The notes beneath the pieces were generated by a model. The model searched no databases and was not told where the DNA came from. It was given only the letters and a program-made list of their open reading frames with translations. Below, one piece after another: positions 1 to 64,000 of a stretch of 64,000 bases of DNA; position 1 is the stretch's first letter; every line of letters starts with the position of its first letter. The stretch covers positions 26,052,954 through 26,116,953 of the forward strand of contig CP154954.1 of assembly GCA_039621445.1 (NCBI GenBank), given 5' to 3'. A program made the position numbers and the translations under genes. Source of the stretch: Euglena gracilis (Eukaryota).

Positions 1-232
1 CCCCTGGAGTGAGTTTCGACCCCCCCCCGGGGGGGGGACGAACAGGACACCCCCCCGGGGCGAGTTTCGACCCCGGGGGTGGGAAGAACGGGACCCCCCC
101 GGGGGGGGGGGGCGAGATTCGACCCCCCGGTGGGGGAAGAGCGGGACCCCCCCCAAGTGCGAGTTTCGAGCCCACGGGGGGAACGAATGGGACCCCCCCC
201 CGGGGTGAGTTTCGCCCCCCCGGGTCGGGAAC
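1..232. repeat. GC-rich degenerate tandem repeat (~50-55 bp unit, GAGTTTCGAC-polyC-polyG-GAACG core)
   Basis: About 4-5 recurring GAG(T/A)TTCG(A)-C-run-G-run units visible; runs off the window start. Confidence 0.75.
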
Positions 233-649
233 CGAGGTGTTCTGGCTGCACAGAGAGTCATTTATAAATTACCCAGCAATTTTCGTGGTGAGGTGAGTGT
301 GCGCAGCCTGAAGCCTGAATTAGGACTGAGCGCGCGGGCTTCACATTGTAATCTGTGTTGTTTCTGTTCAGTAAAATGTCATGAGTTGATTTCTGTGCCC
401 ATGGGTCGTGGCCCCCTGGCACATATCTGGACCACGGGACAGACTGAGGACTTAGAGACTTGAGTTTTGTGCTGTGGTTGAAGTTTGAAAATTTCACGTG
501 GAAGTTGCCTGCAAATGGGTGGCAAAGCAAGGCCCAAGGCGAATGCAAAACCCAAGGCAAAGCCGAAGCCAGCCAAACAGGGGGCCCGGGGTCGGGCGGC
601 GGAAAAGGTGTGGATTGCGAAAAGAGCCCCCACCCCGGCGCCGCCCCTG

Positions 650-1170
650 TTTGACAGTGTCTTTCCTGGGTCGTGCATTGACTTTTCCACAATCATCCTG
701 ATCCCACGCATTGTCAGTAGGTCGATGAGGGAAGCTGCCCTCAACTTGGTGGCTTCTGCTGTTTCCCCCAGCAGAAGGATGTCGTCCACATACCACACAT
801 GTGGTATGTTTTTCTGCTTCAGCCAGGAGCTCTCAGTGGTTTTGTCAATTTCTGTCACCACCAGGTACTCAAAGACCAACGAAATGGCGGGGCCTGGATC
901 TGAAAAGCTCCTTCCCTGAGCCTGAACCGCATTAACCTCTGAATGTGGGGATGAACGTGCAAGTGGTGGAAAAAAGATTTGATGTCCACGGTGACCACCC
1001 AGTGCAATTCTTTTTGCTGCAGAGTCTGCAGCAGGGTCTGCCAGGTGTCTTTTTTGTGTCGTGGAATTTTGTAGCGCTGGTTCAGGTTCCTGAGGTGTGT
1101 GATCAACCGGTTTCTTTTTAATCTCTGGTTAACGTTGGTGTCCACTGGCCGGTTTTTCCCCACTCCTCGT
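650..1170 (-). pseudogene. Decayed DIRS-type reverse transcriptase fragment
   Basis: Two frameshifted ORFs (855..1241, 379..879) give VTVDIKSFFHHL, QAPPFRWSLS and WYVDDILLLG, matching RT motifs of the DIRS type. Confidence 0.75.
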
Positions 1171-2676
1171 TCGTGAGCGGCCTTATGGCACCTGTTTTCA
1201 AGTACTCTGTAACGGTTTCTTGTGTGGCTGGTGTGGACCATTCGGGCTCCGCACTGCGAGATGGTAAGGACCTGCTTTCTTTGCCGGTTGTTCTGTTTTG
1301 GTGTGTTTGTGCGTGCGCGGGGGGTGCTTCTTACTGCTTTTTGTTGCAGGAGTTGGCTGCTTCCTAATTTTGCCCTTCGACCTCAAGAAGAAAGAAGTTC
1401 ACTGTTACAAGTTCAACTGGAATTAATTACAAGGAGTATTGCATTCACAAAGACTATCACTAGCATCAACTGGTCGGTGAAAACCGGGTAGGTCGGTGAA
1501 AAAACCAATTCTGAAACAAAAAAACCTGAGAAAAATGTATTTTGCAACTTAACTCCTTTCATAACACTAAAACCCTAACCTCGCTGCAACGAGCCCCGCC
1601 CCTGCGTCTGACCTTGAAGTCTCAGAACCCTTTGCAACCAGTCAATGGGGGGGGGGGACCAAACTTTTTTCGGACACCTCGACTTCAAAGAGGAAGAATT
1701 TAACTCTTCGAGTTCAACTGGAACCAGAAGCATTGCAATCACGCAGACAAAAGTCAATTGCTGGACTTCTATGAAGAAGATCTTCCAAGAAATTCAAATT
1801 GCCAAGAAGAACTTCAAAGGACTTCCAAGAGAGCAGCTGAAGCTGAAGCTGGGGAAGTTGGAGACACAGCAGATGCTGCAGAACCTGGAGCGGCGGCAGC
1901 AGCACCTCAGTGCGTGGCCGTCGGAACCCCCCACCCCCCCCCCACCACATCAAAGCTTTCAAAATCACCCATTCAGAAAGGTAACAGCCATGGACCATGG
2001 TCAGAAGGACAAGAAGACAGAAGGGGAGTACCATCGCAGGTCCTGAGGGTCCTGGTCCAGAGGGGGGGACCCCCCAGGGGTTTTTTTTAGTCTGAGACCC
2101 CGGGAAGGGGAGGGGGGGTAGAGTGGGTGGGTTCCTTGGACCCCCACCCCCCCCCCCCGGTTGGGGGTAGGGGCTGGTGGGTATTTCTTTTTTGGCGCTA
2201 AAGGCGCCGAAAACGGTGCTATTTTTAGGATTTTCGAGCAAAGTGGGTGGGTCCCCCAGGGGGTGGGTGGGTGGTGCCGACCCCCGCCCCCCCGGTCTTA
2301 AAAAGGGGGGGTCCGACCCACTCCCCTGCCTCCAGGCTTCCCATCTATCCCTGGTGACCCGTCCGTCCCCCCGGGGGTGGGGTTGGCCAGAGTCACCCAA
2401 AAGTGGCTGAGTGCCCAACGGGCGCTGAAGGCGCCGGAAAATTTTTTGGCCAAAAATGGCCTTGAAAGGCAAAAAAACCGGTTTTCCTGACCCCTAACTC
2501 TATTCCTTCTAATAACCTCAGAAATTCTCTCGGTATAAGAATATTTCTGAATAAAAATACTATATGTACAAGTGCATTCCTGCGTAAGAAAAAAACAAAC
2601 AAGCAGAACCAAGAACAATGAACCATGCTAACAAACCCCAAAAAAACTTGCAACTGAAACTTGAATGCATGTACGT

Positions 2677-3030
2677 AGGAGGATGATCGAGATCCTCCTC
2701 GAACGTCGTTCGAGGTCGTTCGAGGAGGATCAAAATCCTCCTCGAATGTCGTTCGAGGTCGTTCGAGGAGGATCAAACTCCTCCTCGAACGTCGTTCGAG
2801 GTCGTTCGAGGAGGATTGAAATCTTCCTCAAACGTCGCTCGAGGTCGTTCGAGGAGGATCAAAATCCTCCTCGAACGTCGTTCGAGGTCGTTCGAGGATG
2901 ATCAAAATCCTCCTCGAATGTCCTTCGAGGTCGTTCGAGGAGGATTTTAAGCCCCCCCCCCCCTCGAAGAGGGGGGGCTCAAAAACGTTCGAGGAGGTTC
3001 GAGCTCGAACGTTCGAGCTCGAACCTCCTC
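2677..3030. repeat. 43-bp tandem array of palindromic TCGA-rich units ending in a perfect 40-bp palindrome
   Basis: Unit GAGGAGGATCAAAATCCTCCTCGAACGTCGTTCGAGGTCGTTC, about 6 copies at 43-bp spacing; 2991-3030 is its own reverse complement. Confidence 0.9.
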
Positions 3031-3610
3031 CTACTGTTACCCCCCCGCAGGGAGGTCACTTTCCACTCTGAAAAAACCAGTCAGTCACTTTTTTCAGCCA
3101 AGCCAATCACCCACTTTCCTCCCCTCAGGGGGGGTCGGGAACTCAACAGACTCCCCCCCTTTTCTCTGTTACCCCCTTTCCAGGGGACAAAGCAAGGGCC
3201 ATGGCAGCCTTTCAAAAAAAATCAGAAGTCCAAGGGATTCAAGTCAACACAAGGGACTAAAGCTAAAGCAGGCATCACTCAACAGGGCCTGGGGCCTAGA
3301 ATCGAGGCTATTGCAGCCATCATTCCCAGCCGAAGGTCAAGGCTTTGGCAGCCAGTATCCCAGCGTGGAAAGATCCCGTTGGGGAAAGGTATGTCCAACT
3401 TTCCCCCAGCACCCTCAAAAACAAACCCCCCAAGGACAGCAAGCAGATGCCAAGACAGCTGGCATCTAGACCCTCAAAACAATCATGCCAAGGTGGCTTA
3501 TCTGGGGAATCAAGAGGGACAGAGAGGACACAAGAGAAGATCCGGAGAGAAGGCCAATGGAGGCCAGGCAGGCCTGAAGGCCAATGGAGGCCAGGTGGAT
3601 ATGAAGGCCA

Positions 3611-5543
3611 ATGGAGGCCACTACATTCAAGACAAGAGAAGTCCAGGAGAACAGGCCAATGGACGCCACCACACTCAAGGCCATCCACTCTACATCAACC
3701 CTTGGGGGGGAGACCCAAGGTTGGTTCAAGCAGACCCCCCCCCAGAAGATAATCATCCCAGACCCCCCATCCTTATATGTGCCTCCCCACTGCAGACACA
3801 GACCGTCTCCCATCATTAAAAAACAGGCGGAAAGCCTGTCTTTGAGAAGCCCTATGGCCCGGCCAGCTGCAGCCCCAGTAATGGGACAGCCATCACTGGG
3901 GTCCTTCCCCAGTGATGGGGCCTGTGGAATCCCCAGACACATTACACCCAGGGGTGCCCCCTTACAAGGCCCTGCAGGCCAGCGTTATCCATTGGCCAAA
4001 GCAGGAGCCAACAGAGAGGTATTAAACCTGACAAGCGAGGGGGTTATGGCAGATCCTCCCCTCCCCCCTCAGATGTCCTTAAAAGTTCCCTTCAAAGCAC
4101 CCCAGGAAAACATTACTGCCCAGAAAATCCTGAGAGAATACGAATGTGCAGGAGCAACCAGGCAAATCCCCCCAGAGGAGGCAAAAAAATTTCTCCCTTA
4201 CTTCATTATTTCCAAAGAGGAAGGGGAGAAGACAAAAGAAAGATTAATCTCAGATTGTCGACAGTTAAATCTCCACTTCACCCCCAAGAAGTTCAGACTG
4301 GAACACATGGGAAACGTCTCCCATATTTAAGAAAGGGTTGGTTTTGTGGAAAAATCGATCTGGAAAATGCTTATTTTCACCTAAAGCTGCACAGCAGCCT
4401 TGAAAAATATGTTTGCGTGTAAGTTGTGGGGGAAATTTGGCAGTTTCATCAGCAGCCTGCCACAAAAATTATGACTCTCATGAGAGTCTGGGAAAGAAAA
4501 TGGAGAAAAAAAGGGAAAGGTGGTTTTTATCTACCTGAACGACATTTTGCTGTTAGCCCCCAGCAAAAATACAGCAGCCCAACATTTGGCAGAAAAAAAA
4601 AGGACCTTTTACTGGCAGGTTTCAGATTAAACCTCCCCAAAGCCTGCCTGAAACCCACAGAGGAAATAAAGCATTGGGGCCAGTGGGTCAATTTCAAAAA
4701 AGGATAAATATAAATTCCTCACGAAAAACTAAAATACCTAAAAACTAAAATAAAGTGCTCACAGCACAAAAAATGTGCTGCAGAAAACTCAGTTAGATTG
4801 TGGGTCAAGTCACAAGCTACTTAGTATCAATGCAATTTCTCAGAATTCTGACAGAGCAACTTTGCAAAATGGTGAACCGGCACACAAAGTTGGGTAGAGA
4901 CAACACCCTAACCATTCCCCAGGGGGTAAAGGATCAAATTGTGGAATTAAAGGCATTTTTACAGCCAGTTGTTATCAGGGCATTTCAATCCCAGGCCCCT
5001 CAGGAACTTTTCTCAGACAGCAGCACCTGGCAGTGGGGGCTGTGGCTAGGCAAACATTCGGGCCGAAAGGTGCAGGATTTTTTGAGTGACCTGCATGTCC
5101 TTCATATCAATCAAAAAGAGTTGCAGGCTGCACTGGAAACTGTAAAAGCTTTGGCCAAACCAAAACAAACTATTGTGCTTCATGTAGACAGCCAGGTGGC
5201 TGTAAGTTATTTAACAAAATGGGGAGGCAAAAAGCCATACCTAAATTCCTTCTTAAAACCCCTGCTGTATCATTGTCAGGAAAGGCAGATAAATTTGCAG
5301 GTGGTTTGGGTTCCCACCCAGGAGCAATTGGCAGACTCCTTGACCAGGGAGCAAAAGGACCCAAGGGATTATACCCTAAAGCTGAACATCACCACATTCT
5401 TCAATTTTTCAAAAAGACATAACCCCAGAGGTGGACATGCTTTGCACACCCAGCAACAAAAAATCCTCCAAGTTCGTCTGTCGACACCCCCACCAAGGGG
5501 CTTTGCTGGTGGCAGAGTTAACGGGCCTCCCCCCCATTTATGA
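3611..5543 (+). pseudogene. DIRS RT-RNase H, frameshifted
   Basis: FIISK..RLISDCRQLN, KIDLENAYFHL, LFSDSS..WG, HINQKELQA, LHVDSQVAVSYL and VWVPTQEQLADSLTR, spread over 4 ORFs. Confidence 0.85.
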
Positions 5544-5739
5544 AAACCCACCCTGGAGCATCATTCCCAAGTGGGTTCAGAGATTAATGTTAAACCCAGA
5601 CCTAACTTGTCTGTTGATCGTACCCCACTGGGCTTCGACGTCATGGTGGCGCCAATTAATGTCAATCAGGCAGCCAGGCAGCAAAGTTTTGCTGGTACCC
5701 TCCCAGTGGGGTCTTTTCACCAACTGCTTGGGGGAGTAG
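5431..5739 (+). pseudogene. DIRS Dam-like (N6-adenine) methyltransferase domain
   Basis: YENPPWSIIPKWVQRL...CLLIVPHW directly after RNase H, the usual position of the DIRS MT domain. Confidence 0.8.
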
Positions 5740-5759
5740 ATCCCCCCCCCAAGGTGGAA

Positions 5760-6642
5760 TTTGGCCTGCTTGATTGTTTCAGGCAAATATTACAATCCCA
5801 GGAAGTTTCGATGTCTAGTGGCGACACTGACATAAACAATCTGCGAAATGTCAAAAGATATGACTCAACCTTCAGGACATTGGTGGGCCAATTGTTGCAA
5901 AAACGGGTGCCCCTGCAGGTCTGCACAGTCCACAAGATTGCCGAGGCCATCCTTGATCTTGCTGTTCACAGCCTCAACACTGCAAGAAATGCATATGCAG
6001 CAGCTTTGTTGCTTCCAGGGTTTCGTTAATTGAGGATTTCCCCTCTTTTGGCTCCATTGAAAGGGAAAAGGAAATCCAATGTATGCAAGTATTCCCGTTT
6101 TTGGAACCCAACTGAATTTCTAGAAAACATAACCAGAAATTCAAACCCCCTCTCAGAACTGTCTGTGAAAAGGCTCAGAAACACGCTCATCATTTGTTGG
6201 AGGCTGTTGGCCCTCCACAGGGGGGTTGACCTAGCCAGAACTCAGCCAGAAAATCAGTTTCGTGGTAGAAAAAATTTTCATTCTGGTGCAAAGGAAAGGG
6301 TGGCAGTACCCCAGGTGGGAGGAGATTTTTAATTTGCCACACAGCCCCCTCATAAGCCCCTGGCATTTATTGAAAGATTATGTGGAAATGACAGCCCACA
6401 TGGTTGGGCACAAAAATAATTTGTTATGGTCTTTGGATGGTAAAAGACCTTTGACCTCACACAGAGTGAATTCACTCACCAGAGAAGTGTTGCAAGAGGT
6501 GGGGGTGGACACCACCCACTGGAAACCCCACAGCACCAGAGGGGCTGGAGTTTTATGGTGGAAAAATGCTGGTTTGCAAGTGGAGGAAGTCCAGCAGCTG
6601 GGTCAGTGGAAAATTTTGGAGCCTATCAAGCCCATTATTTGA
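5760..6642 (+). pseudogene. DIRS tyrosine recombinase, frameshifted
   Basis: LLALHRGVDLAR (catalytic R) and WKPHSTRGAG...QLGQW (H-x-x-R, G-x-W). Confidence 0.85.
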
Positions 6643-7259
6643 GGCTGGGAGTCGTATCAAAAAATCAAAAAAAATTGGCCCAAAGGGGGGTTCACAGCAC
6701 CTCACCATCTCGCAGTGCGGAGCCCGAACGGTCTCGGAATCCCACGACACAGGAAGGGGGAGGAAGGGACCAAGAGGGAGAAGCACAAAAAGACGGTGAG
6801 CCGAACCTCGCCACCCAAAAAAATCAGCAGAAAGACATCCCAGCCAGAAAGGGGACGTCCGAACAAGCAGCCCCAACCACCCACCCAGAAACACACCGGA
6901 AAGAGACAGCCATCCCCACCTCCGGTGGGGCCCCCCACCAAGCGATCAAGTGAGAGGGGGGGGGGGGGCGGGGCCTCGACGGTTCAGCTTTGCCAAGGTG
7001 TCGGAGGAGGCCTCATCGTCGCCAAACTCCGGCAACAAAGACGCAGTAAGAAGCACCGCCCGCGCACGCACAAACACACCAGAACAGAACAGCCGGCAAG
7101 GAAAGCACGACCTCGCCATCTTCTTGTGCTTCGCCTCTTGGTCCCTTCCTCCCCCTTCCTGTGTCGTGGGAGTCCGAAAGTCTGCTGTTTTTGGGTTTTT
7201 CTGCAGCTTTGGGATACTGAGCATTGGTGCTTTCACCCCTTTTTTGGTTGTTTGCAGCG

Positions 7260-7382
7260 GCACTTTGTCTGCCCGTAGAGTGACCCAGTGTTCCAGCTTC
7301 CAAGAGGGTGGACCCCCAGTCACTGGGCAATGGATGGGACCTGAACTGGGGAATTTTTTTCAGTTGGGTCAACCCCCCCTGG
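7260..7382 (+). pseudogene. 5' half of the Dam-like MT domain of DIRS element 2 (interrupted by LTR element B)
   Basis: Reads DLNWGIFFSWVNPPW up to the TSD and continues as EVIGRTLQKV after position 49485. Confidence 0.75.
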
Positions 7383-7894
7383 TGTTAAGGGGTCCTTAAC
7401 CAACAATTTGACCTAAATGGGCCTTGGGGCTTGGAAAATCACTGAAATTCCCATTTTTTGGATTTCAGTCGAATTAAAAGTTCGGAAAAGGTTCTGTGGG
7501 TAGGCCTTTGAAGCCTGAACCCCTATTTTGGCCTTTCCGGCCTTAACTGGCGAAATTTCCTGGACCAGTCGGCCGAATTTTTCCAGTCGGTAGGAACAGT
7601 GCAAATTCCTAGTTAAGCAAAGCCCCAAATCGAACCCCCCAATTTTAAACTCAATCTCACACACAGGGTTCTTTACCTACCGAACGTACTGAAGAACACT
7701 ACAAAAAAAATCAATTGTTTGTGCTTTTGAAGAGGCTGATTTTGGTTAAAAATCAATTTCAAGGTGGATTTGGAAAGGCTCAAAAGCCAAAAAAAGAAAA
7801 ATTTGAAGAAATTAAATACGAAGGCCGGCCAGCCCCCTCAAAACAGCCGAGGCCGAAGGATCCGAGAAACCAAGAACCAAAGAAAGGGTTTTCA
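7383..7894 (+). repeat. 5' LTR of element B
   Basis: TGTTAAGG...GGTTTTCA; near-identical to 48775-49481 apart from a T-rich insert in that copy. Confidence 0.92.
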
Positions 7895-7912
7895 TGGAGG
7901 TCCTACCCGGAT
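7895..7912 (+). promoter_or_regulatory. Primer-binding site of element B, tRNA-Gln-like
   Basis: TGGAGGTCCTACCCGGAT abuts the LTR; its reverse complement ATCCGGGTAGGACCT-CCA resembles eukaryotic tRNA-Gln 3' ends as recalled. Confidence 0.7.
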
Positions 7913-8029
7913 CCTCCGGCCAAGGCCTGGGGGAGGCTTGGCCTGGCAAAGAAGACAAAGACCAAGAAGATCAAGAAGAAAATGAAGAGCTTGAAGGGGT
8001 GGTGCCATCAGGCCCCCCCGAGGTGGTGC

Positions 8030-8533
8030 TGTGAGTCAGGGGTGCTGAGTGCCCAAAACAACATAACCTAACCCAACCCAACCTGATGACTCTGCAGTTA
8101 GGATTAGGAAAATCTTATTAGGAATTTCAATCAGCTGACTCTATCTGTCCCTGTGCAGGGCTCTGTCTCTGTCACTCATTCTGTCAGTTGTTCAAGAATT
8201 ATCTGGGATCAATTATCATCAATTGTTTGGACCAATCATTATCTTACCCTTGGTTTGGACTTCTGGACTTTGGTACTCTCTTCCTTTGTGGTTTGCTTGT
8301 ATTGTGCTGTTGGATTTGTGGGATTTTTAAACTTTTGGCAAATACGAGGTGTGAAACTTTGAGCCAACCCACCTCATTTCACCCAAAACACCCTAAAAAC
8401 AAAAGAAAATGCATTTTTTAAAACAGGCCGCGAGGGGAATTGAAATCACCCTGGGCAGGGTAAAAGATCCTACGCAACGGGGTGCCGGCCCCGAGGGACT
8501 GGAAACTCCAGGGCAGGCACCACGGTTACAACA
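8030..8533 (+). repeat. 5' LTR of element A
   Basis: TGTGAGTC...TACAACA, direct repeat of 20482-20985. Confidence 0.95.
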
Positions 8534-11500
8534 TGGTCGCAGAGGTAGACTGCCCAATTTTGATTCCCCTCCAACATGCGGCTACGAACAACAAGCTGAA
8601 AAACGACCAGAAACTGAAAAAAATGACGCTGACATGCCAGCTGCCGAAACCGCCATCGCTAGGGTGGTGGAGCCGGCGGAGGTGGAGCAGGCGGATGGTT
8701 TCCCAGCCATGAACCAAACACTGGAAATGCCAGCTGCCTTAACCGCCATCGTTAGGGTGGTGGAGCCGGCAGATGGTTTTGCCGCCATGTACCAATCACT
8801 GGACAGCAACAGGTGGACTGAAACTGAACAAGACGGCACAGACATTACAGTGCCACGGACATGCAATGACAGCCTACGTGTCATTGCCATGGTGCACATG
8901 GACCAGGACGACACCGAACAGACCGGTCCATCACCAGATTACACAGAACTGGACGAAAACAACGAACCGTACTTCGACGAACAGGTGTTTGCACCACAAA
9001 ACTGGTACCAACAGCCAGAAACGGACACTCAGAACGACCAAAACTGGCAAACTGCAACAGCACAGCAACCAGGAACCCAGAGTTTTGCACTGGTGGCGGT
9101 ACGACAGAGCCCGGAACAACCAGACCGCCTCCAGGGTGAAACTGAAACTTCGTACCAGGAACCTTCGTACAGCTCGTACGAGATTCCACAGCCGGAACCG
9201 CAGAACCAGAACACTGACTGGGACTGGTGGTCGAACTTTGCGTACGAAACTGGACAGCTGACCCAGGAATTTCAACAGTTCAGACGCAAAACTGAACAGA
9301 CGAACCAACAAACGGCAGAAACTCTGCAGCAGCTGCAACAAACAACGACGGAATGGGTCAGCGAACTGCACGCAACAGTCAACAGACAGGGTGAAGCACT
9401 CATGACAGAAATAAACGGTAGACACGAAGATTTTACGACAGTCCTGGCAACAACCCAAGCAAACATGGAACAGGTGACCGTCAACCAGAACAGGCTGTAC
9501 CAGGAACATTTTAACGGAATGTCACAGCAGATCACAGAAATCAGGGAAATGTCTGGCTCACTGGGTGAAAAACTCAGGGAATTTCACAGTTTTCTACAGA
9601 CGGCAGGTGGAAACGCACAGAACCAGGGTGAACATCTGGTTGGTTTACTACACCGACAGCGAGAAAACGAAAAAACAACTGCAGAACTGCAACAAAGATT
9701 GGCTGTGGCAGAAGAACGGGTCGCAGGAATCACAGGCGGAGTCCAAACGGTGAACAGCAAAGTGGACGAAACTGTGGCAACAGTGTCCAGAAAGGTTGAA
9801 AACCTCAGAGGCGAAATCAGCAGTGTGGTGGAAAAAATTCAGAAGGAAATGGGCAGTGAAATCCGAAATCTGACAGGACGGGTTCAGCAGCAGGAAACAA
9901 AAACGACAACAACCATTCAAAACTGTGATTACCTGCACAAAAAACTGGTCGAACTGCAGAAAATCCCAGATCAGCAGCAGCAGATTACACAGCTGAACGA
10001 GGAAATCGGCAGACTGAAACGACAGGTGGAAACTCTGACCTCCAACGAAGAAAAACACAAACAACGCACTGAACGCCTGAACCTGGAGGTCGGCAACCTG
10101 GGTCACAGGGTGGACGAAACAGCCCAAACGACTGAAAACCTGCTGGGTGAACTGCAAAAAGGGGCCATTAAAACGGGAACACATGCCACATCTGAACATG
10201 CCAAATGGCTGGAAATGACATCTGCCATTGGCTCAATGACAACCAGGGTCGGTCAACTGGAAGCAAAACTGGCTGGTCCGATAACAAAAACTGCAGAACG
10301 AGAAACACATGACAACGGCATCTGGCAGCATTTACATACTCTGACCACGGAACTACAAACACAGCAGAAACGGTGGACAGAACAGCTGGTGACCCTGGAC
10401 AGAAAAATCAGCACAGTGACAAAAACGACTGAAAACCTGACTGAAAAACTGGAAAGGCAAAACACCCAGCAAATCACAACCCCCAGCCCTAGCCTGGCTG
10501 AAATACCCAGACTTTTTGAAAATTTAAGCATTTCCTCTCGCCCAGCCTGCACAGGGACCTTCGGGCCAGAGTCAGGGGCCAGCCCCCTGGCCGGTGGGCC
10601 TCCCTCGAGGACCCAGGCTGGACAGCCAGGGGCAGCCACAACGGCCCAGCGAACAGAACAGGGGGTAGACAGGGCCGCGGGCCAACGGGGATCGGGGACC
10701 CCAGAACCCCAGAACCAGCCCCCGGCAGCCCTGAGGGGCCAACCCACAGGACAAAACGGGGCGGGGACCCTAGAACCCCAAGCCTGGCTAACGGGGATGG
10801 GGACCCCACAACCCCTGGCCCAGCCACGGCCAGCCCTGAGGGGCCAGCCCGCAAGAAACCAAGGGACGGGGACCCCAGAACCCCAGGCCTGTCAAACGGG
10901 GACGGGGACCCCACAACCCCTGACAGGTATGTTCAGCCAGAGCAGCCAGCACTGGGGGGACGAAACACCACACCCAAAAACGGAAGGAGGACCTGCAGCA
11001 CTGGGGACCGTTAACCCGGCTTCCCTGGTGGGGCAGCTCATCCAGCAAGAACTAAAAACTGCCTTGACACCGTTAATTGCCCAACTGACTCGACAAACAG
11101 AACAACGGCCGACTGCAGTCCCGACCAGCCCAGCACTTACGACAAACACGACAAGCCCAGTACCACAGTCAACGCAACCTCAGCCGACTCAACAGCCAGT
11201 GACGACGCAACAAAACCCACAGTCCCGGACTCGGGGCTTGTTCATGTGGGCAGACGAAACCGACACTCGGAACACAGCCACAACAACTTGGGTGGGACCC
11301 CAGCTGGGGGCTACCCAAACTGCCATCCACCACATAGGAGAGGAAACAGTGGTGGCACCCGTGGCAACGGCCCCGGCAGCATCCTTCGGGCTGCTGCTGG
11401 GTCCAGTGGGCGCGGCAATGACCAAAGACCTGGTAAGACCAACACTGCAGGGGAATTTCGCAGATTTTGCCGTGAAATTTCCGATGTACCTGCAACGTGT

Positions 11501-12797
11501 GTCAGCCGGTCAGGGGTCCCTGACCGATGACATGAAACTGTCACTGCTGGAGGGCAGCCTGGACAGTGCCAGCAAACTGGAACTACAACGCAGACAGGAA
11601 CGCGGTGAAAAAATAAAATACCAGGAATTTTGGAACTGGATGTGCCAGAAATACGGTGGAGACACACAATCAGCCATCAAAGACGAACTGAAAACCCTGA
11701 GACCAAAAACGGAAGGAAAACTGACACTGGAAGCGTGGAGGGAGTTTGAGGCCCATTTCAAACTCCTCTACAGCAGGCTGGAAAATCCATCAGAGGAAGA
11801 CGCTTACAACCTGGTGGCTGAAAAAATGCCTGAAACGCAACGCAGAAGCTGCATCAGGGAACAGGACCGCAGAAATCAGGACAGACCGACACTGAAACTG
11901 AAAGGGGTCACGAACATTACAAACGTCCCAGATGCAACAACGGAAGACGTTCGTGACCTGGTGGCAGCAACTGTGGGTACAGGTGAGAATTTTCAGGTGG
12001 CACGAGACGGACAAAACTTCAGGATCCAACTGCACAGCAGCAGAGCTGCTGAACTGCTCCTGATGAAAAACGGTTCAACGTTGCTGACTGGACATAAACC
12101 ACACTTCACACAGGTGCAGGCAAGACTGACTCTGGATGAACTGTTCCAACGTGTGGAAACCGAACTCAGGTGCCAACAACAGTCAGACTCCCTGGGTAGG
12201 GGGTACAACGGCTGGCAGAACCAACCTCGTGAAAACAGATCACGGTCGATGGACCGCAGGGGTTACGTCAGGGAAGTCAAGGAGGAGGAGAAAACAAAAT
12301 CCAGAAGTCGGACACCACCTTCCAGATCCCGACCCAACTCCCCTGGACCTCGAACCCCAACACCTGAAAAACCCAGACCCCCTTCTCCACGCCAGCAGGT
12401 GCCCATGGCAGTTTCAGAACAGCCTGGCCAGGGACGGTACACCAACTGGTCAGACTGGGGACAGAACGACTGGGGCAAAGGCAAAGGAAAGGGGAAAGGT
12501 CAAAACTGGGGTTCAACCCAAAACTGGAACCAGAACCAGAACTGGAATCAGAATTACGGCAAAGGCTACGATTCAGGAAAGGGATACAACTCTGGGAAAG
12601 GATACGATTCTGGGAAGGGGAGCGGGAAAGGAAAAGGCAAAGGGCAGCCACAGCCACAGCCAGCAGCAACGAAAACTGAACCACAGCCTCAGCAAACCAA
12701 CTCACAGGAGCCAGCCAACCAGCCACAGGGACAGCCAAAGGCAGAAGCATCTTCCAGCAATCGCTGGCAGCCAGTTCAAAACGCAGAACGGAAGTGA
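8409..12797 (+). CDS. gag: Gag-like polyprotein of element A (long coiled coil, Pro/Gln/Thr spacer, GKG-rich tail); the real start is more likely the ATG at 8634, outside the LTR
   Basis: Uninterrupted 1462-codon ORF between PBS and pol; its C-terminal half resembles the gag fragments of element B. Confidence 0.85.
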   Translation: MHFLKQAARGIEITLGRVKDPTQRGAGPEGLETPGQAPRLQHGRRGRLPNFDSPPTCGYEQQAEKRPETEKNDADMPAAETAIARVVEPAEVEQADGFPAMNQTLEMPAALTAIVRVVEPADGFAAMYQSLDSNRWTETEQDGTDITVPRTCNDSLRVIAMVHMDQDDTEQTGPSPDYTELDENNEPYFDEQVFAPQNWYQQPETDTQNDQNWQTATAQQPGTQSFALVAVRQSPEQPDRLQGETETSYQEPSYSSYEIPQPEPQNQNTDWDWWSNFAYETGQLTQEFQQFRRKTEQTNQQTAETLQQLQQTTTEWVSELHATVNRQGEALMTEINGRHEDFTTVLATTQANMEQVTVNQNRLYQEHFNGMSQQITEIREMSGSLGEKLREFHSFLQTAGGNAQNQGEHLVGLLHRQRENEKTTAELQQRLAVAEERVAGITGGVQTVNSKVDETVATVSRKVENLRGEISSVVEKIQKEMGSEIRNLTGRVQQQETKTTTTIQNCDYLHKKLVELQKIPDQQQQITQLNEEIGRLKRQVETLTSNEEKHKQRTERLNLEVGNLGHRVDETAQTTENLLGELQKGAIKTGTHATSEHAKWLEMTSAIGSMTTRVGQLEAKLAGPITKTAERETHDNGIWQHLHTLTTELQTQQKRWTEQLVTLDRKISTVTKTTENLTEKLERQNTQQITTPSPSLAEIPRLFENLSISSRPACTGTFGPESGASPLAGGPPSRTQAGQPGAATTAQRTEQGVDRAAGQRGSGTPEPQNQPPAALRGQPTGQNGAGTLEPQAWLTGMGTPQPLAQPRPALRGQPARNQGTGTPEPQACQTGTGTPQPLTGMFSQSSQHWGDETPHPKTEGGPAALGTVNPASLVGQLIQQELKTALTPLIAQLTRQTEQRPTAVPTSPALTTNTTSPVPQSTQPQPTQQPVTTQQNPQSRTRGLFMWADETDTRNTATTTWVGPQLGATQTAIHHIGEETVVAPVATAPAASFGLLLGPVGAAMTKDLVRPTLQGNFADFAVKFPMYLQRVSAGQGSLTDDMKLSLLEGSLDSASKLELQRRQERGEKIKYQEFWNWMCQKYGGDTQSAIKDELKTLRPKTEGKLTLEAWREFEAHFKLLYSRLENPSEEDAYNLVAEKMPETQRRSCIREQDRRNQDRPTLKLKGVTNITNVPDATTEDVRDLVAATVGTGENFQVARDGQNFRIQLHSSRAAELLLMKNGSTLLTGHKPHFTQVQARLTLDELFQRVETELRCQQQSDSLGRGYNGWQNQPRENRSRSMDRRGYVREVKEEEKTKSRSRTPPSRSRPNSPGPRTPTPEKPRPPSPRQQVPMAVSEQPGQGRYTNWSDWGQNDWGKGKGKGKGQNWGSTQNWNQNQNWNQNYGKGYDSGKGYNSGKGYDSGKGSGKGKGKGQPQPQPAATKTEPQPQQTNSQEPANQPQGQPKAEASSSNRWQPVQNAERK
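8534..8545 (+). promoter_or_regulatory. Primer-binding site of element A (initiator tRNA-Met-like)
   Basis: TGGTCGCAGAGG directly after the LTR; 11/12 match to the TGGTAGCAGAGG iMet-type PBS. Confidence 0.6.
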
Positions 12798-13031
12798 AGG
12801 GGCTGCGGCCTGAGGGTAGGGGACGAGAGGGGCGACTCTCTGCAGACACAACCGAAACAACAAAACAAACAAAGGGAACCAGGTCCAGAGCCGCAGCGGT
12901 CATACACACTGGGTAAGGGAGGTAAGAAAAAACCCCAAAAGAAAAACATCCTGACAAAAAAACGACTCCACAGCCCAGAACCGAAAAGGGAACAGGTCAG
13001 CTGCAGGTTCGGCAGAGCAGCTTCACGGTGG

Positions 13032-13511
13032 GTGTCTGAAAACTACCACGTGAAGGAAGAAAAAATGACAGAAATTCTCTCACACTTCGGGGTCCAGCCC
13101 CAGCTGGATGCCTTTGCAACGGAAAAAAACAAAAGATTTCCGCAATGGTGGGGATCGGGCAGCCCAGATGGAACTGACGCCTTTGAAAAAAACTGGCACG
13201 GAAAACTGCTGTGGATGAACCCCCCATTCAGCAAAATTTCACAGGTGGTGAAGAAAATCCAAACAGACGAGGCCCACGCACTTCTCATGGTACCAAGATG
13301 GGTCCACAGACGATGGTACAGGGAAATCAAAAAACTGGCAGTGATGTCAATGTTCATCCCAGCGGGAACAAAACTGTTCGGACAGGGTGACAAGAACTGC
13401 AGGAATACACCGTGGCCTGTGGAAGTGTTTTTGGTATGCGGACACAAAACACGGTGCAAGTACCAGGTTTCCACAAACATTTCACCCCCCTACACCCGAC
13501 ATCCAAGGTGA
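13032..13511 (+). CDS. Dam-like amino (N6-adenine) DNA methyltransferase domain at the start of pol of element A
   Basis: LDAFATEKNKRF, DAFEKNW, LLWMNPPFSKISQVVKKI and ALLMVPRW; this frame is open back to the gag TGA at 12795-12797. Confidence 0.88.
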   Translation: MSENYHVKEEKMTEILSHFGVQPQLDAFATEKNKRFPQWWGSGSPDGTDAFEKNWHGKLLWMNPPFSKISQVVKKIQTDEAHALLMVPRWVHRRWYREIKKLAVMSMFIPAGTKLFGQGDKNCRNTPWPVEVFLVCGHKTRCKYQVSTNISPPYTRHPR

Positions 13512-14662
13512 GGTTCGGCACAGCCCATGAATACCCGCCAGTGGAGGACGAGGTGGAGGGTGGTGAACAAAAAACCGACTTGGGGATGGAAAAACCACAG
13601 AAACACATCAGAAAACTGCAGGAGGCAGCCACAGCGACACCAGAATGGGCCACAGCAGAAAAACCAAAACCAAAAATGCTGGACCTGTTCTGTGGAACAA
13701 AATCGGTCAGCAAGGTGTATGAAAAAATGGGTTTCGAGGTGGTGACAGTGGATTCAGACCCCAGGTGGAAGGCGGATTACCAGGTGGACGTACTGGACTG
13801 GGACTTCAGAAAACACTTCAAACCTGGAGAATTCCACACGGTGGTGTGTGGAGTCCCCTGCACAGAATTCAGCATTGCCCTGACGACAAGACCCAGAAAC
13901 CTGGAAAAGGGAGACTGCCTTGCAACAAAAGCCCTGGAAATTGTGGAATTTCTGCAGCCGCAGAAATGGTGGTTGGAAAACCCAAGGTACGGATACCTGG
14001 GAAAACGAGATTACATGAAACCGTACCCGTACATTGACGTGGATTACTGTCAATACACAGATTGGGGTTACAAAAAACCAACACGAATCTGGGGCAGCCC
14101 TGACATCCTGCAGGTACCAGCAAAACGGTGTGACGGGAAAACGTGCAAGAACCTGGACCCAAACGGTGGTGGTCACCTGGTGAAACTCAGCAACAAACAC
14201 AACATTCCAGCCTTCAAAAAATTCAGGATCCCAGAACAACTGATTCAAGACCTGGCGGGGTTCCACGAACGGCTACGGCAAACCAGCCAAGCCCAGGCCG
14301 CGCAGCAACAACCGCTGCAGCAGCCCAGCCCTGCCCGGACTGCACGGCAAAACATGCTCTCACAGCCCAGCCCAGAACTGACAGGTCAACAGCCAAACCC
14401 AGATTCAACTGACAAAACAGAACCTGACCAAAACATTCGGCTTCCAAAACGACTGTGTGAACCGGTGTCCAAACTCCTGCTGGGGCAGGTCATCAGCAGA
14501 AAGAATGCAAAACAACTCCTCATTGAAGTCCGTGCTGTGTTGCCGGACGGCAAAAAAATGTTCTTACAGGCCCTAATTGACACGGGAGCACAGGCAAACC
14601 TGGTGAAAAAGAACCTGATTCCCCAGCAAAACTTCAGACGTTCACAAAAACCCTTGCCCTGA
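13412..14662 (+). CDS. C5-cytosine DNA methyltransferase domain fused to the N-terminal part of the aspartic protease (element A)
   Basis: Motif I MLDLFCGTKS, motif IV GVPCTEFS, motif VI WLENP, DYCQY..GYKKPTRIW, then protease ALIDTGAQANL in the same ORF. Confidence 0.9.
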   Translation: MACGSVFGMRTQNTVQVPGFHKHFTPLHPTSKVRFGTAHEYPPVEDEVEGGEQKTDLGMEKPQKHIRKLQEAATATPEWATAEKPKPKMLDLFCGTKSVSKVYEKMGFEVVTVDSDPRWKADYQVDVLDWDFRKHFKPGEFHTVVCGVPCTEFSIALTTRPRNLEKGDCLATKALEIVEFLQPQKWWLENPRYGYLGKRDYMKPYPYIDVDYCQYTDWGYKKPTRIWGSPDILQVPAKRCDGKTCKNLDPNGGGHLVKLSNKHNIPAFKKFRIPEQLIQDLAGFHERLRQTSQAQAAQQQPLQQPSPARTARQNMLSQPSPELTGQQPNPDSTDKTEPDQNIRLPKRLCEPVSKLLLGQVISRKNAKQLLIEVRAVLPDGKKMFLQALIDTGAQANLVKKNLIPQQNFRRSQKPLP

Positions 14663-14682
14663 TCACAGCGGACGGAACAAGG

Positions 14683-16077
14683 ATGGAAGGAGGACTACAC
14701 GAAGTCACACTGGAACTGCAGTTTTCATCACGGGTGCACAACACGGACAGAACAAGGGAGTGGTCCACCATTGGAACATTCCATGACGCTGACATCCAAG
14801 TGGATGCCATCCTCGGGTATCCGTGGATGGAACAACACCAACTGGGGGTTTTTCCACACCTACAATCACTGGCCCTCATAGGTGAACCACTGCGGCTGCT
14901 GTCCAGTTGGCACCAGCTGAAGGAACAAAAACACAGGGAACGGAAAATACACCACCTTCAGAAAAACATTTCGGAAGTGCGGGCAATGAATTTGCAGATT
15001 CCTGCTGAAGCGGGCCAGGACGAGGAAAAACTGTTTGAAGACGAAACAACGCTGGAAACACTGGCAAAGCAACTTCAGAAATCGGCAAGGAAATCTGACA
15101 GGGTTCACGGTGTTGTGGTGGTGCCAGAAGGACAGGAAACACAAGGCGAAAAGGTGGCTGAACTGGTGAAAAAACTGCGGCAGGACTATGAAGGAGTGGT
15201 CTTGCGAGACAAAATCTACCCAGACCCCCCAGAACGTGGACCACTGGGTTATGGGAAAATCGAACTGAAACCTGGAACAGTGGCGAAAAAGCAAAGACCC
15301 ATCCACATGACAGGAGAACGCCGACAGGCACTCATCGACATGGTGGACGAATGGGTTAGGGACCTGAAAGTGGAAGACGGGAGGAGTGACTGGTCCAGCC
15401 CCACGTTCGTGGTGGCCAAAAAAGGTGGAAAATGGAGAGGGGTGGTGGATTTCAGAGCACTGAACGAGGCAACAATCACAGACGCCCATCCCCTCCCTAG
15501 GATAGAAGACATCCTAGTTCAACAAGGACAAAGGGCCATGTACAGTGTACTGGACCTGAAAGACGCCTTCCACCAGGTGCCACTGAAAAAAGAATCCAGA
15601 CCCTACACCTGCTGCAGCACACCCAAGGGAACAAAACAGTGGAGAGTGGTGGTTATGGGAATGAAAAACGGTGTACCGATTTTCCAGAGGGTGATCGAGT
15701 ACAGCTTGGAGGAGGTACAAGACATTGCAAACCCCTACGTGGACGACATCATAGTAGGAACCATGTGGCAGGGAACTGAAGAAAAAACCCTAGAACAACA
15801 CGACAAAGACATCAGGAGAGTGATGGAGGCACTGAAAAAACAGCAACACGTGGCAGACATCAAGAAATGCAAATTTTTCGTGAAGGAGGTGGAATTCTGT
15901 GGACACGTGCTCGGTGGTGGACAACGAAAACCTGCACCTTGGAAATTGATGGCTTTGGGAGGAACCCAAAACGATCACAGCCCTGCGGGCATTCCTGGGA
16001 TTCACATACTACTACGCCTCATACATCCCAGGGTATGCGGAATTGGCTGCAGACCTGATGTAAAAACTGAAGGTTAA
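14683..16077 (+). CDS. pol: Protease C-terminal part and reverse transcriptase of element A (frameshifted near 14655 and 15960; premature stop near 16061)
   Basis: DAILGYPWM, WSSPTFVV, WRGVVDFRALN, LDLKDAFHQ, YVDDII, KKCKF and EFCGH. Confidence 0.92.
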   Translation: MEGGLHEVTLELQFSSRVHNTDRTREWSTIGTFHDADIQVDAILGYPWMEQHQLGVFPHLQSLALIGEPLRLLSSWHQLKEQKHRERKIHHLQKNISEVRAMNLQIPAEAGQDEEKLFEDETTLETLAKQLQKSARKSDRVHGVVVVPEGQETQGEKVAELVKKLRQDYEGVVLRDKIYPDPPERGPLGYGKIELKPGTVAKKQRPIHMTGERRQALIDMVDEWVRDLKVEDGRSDWSSPTFVVAKKGGKWRGVVDFRALNEATITDAHPLPRIEDILVQQGQRAMYSVLDLKDAFHQVPLKKESRPYTCCSTPKGTKQWRVVVMGMKNGVPIFQRVIEYSLEEVQDIANPYVDDIIVGTMWQGTEEKTLEQHDKDIRRVMEALKKQQHVADIKKCKFFVKEVEFCGHVLGGGQRKPAPWKLMALGGTQNDHSPAGIPGIHILLRLIHPRVCGIGCRPDVKTEG

Positions 16078-16111
16078 AAAAGGACAGGGGAAGAAAGGAA
16101 GCCTGACACCT

Positions 16112-18742
16112 GTGTTTTTCGGTGAAAAGGAAAGAACAGCCTTCCAGACCATCAAAGAAAAACTGCTGGGAAGCCTGAAACTCCAAACGGTGAACCCGGA
16201 CAAACCATTCATACTCAGGGTGGATGCAAGTGGCAGAGCCGTAGGTGCGGCTCTGGAACAATTTGCGGAGGATACTGCAGAAAAACCAGACCCAACAACA
16301 GCCATGACCAAGAAAACAGTACCTGTAGCTTTCTGTTCACGAAAACTGACACCGGGGCAGGTTCGCTCGTGGTCTCCTAGGGAGAAGGAGACCTACGCAG
16401 TGATCCTGGCCCTGCAAAAATGGGCTTCCTGGATAGGAATGCAACCGGTACTGGTGTTGACGGACCACAAGTCCATTGAGGCATGGGCAACGGAGGCGCT
16501 GGACACCCCCAGTGGACCAGCTGGACGTAGGGCTAGGTGGCACGAACTGCTTTCGCGGTTCGACATAACCGTTGCATACGTACCTGGCAAAGACAACACG
16601 GTCGCCGATGCCTTGAGTAGGTGGGCCTACCCCGCCTCACAGGCATTCGCAGACGTGAGTATCCACGGGAGTGAGGAGGACGACCGACTCATGAAAGAAA
16701 TCATCAAACAGGAGGAAAAGGAACAGAAAACTTGTATGGTGATCAACGTGGCAGACCTGACACAGTCCAAAAAACAACTTCAAGAACCCGTCACTGTGGC
16801 CGTCACAACAAGGGGGGGAGCCAAAACGGGTGAAGATTCGCCCACAGTGCCTGGTTCAACGGAAAATGATGACACCCCTCAAAAAATTTCAAAACCACCT
16901 CAAAAACCTGCAAAAACGACAAAGAAATGGGTTGTGAAGGAAACGACTGTGGTGGAACCAAGCAAAAAACTGGCAGGGGCAACCCCAAGGGAGACCACGG
17001 ATGAGGCAGGAAACCTGATCCGACCAGACCGACCAAAAAACAAAACCCCAGAAAATTCAAAAACGGCCGAGGGACCATCCACTGAGGAAGACCCACCAAG
17101 GCGAAGACCCCTGGAAGAGGACCTTGTGGAACCCCTAACAACAACCGACTCAACAAAACAACAGGACGCGCAAGGTGCGTCATCCTCAACGGGGACACCC
17201 GTTGGACCTCCATCAAGGGGAGTGCACGCCCCGGAGCTTCAACAGGGGGAACCGAAAGGGGTGATGGACAGGGAATGGAAGAACGAGTACGAAAGTTGCC
17301 CAAGGTGGGGACCTGTGCTCAAGGACCTGAAGGAAACGGGGTTCAAAAACTGGCCTGACGGGTACCGATTCGACAACGGCAGGCTCTACAAAAACGGTCT
17401 CCTGTGTGTACCAAGTGGGTTGACTGTAAACGTAATTCGGGAACATCACGAAACAGCCGGGCACCCAGGGTCAACCCGACTGTGGGACCAGATGGGGAGG
17501 TGGTTTGCGTTTGCGGACCATCAGGATGCAAAAAAACTGACAGGCAAAATGATGACCATGTGTGAAACCTGCCAAGCCACAGAACCCAGCCACCTACCAT
17601 ACAAGTGCCCCATTGAACCGACACCGATTCCTGCACACCTGATGGACAGTGTTGCCATCGATTTGTTCTCACTACCTGAAACCACCTTTGAAGGGAAAAA
17701 ATACGACACGTTGGCGTTGTGTGTGGACAGGCTGAGTGGGTGGATGGTTGCAACCCCCCACCTGGCCAAGGGACTCACAGCAGAAAAGGTTGGAAAGGAA
17801 ATGTACAAACAGTGGGGAATTTTTGGGATACCCTCGGTGGTAAGCTCCGACCGGGGCTCCCACTTCACAGCCGGTTGGTGGAAAACACTGTGTGCTGCCC
17901 ACGGGGTCCGTGTGGCGTACGGGCAGGCATACCACCACCAAGCCAACGGACGGGCTGAGGTAGCGGGTAACAAAGTCCTCCGAAAACTGGCAAAACTGGC
18001 TGCTGAAAAAGGGGTACCCTGGGTTGAACTCCTACCGAACGCCTTGAGGGCCCTACACGACGTCCCAGGTGAAACGGGATTGTCACCGTACGAAATTGTG
18101 TTTGGCAGGCACAGACCGTTGGCGGGATTACCATACCAACCACAAAAGGAAGTGGAAGGGGCCTCAACGTTCTTGGAAAGGATGAAGGAACAAGACCAGT
18201 GGGTGAGTCTGGTCCTGAACGAAAAACAGCGTGAACGGGCTGAAACGGTGAACCAAAAACGCAGAGAACCACCTGCCTTGGAAATCGGCTCCAAAGTCTG
18301 GTATCAACCCGAAAGACAACCTGGTACCGACAAACTCGAACCGAAGTGGAAAGGACCTGCGGTGGTGTTGGAACGGGTAGGACAACACTCCTACGTGGTT
18401 GAACTACGACCTGGAAACCGACAACCTGCCCACCGTTCACAACTCAAACCCCACGTGGAGGACCTCTACAACACGACCCCTGTCCCCCTCTACTTTTGGT
18501 CGGGCAAGGCACAGGAGTTGGAGGTCGGACCGGACGAGTGGGAGGTTGAAAAAGTACTGAACCACCGCAGAAAAGACGGAAAACTTCAATTTTTGATTCA
18601 GTGGAAAAACTGGGACCCATCTGATACTCAGTGGGAACCCCTGAACCACTTCTTCCTCCGAACAAACAAAGATGTGGTCCAATATTGCAAGAAACGGGAC
18701 CTGGCTGTGGATGTGAGAGAGTTGCTTGATGGGATGGAGTGA
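16112..18742 (+). CDS. pol: RNase H, integrase and chromodomain of element A
   Basis: VDASG, EKETYAV, TDHKS, VADALSR; HHCC, IDLF, SDRGSHF, NGRAE; KWKGP; EWEVEKVLNHR...FLIQWKNW...WEP. Confidence 0.93.
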   Translation: MFFGEKERTAFQTIKEKLLGSLKLQTVNPDKPFILRVDASGRAVGAALEQFAEDTAEKPDPTTAMTKKTVPVAFCSRKLTPGQVRSWSPREKETYAVILALQKWASWIGMQPVLVLTDHKSIEAWATEALDTPSGPAGRRARWHELLSRFDITVAYVPGKDNTVADALSRWAYPASQAFADVSIHGSEEDDRLMKEIIKQEEKEQKTCMVINVADLTQSKKQLQEPVTVAVTTRGGAKTGEDSPTVPGSTENDDTPQKISKPPQKPAKTTKKWVVKETTVVEPSKKLAGATPRETTDEAGNLIRPDRPKNKTPENSKTAEGPSTEEDPPRRRPLEEDLVEPLTTTDSTKQQDAQGASSSTGTPVGPPSRGVHAPELQQGEPKGVMDREWKNEYESCPRWGPVLKDLKETGFKNWPDGYRFDNGRLYKNGLLCVPSGLTVNVIREHHETAGHPGSTRLWDQMGRWFAFADHQDAKKLTGKMMTMCETCQATEPSHLPYKCPIEPTPIPAHLMDSVAIDLFSLPETTFEGKKYDTLALCVDRLSGWMVATPHLAKGLTAEKVGKEMYKQWGIFGIPSVVSSDRGSHFTAGWWKTLCAAHGVRVAYGQAYHHQANGRAEVAGNKVLRKLAKLAAEKGVPWVELLPNALRALHDVPGETGLSPYEIVFGRHRPLAGLPYQPQKEVEGASTFLERMKEQDQWVSLVLNEKQRERAETVNQKRREPPALEIGSKVWYQPERQPGTDKLEPKWKGPAVVLERVGQHSYVVELRPGNRQPAHRSQLKPHVEDLYNTTPVPLYFWSGKAQELEVGPDEWEVEKVLNHRRKDGKLQFLIQWKNWDPSDTQWEPLNHFFLRTNKDVVQYCKKRDLAVDVRELLDGME

Positions 18743-20470
18743 CGCATGTCGCATACCCCTGCGCTCTCTCACAGATGCCGCCACGTCGCCACCCCCAACG
18801 ACCCCATCACCAACCCCAACCCTACCACCCACACCAACCTCGACCAGCCCCCTTCACCATCCCCACCATACTACCCCCACCCCTACGTGCCCTTGAGGCT
18901 CAACTTCCTTCCCCCCTATGCCTCCGAACTTCAACACCAACGCAAACGAGGCCACCCCCACCACCATACCAACCCCCACGACAACCCTCACCTCAAGCCC
19001 CTCACGTGCCTCCACAGCCACCCCCACAGCGGAGCCCCAGCCCGAACCCCCCACAGCCGGAGCCACCGAGCCCTCCGCGGCGGCGGAGACGCTCAGTTTG
19101 CTCCAGCCCGGGCAGTTTCCGGGGGGTATCGCTGCCCCTGGACAGCCCCCCAGCAACACCCCCCCGCAGCCCACGACCCCCCTCACCGCAACCCAAGGCC
19201 CCCTCCAGCCCCGAAACCCCTACCAAGAAGCAGTGGTGGGTGGAGGAGTTGCTGGGCTTGTAAACGGTGACCCCCCCCTGCAAGGCGCGGGTGCCCCCAC
19301 GGGCCCCGCCTGTATACTCAGAGCCTTGCGGTGGGACCCGAAAACATTTGACAAACCTGAAATGGATTTCACGACCGAACTTCCGAGCGGGTTTACAACC
19401 TTAACCTCTAAACCTCTATCGACTTGGATCGACTTGAACCTGTACACCGCTGACAAAACCTGCCTGACTCAAAAACGACAAAACGGGCCTGGGCAGCCCC
19501 CCCTGGCCAGCCCACCTGAACCCGAACCGCTGGCCAGCCCAACTCGAACCAGCCCAACGGACCTGAACAAGACCCGACCCGACCCGAATTCACTGACCTC
19601 AAGTGCCTCTCTTCTGCCAATCAATCCATTCTTCAATTCTTCATCGTTGTTGTTGTGGGTTGGGACCCCCCCCGAGGAGAACGAACCTTCCCCCCTGGAC
19701 TTGGCCAGCCTACCTGTAAAAAAACAAAAACACAGCCCCCAACCCCAACCGTAGCAGCCAGCCAAAACTGGGCAAACGGTGGAAGGGGAACCTGACTTTG
19801 ACCCAAAAACACAGACCGGGCCGACCCCGGGCCACCGGCCTGGGGGGGGGGGGGGGGCGAGGACCCTCCACAGCTCCTGACCTCGCACAAACCGGCCTAC
19901 CCCCCAGAAAAAAATGCAAAAATACAAAAAAAAAACATTGACTTTGACCCAGCCTGATTTTTAACCGAAACCCAGCCTGCACCTGAATTTTATAAAAATT
20001 CGTCCCCGGCCGGAGCCTGACCGCTTGGCCTGGGGGGGGGGGCTGGAAGACCCCAGCTGGACCCACCCCCCACCGAACAGACACCAAGCCCAGGCACCGT
20101 ATTGGCTAACCGAACCGAAAACGGCTGTCTAGGACCCTGTCCGTGACAAAACAACTCACGTGGCCTGGGAATTAGAATTTTAACCGTGGCTGGCGCTTGG
20201 TTCACAACGGCGCCTGCCCCCCCCCCCAACGCCAAACAGCCCTAGGCGGGCTGAGAGGGGGGACAACACACCAGACCCCGCACAGACCCAACTACGCAAA
20301 GCAGAACATTTGACCCAACCTTGGCCATAAAACGAACCTGAACGGCACAGCCCCCTGAGGGAGGGGGGGACCCTGAACCACAACGGTCCCCTCGCTCGCC
20401 CCCTCCTCACAACGAGTGCACTCCGCACCCCTTCCTGTTGGAGTCGTGAAGAGTTGTAAACAACTCCTTC

Positions 20471-20481
20471 GGGAAGGGGAG
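20471..20481 (+). promoter_or_regulatory. Polypurine tract of element A
   Basis: GGGAAGGGGAG immediately before the 3' LTR. Confidence 0.85.
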
Positions 20482-20985
20482 TGTGAGTCAGGGGTGCTGA
20501 GTGCCCAAAACAACATAACCTAACCCAACCCAACCTGATGACTCTGCAGTTAGGATTAGGAAAATCTTATTAGGAATTTCAATCAGCTGACTCTATCTGT
20601 CCCTGTGCAGGGCTCTGTCTCTGTCACTCATTCTGTCAGTTGTTCAAGAATTATCTGGGATCAATTATCATCAATTGTTTGGACCAATCATTATCTTACC
20701 CTTGGTTTGGACTTCTGGACTTTGGTACTCTCTTCCTTTGTGGTTTGCTTGTATTGTGCTGTTGGATTTGTGGGATTTTTAAACTTTTGGCAAATACGAG
20801 GTGTGAAACTTTGAGCCAACCCACCTCATTTCACCCAAAACACCCTAAAAACAAAAGAAAATGCAATTTTTAAAACAGGCCGCGAGGGGAATTGAAATCA
20901 CCCTGGGCAGGGTAAAAGATCCTACGCAACGGGGTGCCGGCCCCGAGGGACTGGAAACTCCAGGGCAGGCACCACGGTTACAACA
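20482..20985 (+). repeat. 3' LTR of element A
   Basis: Direct repeat of 8030-8533, followed by TSD GTGC. Confidence 0.95.
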
Positions 20986-20989
20986 GTGC

Positions 20990-23900
20990 CCATGGGCCCC
21001 CTCATGCCATCGATGGCATTCCCAAATGGAGAAGAATCAATGGTGAAGTTTGAAGATCAAAAAGAAGAAGAATCTGAAGATTCAAAAACATTTGTTATAT
21101 TGGCTGCTGCATCTGGTTGGGGGGGGCCCCGCAATGGCCCCCCAGTGCGCGGTATGGAAGCAGCTGGTGAACCTCACCATGCGGACACCACACACGACAA
21201 CACACCAACCCCCCGCCTGCCTGTCTGCACACCCCCCGAAGAAAACCCACCCGAAAAGAACCCGAAAAGAAGTAGACCCCCCCCGGGATTTTGAAACAGA
21301 ATCAGAATCTTCCTCGTCCACAATGACGAGGAAAAAAAGAATTTCTTCATGGTTCGGGACGGGTGTGCCGGAAAAAGTGCAAAAAAACCCAGAAATCACA
21401 CAAGGCGAATTTTCTGTGGAAAATGATTTACCTCGCCTTACCAGATTTACTGAAAGTTTGAAGGGGGAGTTGCAAAAAGAAGAAGCAAGTCAATTTTTTC
21501 AGGGGACAATTACGGATTTTGAAGTCCCAGAAGATTTTTTCTTGCAAAAATTTCCCCAATTTCAAGGGGAAACGCCAAAGCTTTTGGAAGCACCACAAAA
21601 TTTGCAAGTGGTGCCATTGCAAAGTGGAGGGGAGGTTACGATTTGTCAGCACGCACACATATTTCAGCAATTTCAGCAATCCCAACCAAGGATCCTTGGG
21701 GGTGGTGGTGATTTCCCCCCCATGATTGACGGTGTTCAAATTTTTGGCTGCCCCATTGCAAGTTTTGGAAGGGCAAACTTTTCCCGCTCTCATGGAAAAT
21801 CCACAATCCTGTGGGTTGGAGCGGTGTGGAGTCCCCCCAAAGATGGAATTTTACCCGCTTCCCCCCCAAGAAACGGGCGGGGGGGACGATTATTCTGAAT
21901 TTTTGGAAAGCGGGACACCCATGCATGAGAGCCCCCCGGCTGAAAATTCACAAGTCCCCCCCGAGCCAATGGAGGAGGAGGGTGGGGATGCGGATCCTTG
22001 GGACGGATATTGGAAAAGATTTGAAGAAAGACTTAATTTTCTTGAGGGAAGACAAGAAACAATTTCTGGAATGTTAAATCAACATGTGGAGTTGGTCAAG
22101 AATGAAAGGAAACTTTATGAAAAGTTTTTTGACCAAATTTCTGGGAGGTTTCAAAACTTGGAGGAACAAATGGAGGTGGTATTGGGACAGATAGCAGCAA
22201 TGGAGGTGGACATTGACGAAAAAATGCGGGTGGAGTCACCAGAAAAGAAAATGGACTTTGCCCCCCGCACACCCAGCCCCCCCCCCCCCCCCCTCCCCCC
22301 CCCCCACCCCCCCCCCCCCCCCCCCCCCCCCCTCAAAACTTGGAAAGCTCACTTGAGCACCAAGATCAGATTTTGGCGCAAATTCGCCAAAAGTTTTCTC
22401 GTGATGAAAATGAGAAACGGCAAGAACTTTTTGGAGTGAAACGTCAAGTTTTGAGTTTGGGAAACGCAAGCCAAAAGGCCTTTGGTTCCATTTTGTCCAG
22501 GGTTGAAGATTTTCAGAAAGGCGTTTCCGCTCAAATTTTTGGAATTGAGCAAAAAATTGCGCGGTTGGAAAATCAGGGTGTGAATGAACGGGTTTTTGCC
22601 CAAGGTTTTGGAGTGGGGGGCCCATGTGGAGAAGCCTCCCCCCCCTCCCAAGCCATGAATTTGGATGGTCCATGGGGGCAAAATCCAAACACACCACCAA
22701 TGGGGAGGGAGACCCCCAACCCCGGCACCGCCGCTCTCGCGGTGCCCGGGGGCCCTTTTCCCCCCACCGTTGTGGTGGCGGTGCGGGAGGCCCCAACAGG
22801 ATCGGAAAGGTCAACAACGACGGCAACCCCCAGCACCAGCTATGGGTTGGGTTTTGGCTTTTTGGGTAGGAGGGAACTTCGACCACCCAAGCAGGCGGAG
22901 ACCGATACCCTCTCAATCCCCTCTCGAGAGGTGAGTGGGTTGGTTTTCGAAAATTTTCAAAACATCCCCCCCCTCGCTCCCTACTCGGGCAACCTAGGCC
23001 CAGAGGTAGGGGGAGCGGCTTTTTCGGGCAACGGTGTTGGGGTGGCGGTCTTGCCCAAAGGGGAGGAGCACCATAAGGTGGTCTCTACCCCCTGTTGGCA
23101 AAGCCACACCCTACACGTTCCCGTGACCCAACCCCCACCAGTTTCTCTCCCCCTCGCTCAGAATTTGGTTTCCCACGGTCCCGTGCAAGTAGGTCCCCCC
23201 GGTGCACAAGCACCTTTCACAAGTGAGGTACCCCCTTCATGTGCCCCCCCCACCATCAACGTGTTGGGCTTTCCCGTCGAATCAACCCAAACAGGTCCGA
23301 CCGTTGTTGCTCCGGTGCAAATTTTACCCATTGGGGTGGGGGCGGGGATGGGGGGGGGAGGTGACGCCCATTTTGGAAGCCAAAATCCAATTTTTGTTGG
23401 ATCCCCCTTGAGTGCCATGGTGGCAAAAGAGGCAAAACTTAAAAAAATTTCTGGCCACGCCGAAGATTGGCCTGATTTTCGCTTTCGTTGGAAAGAATAT
23501 GTGCAAGGACTTTCTAGAGGTCCAACCGACGACCAAGACCTCTTTTCACTTTTGATTTCCTCCAAAATGAAACCGATGGAGACCGTTTGAGGCTCCTAAG
23601 GGGGACGGGAATGATCACAAATTTTCAACAAGCTTGGGATTTGTTGGAAAAAGAAAATTTAAGTGGGGCAGGAAATTGTGCAAGGCAAAAATTTGAAGAA
23701 ATTCGCCTCAAGTACAAAAACGACCTAACCAGGGAGGATTGAAAACGTTTTGAGACAGATCTTCTCATATTGAGAAATTTTGCAAAGATGTGACCGACGC
23801 CGACGCGTATCGGGTTCTAAGACGGGAAATTCCCAAATTTTACAACGAGAAAATTGTCAGGGAACAAGAACGGGGAAGTGATTTTTTTAACGTGGTGGAG

Positions 23901-24660
23901 GTAAAAAATTTGCCCTTGGTGGATGCCCACCAAGTGCGAGGAGCTTTGGTGAGTGCGTTGGAGGGAGCCACGTTAAATTTTGTCTCCGTGGTGTTTTTGG
24001 GGACGCATTTTGAGGTGACGGTTGGGTCGGCAAGGGAGAAAAATTTGCTTCTTTCACTCAATGGACGAAATTTGTAAAACGGGCAAAAATTGCAAGTTTC
24101 CCCCAAAGAATTTCAACTACCCCCCACGGAAATCATGGGAATGATGCACAAATGGCTCACGCAAAAGGAGCAAGCCGTTGAATTTAAGCGGCGTGGTTCC
24201 CCCCCGGAACGGAATCAAACCCCCCAACGGATGAGTGTGACAGAAATTTCCACGGGAACGGAAAATGAGAATTTTTCTCAAAATTCTCAAACGAGAAAGG
24301 AGGGGGGGGACACATCAAAAATTTCGAATCCCACCGTTTCCATTCAAAAAGTGGAAGAAGCACCACTCCCTACCCCCACCCCCACAACAAAAAGCAATGA
24401 AGGTGTAATCAGAGCACCGTGTGAACGTTGTGGTAAGATGGGGCATATTGCCGCTAAGTGTTGGGCAAAATTTCCGGAATGCAAATCAAGGCCTCCCCGC
24501 ACGAAATTTTGGGCCCCAAGCCCAAGGGGGGGGAGGACGCGGCAAGGGGGGTGGTAAAGGCAATTTTGGAGGAAAAGGTTGGCAAGCTTTCAAGGGCCAA
24601 GGAAAGGGTGGTGGCAAAGGAGGAAAAGGAAAAGGGGCCAAGCAAAGCCGGCAGTCAAAA
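20990..24660 (+). pseudogene. gag: Fragmented gag of element B with a CCHC zinc knuckle
   Basis: Chain of frameshifted ORFs with coiled-coil stretches, EDWPDFRFRWKEY, CERCGKMGHIAAKC (~24420-24460) and a GKGG-rich tail. Confidence 0.75.
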
Positions 24661-25039
24661 AAACCAAAAAAAACAAAAAACGGTTTTTTTTTCGTTTTTT
24701 TTGTGTTTTTTTTAAAAAAACAAAAAAAAACGCCAGCGGGGGTATGGTGGAAAAAAAAACTTTTCATTTTTTTTGGGCAGTTCCCAACATGATCTTGGAA
24801 TTGTTGCATTTTTTTCTGTCACTTTTATAGCTATTTTCTCAACCAACCTCTTTTGCCCATGCTTCAAAGGTCAATACAAAACCGAGGAAAGGGGGGTTTG
24901 CATGAGTGTGGTGTTTTTTGTTTGAGTTTTTCCGTTGCCGGCGACTTGGCGCTTGATTCGGCCGGTTTTTTAAAAAAAACGTTTTTTTTTTGCCGTTTTT
25001 TTCAAAAAAAAACGTTTTTCGTTTTTTTTAAAATAAAAT

Positions 25040-25828
25040 AAAAACGCCAGCTCTGGGGGGTCAACACCGAACCCTCCACCTTTGGAATATGCCTGTCCTC
25101 CAAACGCTTCCCTTGCACCAAAAGTTTGACCAAATTTTCAGGGACTCGATATTTTTGGTTTAGAGTCACTCCATAATTGTTTCCACCCAAACGGTGAATG
25201 TGTCTTTTGGTACCGGGGATGGTGAACTCACACCAAAAACCCGGACACAAACGGTTTTGCAACCCCTCCACCGTTCCCCAAATACGGGTGGGCTTTTTGT
25301 AGCCCCAAGGGCTAAATTGGCAATAATCAACATCCAAAAAATTCAGCCCTTCCATAAATTCACGGTCCTTCAAAAGGACCGTGAAAAGGGATTTTCAATG
25401 TACCATTGGGGGGGTTGTAGAAAATTGATGATGGAAAGTGTCCTTTTTGCAAGAGAATCGGCATACTCCAAGTTCCTTTCACGTGTGGTGAGACTTTGGC
25501 TATATTCCGTACAATGAATGGATGCGAAAATCAAGTCCACGTCCCCTTTTTTGAGAAATTTTTCCAAAGGCCATGTCAAAATGTCGGCCAAAATGTGGGG
25601 CTTTGCACGGGGGTTCACATCTAGTGTCAAAACCTCAAACCCACATTTTTCAAGCGTTTTTGCAACAGATTTTGTTCCTGAAAATAAGTCCAAAGCCTTT
25701 GGCTTCTTGGATGACAAAAATTGTTTGACTTTTTCCATGGAAATGTTTGACGGTAGCGCAAAAATTTTCTGCGACAAATTTTGCGTGGGGGGCACTTGGC
25801 CACTTCCCCTTAGGCACTCCCTGCCCCC
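25040..25828 (-). pseudogene. C5-cytosine DNA methyltransferase of element B, inverted relative to gag-pol, one frameshift
   Basis: ALDLFSGTKS, FASIHCTEYS, WYIENP and DVDYCQF..WGYKKPTRIWG; clearly homologous to the element A C5-MTase. Confidence 0.88.
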
Positions 25829-25924
25829 CTAACACGAGGGGTACCCACCCTTGGCCCCAGCTAACGACTAATGACCGACCAGATTTGTACATGCACGAAA
25901 AAGAAATTGTTTTAACTTAAAACG

Positions 25925-28900
25925 GTGAAAGTTTCAGAATTGGGTCAATTAACCAAAACATCAGGTCGAACGCAATTGGTGATGGCGGTTCATGTTACGG
26001 CACACGATGGTTCACACAACATTTTGAAGGCTTTGGCTGACACGGGTGCCCAAACAAATTTGGTGAGATTGGGACTTTTTGAAAAATTGATGGTCCCCGC
26101 AAAAGAACCTTTGAGGTTGGTCACCGTGAAAGGCGATTCCCTACCGGGTGGGGAGCACGAGTTGGAGCTAAAATTGAAATTTTTGGCACAAAAAAAGGGG
26201 ACTACGGAAAATGCCCCCCTGGAAATTTGTGGAATTTTCCACGAGGCAGAAATTCACGTTGACCTGATTTTGGGGTTTCCATGGATGTGGAAAAATAAAT
26301 TGGGAGTGTTGCCCCACGAAAATGGACTTTTTGCCGACAACGACGGAGTGCGGTACATACGGAGTTGGCCTTTGAAGGAAATTGACGTTGCTCATTTTTT
26401 GATTGAAGAGAAACCTGAGGGGAGGGTTGAAACGGATATTATAGACACTACCCCCCGGTTCAAAAGTGAAAGATTTTCCCAGAGAATTTCACGAAAAGTG
26501 AAAAGTGATGGATTTGTGCAAAATTCTTCCCCCCGTTCAAAGAGAGGGGAAAAAAAATGGGTTCAACGGCCTATCGACGAAAATTTTCAGCTTGCCGACT
26601 TTTCCCAAGGCACAAAATCCGACTTGTTCGATTCACGACCCGAAATTTCAGTTGGGCAAGTGTGGGAGGTGGAAAAATTTCAGTTTCATGTTCCAAGTTT
26701 TGTCGGAGAGAAAAACGAGGAACTAAGTGAGGAGGAATTAATGGAGGTGTGTGAACGGTTAAGGGAATCGGTTAAAGGTGGAACTAACGAAATCGGGATA
26801 ATTTCCACTCACTCGGAGCCGAGTGAGTGGGGTGAGTTCCAACCTTTGGTCGATGAGTTGCGCAAAAAAATTTTGAGGATTACAAAGATTTGGTTTTTGG
26901 GGATGAGGTGAAGCCCAACCCCCCCGTGAGAGGACCGCATTGTGAGGCCCGTATTTTTTTGAAGCCGGGCGCCCAACCAAAAAAGCAAAGACCGATGCAA
27001 CTCATGGGTGAAAGGTTGGATGCAATGAAGGCAATAACCACGGAATGGTTAAGGCAAGGTAAGGTGGAGCCTTGTGAGGGTCCATGGGGTATGCCCTCGT
27101 TTCCCGTGAAAAAAGTGCATGTACCCCCCACAGCCCCCTTACACAAAAAATGGAGGGGGGTGGTTGATGCCCGCTACATGAATTCCCAATGCATGGATGA
27201 TGCATACCCTTTACCCCGGGTGGAGGAGCCTTTGATTCGCCAAGGCAAAAAACAAATTTTTTCAACAATCGATTTGGTGGATGCTTTTCATCAAATCCCC
27301 CTCCACCCCGATTCAAGGCAAATTACCGCCACCTACACCCCAAGCAACGGTGCAATGGAAGGTGGTTGTAATGGGTTGGAAAAATGGTGTGCAATATTGT
27401 CAAAGGAATTTGGAAGCGACACTTGCCCCCGCACAAGAAATCGCTGATGGCTATATCGACGATATTCTCTTTGGTACCCCCCAAGAAAATTTGGGTACGG
27501 AACAACTTTTGAGAAGACACAATTCTGAAATTCGCACCATTTTGGACTTACTTCGTGAAAAACAATGGGTAGCCAGATTTTCGAAGTGCAAATTTTTCCA
27601 AAAGGAGGTTGAGTTTTTGGGCCATATTTTGAAAGATGGCCAAAGGAAACCTTCCCCCGGCAAATTGTTGGCCGTGGAAAAATGGGAGCTACCTCAAACT
27701 ATTACCGGTCTTCGTGCATTTTGTGGTTTTGCCAACCATTATTCTTCCTACATTGAAAAAATTTCTGAGTTGGCAGCCCCCCTCCAAGACAAACTTCGGG
27801 TTGGTCGTGCGGAGGGCAAGGCCGGTTCCAAAGTCCCGGTTAAGTGGGACGATGAAAGTATGAAATCTTTTGAGGAAACGAAAAAAGCGTTGGTTAAGGG
27901 GTTGTCGTTACAAGTCGTCGACCCCGACCGACCTTTTATTTTGAAGGTGGATGCATCGGGTAGGTCCATTGGTGCGGTGTTGGAACAACTTCCCGTAGGT
28001 GAGGTGGAATTAAGCAAGGAAAAGGCCATGGAAGGGAAAACGGTTCCCGTGGCATTTATGTCACGGAAACTGACCCCTTCCCAAGAAAAAACTTGGGACA
28101 TTAAGGATAAGGAGGCATACGCCGTTGTATCCGCCCTTCAAAAATGGGCAGGGTGGATAGGCCTACAACCGGTCCTCGTTTTGACGGACCACAAGGCCCT
28201 TGAGTCTTGGGTCACCGAGACTCTTGCGGACCCGGCGGGACCGTCAAGCCGAAGGGCACGGTGGCACCAAAAACTCAGCAAATTTTTGCTAAACGTAGCG
28301 TATGTACCTGGTAAGCAACACCTACCCGCAGATTGTATGACAAGGTGGGCTTACCCCGCATCACAAAGTTTTGCGGACGTTTCATGGCATGGGTCGGAGG
28401 AGGATGAAAGGAAAATGGCTGAAATTTTAGAAAATGAGAAAAAAATGGAACGAGCTTGCATGGTTGTTCGCTTGCACAAAAACGGTGAAGTTGTTGATTT
28501 TGATTTTTCACGGCAGATTTCGGTGTTGGAAAAAATGATCTCCCCTGTGGATACCATGGGCAATGAAGTGGAGGAAGGGGGGGAGACGGAAAACTTTCCC
28601 GGGCAGCATTTTCCCCTTGGTGGCCCTGAAAATCAAGGGGGGGAGGACGAAAATTTGTCCAAGGAACCTGTGATGCACCGGGATTGGTCCACTTTGTATG
28701 CACGGTGTGCGTATTTTAAGGATATTTGGGAGGAGGTACACAAACCGCATTCGGAAAATTGGCCTGAAAATTTTCAAATTTTGGACAACCGGCTATTTTT
28801 CCAAGGACTTTTGTGTGTACCCGCCGGTGTAACTGGACCTTTTGTCCGGGAGTACCACGCCCACGTGGGACATGTGGGTGGGGAAAGGTTGTGGTTGGAA

Positions 28901-29888
28901 ATGACAAAACACTTTCATTTTTCACCTTTGGTGGGGGCAAAAGAAATCACTTTGTCGGTTTCAAAAATGTGCGAAATTTGTCAAGCGCACAGCCCCCCAC
29001 GTTTTTCTTTGAAGGGGCCTTTGCGTCCCACCATCATACCACCATTTTTGGGGTCAAGTGTTTCGATCGACCTCTTTAACATGCCCCGTGTAAAATTTGA
29101 CGGGCAAGAATTTGATTGCATGGCGGTTTGTGTAGATCGCCTAAGCGGTTGGACAATAGTAACACCCCATAGGAGAAAAGGGTGTACGGCTAAGGCGGTG
29201 GCCAAGGAAATGTTTAATCGGTGGTTGGATTTATTTGGCTTGCCAACGGTCATCACGAGTGACCAAGGCCCCCAATTTTCAGGGGCATGGTGGCTCACGA
29301 TGTGCGGTTGCATGGGGATACGAAGCGCAAAGGCGCAAGCGTATCACCATCAAGCCAACGGTAGGGCGGAAGTGCAAGGAAAAGAATTCAAAACTTGGCT
29401 AAGGAAAGTTTGCGACGAGATGGACACAAATTGGGTTGAAATTTTGCCATTGGTGAGGAGGAAATTTCATAACATCCCTGGGCCAAGTGGCTTATCCCCC
29501 TACGAAATTGTTTTTGGACGAAACATGCTATTGGCCGGTTTTCCTCGTCCCATTCCCCGCGAAGCGGAGGAAGCTTCAGATTTTTTCAAAAGAATGTCCG
29601 AGTTGGATTCAAAAATTGCTGAAAAATTGAACGCCCTTCATTTACAACGTTTTGGGGCTTTGAACTCTCAAAGGGCTGAAAAACCAATTTTGGACATTGG
29701 GCAGAAAGTTTGGTATTTGCGTCCATCCAATTTGCAAGCAAACTTGAAAAGCCGTTGGTTGGGTCCTTGTGAGGTCAAACGACGTTTGTGTCAAGGTTCA
29801 TACCAGGTTGAGGTGAAACCTGGTATAATGCAAAGCGTGCACATCACACAATTGAAATTGCATGTGGAAGACAAATTCGTTGGAGAAC
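25925..29888 (+). pseudogene. pol: Protease, RT, RNase H and integrase of element B (frameshifted, interrupted by element C)
   Basis: ALADTGAQTNL, WRGVVD, IDLVDAFHQ, YIDDIL, VDASG, TDHKA, SDQGPQF, NGRAE and WLGP. Confidence 0.92.
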
Positions 29889-30321
29889 AGTGTACGTCCC
29901 ACCCCGGCTTTTCTACTTATGCTTTCCTCCCGAAAAGCCTGTGGGGGGAGTAACAATAAAATTTGCTTCCCTTTTCCCCTTTTGAATGCAAAGCACACAA
30001 GCAGAAGAATTGGTGGGACCGCAGTCCCTTATATGAAAGTGACTTTCGCTCTTTCGAGCTTTGTAAAAGAAAGAAATAAAACTTGTATTCAAATGGGACT
30101 TCGCCCTCAGTATTCTAAAAGAGAATTGCAAAGCACCAAACCCAATAACCTTGAATTAGGAACCAGTTACTTTCGCTAAGCTTTCGCTAGCTCTGAGACT
30201 CTCTCTTTGTCTTATGGTTTTAACCATGCCACTGTGTACGGCCCGGCCGTAGCCAGGTTGTAGGCCGTAGCCCCTTGTATCTGGTACACAGTGCCATGGC
30301 AGAATGGCTGCCTGGTACACA
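29889..30321 (-). repeat. 3' LTR of element C
   Basis: Direct repeat of 47166-47598; PPT GGGAGGGGGA lies at 30322-30331 on the minus strand. Confidence 0.95.
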
Positions 30322-30701
30322 TCCCCCTCCCAGGGCTCTGCCCGATTTCCCTTCTGGACCAGGCCAGTCGGGATGCCAGGCACAGTCCCAGGTTCAGGGA
30401 GACAGTACCAGGATACCATGGTCTGGTTCCCAATTACGGTTACCTTGTTTGGAGCACAAAGCGCAAAAGAATTCTGACGCGCATGCTGTGCTTTGTGCGT
30501 CTTCTTACTTGACACCGTAGTGTCCTTGTGGTCTTGAATCTTCGCGATCAACATGTTATCCACCGAACTTAAGGCGATTCCGCCATTGTGTCTTGGGACG
30601 GCGTTGAAGGCGATGATGAAATGCGTATACACGCTCGAGACTTCGCTCATTGTGGACTACGCCCATTTCAGCCGAAGCTGATTGTACGAGACAGGAAACC
30701 C

Positions 30702-33700
30702 TCAACGTTTGTGGGTTTCCTTGAAGTACTCACCCATGTGTGGGTCTTGTACCAAGGTCATTTCGGTTGGACGTAGGTCCAGGGTACCCTTGTCAGGATT
30801 ATCCATGTCAATCCTGGGGATAACCCAACTTTTGACTTCTTGTATCTCCTTGGGAAGTTCTGTTCTGAGCGTTTCAGCTCGCTTGTGGAGGTAAATTTGC
30901 AAGTTTTCCCAGAAAACTCTCGGAAAAGTTGCAGGCCAAATGTAGTAGTTCCATCTTGGATGATTTGCTGGTACTTGTGGTGGCATGCCAGGCATAGCGT
31001 TGAAATCAACGTTATGCACGCGGGATGCACAGGCACAACGGGTTATATGGGGTTTCAGAATGGAGCCAACCCATTCTGAATAGTGTTCGTATCCATGTCG
31101 TTCTGGTGGGTACTCAGGGAGTAACCAACGTTGTGTGGTTTCAGAAACCGTTGAAGGCTTTGTAAACAGTGGGTAGATGACGCGTTTCCAGTCGTCATCA
31201 TTGAACAGCAGGGGCAATCGCCCTTTTGTACATTCCACAGCCAGTCTGATTCCGCCGGAATCAGTTTGGAAGTCAAAGGCGATTCCGCCGCGGTCAAAAG
31301 CCTCAGCTTTCTTGAAGCCTTTGTGTTGGTACATTTGTCGTTTTGTTTTGTAAAAATTAAGGAAATCTTCCAGAACGTCCTCGCTTCCGGGTACGATCCT
31401 GAGATTTCCGCCATCTGCGGGCAAATATATGTCTGCCCGTAGGCAGTTGACACAGAAAACTGGTACGTCACGGTCTCTGTCCTCTTTCGACCAACGGAAG
31501 TTGTTCAGTTTTCTCCAGGCGATGATGCAATCACCGCAAATCAAAGCGGCTGTATTTGGAACGAATTCGTTGTGGTGAAAATTTTTCCGTTTGTTGTCCG
31601 CATAACAGACATGCACAGCTGGCATGCTGTTACGAATGTTGTGACAAACAGTACAGAGCCATGTTGTTTGACCATTCGGTCTATTGTCAAACAGGAATGT
31701 TTCCCCAAGGTATTGGGCAAACACTCTTGGTGATCTGGCATTGTAGAATCGCCAAATATGGCGAACATAGTAGTTGTACTTCTGTTCATTGAAAAACAAT
31801 GGTTCAATCCACTTGTTCAACAAAATTCCGCGTTCGCGGGCTGATTGTATCATGGCAATGCGTTCTTCGACGCTCGGCAGGTTAGAGATGATGTCCTCTT
31901 GCCAAAGAGTGGCATTATCGTCAACGGGCATGTTTTCCTCTTGCGAGGTCTCAGACGTTGTATCTTGTCGAGTTCTACCTCGGAGGGTAGAAGTGACCCG
32001 GCTTTTCCCGGCCACTTCGGTATATGTCGGTGCTGGTGTGGTAGCAGCTGGGGTCTTCGCCCGCTTTCCTGATTTGCTACCACTCCCAGGTGGAGGTGGT
32101 TTTGGTTCGTTGTGTCGTTCAGCAGGTTTGCACGGTTCTGCAGGCTGTGGTTTAGCCTTAGGCTTACTGCCTTTCTCTTTCCGCTGTGGCGGAAAAGGGC
32201 GTTCTGTAGGCGACTTTGGAGCAGGTTTGACCGTTGGTGTGGTGGTAGGTGGTACGTCAGGAACCGTCGGTACCACCTGTTCAGGTGTGTGTACCACTAC
32301 GGGTGTTGTGTCATGTGGTGGCGTTTGTTCGACCGTAGTCGATTCAGTTGTTGTCACCACTTCGGGTGTTTGGACATCAGGAGTAGAGCTGGCCGCGTCT
32401 GCTGCCAGTGCTGTGGTGGAAGCCGTAGCTTCTTGTGTGGGTTGTTCGCCAAGTCCCGTGTCACGGGGACTTCGCGTTGAAGAGGAAGACCTCGATCGCA
32501 CCATTGCAACCATCGAGGCTACGCCACTTCGGACGCTTCCGAGGACGCGTTCTGCAGCGCGTCCAACTTGTGGTGGTATGAGTATAAAGTCGTCTGGTTC
32601 TTGGTATCTGTCGATACCTTCGTGTTGTTGTCTTGTGATCAGTTCGCGAAATGCGATTATCTCAGCATCAGTTACTTCCTGTCCAGCTTCCGCATGTGCG
32701 GGAGTAGGTGGAACCACGTCTGTCGAAGGCACTGCGGCCGTTGTGGAATCTGCAGGCACTTCGGCCATTGTAAATTCTGCAGGCGCGTCAGGTTCCGCGT
32801 CTGGCAATGGTGTTTGTGGTCGTGTTTGAGCAGGCGTTGTAGCTGGCACTTCGGCCCTTAGAGCATGTTGTACGCCGGCATCTTCGGGTTCAGACTCCAC
32901 AGATGCGGAGGAAACGGAGCGTGTACTGTGTTCATTGTCTGTCCGTTCTTCCATTTCCTCATCGCTGGATGACCCAGAAGAGGAAACGGACGAAGAGTCT
33001 GAAGAGTGTACGGGAGTGTGTTCCACAGACATTGTAGGTGTAGGTGGAGGTTGTGGCAAACGTTCTTCCGAACGTTTGGTTGCAGGCTTTGCTGCTGCTT
33101 TGGCTGTTGACGTTGTAGATGATGCAGCCGTTGGAGGTTGTTCAACTGCAGACTGCGCTGCTTCGGACTCCGCCGGCTGGGGTTCAGGGAGTTTTATACG
33201 TGGTCGCAGACGGAAATTTTGCCATCCGACAAATTTGTTTCCTCCCGATCCGCGAGGAAGCCAGTCCAGTATTGGGATGGCCAACCCATCCTTATTTGTA
33301 CGTTTGCCCTTGAAAAATGGGGCAAAGTCCTCTCTTCGGAGGGTTTCACCAAACAGGCGTTTGATGTACTTCCGTTTTCCGTCTTCGTCCCATTCAGGTC
33401 GAAGAGGGAGGTATTCTTGTGGGAGTTGTTGTTTTGGGTTGAATAAATTGTAGATTTCCAGAGCATAGGACACCCATGCTCTCCATTGGAACGTCTGCAT
33501 GTGCAGAAGCATTTGTCGGTGGTTTCGTCTGGCGTATCCGATTTCCCTGACTTCGAGGGGATTGTGGCAGATGTGTCCAAGTAGTCTTCGTTGTTGTTGG
33601 GCCTCCGCCCATTCGCGTTGGTGGGGCTGCGCCCTTTGTGCGTTTGGGCGGTCGGTTGTCCGACCGCGCACGCCAAAGCCCCAGAAGTCCACGGGGAACT

Positions 33701-36700
33701 TGTGGTGGCAGTGGGTGCACCAAAGCACGAATTTTTGTGGGTATGTCAGGTCGATTCCGACCACTTGGAAGTGGGGGCCGTAGTGTTCGTTGAGGAAGAT
33801 TTGGTAGTTGTAACAGAACGTTTCGTGTGTCACCAATTGTATATCCTTTGGAAGTGGGAATACTTCCCATTGTATGCCTTGTGGTCCGATTTCTCGGATA
33901 TTGTCGAACATTGTCTTCAGTGCGTCAAGGGACGATTCCCATCCGTATTGTAACTTTGGATGTGGCAAGTAGTGCGCTTGGCTGGCGGGCATTGCAAATG
34001 AACCGAAGTTCATGCAATGGAATCCGAGCCAAAAAAGTAGTTGCCAGAAACCCGGCAAATTGTCGATGCCATCCTGGCTTTCGTAACAGGAAATTGTACC
34101 GTCGAAGAAAAAGCCACGGGCTTTTTCCTTGTAGAGTTTGACCATGTTGTGATGTACTTCAGGAGCAACAACCCAAGGGTGTTGTTCCTCATAGTACTTG
34201 TGCATAATTGTATCACATCCGTCTGAAATCCAGAACAGATGGTCAATCATAAATTGTACGTCCAAGTCGTAACCAGGTGAGCCTTCGCTCTTTCCTTTGC
34301 CTTTCTGGCCTTTCTGTCCTTTTGCGACTTCGCGCTCTTGTTCGTTCCAACGGTATGCACCGTCTTTTCGGTATGCTCGTGTTTTTCTCCACATTGTAAC
34401 AGTTACACCTGCGGTGTAATGTCCAGCGATGTCATCAGAGGGTTTGTCTGGTCGCATTTGGTGATAGATTTCTTGTAAGGAATGTTGAACGTTGGACGGG
34501 ATCGGCAGGTCATCATTGTCCTGACGATCACGTTGCGCCTGCGCGCTTTGTGGATCGTCGTCCAAACGACGACGTTGTGTGTCTGGCGTTGGACGTGTTT
34601 GTGGTGGTGTTGCAAACTCCGGTCCACGCGGACGTTTGCGCGCGTCAACGTTGTATTGTTTTGCTGGGGCCGTCAAATGTTGTAGAGCTTCCTTGTAAGT
34701 GGCGCGTTGTGCTGGCGACTCGAACCTGGGTTGACCCGAGAAAGGTTGTCCCGGTTCAACAGGTGGTTGTGTCTGTCCAGCCGAAGCCGGTTGTGAAGGG
34801 GTTGTGACAGGAGGTGCTCGAACAGGAATTGTAGATTGTGCGGGTGCTTTTGCACGTGCCGACTGCGCGGCTTGAGCAGGGGGTCCTGTTCGTTGCATAG
34901 GTACAGGTTGGTTTGAACCTGCTGCTGATGCGGCAGGCGGTGTAGATGTTGATTGTGCAGTCGAAACTGCTTGTACCGGTTTTGTTTGTGGTGCCGGAGT
35001 AGGTTGAGCTACTGGTGGCACAAGATTCGTCGCCGAAGCGAGTTGTTCCATTGGACCAGGTGGATGTGGTGGTGCATTCACACGCAAAACTTCAGGTAGT
35101 GCCCAGGTGGGTATACCCAAAATTTTGGAATTTGGACCAATGCCATCCATTATCACTCCTTTCACGTTGATGGCTCCCAAATGGGATCCAAGTTCGTAAA
35201 TTTTGTCAAGGGGAAGATATTGTTCTCCTTTGGATGTGTAAGCGAAATCCGCAGATTGTGGTACTCGTTCATAGTGAATATTGTCCACTACGGGACGCAG
35301 GGGGTTTTCTCCGACAACCCGTATCGCTGTCGGTTCCGGCAGCGGTACGGCGGGGGTTGTCGGTGGTTGCGGTTGAGATTGTACCGATGGTTGAGTTTGT
35401 ACGAGTTGTGGTGGTTGAGGGGCCGGTTGAGGTGGTTCGTCAGTTTCCATGGTATACTCCGGCTCTGGTTCTGCCGTTGTATACTCGTCATACGGCTCTT
35501 CGGCCATCTCGTCGGTGTAGTTTTCATCGTATGGCTCTTCGGCCTGCATGGCGTATTGTGATGGCATACCAGCCTCCCAGTTCCGGGCAGGTGGCATGCG
35601 TGGGGGAGAGGAAAAACGTTGTTGTGGTAAGTATATTGGTTCTTGCATTTGTACATCACCCATCTCACTTTCTGTGAGTTCAGGAGTATAACGGCGCATG
35701 TGTTCCGCGTAAGCACCCACTGGGTGCACTCCGCGGAGCACCGGCGGGACCAGGACTCCCAGGTCCCTGAGGGTTACGTTGTCTGGAAATCCGGATTCTC
35801 CGGGTTGGAAGAAGATTCTACCCGCTATCGTACTCTGGGACCACATGTCCCAGGTGGCGATAGGCTTGTTGGCGATTGCAAGCAATTGTCGGCAGTACGA
35901 ATCCCACATCACTCGGATGAAGGGATCCGGTCTGTCCTCTGCGCACATGCGCAGAGCGTTACGAATTGTATCTGTTGAAGCCGTTGTCAGTTCACCCATG
36001 TACTTGGGGAACCGAGGCATAACGGGAGCGGCATACTGCCTTTGTGGGGGTTGTGTGGCATACTGCCCTTGTGGAGGTTGTGTGGCATACTGCCCTTGTG
36101 GCGGTTGTGCGGGGTAATAGTGACTACGTAGTTGTTCAGCCCATTGTCGTTGTTCCGATTGTATATATTGTTGTTCTACCGCCGCAAAAGCAGCGCGTTG
36201 GCCACTGCTACTAGCCAGATCGTATCTCCTTGGGGGCCGCGGTTGCGGCACCGCAAACTGTTCATAGGCAGATTCCGTTTGTTGTGGAATCATAGGTTGA
36301 GATTGTAAGCCACCAAGTGTCGTTTGTTCTGGAGCAACATGCGGAACCGCATGTTGAGTCACAGGGAGATTTGCCACTACGGGCCTTGCTGCCGGAGCAG
36401 CTTGTAACGGAGGGGCTGCCACTACGGGCCTTGCTGCCGAAGCAGCTTGTACATGCCGACCGGGGACTTGCTCTCCACGAGGGAGTGCAAGTCCTCGTCC
36501 TCCCGAAGGAGGTTGTGGGTGAGGGGGTCCTCCCGTAGGAGGTTGTCCAGGGGGAACATACGGTTGGGAGGATGGAGGACCAGGTCCCCTTCCTCCAGCA
36601 TCCATCTTGAAAAAAAGCAAATAGTAGCAAGTACTGAGCTGTGGGGAAACAGAGAAATAAGGCATTGTACGGTAACATTGTACGCATGCAACCAAGTGTA

Positions 36701-36746
36701 CAGAAACACAAAAATAATTGTATGTTTGCAATAATTGTAAAATCAA
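30702..36746 (-). CDS. Large accessory ORF3 of element C, function unknown (Pro/Gln/Thr-rich spacers, two globular regions, RING-like Cys/His motif); likely start is the ATG at 36605 (1967 aa)
   Basis: Uninterrupted ~6-kb sense ORF between the chromodomain stop and the PPT. Confidence 0.85.
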   Translation of the reverse strand: MILQLLQTYNYFCVSVHLVACVQCYRTMPYFSVSPQLSTCYYLLFFKMDAGGRGPGPPSSQPYVPPGQPPTGGPPHPQPPSGGRGLALPRGEQVPGRHVQAASAARPVVAAPPLQAAPAARPVVANLPVTQHAVPHVAPEQTTLGGLQSQPMIPQQTESAYEQFAVPQPRPPRRYDLASSSGQRAAFAAVEQQYIQSEQRQWAEQLRSHYYPAQPPQGQYATQPPQGQYATQPPQRQYAAPVMPRFPKYMGELTTASTDTIRNALRMCAEDRPDPFIRVMWDSYCRQLLAIANKPIATWDMWSQSTIAGRIFFQPGESGFPDNVTLRDLGVLVPPVLRGVHPVGAYAEHMRRYTPELTESEMGDVQMQEPIYLPQQRFSSPPRMPPARNWEAGMPSQYAMQAEEPYDENYTDEMAEEPYDEYTTAEPEPEYTMETDEPPQPAPQPPQLVQTQPSVQSQPQPPTTPAVPLPEPTAIRVVGENPLRPVVDNIHYERVPQSADFAYTSKGEQYLPLDKIYELGSHLGAINVKGVIMDGIGPNSKILGIPTWALPEVLRVNAPPHPPGPMEQLASATNLVPPVAQPTPAPQTKPVQAVSTAQSTSTPPAASAAGSNQPVPMQRTGPPAQAAQSARAKAPAQSTIPVRAPPVTTPSQPASAGQTQPPVEPGQPFSGQPRFESPAQRATYKEALQHLTAPAKQYNVDARKRPRGPEFATPPQTRPTPDTQRRRLDDDPQSAQAQRDRQDNDDLPIPSNVQHSLQEIYHQMRPDKPSDDIAGHYTAGVTVTMWRKTRAYRKDGAYRWNEQEREVAKGQKGQKGKGKSEGSPGYDLDVQFMIDHLFWISDGCDTIMHKYYEEQHPWVVAPEVHHNMVKLYKEKARGFFFDGTISCYESQDGIDNLPGFWQLLFWLGFHCMNFGSFAMPASQAHYLPHPKLQYGWESSLDALKTMFDNIREIGPQGIQWEVFPLPKDIQLVTHETFCYNYQIFLNEHYGPHFQVVGIDLTYPQKFVLWCTHCHHKFPVDFWGFGVRGRTTDRPNAQRAQPHQREWAEAQQQRRLLGHICHNPLEVREIGYARRNHRQMLLHMQTFQWRAWVSYALEIYNLFNPKQQLPQEYLPLRPEWDEDGKRKYIKRLFGETLRREDFAPFFKGKRTNKDGLAIPILDWLPRGSGGNKFVGWQNFRLRPRIKLPEPQPAESEAAQSAVEQPPTAASSTTSTAKAAAKPATKRSEERLPQPPPTPTMSVEHTPVHSSDSSSVSSSGSSSDEEMEERTDNEHSTRSVSSASVESEPEDAGVQHALRAEVPATTPAQTRPQTPLPDAEPDAPAEFTMAEVPADSTTAAVPSTDVVPPTPAHAEAGQEVTDAEIIAFRELITRQQHEGIDRYQEPDDFILIPPQVGRAAERVLGSVRSGVASMVAMVRSRSSSSTRSPRDTGLGEQPTQEATASTTALAADAASSTPDVQTPEVVTTTESTTVEQTPPHDTTPVVVHTPEQVVPTVPDVPPTTTPTVKPAPKSPTERPFPPQRKEKGSKPKAKPQPAEPCKPAERHNEPKPPPPGSGSKSGKRAKTPAATTPAPTYTEVAGKSRVTSTLRGRTRQDTTSETSQEENMPVDDNATLWQEDIISNLPSVEERIAMIQSARERGILLNKWIEPLFFNEQKYNYYVRHIWRFYNARSPRVFAQYLGETFLFDNRPNGQTTWLCTVCHNIRNSMPAVHVCYADNKRKNFHHNEFVPNTAALICGDCIIAWRKLNNFRWSKEDRDRDVPVFCVNCLRADIYLPADGGNLRIVPGSEDVLEDFLNFYKTKRQMYQHKGFKKAEAFDRGGIAFDFQTDSGGIRLAVECTKGRLPLLFNDDDWKRVIYPLFTKPSTVSETTQRWLLPEYPPERHGYEHYSEWVGSILKPHITRCACASRVHNVDFNAMPGMPPQVPANHPRWNYYIWPATFPRVFWENLQIYLHKRAETLRTELPKEIQEVKSWVIPRIDMDNPDKGTLDLRPTEMTLVQDPHMGEYFKETHKR

Positions 36747-36928
36747 AATTGTAGCTCCAAGTGTAAAAATGGATTGTATAGGACCGTAGTCCTTTTAGCG
36801 AAAAGTCCTTCGCTAGGGACAAAATGGTTTGGCATCCGCCCATTATACATTTTGGCATCCGCCCATTATACATTTCGTCGAAAGTCCATGCTATGGACAA
36901 AATCTTGGACATCTTTGTATATCCTCCC

Positions 36929-39900
36929 TTAGAAGGTATTTACAGAAATGTCAATGTTGTTTCGTTTGTTCCACAGCTTCCAGTCTTGTTGGATATAACC
37001 AACAAAACTAGTTGCAGGTTCCCAAGTGTCCTCTTCGGGACCATATCCTTTCCACCGTACTTTCCAGTAATGTACACCTCTGTCGACTTTGTGGTCGAGG
37101 ATTTTGTCAACGACAAAATCATCTGTCTCAGGCAGTTTTGACCGTGGTTTGAAGTAGAGACAGGGTATTGCTTTACCGTTTGGTGGAGTCAGGTATGGTT
37201 TGAAGTCATCCATGTGTACATCCTCGACACCGTTGGGTAAAGCGACTTTGTAGCGCCCACTTGTACCCAACCGATCAAGGATCTCACATGGTCCGATCCA
37301 GAGGGGGTCCAACTTCGTGGATTGCATGCGGGTTCTACTGTTCCGAACCCACACGCGGTCACCTGGGTTGTATATCGGTGATTTGTAAGCTTGTAAGAAT
37401 TGTCTCTGTTTTTGTAAGTGTATAGCGACTACGCGCTTTTGCACATCCGTGCGCAATGATTCTACTTCAGAGAACCATGTTTCGCAACTCACGCTAGAAC
37501 GAGCAGGTCGTTCTGACGGGATGTCGCCAATGGCTGGGGGGTCTCGTCCGAAGACGATTTTGTACGGTGAGTATTGTAATATCAGACCCGGTAAAGTGTT
37601 GATATAAAATAAACACCAGGGTAATACTTGTAGCCAGGCATTGTGCGATTCTGCCAGTGAAAGTCGTAGCATGTTGACTACAGCTTTCACTGCCGCTTCA
37701 GCGCGACCATTGCCTTTTGGACGATAAATGATAGAAAAATGCTGCTCAATTCCGAGTAAACCGCAAAGAGTTGTAAAAAATCGAGAAGAAATCAAATGGT
37801 CTTGATCACTCACGATTTCATTCGGTAAACCCATGAGGCAAATGCATCTTTCTAAAAACATTTGTGCTAAAACTTGTGCTGTCAACCCTGCTTTCTGGCA
37901 TGGAATGGCTACAATGTACCCACTCAGCCGACAGACGACAACAAGAACGTAATCGTAAATTTTGTCATCTGTTCCTTTGCAAGGTTCAAGTTCCAGAAAA
38001 TCCATGCAGAGGGATGTAAAAATGTCATTTGGTACGGGGAAGAAGTCCATCGTACCAGGGGGGGTACCTCTGCGCGGTTTCACAGCTTGACAAATTTGGC
38101 ACCGTTGCGAAATTTGTAAACAGCGCTTATACAGATCTTTTTCGGTCAGGGTTGTACAGTACCTGCGACCCACCAAAGAAAGAAGTTTGGGGGCCCCAGG
38201 GTGACCTTGGTTGTGATAACATAAAAGTACGTCATCAACCAAGTCACAGGGTATGCAGTACTTGTAACCAGTATCATTCCGAAAAATCAAACGTAAAGGC
38301 GATAAGGTATAATTCTCAACCAATTCACCATTACGCAATCTTTGTACGACATCATTGTAAAAATCATCTTTGGAATAATCCCATTCTCGAAAAAAGAGAG
38401 GGGATGGGGATTCGGATCGCGTGACCCGGCGGGGGCCCGGCATTCTGCCGCGTTGTCGGTTTCCCCGTACGGGGGCTATCGGCATCCGCCGCCAAATCCG
38501 CGAGACAGGAAAATTGTCAAGTAGGTTGTCTGCGGCGTCTGCGCGCCTTGCGTATTCGTCGGCTTCGCGACTTCCGTGGAACGTGGCATCACCCTCGTCA
38601 GGGTTACCAGGGTAATGCCAGGGTGCACGTGAAAGTGGGTCAGCAACTTTTTGAGTATGACCTGGTGTATAAACTACCACCAGGTTGAATTGACTCAAAA
38701 ATTCGTGCCATCGGCATCTTCGGCCAACTGAGGACATGGCTTTGTTTAAGTCCTCGGTGTACCAGTGTTGGAGAGACTCGTGGTCTGTCAACACTAGTAT
38801 TTGTACGAGTGAACTGGCGACCCAACTTCGGAATTTTTGTAGGATAAGGACAATGGCATACGTCTCCTTTTCTCGTATGCTCCATTTGACTTGTCCTTTT
38901 CCGTCTTCACCTTGTAGCTTTCTGCTGAAGAATGCTACAGGGCGCAGTTCATTGGACGAATTATGTTGACTCAACACACCGCCGACAGCATAGTCGCTGC
39001 TGTCGACCTCCAGTACGTATGGTTTGTACGGGTCGGCAATGTCAAGCACAACATTGTCCAACATCAGTTGTTTAATTGTCGTTAGCGATTCTCGCATTGT
39101 ATCATCCCATTGTATCTTTGTATTGTCAGGAGCGCGATTTTTGAGTTGTCGCGTCAGTGGTACCGCGATTTTCGCGAAATCCTTCATGTAAATCGCGTAA
39201 TACTGCGCTAAACCCAAAAATCCTTTTAAATGGGTGATTGTCTTGATGTTTTCAGGTGTCCACTTCTTTATAGCTTCGAGTTTGCTTGGAGATGCTCTCC
39301 TTTGTCCGTTATTAAGAATGTGTCCACAAAATTTTATCGTTTCGCGAAACAAATGCATTTTCGCACCCTTGACGAAAAGCAAATGGTTTTTGAACGTTGT
39401 CAGTACGGAACGTATATCGCGGTAGTGAATATCAAGGATATCACTACCCGAATTTGTAAGTGGAGGAGGTGTGCCAATCAGCACGTCATCAATGTATACC
39501 ATTGCAAACGGTAAGTCTCGTAAAATCCATTGTATCATTCTTTGGAACATGGCTGGGCCATTCTTAACACCCATTGGTAACACCGTCCATTGGTAAACTC
39601 CGCGGGAGGTTACAAACGCGGTGTACGGTTGTGAGTCAGGGTGTAGGTGCATCTGGTGAAAACCATCCTCTAAGTCGAAAATCGACCAGAGGCGGTTTTC
39701 CGCTTGTTTTGTAATCAGGTCTTCGATAAGTGGTAACGGAAATGGATCGTCTTTTGTCTGTGAGTTCAAGTATCGGTAATCCAGCACAAGTCTCCACTTC
39801 TTCTCTCCAGAAGCATCGGGAGGCTTGGGTACAACAAAAGCTTGTGAGGTCCATTCGCTTTTGGATGGTATGATCCATTTTCGTTCAATCAGTTTTTCGA

Positions 39901-40735
39901 TCATTGTATTGAGAGCTTGTTCTCTTTCGCCTGAACAGCGAAAGAATTTTCGGTGCATGGGCTGTGCACCTTCTTTGAGTTCGATTTTACAGACACCAAA
40001 AGGTCCGCGAATTGCAGGATCTATGTCATGGGCATAGATAGGATGTTCTAAAACATCACTGAATTCGCGATTGATCTTTGTACATAGTTCTTGTGATTTG
40101 GGATGTTGACCACCGCTTTCTATCACTGCGGATAGTTGGTATTTTTGGTCATTCTGACCTTTATCCCGTAGGAATTTGTCAGTGTGGTCAACAGTTCCGA
40201 ATGCATCAAAGAAACAAACACGAAAAATGATTTCTTTCAATGGTGGTAACATGACACCGCAAAAATCTTCAAACAAAGGGGTGTCATTCGGTAAATCCCA
40301 CCACTGAAAAGTGACATACGTCAGTTGTTGGAACCATTCCGCTTCGGGATTTATAGGAATCAGTAGCACACCGCGTGCTTGATCCCGAAGGATCTTGTCA
40401 ACGACAAGAGGGATAAGTTTCAGAGGTGGATGTAGCCACAGGACCACATCACCCCAAAACTTATCAAACGCATTTGTATGGCTTGACCAGTAATTGGATA
40501 AACGAGAATGTGCTTTGGACGAAAATGCGTCAATCTCCAATTGTAGGTCCATCGACTTCGCGATTTGTGCGATTTTGGAAAACCAAGTTTCCAAAATGCG
40601 GTATTGTCCAAAATTGAACGCATTCCAGATGCGGTTCGCGAAAACTGTCGCGGTTTCAGTCCTGTGGAGGGCTGAAACACAGTTTACCGAACCACATCGG
40701 TAATACGTTGTGTCCGCAGACACTTCATCAGGCAT
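36929..40735 (-). CDS. pol: Pol of element C: Dam-like domain (HPPL), RT, RNase H, integrase, chromodomain
   Basis: [89 protein letters not shown]...VRWKGY...WEP. Confidence 0.95.
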
Positions 40736-42132
40736 TATACCAGGTGTATCAGGTGTATTGTGTAGAGGACAATTGTCGTTGGCATTCTGCCACTTGTATG
40801 CAGGGACATTGGAGGGGTTGGCATTCTGCCATTCGGGGTCAGAGAGATTGGCTTTCTGCCATTGGAGGTCCTGCTGCGCTGCGCGATTCTCGCGATTCCG
40901 AACAGGGACGCGATTCCGCGTTTGTCCAATTGTCGATGTACTTCAACACACAACGGGTAGCAACCCGGTGTGTTGTGTTCTCGTTCAGTGGTCAGGGTAA
41001 ACTCGGTACCGGTCCCGGTACCAAGTGTACTCTGGTTGTTGTGTAAAGCGATTAGTTTGGAAGGTTCAACAATACATCCACAGTCGAAATCAGGTTGTGT
41101 GGAAATTCTCCGGCAATGTGCGCATTGGTAGGAAGTGTCGGTCTGGTAGTGCATGTCAGTCGTGTGTAGTGTGTGTATGGGGGTGTTGGAAGTTGTAGCT
41201 GCTGGGGGGTGTACAGGGGTGTCCGAAATCGACACACCTGGTGGAAAACGTAAAAGTTGTGCAGCTGGGCGGCTACTCGACACCGAAATTTCTTCAGGCC
41301 TTTGGGCTTTCGCCTTGGAACCCAGTGAAACGTGGGGGGTTAAGCTACTCGCTTTCCCTACCGCATGGGAAACGTGCGGTAAAAGTGTAGTGGGCAGGGG
41401 GGCAGCTTTCTCTTTACCCCTAGGGTAGGAAACGGTGTTTTCGGTTGTAGAAAACGTTGTGGCAAGGCGGGGGGACATCTGGGTAGATGTCTTGGGGGAG
41501 AAATTCGGTGGTGTGGGTTGTGTGCGTGAAGTAGTGCGCAAACCGAGGGAGGGGCAATCCACAACAAGGCGGTTCTGACGCAAGAACGGAAAACCCAAAA
41601 TTACGTCAGAGCCGCGAATACCCGATTCGTAACTCCAGGTACCCAGAAAATTTTGTGTGTGTGGGGGCTGTGAGTGGTGCTTGGGGATGATGGGGAGAAG
41701 TATGTCCAAAAAGCATCCCAAGTCACCACCACACATGGGGCTGTTGTCAGCAGTCATAATTTTGATGGGGTACTTGGCTTTCACCAAGAGGGAGTTGGGA
41801 ATTAATCCCGTTCGAAAGAGAAGGGGGATTCGACACCCTGTGTCGACCAAAATTTTGCATTTGGTAGAAAAATTTTGTGTTCGGATTTCCGCTTGGACCA
41901 AAAGTTCCATGGGGGGTACGCAAAGTGCAGGATCCGGTGTAAAATTGTTGTCTCTCCAACTATTCCAGGATCCCGTTCCTACTTTGCTCAGCATTCCAGG
42001 CAGAAATTTGGAGTGGGGGGTGGGGGACCCGAAAATTTTCCGGGTACCGACCAAAAAGGCAGATGGGCAGGGAAAGTAAGGTTGATCAGGTCCTACTTCC
42101 GTCTGTTCATCAGCCCAGAGGTCCGTGCCCAC
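40735..42132 (-). CDS. Aspartic protease region of element C, in frame with gag across one TAG
   Basis: [12 protein letters not shown] and [17 protein letters not shown]. Confidence 0.85.
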
Positions 42133-42147
42133 AGACCTCGGGCTCCC

Positions 42148-45100
42148 CTACTCCAAGTCCGATTCAGCACTTCGGCTGTTTATCGTTTTCTTGTGTGAGT
42201 AGATAGCGCGCAATGCGCGGACCGCATTGCGGTCATCCTCCAACGAGGATTCAGAGTTCTCATCCCCCTCCCTGCCCGAAGCCGGGGTTCCCTCCTCCAA
42301 AGAGGAGATTTTGAACCCGACCTTGTGTTTGTTGTTGTGTTTTGTATCATTGTAGTGACGTTGGTTCGGGCGGGGAGAGCGAGAACGGTAACATTTGGAC
42401 GAATGGTGGTTATGTGATCCACAAAGGGAACACTTTTGTCGGTTTTGTGATTTTTGTCGGTTTTGTGATGGGCTTTCACCCCTTGGAGGTCTTGGTGAAC
42501 GGAATCCCGTTCGACCACGGTTCTTGTTGTAATCCGGTTTCCCGGATGACGATCGCGAAGAAGATGATCCACTTCGCGAACGTGATCGCGATGAGTCGCG
42601 ATTTGTATCACGCTTGTAAGGGGGTCGGGGTGATCGACCACGAGGTGCGCGATCGCGTCCGCGGTCGCGGAACGGTGATCGGGACCTTTGGCGATAACCC
42701 GAAGATTGTGATTGTCCAGATTTGTGTGAAAACCCAGAGGAGCGTGAGCTCCGCGAGGATTGTGAACCCCTTGGACTCTGATACCGCTTTCGCGTATCAG
42801 GGTGGGGGCAATCACGGGACGTATGCCCCGTTTTGTTGCACAAAAAACAAGTTTTGTCAGAAGATTGGTCAGATGAGCGCGGATAGCGCGTTTTTGTATC
42901 TCCCCTTGGGGAGTTTGTATGTTTACCGTATCCCCTTGGGGATTTTGGAGAAGGAGACTTTTGTAGGGCACTTACCGTACCGCTAGGGAGACCAGCGGTA
43001 GGGTGGTGGGTATAAGCCGATTGTATCTGTCCCAAAAGTTGTGAGAGTTTCATTTGTTTGGATACATAGTTCCATCGTTGTTCAAGTGTGAGTTTGTTGT
43101 CCGCGAGTTCCTCGCGGTGAATGTCCTTGATAATTGTAGGAATGAAATGGAGGAGAACCGCATCGAATTGTTCTTTCATTTGGTTCTCTCCCAGTTCATC
43201 AACCTCAGAAGCCAATCCCAACCATTTGGAATACCAAAGGTCGATGGACTTCCATTTTCGGTCACTGGGCGCGAATTGCCGCCATTTTTTCTCCAGCGTA
43301 ATTCGCGAAATGAGGCTTGAACAGGTTGACGCATATTGGTCAACCAGTTCATCAAAAGTTATCCGATTCCGGATCACAAGTTGTCGGGCGCGTTCTTTTT
43401 CTTCCTTGGGGAGGCAATCAATGAATTCCATCTTGATTACCTCAGGGTTCCCGTCTTGGGTTGGACCCTTCAAGTCCCAGTAGTATGTCCAATCGCGCCA
43501 AAATTGTTTCCAGGTTGTGGGATCTCCGTCCCATTGTGGCTTTACCTTGTTGGCAATTGTAATTGTACCTTTGAAATCGCGTGGTGGACCGCGATTTCCA
43601 TCGTAATTGTTGGGGTAAGGTTGTTGTTGTGGCATTCGCGAATGCGCATCCATGATGGTACTCATGGTACCGTAGGTACCATGGGTATTTGGTACATCGC
43701 ACTTCCGCGAATTGTATGGTTGTGGTTCGCGATTCCGCGATTCGGATTGTAAAGGGTCGCGATTCCGCGATTCGGGGTGTGGCAACATACCAGGGAGGTA
43801 GGACTCCCGTTGTTCACCCGCAAATCGGGGAACCGCGGTAAATTCCGTGTTTCGCATTCGCGATCCATGGCCAATACCCGGGGTAGGGGTATGGCTCATA
43901 CCGCGAATCAGTCCCGATTCGCGTATTTCTTGTTGTAAAATCGGAGGATTCGCGGTTTTTGTGGTAAAAACCGGTTCCTCATCCGAAGATTCACCCTTGT
44001 GCGGGGGAATCTTGATTTGTGGTATAAACGGGCGATTATAATTGCGATTGTAGGCATGTTCATGATCATGTGCATCCGTGGATGCTTGTAGGGCATGCGC
44101 ATCCGAAGATGCTTGTAGGGGTGCGCATACTGCGCTTTTGGAAGGATTGGCATCCAACGAATCGCGAATTTGATGCACAAAGTCGCGAGTTGGATGTCGG
44201 GCATCCGAAGATGCTTCGGTTGATGCGCGAAAAGCGCGTTGTGAGCTGGAAGTTGCATTTTGACCACCGAAAACGGTGTTTTCATGGCCAAAGTGCGGGG
44301 GGTTGCGGGGTTTTGCATGAATCTCATCCAGACTCAATGCAAAATCTTGTATGCTTTGTTCCAATGAACCAACCACTTGGAAAAGGTCCGAAATTCGTTC
44401 AACATCACACTGCAAACGCTTAATACGTTTGCGGTATGAGGGTAGTTCATCCAAAAGTGGTAGTTTGTCAACAATGGAGGCAAAATCTGCTGAAAGCTTT
44501 GGAAAAGTGGTGTCCAAGAATTGGACCCGCTTAACCAAAGTTTCCATTGCGGTTGTAAGGGTGTTCAACCGATTCTCGGTTTGTGGTTTTGTGGTACCCA
44601 ACGTGGGTTGGAGTACCCCTACCGCATTTTCAGCGGTTTTGTCATCCATCATTGTAGAAAGTCGGTTCTCCAACACCGAGATTTGTTGTTTTAGTGTGAG
44701 AACTTGTTGGGTGACCGAATTTTCGGTCCTCATCAAGGTTTCACAAAATTCTTGTAAGTTTTCCTGATTTTTCGCAAGCATTTGGTCGTAAAATGTGCGA
44801 AAATCAAGGGGTAGTTCGACTTCGCGAACCGTTTGTCCATCCGAGGATGGTTGGAGTCCGGAGACCCTTGTAGAAAGTGTTTGTACGCGTTTTTGTAAAT
44901 GGGAAGTGGTGGATTGTAAGGTTTTGTGTTGGGTATTCAAATCCGCAAGTGCGGTTTCAATGCCGGTGATATCCGGAATTGATTTTTGAATACCGTTGCA
45001 CCGTTTGTGCAAATCCGCAAACGCGGATTCGATTTTGTTCACATCCGCTTGTAACTGATTGTGCAAATCGGTTACAGTGGATCGTAATGCTCCCATACTG

Positions 45101-46308
45101 GGATTTTTGGTGGAAGTTTCCGCAAAGCGGCGTTGTAAGTCCCGAATTGCAGTTTGTAGTCCCGAAACATCCGCAAAAGCGGTTTTCAGGTCTGCAAACG
45201 CAATTTGGAGGTCCGCATTCGCGGTTTGGATGGTAGTTATGACCGTTTCTCGGTCTTGGAGTTCCGCATTCGCGGTTTGTAAGCTAAGAATCACCGCATC
45301 GCGGGATTGGAGTTCCGCCGTAGCGGTTTGTAGCGCATTGGACGCAGTTTCAAGTTTTTGTATGTCGTTTTGCCACTTTTCATGGAGGAAATCTTGCCGA
45401 TGCGCGATTTCCGCCACTTGAGTGTGCAATGTGGTCAAATTGTGGGAAACTTCACCGCATTTGCAGGAAGTTTGTTCCAAACGAGCAATCCGCTCTTCCA
45501 GTTGTTGAGCAAAAGCTCTTTGTACATAGTTTTCGCGTATTTGTGTAAAATTTTGATGAAAACTTGCGTTTTCATCACCCAAACGCAAAATGCGTTCCTG
45601 GGATTGTTGTACAACATTGGATAGGGTTGAGAAGTGCTCATATGAGACATATGAGCCAAGTTCCGCACCCGTAGGCGCTTTATCCCGTTGTTGTAGGCGG
45701 GACTGCATTTCTTTCATTGTATAAGAAAAGTTTTCCAGTTGTGTGAACAATTGTTGTAAATTTTGTTGTAAATGTGAAAATTTTGTGTTATTCCGCGATT
45801 CCGCGGTTTGGAGGGTCTCTTGTACCTGTTGGAAGTTGTGTACCAAGGTGTTGCGCAAAAATGCGTCAAAACCTTGGTGGAGGTTCTGAAGGTCCATTGT
45901 AGTGGAGTTAAAATTCTTTTGGCAAAATTGTCCAAATTCTTGGATATATTGCCAAAGGAAGTCCAGCTTGCCGAAAACGGCCTTGTGACTGTCTTCATCA
46001 AATTGTAGGACTTGGTTCAGTGTTTTGGCGCAATTTTGGACACATGCTTCGGTGTGTCGAAATTGCTGTTGTAGTGGGTGGTTCTCCGGTAAATTTGCGA
46101 CTACGCGCTCAACGGTATTACTGGAGAACGAATCCCGGTCTTCTTCGGGGTCATTGTCCATGGGAACAATGACACCGGCAGTGTCCGGGACCACCAACCG
46201 CATTTCAGCGGACCAAGGTAGTTCTGGGATTTCTCCCAATTGTGGAGGGGGGGCAAGTCCCGAATGGGGCTTACCGGTGGTAGGGCCGGGGGGGGTTGGA
46301 AAAAACAA
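42148..46308 (-). CDS. gag: Gag of element C (long coiled coil, capsid-like region, two CCHC knuckles, RS-rich linker)
   Basis: 1386-codon ORF with WDGDPTTWKQFWRDW, CFLCNKTGHTSRDC and CSLCGSHNHHSSKC. Confidence 0.9.
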   Translation of the reverse strand: MFFPTPPGPTTGKPHSGLAPPPQLGEIPELPWSAEMRLVVPDTAGVIVPMDNDPEEDRDSFSSNTVERVVANLPENHPLQQQFRHTEACVQNCAKTLNQVLQFDEDSHKAVFGKLDFLWQYIQEFGQFCQKNFNSTTMDLQNLHQGFDAFLRNTLVHNFQQVQETLQTAESRNNTKFSHLQQNLQQLFTQLENFSYTMKEMQSRLQQRDKAPTGAELGSYVSYEHFSTLSNVVQQSQERILRLGDENASFHQNFTQIRENYVQRAFAQQLEERIARLEQTSCKCGEVSHNLTTLHTQVAEIAHRQDFLHEKWQNDIQKLETASNALQTATAELQSRDAVILSLQTANAELQDRETVITTIQTANADLQIAFADLKTAFADVSGLQTAIRDLQRRFAETSTKNPSMGALRSTVTDLHNQLQADVNKIESAFADLHKRCNGIQKSIPDITGIETALADLNTQHKTLQSTTSHLQKRVQTLSTRVSGLQPSSDGQTVREVELPLDFRTFYDQMLAKNQENLQEFCETLMRTENSVTQQVLTLKQQISVLENRLSTMMDDKTAENAVGVLQPTLGTTKPQTENRLNTLTTAMETLVKRVQFLDTTFPKLSADFASIVDKLPLLDELPSYRKRIKRLQCDVERISDLFQVVGSLEQSIQDFALSLDEIHAKPRNPPHFGHENTVFGGQNATSSSQRAFRASTEASSDARHPTRDFVHQIRDSLDANPSKSAVCAPLQASSDAHALQASTDAHDHEHAYNRNYNRPFIPQIKIPPHKGESSDEEPVFTTKTANPPILQQEIRESGLIRGMSHTPTPGIGHGSRMRNTEFTAVPRFAGEQRESYLPGMLPHPESRNRDPLQSESRNREPQPYNSRKCDVPNTHGTYGTMSTIMDAHSRMPQQQPYPNNYDGNRGPPRDFKGTITIANKVKPQWDGDPTTWKQFWRDWTYYWDLKGPTQDGNPEVIKMEFIDCLPKEEKERARQLVIRNRITFDELVDQYASTCSSLISRITLEKKWRQFAPSDRKWKSIDLWYSKWLGLASEVDELGENQMKEQFDAVLLHFIPTIIKDIHREELADNKLTLEQRWNYVSKQMKLSQLLGQIQSAYTHHPTAGLPSGTVSALQKSPSPKSPRGYGKHTNSPRGDTKTRYPRSSDQSSDKTCFLCNKTGHTSRDCPHPDTRKRYQSPRGSQSSRSSRSSGFSHKSGQSQSSGYRQRSRSPFRDRGRDRAPRGRSPRPPYKRDTNRDSSRSRSRSGSSSSRSSSGKPDYNKNRGRTGFRSPRPPRGESPSQNRQKSQNRQKCSLCGSHNHHSSKCYRSRSPRPNQRHYNDTKHNNKHKVGFKISSLEEGTPASGREGDENSESSLEDDRNAVRALRAIYSHKKTINSRSAESDLE

Positions 46309-46519
46309 GGTGTTTCCAACCCGTCCTCGTAAGGGGGGGGCTCTGTAGGCAATTGGGTGCCAAAAGGCGCTAATTGCCAGTTCCGTTCGGGCATTCTGCC
46401 CACTTGTGAGTCAGACTCCGCAGAAGCGGAGGGGGTCCATAGACCCATTGTAGGGTTATGTTGTACCGCAAATGCGGCTGTTTTAACAGTGGGTCCGCGA
46501 ATGCGGGTTGGGTCCGTAG

Positions 46520-46860
46520 ACCCTTGTAGGGGGGGGGGCACCGCCAAAGCGGCTTGGGTCCGAAGACCCTTGGAGGGGGGGGGTACCGCCGAAGCGGCTT
46601 GGGTCCGAAGACCCTTGGAGGGGGGGGGCACCGCCGAAGCGGCTTGTTGTAGGGGGGGGCACCGCTAATGCGGTTTGGGTTCGAAAACCCAGTTGTGGGG
46701 GGGGTACCGCCGAAGCGGCTTGGGCGTCCGCCCCTTGTATGGAGAAATTTTCCACCGCAGAAGCGGCTTGGGCATCCGCCCCTTGTGGATAAAAATTTTC
46801 TGTCGCTAAAGCAACTTGGGCATTCGCCCCTTGTAAAGAAAAATTATTCGTCGCCGTAGC
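46520..46860. repeat. ~45-bp degenerate tandem repeats in the leader of element C
   Basis: Recurring CCGCCGAAGCGGCTTGGG..CCCTTG-G-run units. Confidence 0.7.
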
Positions 46861-47150
46861 GACTTCGTCTGCATTCTGCAGTCCACGAAGCGAACCTATT
46901 AACAAAGCATAGTTAATAGGTGCGTTTCCAGTGTGTGCATGTGCACTTTGCATTTCAGATGAAAAATTGGGAAAATTTTTGTGAAAATCGTAAAAATTGT
47001 AAAAATTTGTGTGAAAAGACCCAAAAAAATAAGCAAAGGTGGGGGCTCAGAGGCGTTGTGATGCAGCCGTAGCCACTTGTGCCCCTGAGACACCTCGCCC
47101 GTGCTTAGGCGCCTTTTTCTGAGTTTTTCTTTGGTCGTTCGACCGTTAAA

Positions 47151-47165
47151 CCTATTCTGCTACCA
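47151..47165 (-). promoter_or_regulatory. Primer-binding site of element C (initiator tRNA-Met-like)
   Basis: TGGTAGCAGAATAGG directly follows the 5' LTR on the minus strand. Confidence 0.75.
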
Positions 47166-47598
47166 AGTGTACGTCCCACCCCGGCTTTTCTACTTATGCT
47201 TTCCTCCCGAAAAGCCTGTGGGGGGAGTAACAATAAAATTTGCTTCCCTTTTCCCCTTTTGAATGCAAAGCACACAAGCAGAAGAATTGGTGGGACCGCA
47301 GTCCCTTATATGAAAGTGACTTTCGCTCTTTCGAGCTTTGTAAAAGAAAGAAATAAAACTTGTATTCAAATGGGACTTCGCCCTCAGTATTCTAAAAGAG
47401 AATTGCAAAGCACCAAACCCAATAACCTTGAATTAGGAACCAGTTACTTTCGCTAAGCTTTCGCTAGCTCTGAGACTCTCTCTTTGTCTTATGGTTTTAA
47501 CCATGCCACTGTGTACGGCCCGGCCGTAGCCAGGTTGTAGGCCGTAGCCCCTTGTATCTGGTACACAGTGCCATGGCAGAATGGCTGCCTGGTACACA
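47166..47598 (-). repeat. 5' LTR of element C
   Basis: Direct repeat of 29889-30321. Confidence 0.95.
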
Positions 47599-47884
47599 AG
47601 AACCCCTACCATTGAATTTTTACCAAAGCGAAACCGAGGATGTGGAAGCTACCCCCGGAGAATATGTTGTGGAAAAAATTATTTCACATAGAAAAGGTCC
47701 AAATGGACAATGGCAATTTCTTGTGAAATGGAAGGGTTGGGATGAATCGGATAACACTTGGGAACCCATCGGGCATTTTTTCCATCGTTACGCCCGAGAA
47801 TGTTTTGTTTACGCCGAGGAGGCAAATTTGAAAATCGACCTCATGGCGTATTTCAAAAAGAGAATTCGGGAGGGTTCCGTGTGA
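47599..47884 (+). pseudogene. Chromodomain C-terminus of element B pol
   Basis: EYVVEKIISHRKGPNGQWQFLVKWKGWDESDNTWEP. Confidence 0.9.
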
Positions 47885-48774
47885 GGAATTCAGGGGTTTT
47901 CTCCATTTCTCAGATTTTTTCAGTTTTTTTTTTCAAGGCGCCAAGTTTCGTGGGGAATCGGTCCCGCAGGTTGCGGGGTCGCTTTCTTTTTTGATCTTTT
48001 GATTTTTGGTACTCGTCTGCAGCGGGTAACAGATCGAAAGACACACAAACACACACAAAGGCAATCAATAAGTGGTTCGAACGGTTGGATAAAGAGGTGG
48101 AAACCCACAAAAAAAGTTGCGCAACAACAAAAAAAAAAGCGGTAAACCACAAAGGTGGTTTGGTTCTAAGAGACGTCAAAAAAAAAAGACGTTCAAAAAA
48201 AGTCGGAAAGTTCCTTAAGGACAACAAAAAAGCCAAAAATCAGAAAGGGGAGTGTGTGCATTTGAGCTTGTTAAGGCTTGCCGTGCAACTTTCGAGTTGC
48301 AACGCAACCCTTGGCAAGACGGGCTGTGAGACGACCTATCCCAATACACCCCCCCCGTTTGTTTTTTTGACCCCCAGCCACATTGCAACAACACACGACT
48401 TACACATACGCGGACCTTCACCGCGGAGGCATCGTGGAGGAGACCCGCGGTGGTGGGGGTGGTACGGGGCCTCTAAAGCCCCTCCCCCCGTTGGTGATGC
48501 GCCAGACGCACGCGGCTGACCGCTGCCCCGTTGCCCGCACCGTTGCACCGTGCGCCGCACCGTGCCACACCTCGTGGGGGTAAGCGTGCCCTTCGGGCCG
48601 CCCCCCCCCCCCTCGCTTTGCTCGACACTCGAAAGTTATTTGAACGTTACGCATTCTGACCATCCGCTACACAACCACGGGTGAAAGTGCCCCCCCAACT
48701 TGTTTCTTTCGTTCGGACCCCTCATTTTACTTACGTTTTTCGAAATCTCCCCGAGATTTTTCTAAGTGGGGGAG

Positions 48775-49481
48775 TGTTAAGGGGTCCTTAACCAACAATT
48801 TGACCTAAATGGGCCTTGGGGCTTGGAAAATCACTGAAATTCCCATTTTTTGGATTTCAGTCGAATTAAAAGTTCGGAAAAGGTTCTGTGGGTAGGCCTT
48901 TGAAGCCTGAACCCCTATTTTGGCCTTTCCGGCCTTAACTGGCGAAATTTCCTGGACCAGTCGGCCGAATTTTTCCGGTCGGTAGGAACAGTGCAAATTC
49001 CTAGTTAAGCAAAGCCCCAAATCGAACCCCCCAATTTCAAACTCAATCTCACACACAGGGTTCTTTACCTACCGAACGTACTGAATAACACTACAAAAAA
49101 AATCAATTGTTTGTGCTTTTGAAGAGGCTGATTTTGGTTAAAAATCAATTTCAAGGTGGATTTGGAAAGGCTCAAAAGCCAAAAAAAGAAAAGTTTGAAG
49201 AAATTGAATACGAAGGCCGGCCAGCCCTACCCCTTTTTTTTCCAACAATTCTTTTCTCTTTTTGTTTTTTTTTCATTTTTTATCTCTTTTTTCCATTTTT
49301 TTTTTTTTTTTTTTTTCTTTTTTCTCTCCCTTTTCAATTTCTTTTCTTCCCCCTTTTTTCATTTCTTTTTTTCTTTTTTTTCTTTTTTCTTCTCTCTTTT
49401 TTCTTTTTCCAATTCTCCTTCCTCTCAAACCATGCGAGGCCGAAGGATCCGAGAAACCAAGAACCAAAGAAAGGGTTTTCA
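48775..49481 (+). repeat. 3' LTR of element B (with a ~200-bp T-rich insert at ~49228-49425)
   Basis: Repeat of 7383-7894, preceded by PPT AAGTGGGGGAG (48764-48774) and followed by TSD CTGG. Confidence 0.9.
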
Positions 49482-50446
49482 CTGGGAGGTAATCGGCAGG
49501 ACACTACAAAAAGTTCAACAGGATCAGGCCAGGGCCTGGTCTGTCTACCAATGTCGCCAGCCCAACATTGGTGGAGGACATTGACTTCACTGCAGGTCCA
49601 AGAGCCACTGATAACAAAAGGGGAGGCAATTTTCAGAAACCCAGACGGGCAAAAAAAATGCCCCCACCACATTGGGCAACCCTTTTTTCTATTGTTCAAG
49701 GATTAATTTTCTCAGCCCGCCACCGATCCGTAAAGGAATCAGACAGCTAAAAAGCGAACATGACATCCCACTGTCAACCATGATTTCGTAGATTGAAGAT
49801 GCCCTCCAGACATCTACCAAACCCAGGGAAGCGGTGTTGCTCAGGCAGGGAAAAAGAAGACTGCAGCAGGCCACAAAAAAGGGCAAATACCCAATGATTT
49901 TGAGAACCAACCTCTTCTGCATTTGGCTTCCCCAATGTTTTTGAGGATTCCTCAGGTGTTCCTGATTCTTCAACATTGATTCTTCAAGGGCGTTTGACAA
50001 CAATATCTCGAAGTTTTGATTGTGAAGCATTAGTGTGGAGACTGTTCGTTTTCAATGATCAGTATTTTGTTCGTTGCACGTCCAAAAACGGTTTTTCGGA
50101 GACTTTTAACGTCCCGAACCGTGTGTGGCAAAATCTGGTCAAATATCTTTTTTTGGCACAAGGATTCCCCCAATTTTTTTTATTCCGCCACGAGAAAGAA
50201 CCGGGACTTTGTTTCGCTTCAGAAAGGATTGCAAAAAATGTTTTACTCCTGATGGAAAAAGGGAGGGTTGGCACAAATGTTTTTAAAGCCCATTCTTTAC
50301 GAGCGGCAACGGCACATCAACCATTTGATGGGCCAAGGGGTCCCCAAAAATTGATGATCCAAGGGCGGCGGCACTGGAAAACGCTGCGGACCCTCCGCCA
50401 GTACTACCTAATGCTGCAAAATCGTGCGAATTTGTGGTGGTGCTAA
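49482..50446 (+). pseudogene. DIRS element 2 remnant: 3' half of the Dam-like MT and a tyrosine recombinase
   Basis: WEVIGRTLQKVQQDQARA / LVCLPMSPAQHWWRTL, then VFKAHSLRAAT...HWKT..LRQYY. Confidence 0.78.
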
Positions 50447-51152
50447 GGGGGGAGCTGTTACACTCAGAGAAAAAAGACATGAAATTTTTTCCCGTGGTGT
50501 GTGTGCCGTTTGGTTTCCACAGCGGTGAAAGTGGGAGGAGGCCGCGCCTTACCCCATGCACGCAGCCCCTGTCTTGAGCAAGGCTAGGGCGGCGATGCGG
50601 TAGATACAAAAATTGCCCAAAGGTTTTTCAACATGCCTTCCTAAATGGCAGACTATATTGGTTGCTTCCTACACCGAACTTCAAATTTTCGGACAGACCG
50701 GCCGGATGGTTGGCAGAAGGTCGGGTCAATGATCAGATGTCCTTTGAAAAAAGGGGGGGGTTAAAGCGTACTGACTAGCTCCAGAGTCGGCCCAACCTCA
50801 GGAGAACCTTGGCCAATATTCCACCCCCGCAAAGTTTAGAAACGTTTTTTGAAGGCTTTCTGAGCCCTTTTTGCGGCTTCGGGTTTGGCAAATTGGCCAA
50901 TTGACTGGGGGGGGTGAGTGGGGGGTATGAACACTGTCTTCTTGGAACCCTTGGACAAATTCTCCAACCAAATATGATGATCACTAAATTAACCGTGGAC
51001 AGAAGGACAACAGAAACAGTCTGAAAGGGCAATACGCAGGATCAGAATTGGCGATTCAAAATTCTCACTCTGGTTTTTGTACAGCACGTCCAGGCAGGTG
51101 CATTCAAGAATAGCCCACAGACGAGGTGCATTGTAATAAATCAGGCAGAAGC

Positions 51153-52271
51153 TCACCCAAGGGCTGGGAACGCCGTCTCGTCATCGACAGGAGGGGCAAC
51201 ATCCTCTTTGGGCTGTGCCGAGTAGCCTCCACGTCCACGACCACCACCCTTGCCCTTGCCCTCACCCTTCCCCTTTCCTTGCTGACGTGCTGGGTTCTCC
51301 TGAGATTAAAGAAAGGATGCATGGGGAATCAGGGGAGCTGAATACCATGCGGAAACCAACATCCACTTGGACCTTTTCTTTCTTTTCCTCCTTCTTCTCC
51401 TTTTCTTCCTTCTTGGGAGCGGCAGGTGTGGCAGCCTTCGGCTTGGGCTGCACGCCAATTGTGAACTTCTTGTCTCCCTTTTCCTTACCCTTGGCAACCA
51501 TGCCCTTGAATCCAGAGTCATCAACTGTGCGAACATTGAATGCTGCCGTCGGTGGGGCATTTTCTTTCTTCAATTTCTCCTGATATTCCTCCAAAGTCAT
51601 TTGTTTTTCCTCCAATTCTCTTTGCTTGGCTTCTTCCTCCTTTGCCTTGGCCTCAGCTGCAAGCTCTTCTGGGGACCTTTTAAAAATTAAATGATGACCA
51701 TGAAGAAAAGGACAAAAATAAATACTTCTCCTTCTTATCCTCCTTATCTTTCTTGGCCTCGTCCTTGCCATCTTCAACTTCCTCAGCAACGACTTCCTGG
51801 GCAACTTCCGTCTCCACCTTGTTGTCGTCCCAACCGCCAACTCCCTTTCCTTCCTTTCGGACCTGGTGTCTGAGAACAGACAACAAGAACTTAGAAAAAT
51901 TCTTTTTACAGCGCATACGCTTTTCCACTTCGGTCGTGCTTGTCTGTCCTATCCCTCTCGCGCTTTGCCTCTTTGTCAAGTTTTTCCTGCTCCTTGACGA
52001 GTGCCTTCTGGGCTTCCTCCGAAGGAACGGCATCAGCCAAAGACACGACCTTTGCATTCTTCGGAGGTTCTTCTTTCTTTACCTCTGCCTTCTTGCTTTC
52101 ATTTTTCTTGGCGGGTTCTGGAAAAAGTTGATTCTTTGAATGAAAACGAGAAAATATTCACGCACCCTTCCGCTGATTTGGCTTCGTATCCTTCGATTTT
52201 TCCTTTGGTGGTTCGTGCCTGACTTTCTTACTCGAAAGGATCGAAAAGGGATTCGCAGTTGCAATCTGCAT
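51153..52271 (-). CDS. Stm1/SERBP1/HABP4-family RNA- and ribosome-binding protein, 308 aa; exons 52271-52166, 52117-51919, 51869-51726, 51676-51346, 51299-51153
   Basis: Four GT-AG introns give a 927-nt open frame with NPFSIL, DRTDKHDRSGK..RKEGKGVGGW, KQMTLEEY, a GKG/RGG stretch and C-terminal DDETAFPALG. Confidence 0.88.
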
Positions 52272-53272
52272 TTCCTCAAAGCTTCGCCAGAGTTAAATTC
52301 GGAATCTGTACACTTCACCAATTTCCGTAGCAGGGCGGGACACTCCCACGGCCTCCAGACATTTTCTCAGCCCGCAGGATATTGGCTCACCTGTGATGCC
52401 GTCAGCTTTCTTACCTTACACATTTGGATGGCTCTGAAACCAAACCCCAATCACACCAAGAAAAATCAGCAAGGAAGTACATACACCTGGACACAAGTAC
52501 GACAAACATGGAAGGAGCAGACCCCCTACAAATGACACAAACACGCCAACAGCGGCAAGCAAAGCACACACCCCCCCCTCCCCGCCGTATATATTGAAGA
52601 TGGGACTTTCGCATTTTCCTCTAACCACTGACCGCGGGACCGGCACGGCACTCCATACAACCTGTACTTTACACCCATAGTATCTACCGGCGAACTGTGG
52701 CCGCACAGGGAGTCACAAGGAGGTTCTCCTTGTGGCGAGGGCCAAAAGAGACGTTTCCCTGGGCCCGGGGCACTGTCTGGGTGAAGCTTTGCTACCCGCC
52801 GTGAATTTCCAACAAGCTGACTTGGAGATGCCGTCCATACCTCTCACCCGTATCACCACTCGGTCTCGGTCTCGGAGTGATCCTCCTAGGCCGCTTTCTT
52901 TCTTGATTGTTGACAATCCCGCCGCATGTTGCTCTCCATCGCACATATTACTCTCCACCGCACACATATACTCGTAGGTGACCACATGAAATGGCTTTCC
53001 CATTTTCAAATCAGATTTTTTTTGACATCTCGCCAATGGCACCTTCCCCTTCCCCAACGTCAGGGTTTGTAAATAGCTCTCGAACTTCGGCTTAAAAAAA
53101 AATCGTCCAATAAAAGAACGACAGGTCCCTCCTGGCGCCGCGCCCCGTCCCTCTTCCATCCCTCCCTCTTTTTTTCTTGCTTCCATTGCTCCCTTTTCCT
53201 GGCCTTGACGAATCGCTTCAAGCCCAAGTTTAGCGAGTGAGTGTTGCCAAGGGTTTGGAAGGGGGTTTATGG

Positions 53273-53999
53273 CAGGGTTGGATGGTTAATCGAAAAACGG
53301 TTAATCGCTTGTGACCCCCCCAGTTAATCGATCGTTTGTGGGGGGGACAATTAACCATGGTTAACCGAAAAACGGTTAATCACTTGTGCCCCCCCCGGTT
53401 AATCGACTTTTTTTTTTGAAGTTTGTGCCACCCATTGAGCCGATGTTGACCGAAAGGGAAAAGTTGTGTGCCACATGGGCCGTTTGGAAGGTTCTTTGTG
53501 CAAAATTATTTTAAGTTTTCATTTCTCTTTTTCAAGGAAAGAATTGTCGCAGGAAATCATTGATTTTGCTGGCTGTTTAAAAACGTGTTCAGCCCGCCAA
53601 ATGCTTGCCCTGAAATTTGTGATCATGAACACATTTTCCATTAGGGCATCTGTGGCAAGGCACGTGCCACCAATTATTTTTATTCAAGTGCGTTGCGCTG
53701 CGCACTCACTTCAACTTTTGATGGAAGATTTGTAAAACATACCTCCAATGCATGAGGCTTGTCGTTTGGGTGAAAGCGTCTTGACGCATTTTGAGGATTT
53801 TGAGGAGGCAGAAAAGTTGCAGCATTACTCAACAACACTACTCGAGGGAAGGGACACTTTGAATTCTTTTGTGGCGGTTAATCGAAATTAATCGAGGGGA
53901 AAGCACAGTTAATCGAAAATTGGTTAATCGCTTGTTGACCCCCAGTTAACCATGGTTAATCGCTTGACCCCAATAATAACGGTTAATTGCCCAACCCTG
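53273..53999 (+). mobile_element. Internally deleted hAT-type DNA transposon
   Basis: TIRs CAGGGTTGG / CCAACCCTG, flanking duplication TTTATGG, many GGTTAATCG subterminal repeats and a transposase remnant IQVRCAAHSLQLL. Confidence 0.82.
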
Positions 54000-54324
54000 T
54001 TTATGGGACCCACTCACCCCGTGACCCCACCGTGACCCCGCAAATCCACCTTGGCAGGTCCAGGAAAAATCACCAAGGATGACCCACATAAGGCCTTTTT
54101 GAGGCCAAAAATTCAAGAGCACAGCCACAGCAGCTCAAAACGGTTGGGGGGAAAATTGGCCGTGATTCCTCTAACGCCAATTTGGGCGTCAACCCGTGGC
54201 TCAGAACTCCGGATCAGGTGGGTGAGGTTATTTGAGAAATTGGAGGTTGTTTGATTTTGGGGTTTGGGTTATTTTCGGGTCCGAAGTCGCTCTGTTTGGA
54301 AGGGGGGATCCCAGGCCCACCGGA

Positions 54325-55490
54325 GGCTAGGGACAGTGGGGGGGGAGGGGGGGAGGGGGGGGCGGCCACGCGGGCGGGTGCACCAGGGGGAGAGGGGGGT
54401 CCGAGGGCGATCGCGCGGGCGGCGAGCGTCCTAAAATTGGTGGTTTCGGTTCCAAAAAGTGGTCTGTTTTGGCCATTTTTGGGCCATTTTTGATTTAAAA
54501 AACATGGGCTTCTAGGGCCGCGTGGAGTGCGCGCCCCCCAAATTTGCCATTTTATGTCTGAAAATGGTCATTTTTGGCCATTCTTAGGCCTCAAAAAGGC
54601 CGTGATTTTTTTCACGATTTTTTTTCTTGGGCAAGCGCGCGAGCGGCGGGGGTTGTGAGTGAGGGGGGGGGGGGGCAACCCCCCCCGAGCGGCACACCAG
54701 GCCCCCACCGGTTGCCATCCCCTGCCCCGGGTTCTGGCTCAGCCCAAGTCCTTGTCCTAGGCACACTCCTCATGCCCGAGCGTGTCCTGGACACATTTCG
54801 GGGGTTGTGCCCCCGCGTCCCCCCCGCGTCCCCCCCGCGTCCCCACCAAGTGGCTTGGTGTCCTTTTGAAGAGGCTTTTCTGTAATGTCCCGACATGCTT
54901 GCTGTGATGAAATGAAGAGGGGAGAAAGAAAAAGAACATTGCAAAAACAAGTGAGAAATCAAAATTTTATCCTTGCCCAACAAAAAACGATATTTGTTTG
55001 CTCCCCGCCTACGACCCCCACCTGCCCCTTACCCTAATCCGAACCCTAGGAGGCTAGGCACAGCGGGGGGGGGGGGCCGGGGGGGGGCAAGCGGCCGCGC
55101 GGGCAGCCGCGCGAGGGGGGAGGGGGGGGAGGGGGGTCCGAGGGCGGCCGCGCGGGCGGTGCGCATCCTAAAATCGATGATTTTCGGGTCCAAAAAATGG
55201 TCATTTTTTGCCATTTTTGGGCCATTTTTGACCAAAAAAGTGCTTTTTTGGCCGCGCGCATAGCGCGCGGTCCCCAACTTTGCCATTTTATGTCCGAAAA
55301 TGGTCATTTTTGGTCATTTTTTCCCCTCAAAAAAGTCGCGATTTTCACAAAAAAAAATTTTCTTGGCTATGCTAGGCACAGTGGGGGGAGGGGGGGGTCC
55401 AGGGGGAGGCGAGCGGCCGCGCGGGCGGCCGCGCAGGGGGGGGGAGGGGGGGGTCCCGGACCCCCCCGAGCGGCGCGCCAAGCCTCCCTA
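54325..55490. repeat. Diverged ~320-bp direct repeats (54325-54640, 55052-55370, partial third) alternating G-rich and A/T-tract blocks
   Basis: Shared GGCTAGG.ACAG, CCTAAAAT, GCCATTTTTGGGCCATTTTT and GAAAATGGTCATTTTTGG blocks. Confidence 0.65.
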
Positions 55491-56571
55491 GCCCAAACCC
55501 TCATTTTTTGTTCTTTAAGGAATCGGGTTTGGGTTAGGGTTAGGGTCAGGGTTGACGTTTTTTTTTTTCTTCAAAAAAACAAAAAACCTATTTGTTTAAA
55601 AAAAAACTAAGCTTTTCCTTCGAAATGGCCATTTTTGAGGAAAAAGTTCGAAAGTCATTTTTTTTTGGTCATCAAAAAGTGACTTTTTTTTATTTTTTCC
55701 AGACCCTTCATCCCAAAAAGATGTGGTTGGCAAGGTGTCGCAGTTGTGAAAGCCAGCACCCTTTGCAGACTACGAAGGATGCAGAACACTTTTCACCCAA
55801 ACCCTCCATGACGTTTTTTTAAATTTTTTTTTAAAAAAACATGTTTTTTGTTTCAAAAAACGAGCCGACAACCTTGATTAGGGTTAGGGTTAGGGTTAGG
55901 GTTCGACTCTGGCGTTTGGGGGTCGTGGTTTTGGGGATGCATACAGCGAACAAGTGCCCCCAAAAATAGAAATAGAAGAAATAGGATGGGTGTGAAGGTG
56001 CTTTGGGCAGAACAAGGAGATGGTGATGCATTGTAAAACTGCATTTTTTAAAGAAACGTTTCAGAGCAAGTAGATGGCAATGCCTTTTAGAACTTCATTT
56101 TAAAAACAACCCGTTTTTTGCCAATTTAATTTTTTTTTAAAAAACAATTTTTTAATTTTTTTAAAAATCAAAAAAACGCCCGCATAGCACCCAGAATGGT
56201 GGTGCCCCTGCGTCCCCCCCCCCCGCGTCCCCCCCGCGTCCCCCCCCCGCGTCCCCCCCCCCACGTCCCCAACACCCCCTTCACAACAAAAAGGGTGTTG
56301 CCCCCGTGTATGCATAGGAGATTAGCATAGCGGGGGGGCAAGGGGGGACGAGCAGCCGCGTGCTCGCCCGCGGGGGGGGGGGGGGAGCCGCGCGGAGCGC
56401 GGCATAGAGGCGATTGCTGAGTCCAAAAAAGCACTTTTTGGGTCATTTTTTTCTGAAATTTTGATGATTCCAGCCGCGCGCATAGCGCGGCCCAATTTTT
56501 GCCGTTTTTTTTCTTCAAAAATGACCATTCTGGGTCCCTTTTTGACCACGGAAAAATCGTGTTTTTGGGGG

Positions 56572-56636
56572 AAACAAACAAACAAACAAACAAACAAACA
56601 AACAAACAACAAACAAACAACGGGAAACAAACAAAA
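56572..56636. repeat. (AAAC)n microsatellite
   Basis: Directly visible. Confidence 0.9.
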
Positions 56637-57271
56637 AAACGTCATGGAGGGTTTGGGGGGAATATTTTTTGAAAGTTTTTTTAAAAAAGTTCATTTTTTT
56701 ATCTCTGCAGCTTCATTCATTTTTTGTTGTTGTTTTTTTGGATGTTGAAAGCATGATTTTTTGCACCAGAAAACACAGATTTGGAAATACTTTCACATGA
56801 CCAAAAAAAATGCCTTTAGAGGGGTGTTACCCGTGACCCCCCCCCCCCGTGACCGCCCCGTGACCCAACCTAAGACCCTTTTCGGCCAATTTTTTTCGGA
56901 AAAAATTCGGCCGATGATGCCTACTTTGACAAAATTTTCAGGTGGATTCCTAATTTTGAGGAATAAATTTTGCAAAATTTTGGGATGGTTATCCCTAATT
57001 TTTTCAAAATCCTAATTTTAGGTGTGGGGATTCCTAATTTATCGATTTTCCCCAAAAATTCATGTTCGGTGATTCCCAATTTAGCCACCAAGAATGTGGT
57101 GTTCCCCTGTGACCCCGTGACCCCCCCCCCCCCCGTGACCCCGGCTGGCCGACGGCGTGACGAAGCTGGGTCCTGTTGTTAAGCTTATTTCGGAAATGCC
57201 TAATTTGCTGTGCCAGTTCCGAATTTTCAGAAGCCAATTCCTAATTTAGTGTGCCAATGCCTAATTTTGAG

Positions 57272-58670
57272 TTAAAAACGTGTTCAGCCCGCCAAATGCC
57301 TGCCCTGAAATTCGTGGTCATGAACACGTTTTCAATGAGGGCATTTGTGGCAATGACACGTTTTCAGTGAAGGCATCCGGGTTCAGGCACGTTTTCAATG
57401 AGGGCATTTGTGTCAATGACACGTTTTCAGTGAAGGCATCCGGGTTCAGGCACGTTTTCAGTGAGGGCATCTGTGGCAACCCTGAGTAAAAAGCAAAAAA
57501 CACTATCATGAAAAATCGGCGTGTGGTTGCGAGGCCGGGTGGTCCTCAACGAGTGAGGCGGGTCGGGGGCACTCTACAACACAACAGAAGGCTAGGTTGC
57601 CTTGGAGCACAACGAAACAGAGTGGCGGACATCACGGCACACGACACGCTTTACACAAAGAAACCGTGTTTGGGCCGATTTCGAGACTTTAAAAGTCTTA
57701 AATCTTCGCCCAAAACACGGTTTCAAACAAGAACAGTGTTTTGGGCCAAGGTTTTAGGGGGGGCCAGGGGCGACCGCGGCGCCTTCGGCGTCGCGGTCCC
57801 CGCCCCTGGTCTCCCCCTAAGTCTTGGCCCGAACACAGTTTCTTGACAAAAAAGAGCCATACTTTGGCTCTTTTGCCAAATCTTGGCAATGAAAATGATA
57901 TGCCAATCGCAGACAACTTTGTTCACAGACAACTTTGTTTGTTTGGCGTCACAGACAACTTTGTTCAGCTCCACACAATTTGGATTTTTGGGAATGGCAA
58001 CACCACAAAAACCACATTTCTCGTGTTTTATTGGCAGTCGGGACACAGCACGAGGCACAGGGGGTTGGTCAGGGGACCACACACTGTTCGATGACGCTCG
58101 CCTCATCGAACAACAGGCTGGGTTCCAGCTCCCATCCCGTCCAGGCAACAAAGAAAGCATCCAGCTCAGGATAAGAGGCTTGCCGATGTTGACACAGTTT
58201 GGCGAACTCCAAACAGTTGGCAACAGCAGCAAGCTCTGCACCTACGGAGCCGGACTTTTTCTTTGTGTTGCCCTGTGCCAGCAAGGTGCCATGAAGGGGG
58301 TCCGTCCTAGGGGGAGGTGGCAAAAGACCATTCACAAAGTTTGCCGTGCGTTTGGCCATATTGGCAGGGCTGCGGGAAAAAGAAAAAAAGAAAAAAAAAG
58401 AAAAGGGGGGGGGGGTGACACGTTTTCAGTGAGGGCATTTGTGGCAATGACACGTTTTCAGTGAAGGCATCCGGGTTCAGGCACGTTTTCGGTGAGGGCA
58501 TTTGTGTCAATGACACGTTTTCAGTGAAGGCATCCGGGTTCAGGCACGTTTTCAGTGAGGGCGCCGTTTTTTGGGTCCGAATTTCACAAATTGGCGTTTT
58601 TGACCCCTTGCGTGAATCATGACCACGAATTTCAGGGCAGGCATTTGGCGGGCTCTGAAAACGTTTTTAA
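57272..58670. mobile_element. Non-autonomous TIR element bounded by TTAA, with internal ~63-bp tandem repeats
   Basis: ~50-bp inverted repeats (57272-57323 / 58617-58670); GTTTTCAGTGAAGGCATCCGGGTTCAGGCAC arrays near both ends; a diverged partial copy at ~53577-53665. Confidence 0.7.
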
Positions 58671-58783
58671 ACAAATTGTGGCTGAGCCCAGATTTCAGCC
58701 TGAAAACGTGTTCAGGGGCCCCCTTCGGGGGCCCCTGGCTGAACACGTTTTCAGGCTGAAATCTGGGCTCAGCCACAATTTGT
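58671..58783. repeat. 113-bp near-perfect hairpin with a C(TTCG)G loop
   Basis: ACAAATTGTGGCTGAGCCC...GGGCTCAGCCACAATTTGT. Confidence 0.9.
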
Positions 58784-59612
58784 GTATAGAAAAAAGCCTA
58801 AGTGCATGTGTCCATTCCTTGGCAGGGACCTTTTCATTAATTAGGAATTTGCCACTCAAAATTAGGCATTGGCACACCACACCATATAGGGATTATCGTT
58901 CAAATTTATTAAAGTATTTTGCACCCGAAACATTTTCCTTTGAGGGGCAAAGGGCTAATTTGGTGGGTCAAATTCTGACAAATGCTAAATTTGAGATGCA
59001 AATTCCCAATTTTGGAGGGAATGCCGATCTTCAAACGCAATGTGCAATTTTTGTTGGGAAGGGAAAAGCCTAATTTACAGCTAACACGTGAATAATACGG
59101 TCACATACTTCAAAATGATGGCCACCTGTAGCAAAAATGTTTGCCATCTCCCTTAAAATGATTGCCACTAAACCCAAAATTACGGCCACAAAACTACAAT
59201 TGATGGCCGCTGCACCTAAAAATATTAGCCACCTTTTCTGAACGTCATTTTTTTCAAAAAAAATGACGTTTCCTCTCCACCCCCCTTCATTTGATGAAAT
59301 TCCAAACATCACAATTGGCAATGTTACTGGTCACTGATGCCTCCCTTTTTCTCAGCATCTTGGGGGTGTTCCCCCCCCGTCCCACCCGCGTCCCCCCCCC
59401 CCGCGTCCCCCCCCCGTCCCCGATTTTGGCCGGGCACTTTTTTTGGTCGACCAAAGGAAAATTACATACAAATTTAGGTGATGCCAAAGAAAACGTGTTG
59501 GGGTGGTTGGACCACGGTTCCCCCCCGCGTCCTCCCCGCCCCCCCCCCCGCCCCCCCCCCCCCCGCGTCCCGAACCACCCCCCTTGAGAACAATACGAAA
59601 CGGCTCCCGGAC

Positions 59613-60900
59613 CTGGCCTGGGGGGGAGGGGGGGTAGTGGGCCGACCCAGGGTCGGCCCAATACGACGCTAAAGTCGTTAAGGTCGACCCCCCCCCCAGG
59701 ATGTGGAGTGGGCCGACCCTAGGGTCGCCCGTCCTAGGGTTGTGGGCCGACCCTAGGGTCGACCCTAGGGTCGGCCCACCCCACGACCTCGCCCCCCCCC
59801 CCAAAAAATTTGGAGAATTTTTTTTGCCCATTTGAACAGGAATTGAACTTGGACTTGAGGTTGGACTTGAGGTCGTTTTGGGGGGCAAGTCCCTTGTGTT
59901 TTCAAATTGTTTTGGGGGGCAAATCCCTTGTGTTGTTCAAACGATCGAGGGCCCCAAAATAATAAAATCCCTTGTCTCCAAGTCGTTTTGGGGGGCAAAT
60001 CCCTTGTGTTGCCAAGTCGTTTTTGGGGCAAATCCCATGTGTTGTTCAACCGATCGAGGGCCCCAAAATAATAAAATGCCTTGTGATTCCAAGTCGTTTT
60101 GGGGGGCAAGTTCTTTGTGTTGCCAAGTCGTTTTGGGGGGCAAATCCCTTGTGGTTCCAAATCGTTTTGGGGGGCAAATCCCTTGTGTTTCCAAGTCGTT
60201 TTGGGGGGCAAATCCCTTGTGTTGTTCAACCGATCGAGGGCCCCAAAATAATAAAATCCCTTGTGACTCCAAGCCGTTTTGGGGGGCAAATCCCTTGTGG
60301 TTCCAAATCGTTTTGGGGGGTAAATCCGTTGTGTTGTTCATTTGATCGAGGGCCCCAAAATAACAAAATCCCTTGTGTCTCCAAGTCGTTTTGGGGGGCA
60401 AGTCCGTTGTGGTTCCAAATCATTTTGGGGGGCAAATCCCTTGTGTTGTTCAACCGATCGAGGGCCCCAAAATAATAAAATCCCTTATGTCTCCAATTCT
60501 TTTGGGGGCAAATCCCTTGTGTTGCCAAATCGCTTTGGGGGGTAAATCCGATGTGTTGTTGAGAGGGCCCAAAAATAACAAAATCCCTTGTGTGTCCCCA
60601 AGGCGTTTTGGGGGGCAAATCCGTTGTGTTTTCAAATCATTTTGGGGGGCAAATCCCTTGTGTTGCTCAAATGTTCAAGTGCTCCTAAAACATCAAAAAA
60701 AAAATTTGTTTTTTTGATAGGGGGGGCGAGGTCGTGGGGTGGGCTGACCCTAGGGTCGACCCTAGGGTCGGCCCACGACCCTAGGATGGGCGACCCTAGG
60801 GTCGGCCCACTGTGACCCTAGTGACCTTAGCGACTTTAGCGACCCCAGGGTCGTATTGGGCCGACCCTAGGGTTGGCCCACTACCCCCCCCCCAGGCCAG
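59613..60900. mobile_element. Foldback/MITE-like element: ~185-bp inverted repeats built of GACCCTAGGGTC palindromes around a satellite
   Basis: 59613-59802 is the approximate reverse complement of 60720-60900; no TSD found. Confidence 0.7.
59875..60670. repeat. Tandem array of ~33-bp units with an interspersed ~40-bp unit
   Basis: CCAAGTCGTTTTGGGGGGCAAATCCCTTGTG units plus CGATCGAGGGCCCCAAAATAATAAAATCC units. Confidence 0.9.
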
Positions 60901-61450
60901 ATCTACCCCCCATACGAAACAATGTCATGTGCCACTACCCCGTGTTCTCTTCGTGCACAAGCACCAGTTGCACTTCGCATTGCGCAGACATGTGCTCATT
61001 TTTTTCTTTTAACTGGGCAAAATTGTAAAAAAGGACTTCATGTCAAAAAGCCAGCTTGCTGCCATTTTGGGACAAATCAGGTCCAACCTAATGGCCCTGC
61101 CCTTTCTCAGGGCTACGGATGCCCTGGCCAGTTACGGATGCCCTGGCCAGTTTTCTGGCAAAACACTCCACAGCCCCCTGGGACTCAAAACATCACATTT
61201 GACCAGAAACAAAAACCCAATTAAAGGAGATCAAAATTCTACTGGACACATGGGGAGGAAGACCCTCTTCCCCAAAATGCCACCAAAACAGCCATGTTTC
61301 ACGAGACTACATTTGGACAGGAAATCCCCCAATGCAAAAAGTTATGTCGTGCACTCAAAAAAAAAAGAAGAAAAGTTCAGTGATTAATCTCCCCTGTCCA
61401 TTTCCCATCTGCTTATGGGGTCGGCGCAAGGCGGTAGACTGGGGGGGGGT

Positions 61451-61655
61451 AGTGGGTAGTCGGCCGACTACCATGCCCCCCCCATATAAGACCCCCCCCA
61501 TATAAGACCCCCCCCTGGCCGGCCGAAGGCCGGCCCTTTGGCCGGGACCGACCCCCCCATATAAGACCCCCCCCCATATAAGACCCCCCCTGGGATTTTG
61601 GCTCCCGAGGGGGCGTCTTATATGGGGGGGCATGGTAGTCCGCCGACTACCCACT
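61451..61655. repeat. Small MITE-like inverted repeat
   Basis: AGTGGGTAGTCGG..CATGCCCCCCCATATAAGAC / GTCTTATATGGGGGGGCATG..CCGACTACCCACT. Confidence 0.7.
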
Positions 61656-62558
61656 CTAATGTACTAACGGGTCCAAACCGCCGACTTTTAAGCCCCCCCC
61701 CCCATGAAGAAAATCCAATGCAAACTAGTCGGTGGCTAGTCGGCGGTCATAAAAATGGTCCGTGGCGGGCCCAAATCATCTTACGCCTAAATAAACACCC
61801 CCAGATGGAAATCTTTGGTCGGTGGGGGGTCGATGGGCCCTTGATGGGGGTCCGGAGGGGTAAAAAACCAATGATGAAACAGGGATTACATGAAAATCCT
61901 TTAGAAATGCAAGCATTCTGCATCACGAGAGGCAGAAAACTCCCCCCTCCACCCCAATCCGAGCCTCAAATAACAAAATCCCTTCTGTGTTGGCAACATA
62001 AGTCGTTTTTGTGGCTCACTTTGGCATAGGCGGGGGGGGGGGGGGCTCCGCCCCCCCCCCCCGCACCCCCCCCTCAAATAACAAAATCCCTTCTATGTTG
62101 GCAAGACTTGGAGGGATAAGACCTTTTTTTGTGCAACTTTTGACTTATATTGAAAATCCAATGGGGAGAGGTGTTCTTTTGTCAAAAGTGGCCCAAAATG
62201 GACATTTCCCCCCAATTTTTTTTTGCATATTCACCCCCGATTGGAGGGTTCTGGAGCCATTTGGGTGGGTTTTGACTGGTGTTGAGGTGATTTAGACGAA
62301 ATTTTTTCCCAGGGGGGGGCTTAGGCCCCGGGCGGATGATTGGCTATGACGATCCCGGAGGTCGTACCGACCATGGTCGGCCCGACCTATGGTCGGCCCG
62401 ACCTGGCCGTTATCGACCACTGGAGGTCGGGCCAGGTCGGCCCGACCTCCAATCAACCGCATTACCCCCCATTCTCTTAATTTGGCTGAAAATGCATAAA
62501 AACACATTGGAATGACCTCCAAACTGGCAAAAAACGTCCCATTTTTGAAAAAATTCAA

Positions 62559-64000
62559 TTAGAGTTAGGGTTAGGGATACAGTTATGGTTAGGGTTAGGG
62601 ATACAGTTAGGGTTAGGGTTAGGGAAACGGATAGGGTTAGGGCTGGGGATTAGGGTTAGGGTTAGGGATACGGTTAGAGTTAGGGTTAGGGTTAGAGTTA
62701 GGGTTAGGGTTTCGGTTAGGGTTAGAGTTAGGGTTAGGGATACGGTTAGGGTTAGGGATAGGGTTAGAGTTAGGGTTAGGGATACGGTTAGGGCTGGGGA
62801 TTAGGGTTAGGGTTAGGGATACGGTTAGGGTTAGGGCTAGGGTTAGAGTTAGGGTTATGGATACGGTTAGAGTTAGGGTTAGGGTTAGAGTTAGGGTTAG
62901 GGTTTCGGTTAGGGGTTAGAGTTCGGGTTAGGGTTAGGGGTTAGGGATACGGATATGGTTCGGGTTAGGGTTAGGGTTAGGGTTAGGGATACGGTTAGGG
63001 TTAGGGCTAGGGTTAGAGTTAGGGTTAGGGCTACGATTAGGGTTTCGGTTAGGGTTAGAGTTAGGGTTAGGGATACGGTTAGGGCTGGGGATTAGGGTTA
63101 GGGTTAGGGATACGGTCAGTGTTACGGTTATTGTTAGGGTTAGGGATACGGTTAGGGTTAGGGTTCGGGCCAGGGATACGGTTTGAGTTTGGGTTGGGGA
63201 TACGGTTAGGGTTAGGGATGCAGTTAGGATTAGGGTTAGGGATACGGATAGGGTGCGGGTTAGGGTTAGGGTTAGGGTTAGGGATACGGTTAGGGTTAGG
63301 GCTAGGGTTAGAGTTAGGGTTAGGGATACGGTTAGGGTTTCGGTTAGGGTTAGAGTTAGGGTTAGGGATACGGTTAGGGTTAGGGTAAGGGTTAGGGTTA
63401 GGGTTAGGGATACGGTCAGGGCTGGGGATTAGGGTTAGGGATACGGTTAGTGTTATGGTTATTGTTAGGGTTAGGGATACGGTTAGGGTTAGAGTTCGGG
63501 CCAGGGATACGGTTTGAGTTTGGGTTGGGGATACGGTTAGGGTTAGGGATGCAGTTAGGGTTAGGGTTAGGGACACGGATAGGGTTCGGGTTAGGGTTAG
63601 AGTTAGGGTTAGGGCTAGGGTTAGAGTTAGGGTTAGGGATACGGTTAGGGCTGGGGATTAGGGTTAGGGTCAGGGTCAGGGTTAGGGTTAGGATTAGGGC
63701 TAGGGTTAGAGTTAGGGTTAGGGATACGGTTAGGGTTAGGGTAAGGGTTAGGGTTAGGGTTAGGGATACGGTCAGGGCTGGGGATTAGGGTTAGGGATAC
63801 GGTTAGTGTTATGGTTATTGTTAGGGTTAGGGATACGGTTAGGGTTAGAGTTCGGGCCAGGGATACGGTTTGAGTTTGGGTTGGGGATACGGTTAGGGTT
63901 AGGGATGCAGTTAGGGTTAGGGTTAGGGACACGGATAGGGTTCGGGTTAGGGTTAGAGTTAGGGTTAGGGCTAGGGTTAGAGTTAGGGTTAGGGATACGG
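62559..64000 (+). repeat. Degenerate telomeric (TTAGGG)n array with variant units
   Basis: TTAGGG mixed with TTAGAG, ATACGG, CTAGGG and TTCGGG; the G-rich strand points to the window end. Confidence 0.95.

Follow-up and report, generated by a model that had tools for sequence, protein, structure and literature searches.

Six DNA-methyltransferase-like domains in a nested heap of defective chromoviruses and DIRS-like elements of Euglena gracilis

Ty3/gypsy elements with a Dam domain of DIRS origin (DAM-LTRs) and "EpiLTRs", which combine Dam, DNMT and chromodomain, have already been described, notably in Euglena gracilis and also in Cymbomonas (bioRxiv 10.64898/2026.05.21.726589, May 2026). That preprint infers four or more DIRS-to-LTR transfers among eukaryotes, with a "more complex scenario" in Euglena, where Dam clades are mixtures of DIRS and LTR elements, read as recent exchange or nested insertions, and it warns of chimeric calls caused by such insertions in this organism. 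According to its text, the catalytic pocket of DAM-LTRs is preserved, eukaryotic DAMs expressed in E. coli yielded no gain of 6mA, RNA-DNA hybrids are suggested as the substrate, and DAM-LTR copies carry more 6mA than other LTRs do; the DNMT of EpiLTRs is presented as a separate acquisition, sister to DNMT4 and not to DNMT3. C5 cytosine methyltransferases (C5-MTases) inside the coding region of retrotransposons are likewise known from Symbiodinium and charophytes; retrotransposon DNMTs methylate CG de novo, and the role proposed for them is the self-methylation of retrotranscribed DNA (de Mendoza et al. 2018, PMC5890265).

The window, a 64,000-nt stretch of an E. gracilis contig, contains at positions 2900-50500 a nested pile of retrotransposons. 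The Dam-like domain of one DIRS-like element (DIRS-2) is interrupted by element B, which in turn harbours elements A and C; a second DIRS-like element (DIRS-1) adjoins the pile (Table 1). All belong to element families described in the preprint (10.64898/2026.05.21.726589), as far as its text characterises them. Together these five broken retrotransposons carry six methyltransferase (MTase)-like domains within 44 kb. A reading of the sequence alone had placed the six domains in these elements, and each was recovered with support at the domain level, not from four-letter motifs alone; only the two domains of A have both intact open frames and catalytic motifs. Chromodomains are present in all three LTR elements (Pfam 8.1e-10 in A, 2.6e-14 in B and 7.3e-10 in C), and the clustering of the six domains would be due to chromodomain-guided insertion of the elements into one another and not to separate captures. 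We propose, with a probability of about 0.62, that the locus is a nested heap of defective copies in which one chromovirus RT lineage had an ancestral Dam, gained a C5-MTase on the way towards A and B, and underwent later shuffling and decay.

Table 1 Features of the nested retrotransposon locus (positions in the window)
Feature	Position	Strand	Evidence or remarks
Third DIRS-like RT, fragment	379..1382	-	YVDDILLL at about 792; extends off towards window start
DIRS-1, degenerate DIRS-like element	2900..6650	+	domain matches, translations; outer borders approximate
DIRS-1 degenerate RT	within 2900..6650	+	DLENAYFHL, YLNDILLL
DIRS-1 RNase H	ORF 4797-5543	+	Pfam RNase_H 9.2e-5, below gathering score
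DIRS-1 Dam-like domain	5401-5790	+	NPPW 5545-5556; Pfam Dam E=1e-3, 19.2 bits, below gathering score
DIRS-1 tyrosine recombinase	6235-6642	+	Pfam Phage_integrase 3.3e-4, below gathering score
DIRS-2 left part	6651..7382	+	low-complexity basic region, then Dam N-terminal piece
DIRS-2 Dam-like domain, N-terminal piece	7284-7382	+	ends in NPPW 7371-7382
B 5' LTR	7383-7894	+	TG...CA ends; PBS TGGAGGTCCTACC at 7895; TSD CTGG 7379-7382, second copy 49482-49485
A, chromovirus, 12,956 bp	8030..20985	+	LTRs, TSD, domain matches
A LTRs	8030-8533 / 20482-20985	+	99.8% identical; TSD GTGC
A gag	ORF 8397-12797	+	ends in TGA; Dam then in same frame
A Dam	13020-13478	+	NPPF 13218-13229; Pfam Dam 5.9e-8, 33 bits, above gathering score
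A C5-MTase	13658-14305	+	Pfam PF00145 3e-5; DLFCGTKS, GVPCTEFS, ENPRYG
A protease	about 14480-14910	+	LIDTGAQ 14573-14593
A RT	YVDD 15736	+	
A RNase H-integrase-chromodomain	ORF 16064-18742	+	
B internal part	20986..29888	+	ends where C interrupts
B gag with zinc knuckle	ORF 24078-24557	+	
B A/T-run spacer	24656-25046		
B C5-MTase	25107-25738	-	tblastn with A's domain: 52% and 40% identity, E 1e-44; start ATG 25736-25738; DLFSGTKS 25667-25690, SIHCTEYS 25499-25522, ENP 25388-25396
B protease	ORF 25916-26911	+	
B RT	YIDD 27452	+	
B RNase H-integrase	to 29888	+	interrupted by C
C, chromovirus, 17,710 bp	29889..47598	-	inserted into B integrase
C LTRs	29889-30321 / 47166-47598	-	100% identical; TSD AGAAC; PBS TGGTAGCAGAAT
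C ORF3 (extra)	36794-30702	-	
C pol	ORF 40942-36929	-	Dam, RT, RNase H, integrase, chromodomain
C RT	YIDDVL 39479-39496	-	
C Dam	40208-40645	-	HPPL 40421-40432; Pfam Dam 8.6e-4, below gathering score
C protease	ORF 42147-40735	-	ILVDTGC 41833-41853
C gag	46410-42148	-	ends in TAG
B 3' part	47599..49481	+	integrase end, chromodomain, polypurine tract, 3' LTR
B chromodomain	47663-47770	+	Pfam Chromo 2.6e-14
B 3' LTR	48775-49481	+	~193-nt T-rich expansion at 49228-49420
DIRS-2 right part	49482..50446	+	begins with TSD copy CTGG 49482-49485
DIRS-2 Dam-like domain, remainder	49486-49703	+	one frameshift near 49531-49535
DIRS-2 tyrosine recombinase	49976-50431	+	similarity to P0168

A, inserted 135 nt past the 5' LTR of B, carries the full set of gag, in-frame TGA, Dam, C5-MTase, protease, RT, RNase H, integrase and chromodomain. 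Similarly to the EpiLTRs of E. gracilis, it combines Dam, C5-MTase and chromodomain with LTRs and a TSD; its order is gag-stop-Dam-DNMT-protease-RT, and the main text of the preprint gives no order for the Euglena form. Its C5-MTase module is very compact (about 215 aa) and paired with Dam, in which it differs from the Symbiodinium and charophyte DNMTs. A database sibling, P0001 (94-96% identical to A), spans Dam, C5-MTase and protease in one ORF, and P0266 spans RT through chromodomain in one ORF, which implies that the A copy changes frame near 13460, 14640 and 15956. The Dam of A lies before the protease and that of C between protease and RT, so the domains do occupy different polyprotein positions, as had been noted from the sequence. 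C has a sibling 96.5-98.3% identical to it, P0206, which reads through the frame change near 40880; errors of the assembly, and not true defects, could account for the frameshifts of A and C. Protease-Dam-RT-RNase H-integrase-chromodomain is found in single ORFs in P0208-P0213 and others, and C with its RT subclade of 16 rows resembles the DAM-LTRs in having protease-Dam-RT-RNase H-integrase, with a chromodomain in most.

We find it very improbable that the gypsy-borne MTases are artefacts of nesting or misassembly, domains of other fragments having landed inside gypsy elements. The window is heavily nested, with the DIRS-2 Dam 1 nt away from the B LTR and the C5-MTase of B on the wrong strand, and the preprint's warning of chimeric calls applies to this organism; yet the single-ORF siblings (P0001, P0206, P0208-P0213 and others) make the domains true polyprotein parts, and within A and C the domains have no additional LTRs or TSDs around them. 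For the MTases of A and C an artefact origin is refuted by these database siblings. It may hold in part, only for the inverted segment of B.

In B, the presence of the C5-MTase agrees with the sequence-only reading, which had left unsaid that the domain lies on the minus strand, antisense to gag and pol. It has one frameshift near 25380, past ENP, and reads HC for the PC dipeptide, whose Pro is present in all 34 of the 34 sequences aligned. In P0047, the nearest relative of this domain, a single ORF spans C5-MTase and protease; the MTase matches the minus strand of B and the protease its plus strand. The LTRs of B are 98.9% identical over 454 nt, apart from the ~193-nt T-rich insert in the 3' copy.

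Both DIRS copies resemble the DIRS1-like tyrosine-recombinase retrotransposons with an MTase, DIRS-1 in the order RT, RNase H, Dam, tyrosine recombinase and DIRS-2 in the order Dam then recombinase; unlike these, both are wrecks. The Dam of DIRS-1 lies in another frame than the RNase H ORF and is broken by an in-frame stop at 5737-5739. DIRS-2 is without RT and RNase H; its Dam is cut by the B insertion immediately 3' of NPPW, and the halves stand 42 kb apart through the nested chromoviruses. A database protein with Dam plus tyrosine recombinase, P0168, matches both halves (aa 48-73 with 7305-7382, 65%), and similarity to its recombinase part covers 49976-50431 (38.8% over 152 aa, joint E 2.4e-34).

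RT-RNase H trees were built with FastTree (118 rows) and IQ-TREE (46 rows) from the best 120 of 574 relatives by likeness to the RT of C, and a Dam tree with IQ-TREE (51 rows) from the best 150 of 7715 by a Dam profile built from the window; sampling is biased by this choice of relatives. In the FastTree tree, A, B and C fall together with all 48 MTase-bearing database proteins (40 with Dam, 6 with C5-MTase, 2 with both) into a 70-row clade (support 100), which also has 18 N-truncated rows and one row without any MTase. An MTase is thus present in 48 of the 49 non-truncated database members of this clade and in none of the 48 rows outside it (14 complete and 34 truncated). The IQ-TREE tree separates the MTase clade with A, B and C from ordinary Ty3/gypsy elements (14 complete) at 100/99. 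Within it, the C subclade (100/99) has Dam in all its rows, and the A+B subclade (12 rows, 100/99) has a C5-MTase in all complete rows, with A, B and P0266 grouped at 100/97. In the Dam tree, which includes only about 10 DIRS-context Dams, the 39 LTR-context rows (with A and C) are split from the DIRS-context rows (with DIRS-1 and DIRS-2) by branches whose support is 96/92 and 98/91. C-type PR-Dam-RT proteins form a clade at 100/100, DIRS-2 is sister to P0168 at 100/91 and DIRS-1 falls among the DIRS-context Dams at 96/92.

The sequence-only reading had explained the six domains by independent capture in A, B and C, perhaps from the co-resident DIRS elements, with the host selecting self-methylating retroelements. 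This agrees with the Dam lying before the protease in A and after it in C, with the inverted domain of B, and with the inference of four or more DIRS-to-LTR transfers and the "more complex scenario" given for Euglena (10.64898/2026.05.21.726589). The LTR pairs of A, B and C have no BLAST similarity to one another and their primer-binding sites differ, as that reading held; its different TSD types apply to C only (5 bp), A and B both having 4 bp. Unrelated LTRs and primer-binding sites are nevertheless expected where the pol proteins are only 30-50% identical (A and B: RT 43-52%, RNase H 50-57%, integrase 44%, C5-MTase 52% and 40%; A and C: RT 35%, Dam 30%). In these pairs, the identities of the MTase domains go in parallel with those of the pol domains. 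Independent capture is not borne out by the single RT clade in which nearly every complete member bears an MTase, and within one RT lineage one transfer suffices. Capture from the co-resident copies is not supported either, given the separation of LTR-borne from DIRS-borne Dams, those two copies included; the Dam of A is also closer to that of C than to that of DIRS-1 (22-23% identity). As far as tested, the MTase trees match the RT trees, an outcome which the sequence-only reading itself had set against its proposal. Kinship of A and B is looser in the C5-MTase tree than in the RT tree, where they are close: B is placed with P0047 (86/96) and not within the 23-row clade that contains A (95/95), which favours independent capture. 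On balance we hold independent capture to be distinctly unlikely. A single ancient acquisition of each domain, with reshuffling and decay afterwards, appears to fit these comparisons best.

The trees are unrooted, and one transfer is valid only with a root placed within the DIRS Dams. One gain also needs a later rearrangement, since the Dams of A and C flank the protease on opposite sides. Domain order is variable among relatives: in 54 C5-MTase homologues, Dam precedes DNMT in 5 and follows it in 5, DNMT precedes integrase in 2, and RNase H-DNMT, DNMT-RT, protease-DNMT and DNMT-protease occur once each. At least six domain orders other than that of A are found among relatives, and P0250 and P0263, both inside the RT subclade of A, have PR-DAM-DNMT-RT. 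Recombination between elements would blur the distinction between one gain and recapture.

The AF2 model of the C5-MTase of A (pLDDT 92.8) has as best PDB folds the catalytic domains of DNMT3A, DNMT1, DIM2 and M.HhaI, DNMT3A and DNMT1 being nearest. The model of its Dam (pLDDT 94.7) has an adenine-N6 MTase fold, with the RNA cap adenosine-N6 MTase PCIF1/CAPAM (6irw_B, E 1.2e-5, TM 0.60) as best structural match; the rRNA adenine dimethylases KsgA, Dim1 and Erm are also among the best, and the top 50 matches listed include no DNA Dam. The 16% identity to PCIF1 in the structural alignment, with no detectable sequence relationship, marks a likeness of fold only and not membership. A search of the PDB by sequence for members of Pfam PF05869 gave no match, so the ranking of folds may only mirror the structures solved.

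The catalytic tetrapeptide of C has drifted to HPPL, by which its Dam is probably no longer an enzyme, judging from the motif. NPP[FYW] is kept in none of its 8 close kin (the tetrapeptides of C and these kin are HPPL, HPPA, HPPS, NPPI, NPPL and NPSL), and their Dams are 43-49% identical to that of C, compared with 79-83% for RT-RNase H; the C-type Dam thus evolves much faster than RT. HPPL resembles the degenerate EPPL of METTL14, an inactive MTase partner. Only 13 of the 44 Dam domains of C-related pol proteins keep NPP[FYW], although these are long open polyproteins. In this C and its kin depart from the DAM-LTRs, whose pocket is stated to be preserved (10.64898/2026.05.21.726589). Such drift, the fold neighbours of the A Dam, and the preprint's negative result in E. 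coli and its suggestion of RNA-DNA hybrids would suit most of the MTase-like domains being non-catalytic and serving the polyprotein as structural or nucleic-acid-binding components, or acting on RNA and not DNA. We regard this as rather unlikely: 129 of the 164 Dams from the profile search keep NPP[FYW], which makes most of the family look catalytic, the C5-MTase family has invariant motifs that include PC and ENP, and the preprint finds more 6mA on DAM-LTR copies.

Returning to the shared-lineage reading, we propose that the ancestor of the A, B and C lineage would already have had a DIRS-type Dam-like adenine-MTase domain in its polyprotein, and that the branch towards A and B would have gained the compact C5-MTase in addition. 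The MTase cassette would later have shifted (to either side of the protease, with Dam and C5-MTase in either order, or beside RNase H or integrase) and in places been lost or decayed; B would have lost its Dam, its C5-MTase segment being inverted and dead, and both DIRS copies would carry their own, separately related Dams. What the domains would do, on which substrates and with what benefit to the element, if any, we infer beside the anatomy, homology, folds and trees observed here. In intact members, the MTase domains would be made within Gag-Pol by stop-codon read-through, released by the protease, and act on the element's own reverse-transcription products, the C5-MTase giving 5mC at CG and Dam possibly 6mA on DNA or an RNA:DNA hybrid; new copies would then fit the host epigenome. 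The label "self-methylating" is unproven for these retroelements; retention of the domains across a large clade suggests, from conservation, that they matter to the elements.

A TTAGGG array lies near the retrotransposon heap, and the GC content of the window is 50%. The third DIRS-like RT (Pfam RVT_1 2.5e-5 in ORF 855-1382) has ~100 nt (88%) in common with 7021-7121, in inverted orientation.

Comparison of the window with itself, complemented by a nucleotide-level reading of the flanks, revealed three long direct-repeat pairs, which delimit three LTR retrotransposons (elements A, B and C) nested in a DIRS-like element. The insertion point of B lies directly past the NPPW codons (7371-7382) of a Dam-like adenine methyltransferase domain (Dam, PF05869) belonging to the DIRS-like element DIRS-2, and this domain resumes at 49486 with a part that aligns with the Dam domains of A and C. 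A is inserted in B, 135 nt past its 5' LTR, and C is inserted in the integrase of B, the chromodomain of which picks up beyond C. The LTR identities, 100% in C and descending through A to B, are consistent with this nesting order. In B, only the 3' LTR contains a T-rich low-complexity expansion of ~193 nt (49228-49420). Pfam found RT, RNase H, integrase and a chromodomain in each of A, B and C, with the Chromo match C-terminal to the integrase (8.1e-10 in A, 7.3e-10 in C and 2.6e-14 in B); all three, having a Ty3/gypsy pol and a chromodomain, are therefore chromoviruses. The six methyltransferase domains that the sequence-only reading had assigned to five retroelements were all found: Dam in A, C, DIRS-2 and a second DIRS-like element, DIRS-1, and a cytosine methyltransferase domain (C5-MTase or DNMT, PF00145) in A and B. 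Of the six, the two domains of A are the only ones in which the frame is open and the motifs are canonical.

Elements, element parts and repeats in the window
Feature	Position	Strand	Characteristics
Element A	8030-20985	+	504-bp LTRs, 99.8% identical; TG...CA ends; 4-bp TSD GTGC
Element B, LTRs	7383-7894 / 48775-49481		98.9% identity over 454 nt; 4-bp TSD CTGG
Element C	29889-47598	-	433-bp LTRs, identical; 5-bp TSD AGAAC
ORF3 of element C	30702-36794	-	2030 aa; between pol and 3' LTR
Third DIRS-like RT fragment	379-1382	-	
63-bp tandem units	57325-57479 and 58419-58562		right of the pile
112-bp tandem units	59864-60708		flanked by a 102-nt inverted pair
82-nt repeat pair	53577 and 57272		right of the pile

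Element A is organized as gag, in-frame TGA, Dam (NPPF), C5-MTase, protease, RT, RNase H, integrase and chromodomain. Its Dam domain matches PF05869 at 5.9e-8 (33 bits vs a cut-off of 28.1), retains the NPPF motif and was modeled by AF2 with a pLDDT of 94.7. The C5-MTase domain (PF00145 at 3e-5, 24 bits vs a cut-off of 22) has the attributes of a C5 DNA methyltransferase, that is, motif I, the Pro-Cys of motif IV, motif VI and a Rossmann-type catalytic fold; the model (pLDDT 92.8) matches the catalytic domains of DNMT3A, DNMT1, DIM2 and M.HhaI, and in an alignment of A with 33 homologues Pro-Cys, ENP and the DYCQ...KPTRIW block are invariant or nearly so. P0001, a database protein that is a sibling of A, contains Dam and DNMT within one ORF. 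The frame of A changes near 13460, 14640 and 15956, where the near-identical proteins P0001 and P0266 keep one frame, and that of C changes at ~40880, where the near-identical P0206 does the same. Since these siblings read straight through, either the window copies of A and C carry real defects in spite of being very young, or the assembly contains small indels. Both gag ORFs are unusually long and largely of low complexity; that of A (8397-12797, plus strand, 1466 aa) includes a 105-bp tandem repeat at 10680-10923 and that of C (42148-46410, minus strand, 1420 aa) a zinc knuckle near the C-terminus. Each gag ends in a stop codon, TGA at 12795-12797 (+) in A and TAG at 42148-42150 (-) in C, with pol continuing in the same frame, which suggests that the gag-pol strategy of the lineage may be stop-codon read-through.

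Element C reads gag, in-frame TAG, protease, Dam (HPPL), RT, RNase H, integrase, chromodomain and an extra ORF of 2030 aa. Its Dam domain (aa 100-245 of the pol ORF) scores 19.5 bits with Pfam, under the cut-off, and falls inside the 100/100 protease-Dam-RT clade of the Dam tree. A Dam in a Ty3/gypsy polyprotein bounded by LTRs and a TSD makes C similar to the elements termed DAM-LTRs; it differs from these in that the catalytic NPP-aromatic motif is not kept. NPP[FYW] occurs in none of the eight closest relatives of C by RT (72-99% identical), which read HPPL, HPPS, NPSL, HPPA, HPPA, NPPI, NPPL and NPPI, in 13 of 44 Dam domains of C-related pol proteins, and in 129 of 164 Dam domains of the set drawn by the Dam profile. 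Between C and its close kin, Dam identity is 43-49% where that of RT-RNase H is 79-83%. ORF3 of C consists mainly of proline/serine-rich disorder with two cysteine-rich blocks; it matches no Pfam family, the protein-atlas result was blank, and its residues 860-1280 have no homologue among proteins of 1116-3553 aa.

In element B, tblastn and the translations place the C5-MTase on the strand opposite gag and pol, and tblastn with the Dam of A found no Dam in B. The C5-MTase carries one frameshift and reads His-Cys for Pro-Cys, so that motif IV has failed; the proline replaced is invariant in 34/34 aligned rows. In P0047, the nearest relative of this domain, a single ORF encodes both C5-MTase and protease; its methyltransferase matches the minus strand of B and its protease the plus strand. 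The simplest reading of these opposite matches would be an inversion of ~850 bp in B or in the family of B. The inverted repeats beside the domain are only A/T-run low-complexity pairs, all one-sided, and thus no mechanism of inversion was found there.

The sequence-only reading had interpreted the six domains as the outcome of repeated, at least partly independent capture, which the present results bear out in part only. Its observation that they occupy different positions stands: Dam precedes the protease in A and follows it in C, and among homologues the C5-MTase is located after or before Dam, after RNase H, before the integrase, before RT, or before or after the protease. The trees, in contrast, argue against repeated capture. 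The best 120 of 574 relatives of the RT of C were scanned with Dam and C5-MTase profiles built here, and 115 of them, those with most of RT-RNase H present, were combined with A, B and C in a 118-row FastTree. One clade of 70 rows (support 100) holds A, B, C and every methyltransferase-bearing protein (40 with Dam, 6 with C5-MTase and 2 with both), together with 18 N-truncated rows and 1 complete protein that has no methyltransferase; none of the 48 rows outside this clade (14 complete, 34 truncated) carries such a domain. A 46-row IQ-TREE (LG+G4) gave the split of the methyltransferase clade at 100/99, an all-Dam subclade with C at 100/99, a C5-MTase subclade with A and B at 100/99, and the group of A, B and P0266 at 100/97. 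Independent capture by A, B and C finds no support in this single clade.

Capture from co-resident DIRS elements, the source that had been considered, fares no better. The Dam tree (51 rows, IQ-TREE, mixture model) splits the DIRS-context Dams, including those of DIRS-1 and DIRS-2, from all 39 LTR-context rows at 96/92 and 98/91, so that comparison of the methyltransferase and RT trees leaves A, B and C in one methyltransferase-bearing RT clade and the LTR-borne Dams apart from the DIRS-borne ones. In the Dam tree DIRS-2 is sister to P0168, a database relative, at 100/91, C lies in the protease-Dam-RT clade and A among the rows with Dam and C5-MTase. The relatives in the trees were chosen by similarity, with ~10 DIRS-type Dams sampled, and the trees are unrooted; the order of the three monophyletic groups of the Dam tree can therefore not be read. 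Pairwise identities of the methyltransferase domains run parallel to those of pol. A caveat is that in the C5-MTase tree the nearest neighbor of A is not B. From the RT-RNase H tree, the Dam tree and the parallel identities, the parsimonious history would be that Dam was gained once, by the ancestor of the chromovirus lineage, and C5-MTase once, on the A/B branch, with loss (in B), decay (in C) and much reshuffling thereafter. For this RT lineage, single gain with reshuffling accounts for the data better than repeated capture. The most distant compact C5-MTase homologues, P0053 and P0054, are free-standing 235-240-aa proteins with a high K/N/I content, on a long separate branch (100/100), and might hint at the source of the C5-MTase module.

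Both DIRS-like elements have a tyrosine recombinase in place of a DDE integrase. P0168 (Dam and tyrosine recombinase, the latter with a Pfam match of 7.8e-11) matches both halves of DIRS-2, and its recombinase part is 38.8% identical to DIRS-2 49976-50431 over 152 aa. Because P0168 aligns with both Dam halves and with the recombinase, DIRS-2 is, on these alignments, a real element, though without RT and RNase H. In DIRS-1 (~2900-6650), RNase H, a tyrosine recombinase and a Dam-like domain whose NPPW stands at 5545 were recognized, all by weak Pfam matches in shifting frames. Its RT is represented by degenerate motifs only, with no Pfam RT match, its Dam contains an in-frame stop, and its Phage_integrase match (3.3e-4, 20.9 bits) is under the cut-off of 27.1, with an HxxR...LGQW pattern in the translation. 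No second copy of the DIRS-1 pieces was found in the window by tblastn. Immediately upstream of DIRS-1, at 2631-2974, lie six copies of an internally palindromic 43-bp unit (GAGGAGGATCAAAATCCTCCTC...). The sole inverted pair that could represent DIRS terminal repeats, 1259-1357 / 7021-7121 (~100 nt, 88% identical), is more likely a sequence common to DIRS-2 and the minus-strand DIRS-like fragment. The two copies specify one and the same basic peptide, which precedes the minus-strand RT in one case and the Dam piece of DIRS-2 in the other. The common repeat and peptide suggest that DIRS-2 may be an internally deleted relative of that fragment.

According to a recent preprint (bioRxiv 10.64898/2026.05.21.726589), the eukaryotic DAM family is largely monophyletic, at least four DIRS-to-LTR transfers occurred across eukaryotes, and EpiLTRs, which unite DAM, DNMT and chromodomain, are found in E. 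gracilis and Cymbomonas. It also reports that DAM-LTR copies carry more 6mA than other LTRs do, and that no 6mA was gained when eukaryotic DAMs were expressed in E. coli. De novo CG methylation by retrotransposon DNMTs has been demonstrated (de Mendoza et al. 2018, PMC5890265). Given these two publications, the elements of the window belong to kinds already described, DAM-LTR and EpiLTR, and the main idea is already in print. A has all the components of an EpiLTR (Dam, C5-MTase, Chromo, RVT_1 with RT_RNaseH and rve, LTRs and TSD), while B falls short of it, having a chromodomain, no detected Dam and a DNMT that is inverted, frameshifted and changed to His-Cys. LTR elements are given as 21.8% of the E. 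gracilis genome in Table 4 of a 2024 assembly paper and as 32.81% in its text. The GC content of the window, its TTAGGG array and its agreement with what is described for Euglena are no more than suggestive of this host. Retrotransposons with their own DNA-modifying enzymes could set their own epigenetic state, not merely undergo that of the host, and what the window mainly contributes is examples resolved in full, in which LTRs, TSDs and the order of nesting are all established. Besides this worked example it adds evidence that a large subfamily has lost the motif, a C5-MTase in inverted orientation and a giant ORF3 that is unexplained. In addition to that on repeated capture, it calls for two cautions: a nested insertion, such as that of B within the Dam of DIRS-2, can yield false DIRS/LTR chimeras in domain-proximity pipelines, and, with a sizeable part of the lineage devoid of the catalytic motif, carriage of Dam is not equal to 6mA production.

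We propose that in intact family members the protease would free the methyltransferases from Gag-Pol, and that these would act on the element's own replication products. The chromodomain would direct integration to repeat-rich chromatin, which would explain the nesting. What the analysis shows is the order of the domains, a gag-stop-pol arrangement of read-through type in both A and C, the folds, and that the C5-MTase motifs are conserved. The CpG observed/expected ratio differs strongly among the elements, being 0.23 in DIRS-1, 0.57 in A, 0.73 in B and 0.96 in C; with one copy of each, CpG depletion is stronger in A, which bears a DNMT, than in C, which has Dam only, and the lower CpG of A fits past CG methylation in a DNMT-bearing family. 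Among solved structures, the best folds for the Dam model of A are those of an mRNA cap adenosine-N6 methyltransferase and of rRNA adenine dimethylases rather than that of a DNA Dam, and the Dam profile had 0 matches among PDB sequences at E<=1. With RNA enzymes as the nearest solved folds and no sequence relative in the PDB, the substrate of the A-type Dam might be RNA or an RNA:DNA hybrid. A bolder and, in our estimate, improbable extension is that the chromovirus 'Dam' is not a DNA methyltransferase: the A-type domain, whose nearest solved fold is the mRNA cap m6Am enzyme, would methylate adenine N6 in RNA or in an RNA:DNA hybrid, its target being the genomic RNA of the element itself or the replication intermediate, and that of the whole C subfamily would have become a catalytically dead module that active elements retain for another job. 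Were this true, then, with a cassette hopping among at least seven polyprotein positions and an ORF3 for which no relative was found, the lineage would be a test bed for the repurposing of captured enzymes by retroelements.

Outside the elements, ARAGORN predicted 0 tRNAs in the window, hence none matching a PBS, and an Rfam scan of the whole window at gathering thresholds gave 0 matches. A Pfam scan of 32 more ORFs, located in the flanks or in the stretches separating the elements, gave no relevant match, and there was no Pfam match for ORFs of the repeat region to the right of the pile (53577-60811), which contains several tandem and dispersed repeats that have no mutual relation. G-rich periodicities of 12 and 18 nt begin at ~62494, by a degenerate TTAGGG array of ~238 units (74% matches) that extends from 62559 to 63994, reaches the window end and is either telomere-like or interstitial.

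Follow-up and report, generated by a model that had tools for sequence, protein, structure and literature searches.

A 1967-codon third open reading frame in the env position of a young Euglena gracilis Ty3/gypsy retrotransposon, a candidate accessory gene

Introduction

What does a retrotransposon encode when the place usually taken by env is filled by a single 5.9-kb reading frame that does not resemble env? The question is raised by the window analyzed here, a 64,000-nucleotide stretch of the Euglena gracilis genome (contig CP154954.1, positions 26,052,954 to 26,116,953) that holds a complete LTR retrotransposon, element C, with a third open reading frame (ORF3) downstream of pol. The original prediction, made from the letters alone, was that ORF3 is a conserved accessory protein, for instance a suppressor of silencing or a chromatin factor, much larger than typical extra ORFs of retroelements, and not an env. 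We have examined the element, the reading frame, its presence in other copies of the family and the relatives of its product. The reading frame and its non-env character are borne out by these data; the claim of conservation holds for one end of the protein.

Results

Element C is a very young, complete copy of a high-copy family (Table 1). Its two LTRs, each of 433 bp, are 100% identical, which means that decay has had almost no time to act on this copy. The insertion lies within an older element (LTRs at 7382-7835 and 48774-49227) and carries a 5-bp target duplication, AGAAC, at both flanks; in contigs of DNA run X1 that represent the empty site, 29883 is joined to 47599 with five letters shared. 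The LTRs, the target duplication, and the primer-binding-like site and polypurine tract that border the LTRs are those of a Ty3/gypsy element. In pol, reverse transcriptase is followed by RNase H and then integrase, and a chromodomain lies at the C terminus, as in chromovirus-type elements. Pfam places RVT_1 at pol residues 372-543, RT_RNaseH at 637-752, Integrase_H2C2 at 897-957, rve at 978-1075, SH3_Tf2-1 at 1194-1245 and Chromo at 1276-1311. Residues 135-206 give a Dam-type match (PF05869; E 8.6e-4) whose 19.5 bits lie below the cut-off of 28.1 bits. Two further elements in the window, A and B, have no ORF3-like gene, and their pol proteins are 27-35% identical to that of element C over long aligned stretches and up to 42% over RNase H. 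Element A combines a chromodomain with a C5-methylase match.

Table 1. Features of element C and of ORF3 (positions in the window)
Feature	Position	Strand	Remarks
Element C, complete 17,710-bp Ty3/gypsy chromodomain LTR retrotransposon	29889..47598	minus	LTR pair, target duplication, Pfam pol domains
5' LTR	47166..47598	minus	followed by primer-binding-site-like TGGTAGCAG, from 47165 downward
gag-like ORF	42148..46410	minus	1420 codons stop to stop; first ATG 46203; CCHC knuckle; ends in TAG, then GGG
Protease ORF	40735..42147	minus	VDTGC motif; gag frame, immediately past gag TAG
pol	36929..40942	minus	weak Dam-like stretch, RT, RNase H, integrase, SH3, chromodomain; overlaps protease ORF in a different frame
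pol-ORF3 spacer	36606..36928	minus	duplication; polypyrimidine tract + CAG; second T-rich tract + AAG
ORF3	30702..36605	minus	1967 codons + stop; ATG 36605, stop 30702-30704
Residues 1-195, low-complexity head	36021..36605	minus	Pro/Gln/Gly-rich; 27-nt in-frame repeat (PPQGQYATQ, 3 copies)
Residues 196-345, globular block 1	35571..36020	minus	from composition; no family matched
Residues 425-520, small globular block 2	35046..35333	minus	no family matched
Residues 700-1140, aromatic-rich middle block	33186..34508	minus	C963-x2-C966...H1011-x-C1013
Residues 1141-1554, long spacer	31944..33185	minus	Thr/Pro/Ser/Ala-rich; acidic serine run, short helical island
Residues 1555-1967, C-terminal block	30705..31943	minus	sole block with known relatives
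Eight-ligand Cys/His module	31443..31655	minus	C1651-x2-C1654-x10-H1665-x-C1667-x22-C1690-x2-C1693-x24-C1718-x2-C1721
Conserved motif, residues 1872-1903	30897..30992	minus	PGMPPQ..ANHPR.N..IWPA..PR..W.NLQ; common to tail relatives
3' untranslated stretch	30322..30701	minus	polypurine tract at its end
Polypurine tract	30331-30322	minus	GGGAGGGGGA; abuts 3' LTR
3' LTR	29889..30321	minus	

The uninterrupted frame first noticed in the letters is real and contains no stop. It lies where it had been placed, inside element C and outside gag-pol, with the pol stop (36929) on one side and the polypurine tract (30331) on the other. From stop to stop the frame is open for 2030 codons (36794..30702), for which the chance probability at this base composition is ~1e-37; the other two sense frames contain 37 and 79 stops over the same stretch, and the antisense frames 34, 53 and 61. 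Synonymous codon use correlates with that of pol (r 0.54) and gag (0.40), compared with 0.01-0.33 for shifted ORF3 frames. Tandem repeats within ORF3, with periods of 27, 9 and 27, are free of indels. The ORF3 frame is coding. Since the LTRs are identical, the intactness of ORF3 in this single copy is uninformative about selection.

In DNA run X1, 110,270 contigs align to the element, and their summed depth, a rough proxy rather than a copy census, is 0.48-0.66 M in the ORF3 bins, 0.52-0.65 M in the LTR bins and 0.59-1.45 M in the gag-pol bins. None of the 12 indels listed (of 32 in this run) lies inside the coding part of ORF3, which accounts for one third of the length. A single internal deletion is among those listed (35344-35564); it skips 219 nt, or 73 codons, and large internal deletions in this run are confined to single contigs. 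ORF3 depth is thus similar to that of the LTRs and no listed indel falls inside the gene; ORF3 is therefore a family-wide accessory gene, carried by most copies, and not a one-off capture, in keeping with the original prediction of an accessory protein. Contigs that resemble ORF3 at 90-99% were also present in one metatranscriptome and in two more runs, presumed to be RNA; DNA carry-over is possible in these runs.

Some 40-45% of the ORF3 protein is Pro/Gln/Thr/Ser-rich spacer joining several globular blocks. The WCTHCHH...HICH sequence and the C-terminal block, both noted at the outset, are present, the former at residues 962-1014 (window ~33560-33720). Two basic clusters, RKRPR (657) just ahead of the middle block and KRKYIKR (1078) within it, are short and could be due to chance. 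The whole protein has no Pfam match at E <= 0.01, and six segments searched at E <= 10 gave two noise hits only; no NCBIfam model matched, nor any PDB sequence at E <= 1. The middle block has no relatives and no family in these searches, and its single-sequence AlphaFold model has a pLDDT of 37.5.

Evidence for an env product was sought and none was found, in line with the initial impression. Read from the ATG at 36605, the protein begins with a Pro/Gly-rich hydrophilic head in place of a signal peptide. The Kyte-Doolittle mean over 19 residues peaks at 1.14, and ORF3 therefore has no membrane segment. A retroviral or errantiviral env was rejected on these two grounds together with the absence of a match to any env or fusion-protein family.

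The C-terminal block is the part of ORF3 to which the predicted conservation applies. A search with the last 432 residues (30705-32000) against 1.84 billion representatives returned nine relatives (E 6.5e-50 to 2.5e-4; 26-46% identity). Two of the nine are named, both of them Euglena gracilis transcripts. All nine are short, being fragments on contigs of ~1-1.7 kb or short transcripts, and two pairs have the appearance of near-duplicates, which is what repeats would give. The relatives stop no more than a few tens of residues from the ORF3 end, and in them also low-complexity sequence precedes the domain. The eight Cys/His ligands are kept wherever a relative has a residue at that position (alignment A1), with the exception of the degenerate P0009 at C1690/C1693. 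For residues 1-1535 neither word-index searches nor one Atlas query, both less sensitive than the tail search, found relatives, and here the claim of conservation gains no support. No long cellular homologue of the tail occurs among the 1.84 billion representatives, and no host-gene homologue emerged from the tail or word-index searches; function-bearing homology of any kind was likewise absent from the searches made. Judged from the alignment, the C-terminal ~410 residues are a domain that persists in a small number of sequences, euglenid or environmental. Its CCHC and CCCC ligands would suffice for two zinc ions, and zinc binding is predicted. The AlphaFold model of the tail, built from a 10-row alignment, has a mean pLDDT of 39.0 (50-64 over the Cys/His part) and is therefore too poor for a fold search.

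The spacer between pol and ORF3 has features of its own. Within it, 23 nt are perfectly duplicated in tandem (36828-36875), and a polypyrimidine tract followed by CAG lies at ~36662-36639, 35-57 nt ahead of the ORF3 ATG. Directly ahead of that ATG there is a second T-rich tract followed by AAG. Tracts of at least 18 pyrimidines in 20 followed by AG number only two on the sense strand of element C (17.7 kb), one of them in this spacer. Among the listed joints and loose ends of assembled contigs there is no splice or spliced-leader junction at the candidate acceptor. An additional in-frame ATG lies 20 codons upstream of the ORF3 start, at 36665. One A at 36793 is missing in 193,359 of 254,007 depth units in X1 (31 contigs) and in both contigs of run X16 that cover the position. 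Its loss would fuse the ORF3 frame to an upstream open frame with an ATG near 36912, 17 nt past the pol stop; in the present copy this extension is closed by a stop. The majority variant may thus shift the true ORF3 start upstream.

Discussion

We favor the reading in which ORF3 serves a young euglenid family of high-copy Ty3/gypsy chromodomain elements as a genuine accessory gene, neither an env nor a recognizable capture from the host, and we hold it, taken as a whole, with about even confidence. Our best guess for the product is an intracellular, probably nuclear scaffold that would bind zinc and be translated from a subgenomic RNA, itself spliced or trans-spliced. This RNA would arise by splicing at the polypyrimidine-AG site upstream of the ATG, in a euglenid most simply by spliced-leader trans-splicing. 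The protein would enter the nucleus by way of its RKRPR/KRKYIKR-type basic clusters; there its folded blocks, including the two-zinc module, may bind either nucleic acid or a protein of the host, with ~800 residues of disordered spacer serving as a scaffold. In this way the protein would help the genomic RNA or the chromatin of the element to escape host control (compare CERV of Cer1 and Rev of HIV). The candidate acceptor, one of two such tracts in the element, was counted in favor of splicing, and the basic clusters and acidic serine run in favor of a nuclear location. This mechanism is tentative, and we consider it less likely than not.

The accessory-gene reading has to be weighed against other accounts of the same features. 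ORF3 might be a RING-like ubiquitin-ligase adaptor that destroys or redirects a host silencing or restriction factor, reportedly the manner of herpesvirus ICP0. This account shares with our own a real intracellular accessory gene and differs in mechanism. It draws on the conserved Cys/His ligands, eight in all and set in four pairs, on several RING-type clusters returned by a protein-language-model (Atlas) search of the tail, on the long, disordered, nuclear-looking architecture, and on the epigenetic modules already present in the family (the weak Dam match and the chromodomain). The RING signature is C-x2-C ... C-x(1-3)-H-x(2-3)-C/H-x2-C ... C-x2-C. The second ligand pair of ORF3 is instead H-x-C rather than C-x-H, pairs two and three stand 22 residues apart where the signature has 2-3, and a sequential CCHC + CCCC reading fits equally well. 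Furthermore, the Atlas scores of 0.77-0.81 (0.77-0.79 for the RING clusters) are reached by shuffled sequences a third of the time, and a Pfam search as permissive as E <= 10 gave no RING model. We regard a RING adaptor as rather unlikely. Capture of a host gene from a processed transcript, riding as a passenger with no role in transposition, would account for a modular protein of long disordered linkers and zinc modules that resembles a cellular nuclear protein, for the two E. gracilis transcripts if these are host genes and not element copies, and for the lack of such a gene in elements A and B, whose pol is distant from that of C. It is hard to reconcile with the lack of a long cellular homologue, with nine relatives that are all short and repeat-like, and with the family-wide depth and pol-like codon use of ORF3; we think it unlikely. 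An ancient capture followed by domestication by the element may have taken place and would merge with the accessory-gene reading.

Two further accounts concern the start of the protein and its maintenance. With the A at 36793 absent, as in most of the X1 depth and both X16 contigs, the upstream extension opens and adds ~100 residues with hydrophobic runs such as FTLGATILILQLL, which could make ORF3 a secreted surface protein, similar to a mucin or an env, with a hydrophobic leader and Ser/Thr/Pro-rich spacers resembling mucin stalks. However, the upstream stretch is rich in T, includes a perfect duplication whose length is not a multiple of three, and looks like a splice-acceptor region, so that its hydrophobic translation may be a by-product of composition. 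By our own estimate the best 19-residue hydrophobicity of the extension is ~1.5, short of the usual cut-off of 1.6; no membrane anchor or env family match is found across 1967 residues, and the cysteines form CxxC/His zinc-type pairs, unlike those of disulfide-rich ectodomains. A surface protein is very unlikely. That ORF3 is a decaying, functionless leftover, open merely through the youth of this copy, is suggested by the identical LTRs and by more than 1500 residues with no known relative, yet a frame this long must have stayed open over the whole history of the family, the tail is kept with invariant ligands, and family-wide indels, among those listed, avoid ORF3. We consider a leftover extremely improbable.

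The accessory-gene reading gains context from known systems. Two-zinc modules occur as the RING cross-brace and as the LIM-type sequential CCHC-CCCC arrangement; the ligand order of ORF3, CC-HC-CC-CC in four pairs, is LIM-like, but its spacings fit neither signature and no Pfam zinc-finger model matched. With retroviral and errantiviral env genes ORF3 shares its location after pol and a polypyrimidine-AG site suggestive of a subgenomic RNA, and differs in all the protein features set out above. In E. gracilis itself, Ty3-like DAM-LTR/EpiLTR elements join a chromodomain to DNA methyltransferase domains, for adenine, cytosine or both (bioRxiv 10.64898/2026.05.21.726589). Elements C and A both have a chromodomain, C with its sub-threshold Dam match and A with its C5-methylase match; the parts of the preprint consulted name no ORF past pol, which its supplements might. 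Extra ORFs are also described for plant LTR retrotransposons, in the excerpted account as antisense ORFs with a TRP28 domain in Retand, Grande and RIRE2 and as env-like ORFs of Athila type (PMC11963269). Retand resembles element C in its long region from pol to the 3' LTR (2.9-6.6 kb) and in a family-wide, possibly regulatory extra ORF (PMC11963269), but its ORFs are antisense and far smaller, whereas ORF3 is sense, fills 5.9 kb alone, lacks TRP28 or any other Pfam family and belongs to a protist chromodomain element. Bdelloid rotifer LTR retrotransposons carry captured ORFs beyond gag and pol, a likeness by description in the part of the source consulted (PMC5408684).

CERV, encoded by the Caenorhabditis elegans Ty3/gypsy element Cer1, is likewise a non-env ORF in the env position. 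As the excerpted source describes it, CERV is lineage-restricted, nuclear and made from a spliced mRNA whose N-terminal exons are common with gag, and it has a candidate nuclear localization signal, a cysteine-rich putative C4 zinc finger and structured domains linked by flexible linkers (PMC10309623). At 517 residues it is far shorter than ORF3, which agrees with the original remark on size, and ORF3 appears self-contained where CERV shares gag exons. Set side by side by description rather than by sequence, with splicing, nuclear location and RNA export of ORF3 standing as proposals, the two have in common an env-position ORF that is not env, a narrow lineage, linkers between blocks, a candidate nuclear localization signal and zinc-finger-like cysteines.

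Element C and its surroundings

Three LTR retrotransposons lie nested in the window, with A and C both inside B (see table). The insertions of A and C split element B, whose pol (27236-29953) is interrupted by C at 29889. Element C is complete at 17,710 bp and carries AGAAC on both flanks; TGGTAGCAG comes directly after its 5' LTR and GGGAGGGGGA directly before its 3' LTR. The empty site of the element is found in X1, a DNA sequencing run compared as assembled contigs, where contigs run straight from 29883 to 47599, the two sides having five letters in common.

Four ORFs are encoded by element C, all read on the minus strand. At the gag/protease border a single TAG followed by GGG (42148-42150, minus) stands within one frame, which suggests stop-codon readthrough, and pol begins in another frame ~200 nt before the protease ORF ends (40735-40942, minus), which suggests a frameshift. 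A 91-nt skip at the gag/protease border (42162-42254) occurs in all three RNA-type runs and also in the DNA run, and is thus a DNA variant of the family and not a splice. Upstream of the RT, pol residues 135-206 (~40325-40540, minus) give a weak Dam-type adenine methyltransferase match (PF05869, E 8.6e-4) which at 19.5 bits is below the 28.1-bit cut-off. Between 5' LTR and gag, the leader (46498-46845, minus) contains tandem repeats of 45, 48 and 76 nt that include G-runs, and many of the variant joints of X1 are concentrated there.

The pol proteins of elements A and B share only 27-35% identity with that of C where the alignments are long, and at most 42% over RNase H. The gag-like ORFs of C and A are both very long and have BLAST similarity neither to each other nor to ORF3, the ORF between pol and the polypurine tract of C. 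A counterpart of ORF3 was looked for in elements A and B and none was found. Element A has an ORF ahead of the RT (13391-14662, plus) matching C5 cytosine DNA methyltransferases (PF00145, E 3e-5), and its pol ends with a chromodomain; in both features it resembles the Euglena gracilis 'EpiLTR' type, as described in a 2026 preprint. Tandem arrays are also present in the window: a G-rich array with 12/18-nt spacing and a GC skew of 0.56 fills the last 1.5 kb (62494-64000), 112-nt repeats lie near 60 kb (59864-60708) and 43-nt repeats near 2.7 kb (2631-2974). Rfam at gathering thresholds gave no matches across the whole window.

Coordinates of the retrotransposons, the ORFs of element C and the segments of ORF3 (residue numbers for ORF3 segments)
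Feature	Position	Strand	Remarks
Element B	LTRs 7382-7835 and 48774-49227		454-bp LTRs, 98.9% alike; oldest of the three
Element A	8030-20985; LTRs 8030-8533 and 20482-20985	plus	Complete; 504-bp LTRs, 99.8% alike
Element A gag-like ORF	8397-12797	plus	1466 codons
Element C	29889-47598; LTRs 29889-30321 and 47166-47598	minus	433-bp LTRs, 100% identical
Gag-like ORF	46410..42148	minus	1420 codons; CCHC knuckle
Protease ORF	42147..40735	minus	Gag frame, after single TAG; VDTGC motif
Pol	40942..36929	minus	RT, RNase H, integrase, SH3, chromodomain and sub-threshold Dam match
ORF3	ATG 36605, stop 30702-30704	minus	1967 aa; open stop to stop from 36794
ORF3 low-complexity spacers	residues 1-200, 301-450, 501-650, 1151-1300, 1351-1550		50-residue composition windows
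ORF3 aromatic-rich blocks	residues 196-345, 425-520, 700-1140, ~1310-1375, 1555-1967		~1310-1375 is a short island

Coding evidence and anatomy of ORF3

The original prediction placed an uninterrupted ORF at 30702-36605 in the sense direction of the element, and these coordinates are correct: the ATG is at 36605 and the stop codon at 30702-30704. The ORF3 frame contains no stops, where each of the five remaining frames has 34-79 (chance probability ~1e-37). Codon use correlates with that of pol (r 0.54) and gag (r 0.40), compared with 0.01-0.33 for shifted frames, and the three tandem repeats within the ORF (periods of 27, 9 and 27 nt) are without indels. The open frame of ORF3 is far beyond chance.

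Around 17 of 40 50-residue windows of the protein are dominated by Pro, Gln, Ser, Thr, Ala, Gly, Glu and Lys. The middle aromatic-rich block (residues 700-1140) has C963-x2-C966-H-H and H1011-x-C1013-H; basic clusters are present at 657 (RKRPR), 1078 (KRKYIKR) and 1514, and an acidic serine run near 1200-1220. The expectation that the protein would have neither a membrane segment nor a signal peptide was borne out, the strongest 19-residue hydrophobic mean being 1.14 and the head after the 36605 ATG being Pro/Gly-rich. By BLASTP, ORF3 has neither an internal repeat nor a paralogue elsewhere in the window, and a comparison of the tail (the C-terminal block, residues 1555-1967) with gag gave no match. 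A profile comparison pairs the CT.CH motifs of the middle block and tail at E 0.009 but with only 4% probability, and a duplication is not established. AlphaFold models were unusable (mean pLDDT 39.0 for the tail and 37.5 for the middle block).

Relatives of the ORF3 tail

Pfam searches with the whole of ORF3 (E ≤ 0.01) and with six segments (E ≤ 10) returned only two sub-threshold matches, to HTLV Tax (E 0.019, 14.9 bits) and to a GDSL-like lipase (E 0.096); each scored well under its cut-off, and we regard them as noise. NCBIfam likewise gave only noise. Among PDB sequences there was no match to the tail profile at E ≤ 10 or to whole ORF3 at E ≤ 1, and only noise at E 0.3 for the middle block. 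A word-index search of proteins of 1081-3443 residues with whole ORF3 found no match. Residues 700-1145 had none among shorter proteins by word index and no usable match in the Atlas, and for residues 1-1535 as a whole no relative emerged from word-index searches and one Atlas query, which are weaker than the HMMER search made with the tail.

That exhaustive HMMER search, with the last 432 residues against 1.84 billion representatives, identified nine proteins (E 6.5e-50 to 2.5e-4; 26-46% identity; 123-380 aa). The top two come from transcriptome data of Euglena gracilis and the other seven are unnamed proteins on short environmental contigs of 1.0-1.7 kb. Taken with a preprint on Ty3-like elements of E. 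gracilis (10.64898/2026.05.21.726589), these matches point to a host that is probably a euglenid. The tail profile run by word index recovered only P0008, already one of the nine, and metagenome and viral scans with smaller tail alignments gave pattern matches in which no relative was confirmed. Pfam found no families in any of the 10 members of the alignment of the tail with its relatives. This alignment defines an eight-ligand module, C1651-x2-C1654-x10-H1665-x-C1667-x22-C1690-x2-C1693-x24-C1718-x2-C1721, that is retained in every relative with residues there, except that P0009, a visibly degenerate sequence, departs from it at two positions. A second conserved part, PGMPPQ..ANHPR.N..IWPA..PR..W.NLQ, lies near the end. 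Three features suggest that the relatives share the overall form of ORF3. Relatives that reach the end terminate no more than a few tens of residues away from where ORF3 ends, and those that extend upstream also have low-complexity sequence ahead of the tail domain. The overlap of P0004 and P0005 is nearly but not fully identical, and P0006 and P0010 are alike, which is what repeated elements would give.

Other copies of the element

Part of the stretch is contained in 20 sequencing runs, and most of it in 14 of these. On the element we compared, as assembled contigs only, the DNA run X1, a metatranscriptome and two further runs that are presumed to be RNA. X1 has 110,270 contigs of at least 90% identity on element C. 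The original prediction took ORF3 for a conserved protein. Among diverged relatives this holds for the last ~430 residues, and within the family the ORF is present in other copies: its summed depth in X1 (bins of 0.48-0.66 M), which is no census, is like that of the LTRs (0.52-0.65 M), indicating that ORF3 belongs to the family at large; gag-pol bins have 0.59-1.45 M. None of the 12 indels listed, out of 32, falls in the ORF3 coding part. Of those listed, the ones with DNA support either measure 3 nt or fall outside the coding part, namely in the LTRs, in the leader, upstream of the ATG (36793) or in the 3' untranslated stretch (30650-30653). A single deletion is listed within ORF3, and it removes 219 nt, or 73 codons. 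In the RNA-type runs, contigs of 90-99% identity occupy 29 of 30 bins, which is not proof of transcription, and among the joints and loose ends listed from these assembled contigs there is none at the start of ORF3. Neither the bins thinly covered by RNA runs, nor runs with a small share of the stretch, nor a 'leaf litter' label were taken to indicate habitat or level of expression.

Proposed expression of ORF3 and alternative readings

The 323-nt spacer between pol and ORF3 ends in two tracts, ttatttctctgtttccccacag and, after a further 35 nt, tttgctttttttcaag, which adjoins the ATG. Only two tracts with at least 18 pyrimidines in 20 followed by AG occur anywhere on the sense strand of element C, and one of them precedes ORF3; judged by its sequence, it resembles a 3' splice acceptor. 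In euglenozoans, downstream genes are separated by spliced-leader trans-splicing. Since downstream genes are resolved in this way, trans-splicing at the acceptor-like tract would be the simplest route to an ORF3 mRNA.

The copy studied here has an extra A at 36793 that is missing in most X1 copies (31 contigs, with 193,359 of 254,007 depth units) and in both covering contigs of X16, another run. Without this A, the ORF3 frame would join an upstream open frame (within 36794-36943, minus) that reaches an ATG near 36912. This ATG is 17 nt past the stop of pol, and starting there would lengthen the protein by ~100 residues, hydrophobic runs among them. The joined frame also allows expression of ORF3 by re-initiation after pol. 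It is from these hydrophobic runs that one could argue for a secreted or env-like protein with an upstream start, to which we give a small probability: the upstream stretch is T-rich and contains a perfect 23-nt duplication and the acceptor-like tracts, and we therefore read it as non-coding.

The tail could alternatively make ORF3 a RING-like ligase adaptor, since the Atlas search listed several RING-type clusters for it at scores of 0.77-0.81; however, shuffled sequences often reach this range and the ligand spacing departs from the RING signature, so membership is unsupported. Two further rivals are that ORF3 is an old host capture and that it is functionless and decaying. The pattern of depth, indels and in-frame deletion, which is not a copy census, fits selection against frameshifts.

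Discussion

We consider ORF3 very probably a real, family-wide accessory gene that is not an env. In its architecture the protein resembles an intracellular and probably nuclear adaptor or scaffold, a reading prompted by the absence of secretory features, the zinc-type CxxC/His pairs, the basic clusters, the acidic serine run and the very long flexible linkers. By analogy, its mechanism might be a CERV/Rev-like or counter-silencing nuclear role, which is the reading we tentatively favour, although we consider it less likely than not. A fuller scheme is quite improbable as a whole: spliced-leader trans-splicing by the host would release from the genomic RNA a capped, monocistronic message encoding a protein of ~2000 residues, and ORF3 would found an undescribed, predicted zinc-binding family, a nuclear scaffold that controls element RNA or disarms silencing, among elements with their own DNA methyltransferases.

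The extra genes of LTR retrotransposons offer rare views of the dealings between element and host, and very few have a known role. The family of ORF3 is massively repeated in its genome, in a lineage whose elements have also gained chromodomains and methyltransferases for adenine and cytosine. According to PMC11252322, 22-33% of the 2.4-Gb E. gracilis genome consists of LTR elements; if the host is this species or a close relative, few proteins of the genome may be encoded as often as ORF3, and yet it is invisible in repeat-masked annotations. ORF3 also provides a direct test of whether retroelements of trans-splicing organisms express downstream genes via the spliced leader.

Extra ORFs in LTR retrotransposons are of a known kind (PMC11963269, PMC10309623), and E. 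gracilis Ty3-like elements with Dam, DNMT and chromodomains are described in the 2026 preprint (10.64898/2026.05.21.726589). Our literature search found no description of a post-pol ORF in euglenid elements, though the supplements of the Euglena preprint might show one. New in ORF3 are its size, its host lineage, its context of a chromodomain and a weak Dam match, and a tail that neither Pfam nor NCBIfam nor the PDB sequences could match. Of the characterised cases, CERV of the nematode element Cer1 comes closest. According to PMC10309623, CERV is a non-env ORF in the env position, lineage-restricted, expressed from a spliced mRNA and nuclear; it bears a nuclear localisation signal and what may be a zinc finger, and is required for export of the unspliced genomic RNA. 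ORF3 is ~4 times as long as CERV (517 aa in that source), in keeping with the original view that it is much larger than typical extra ORFs of retroelements.
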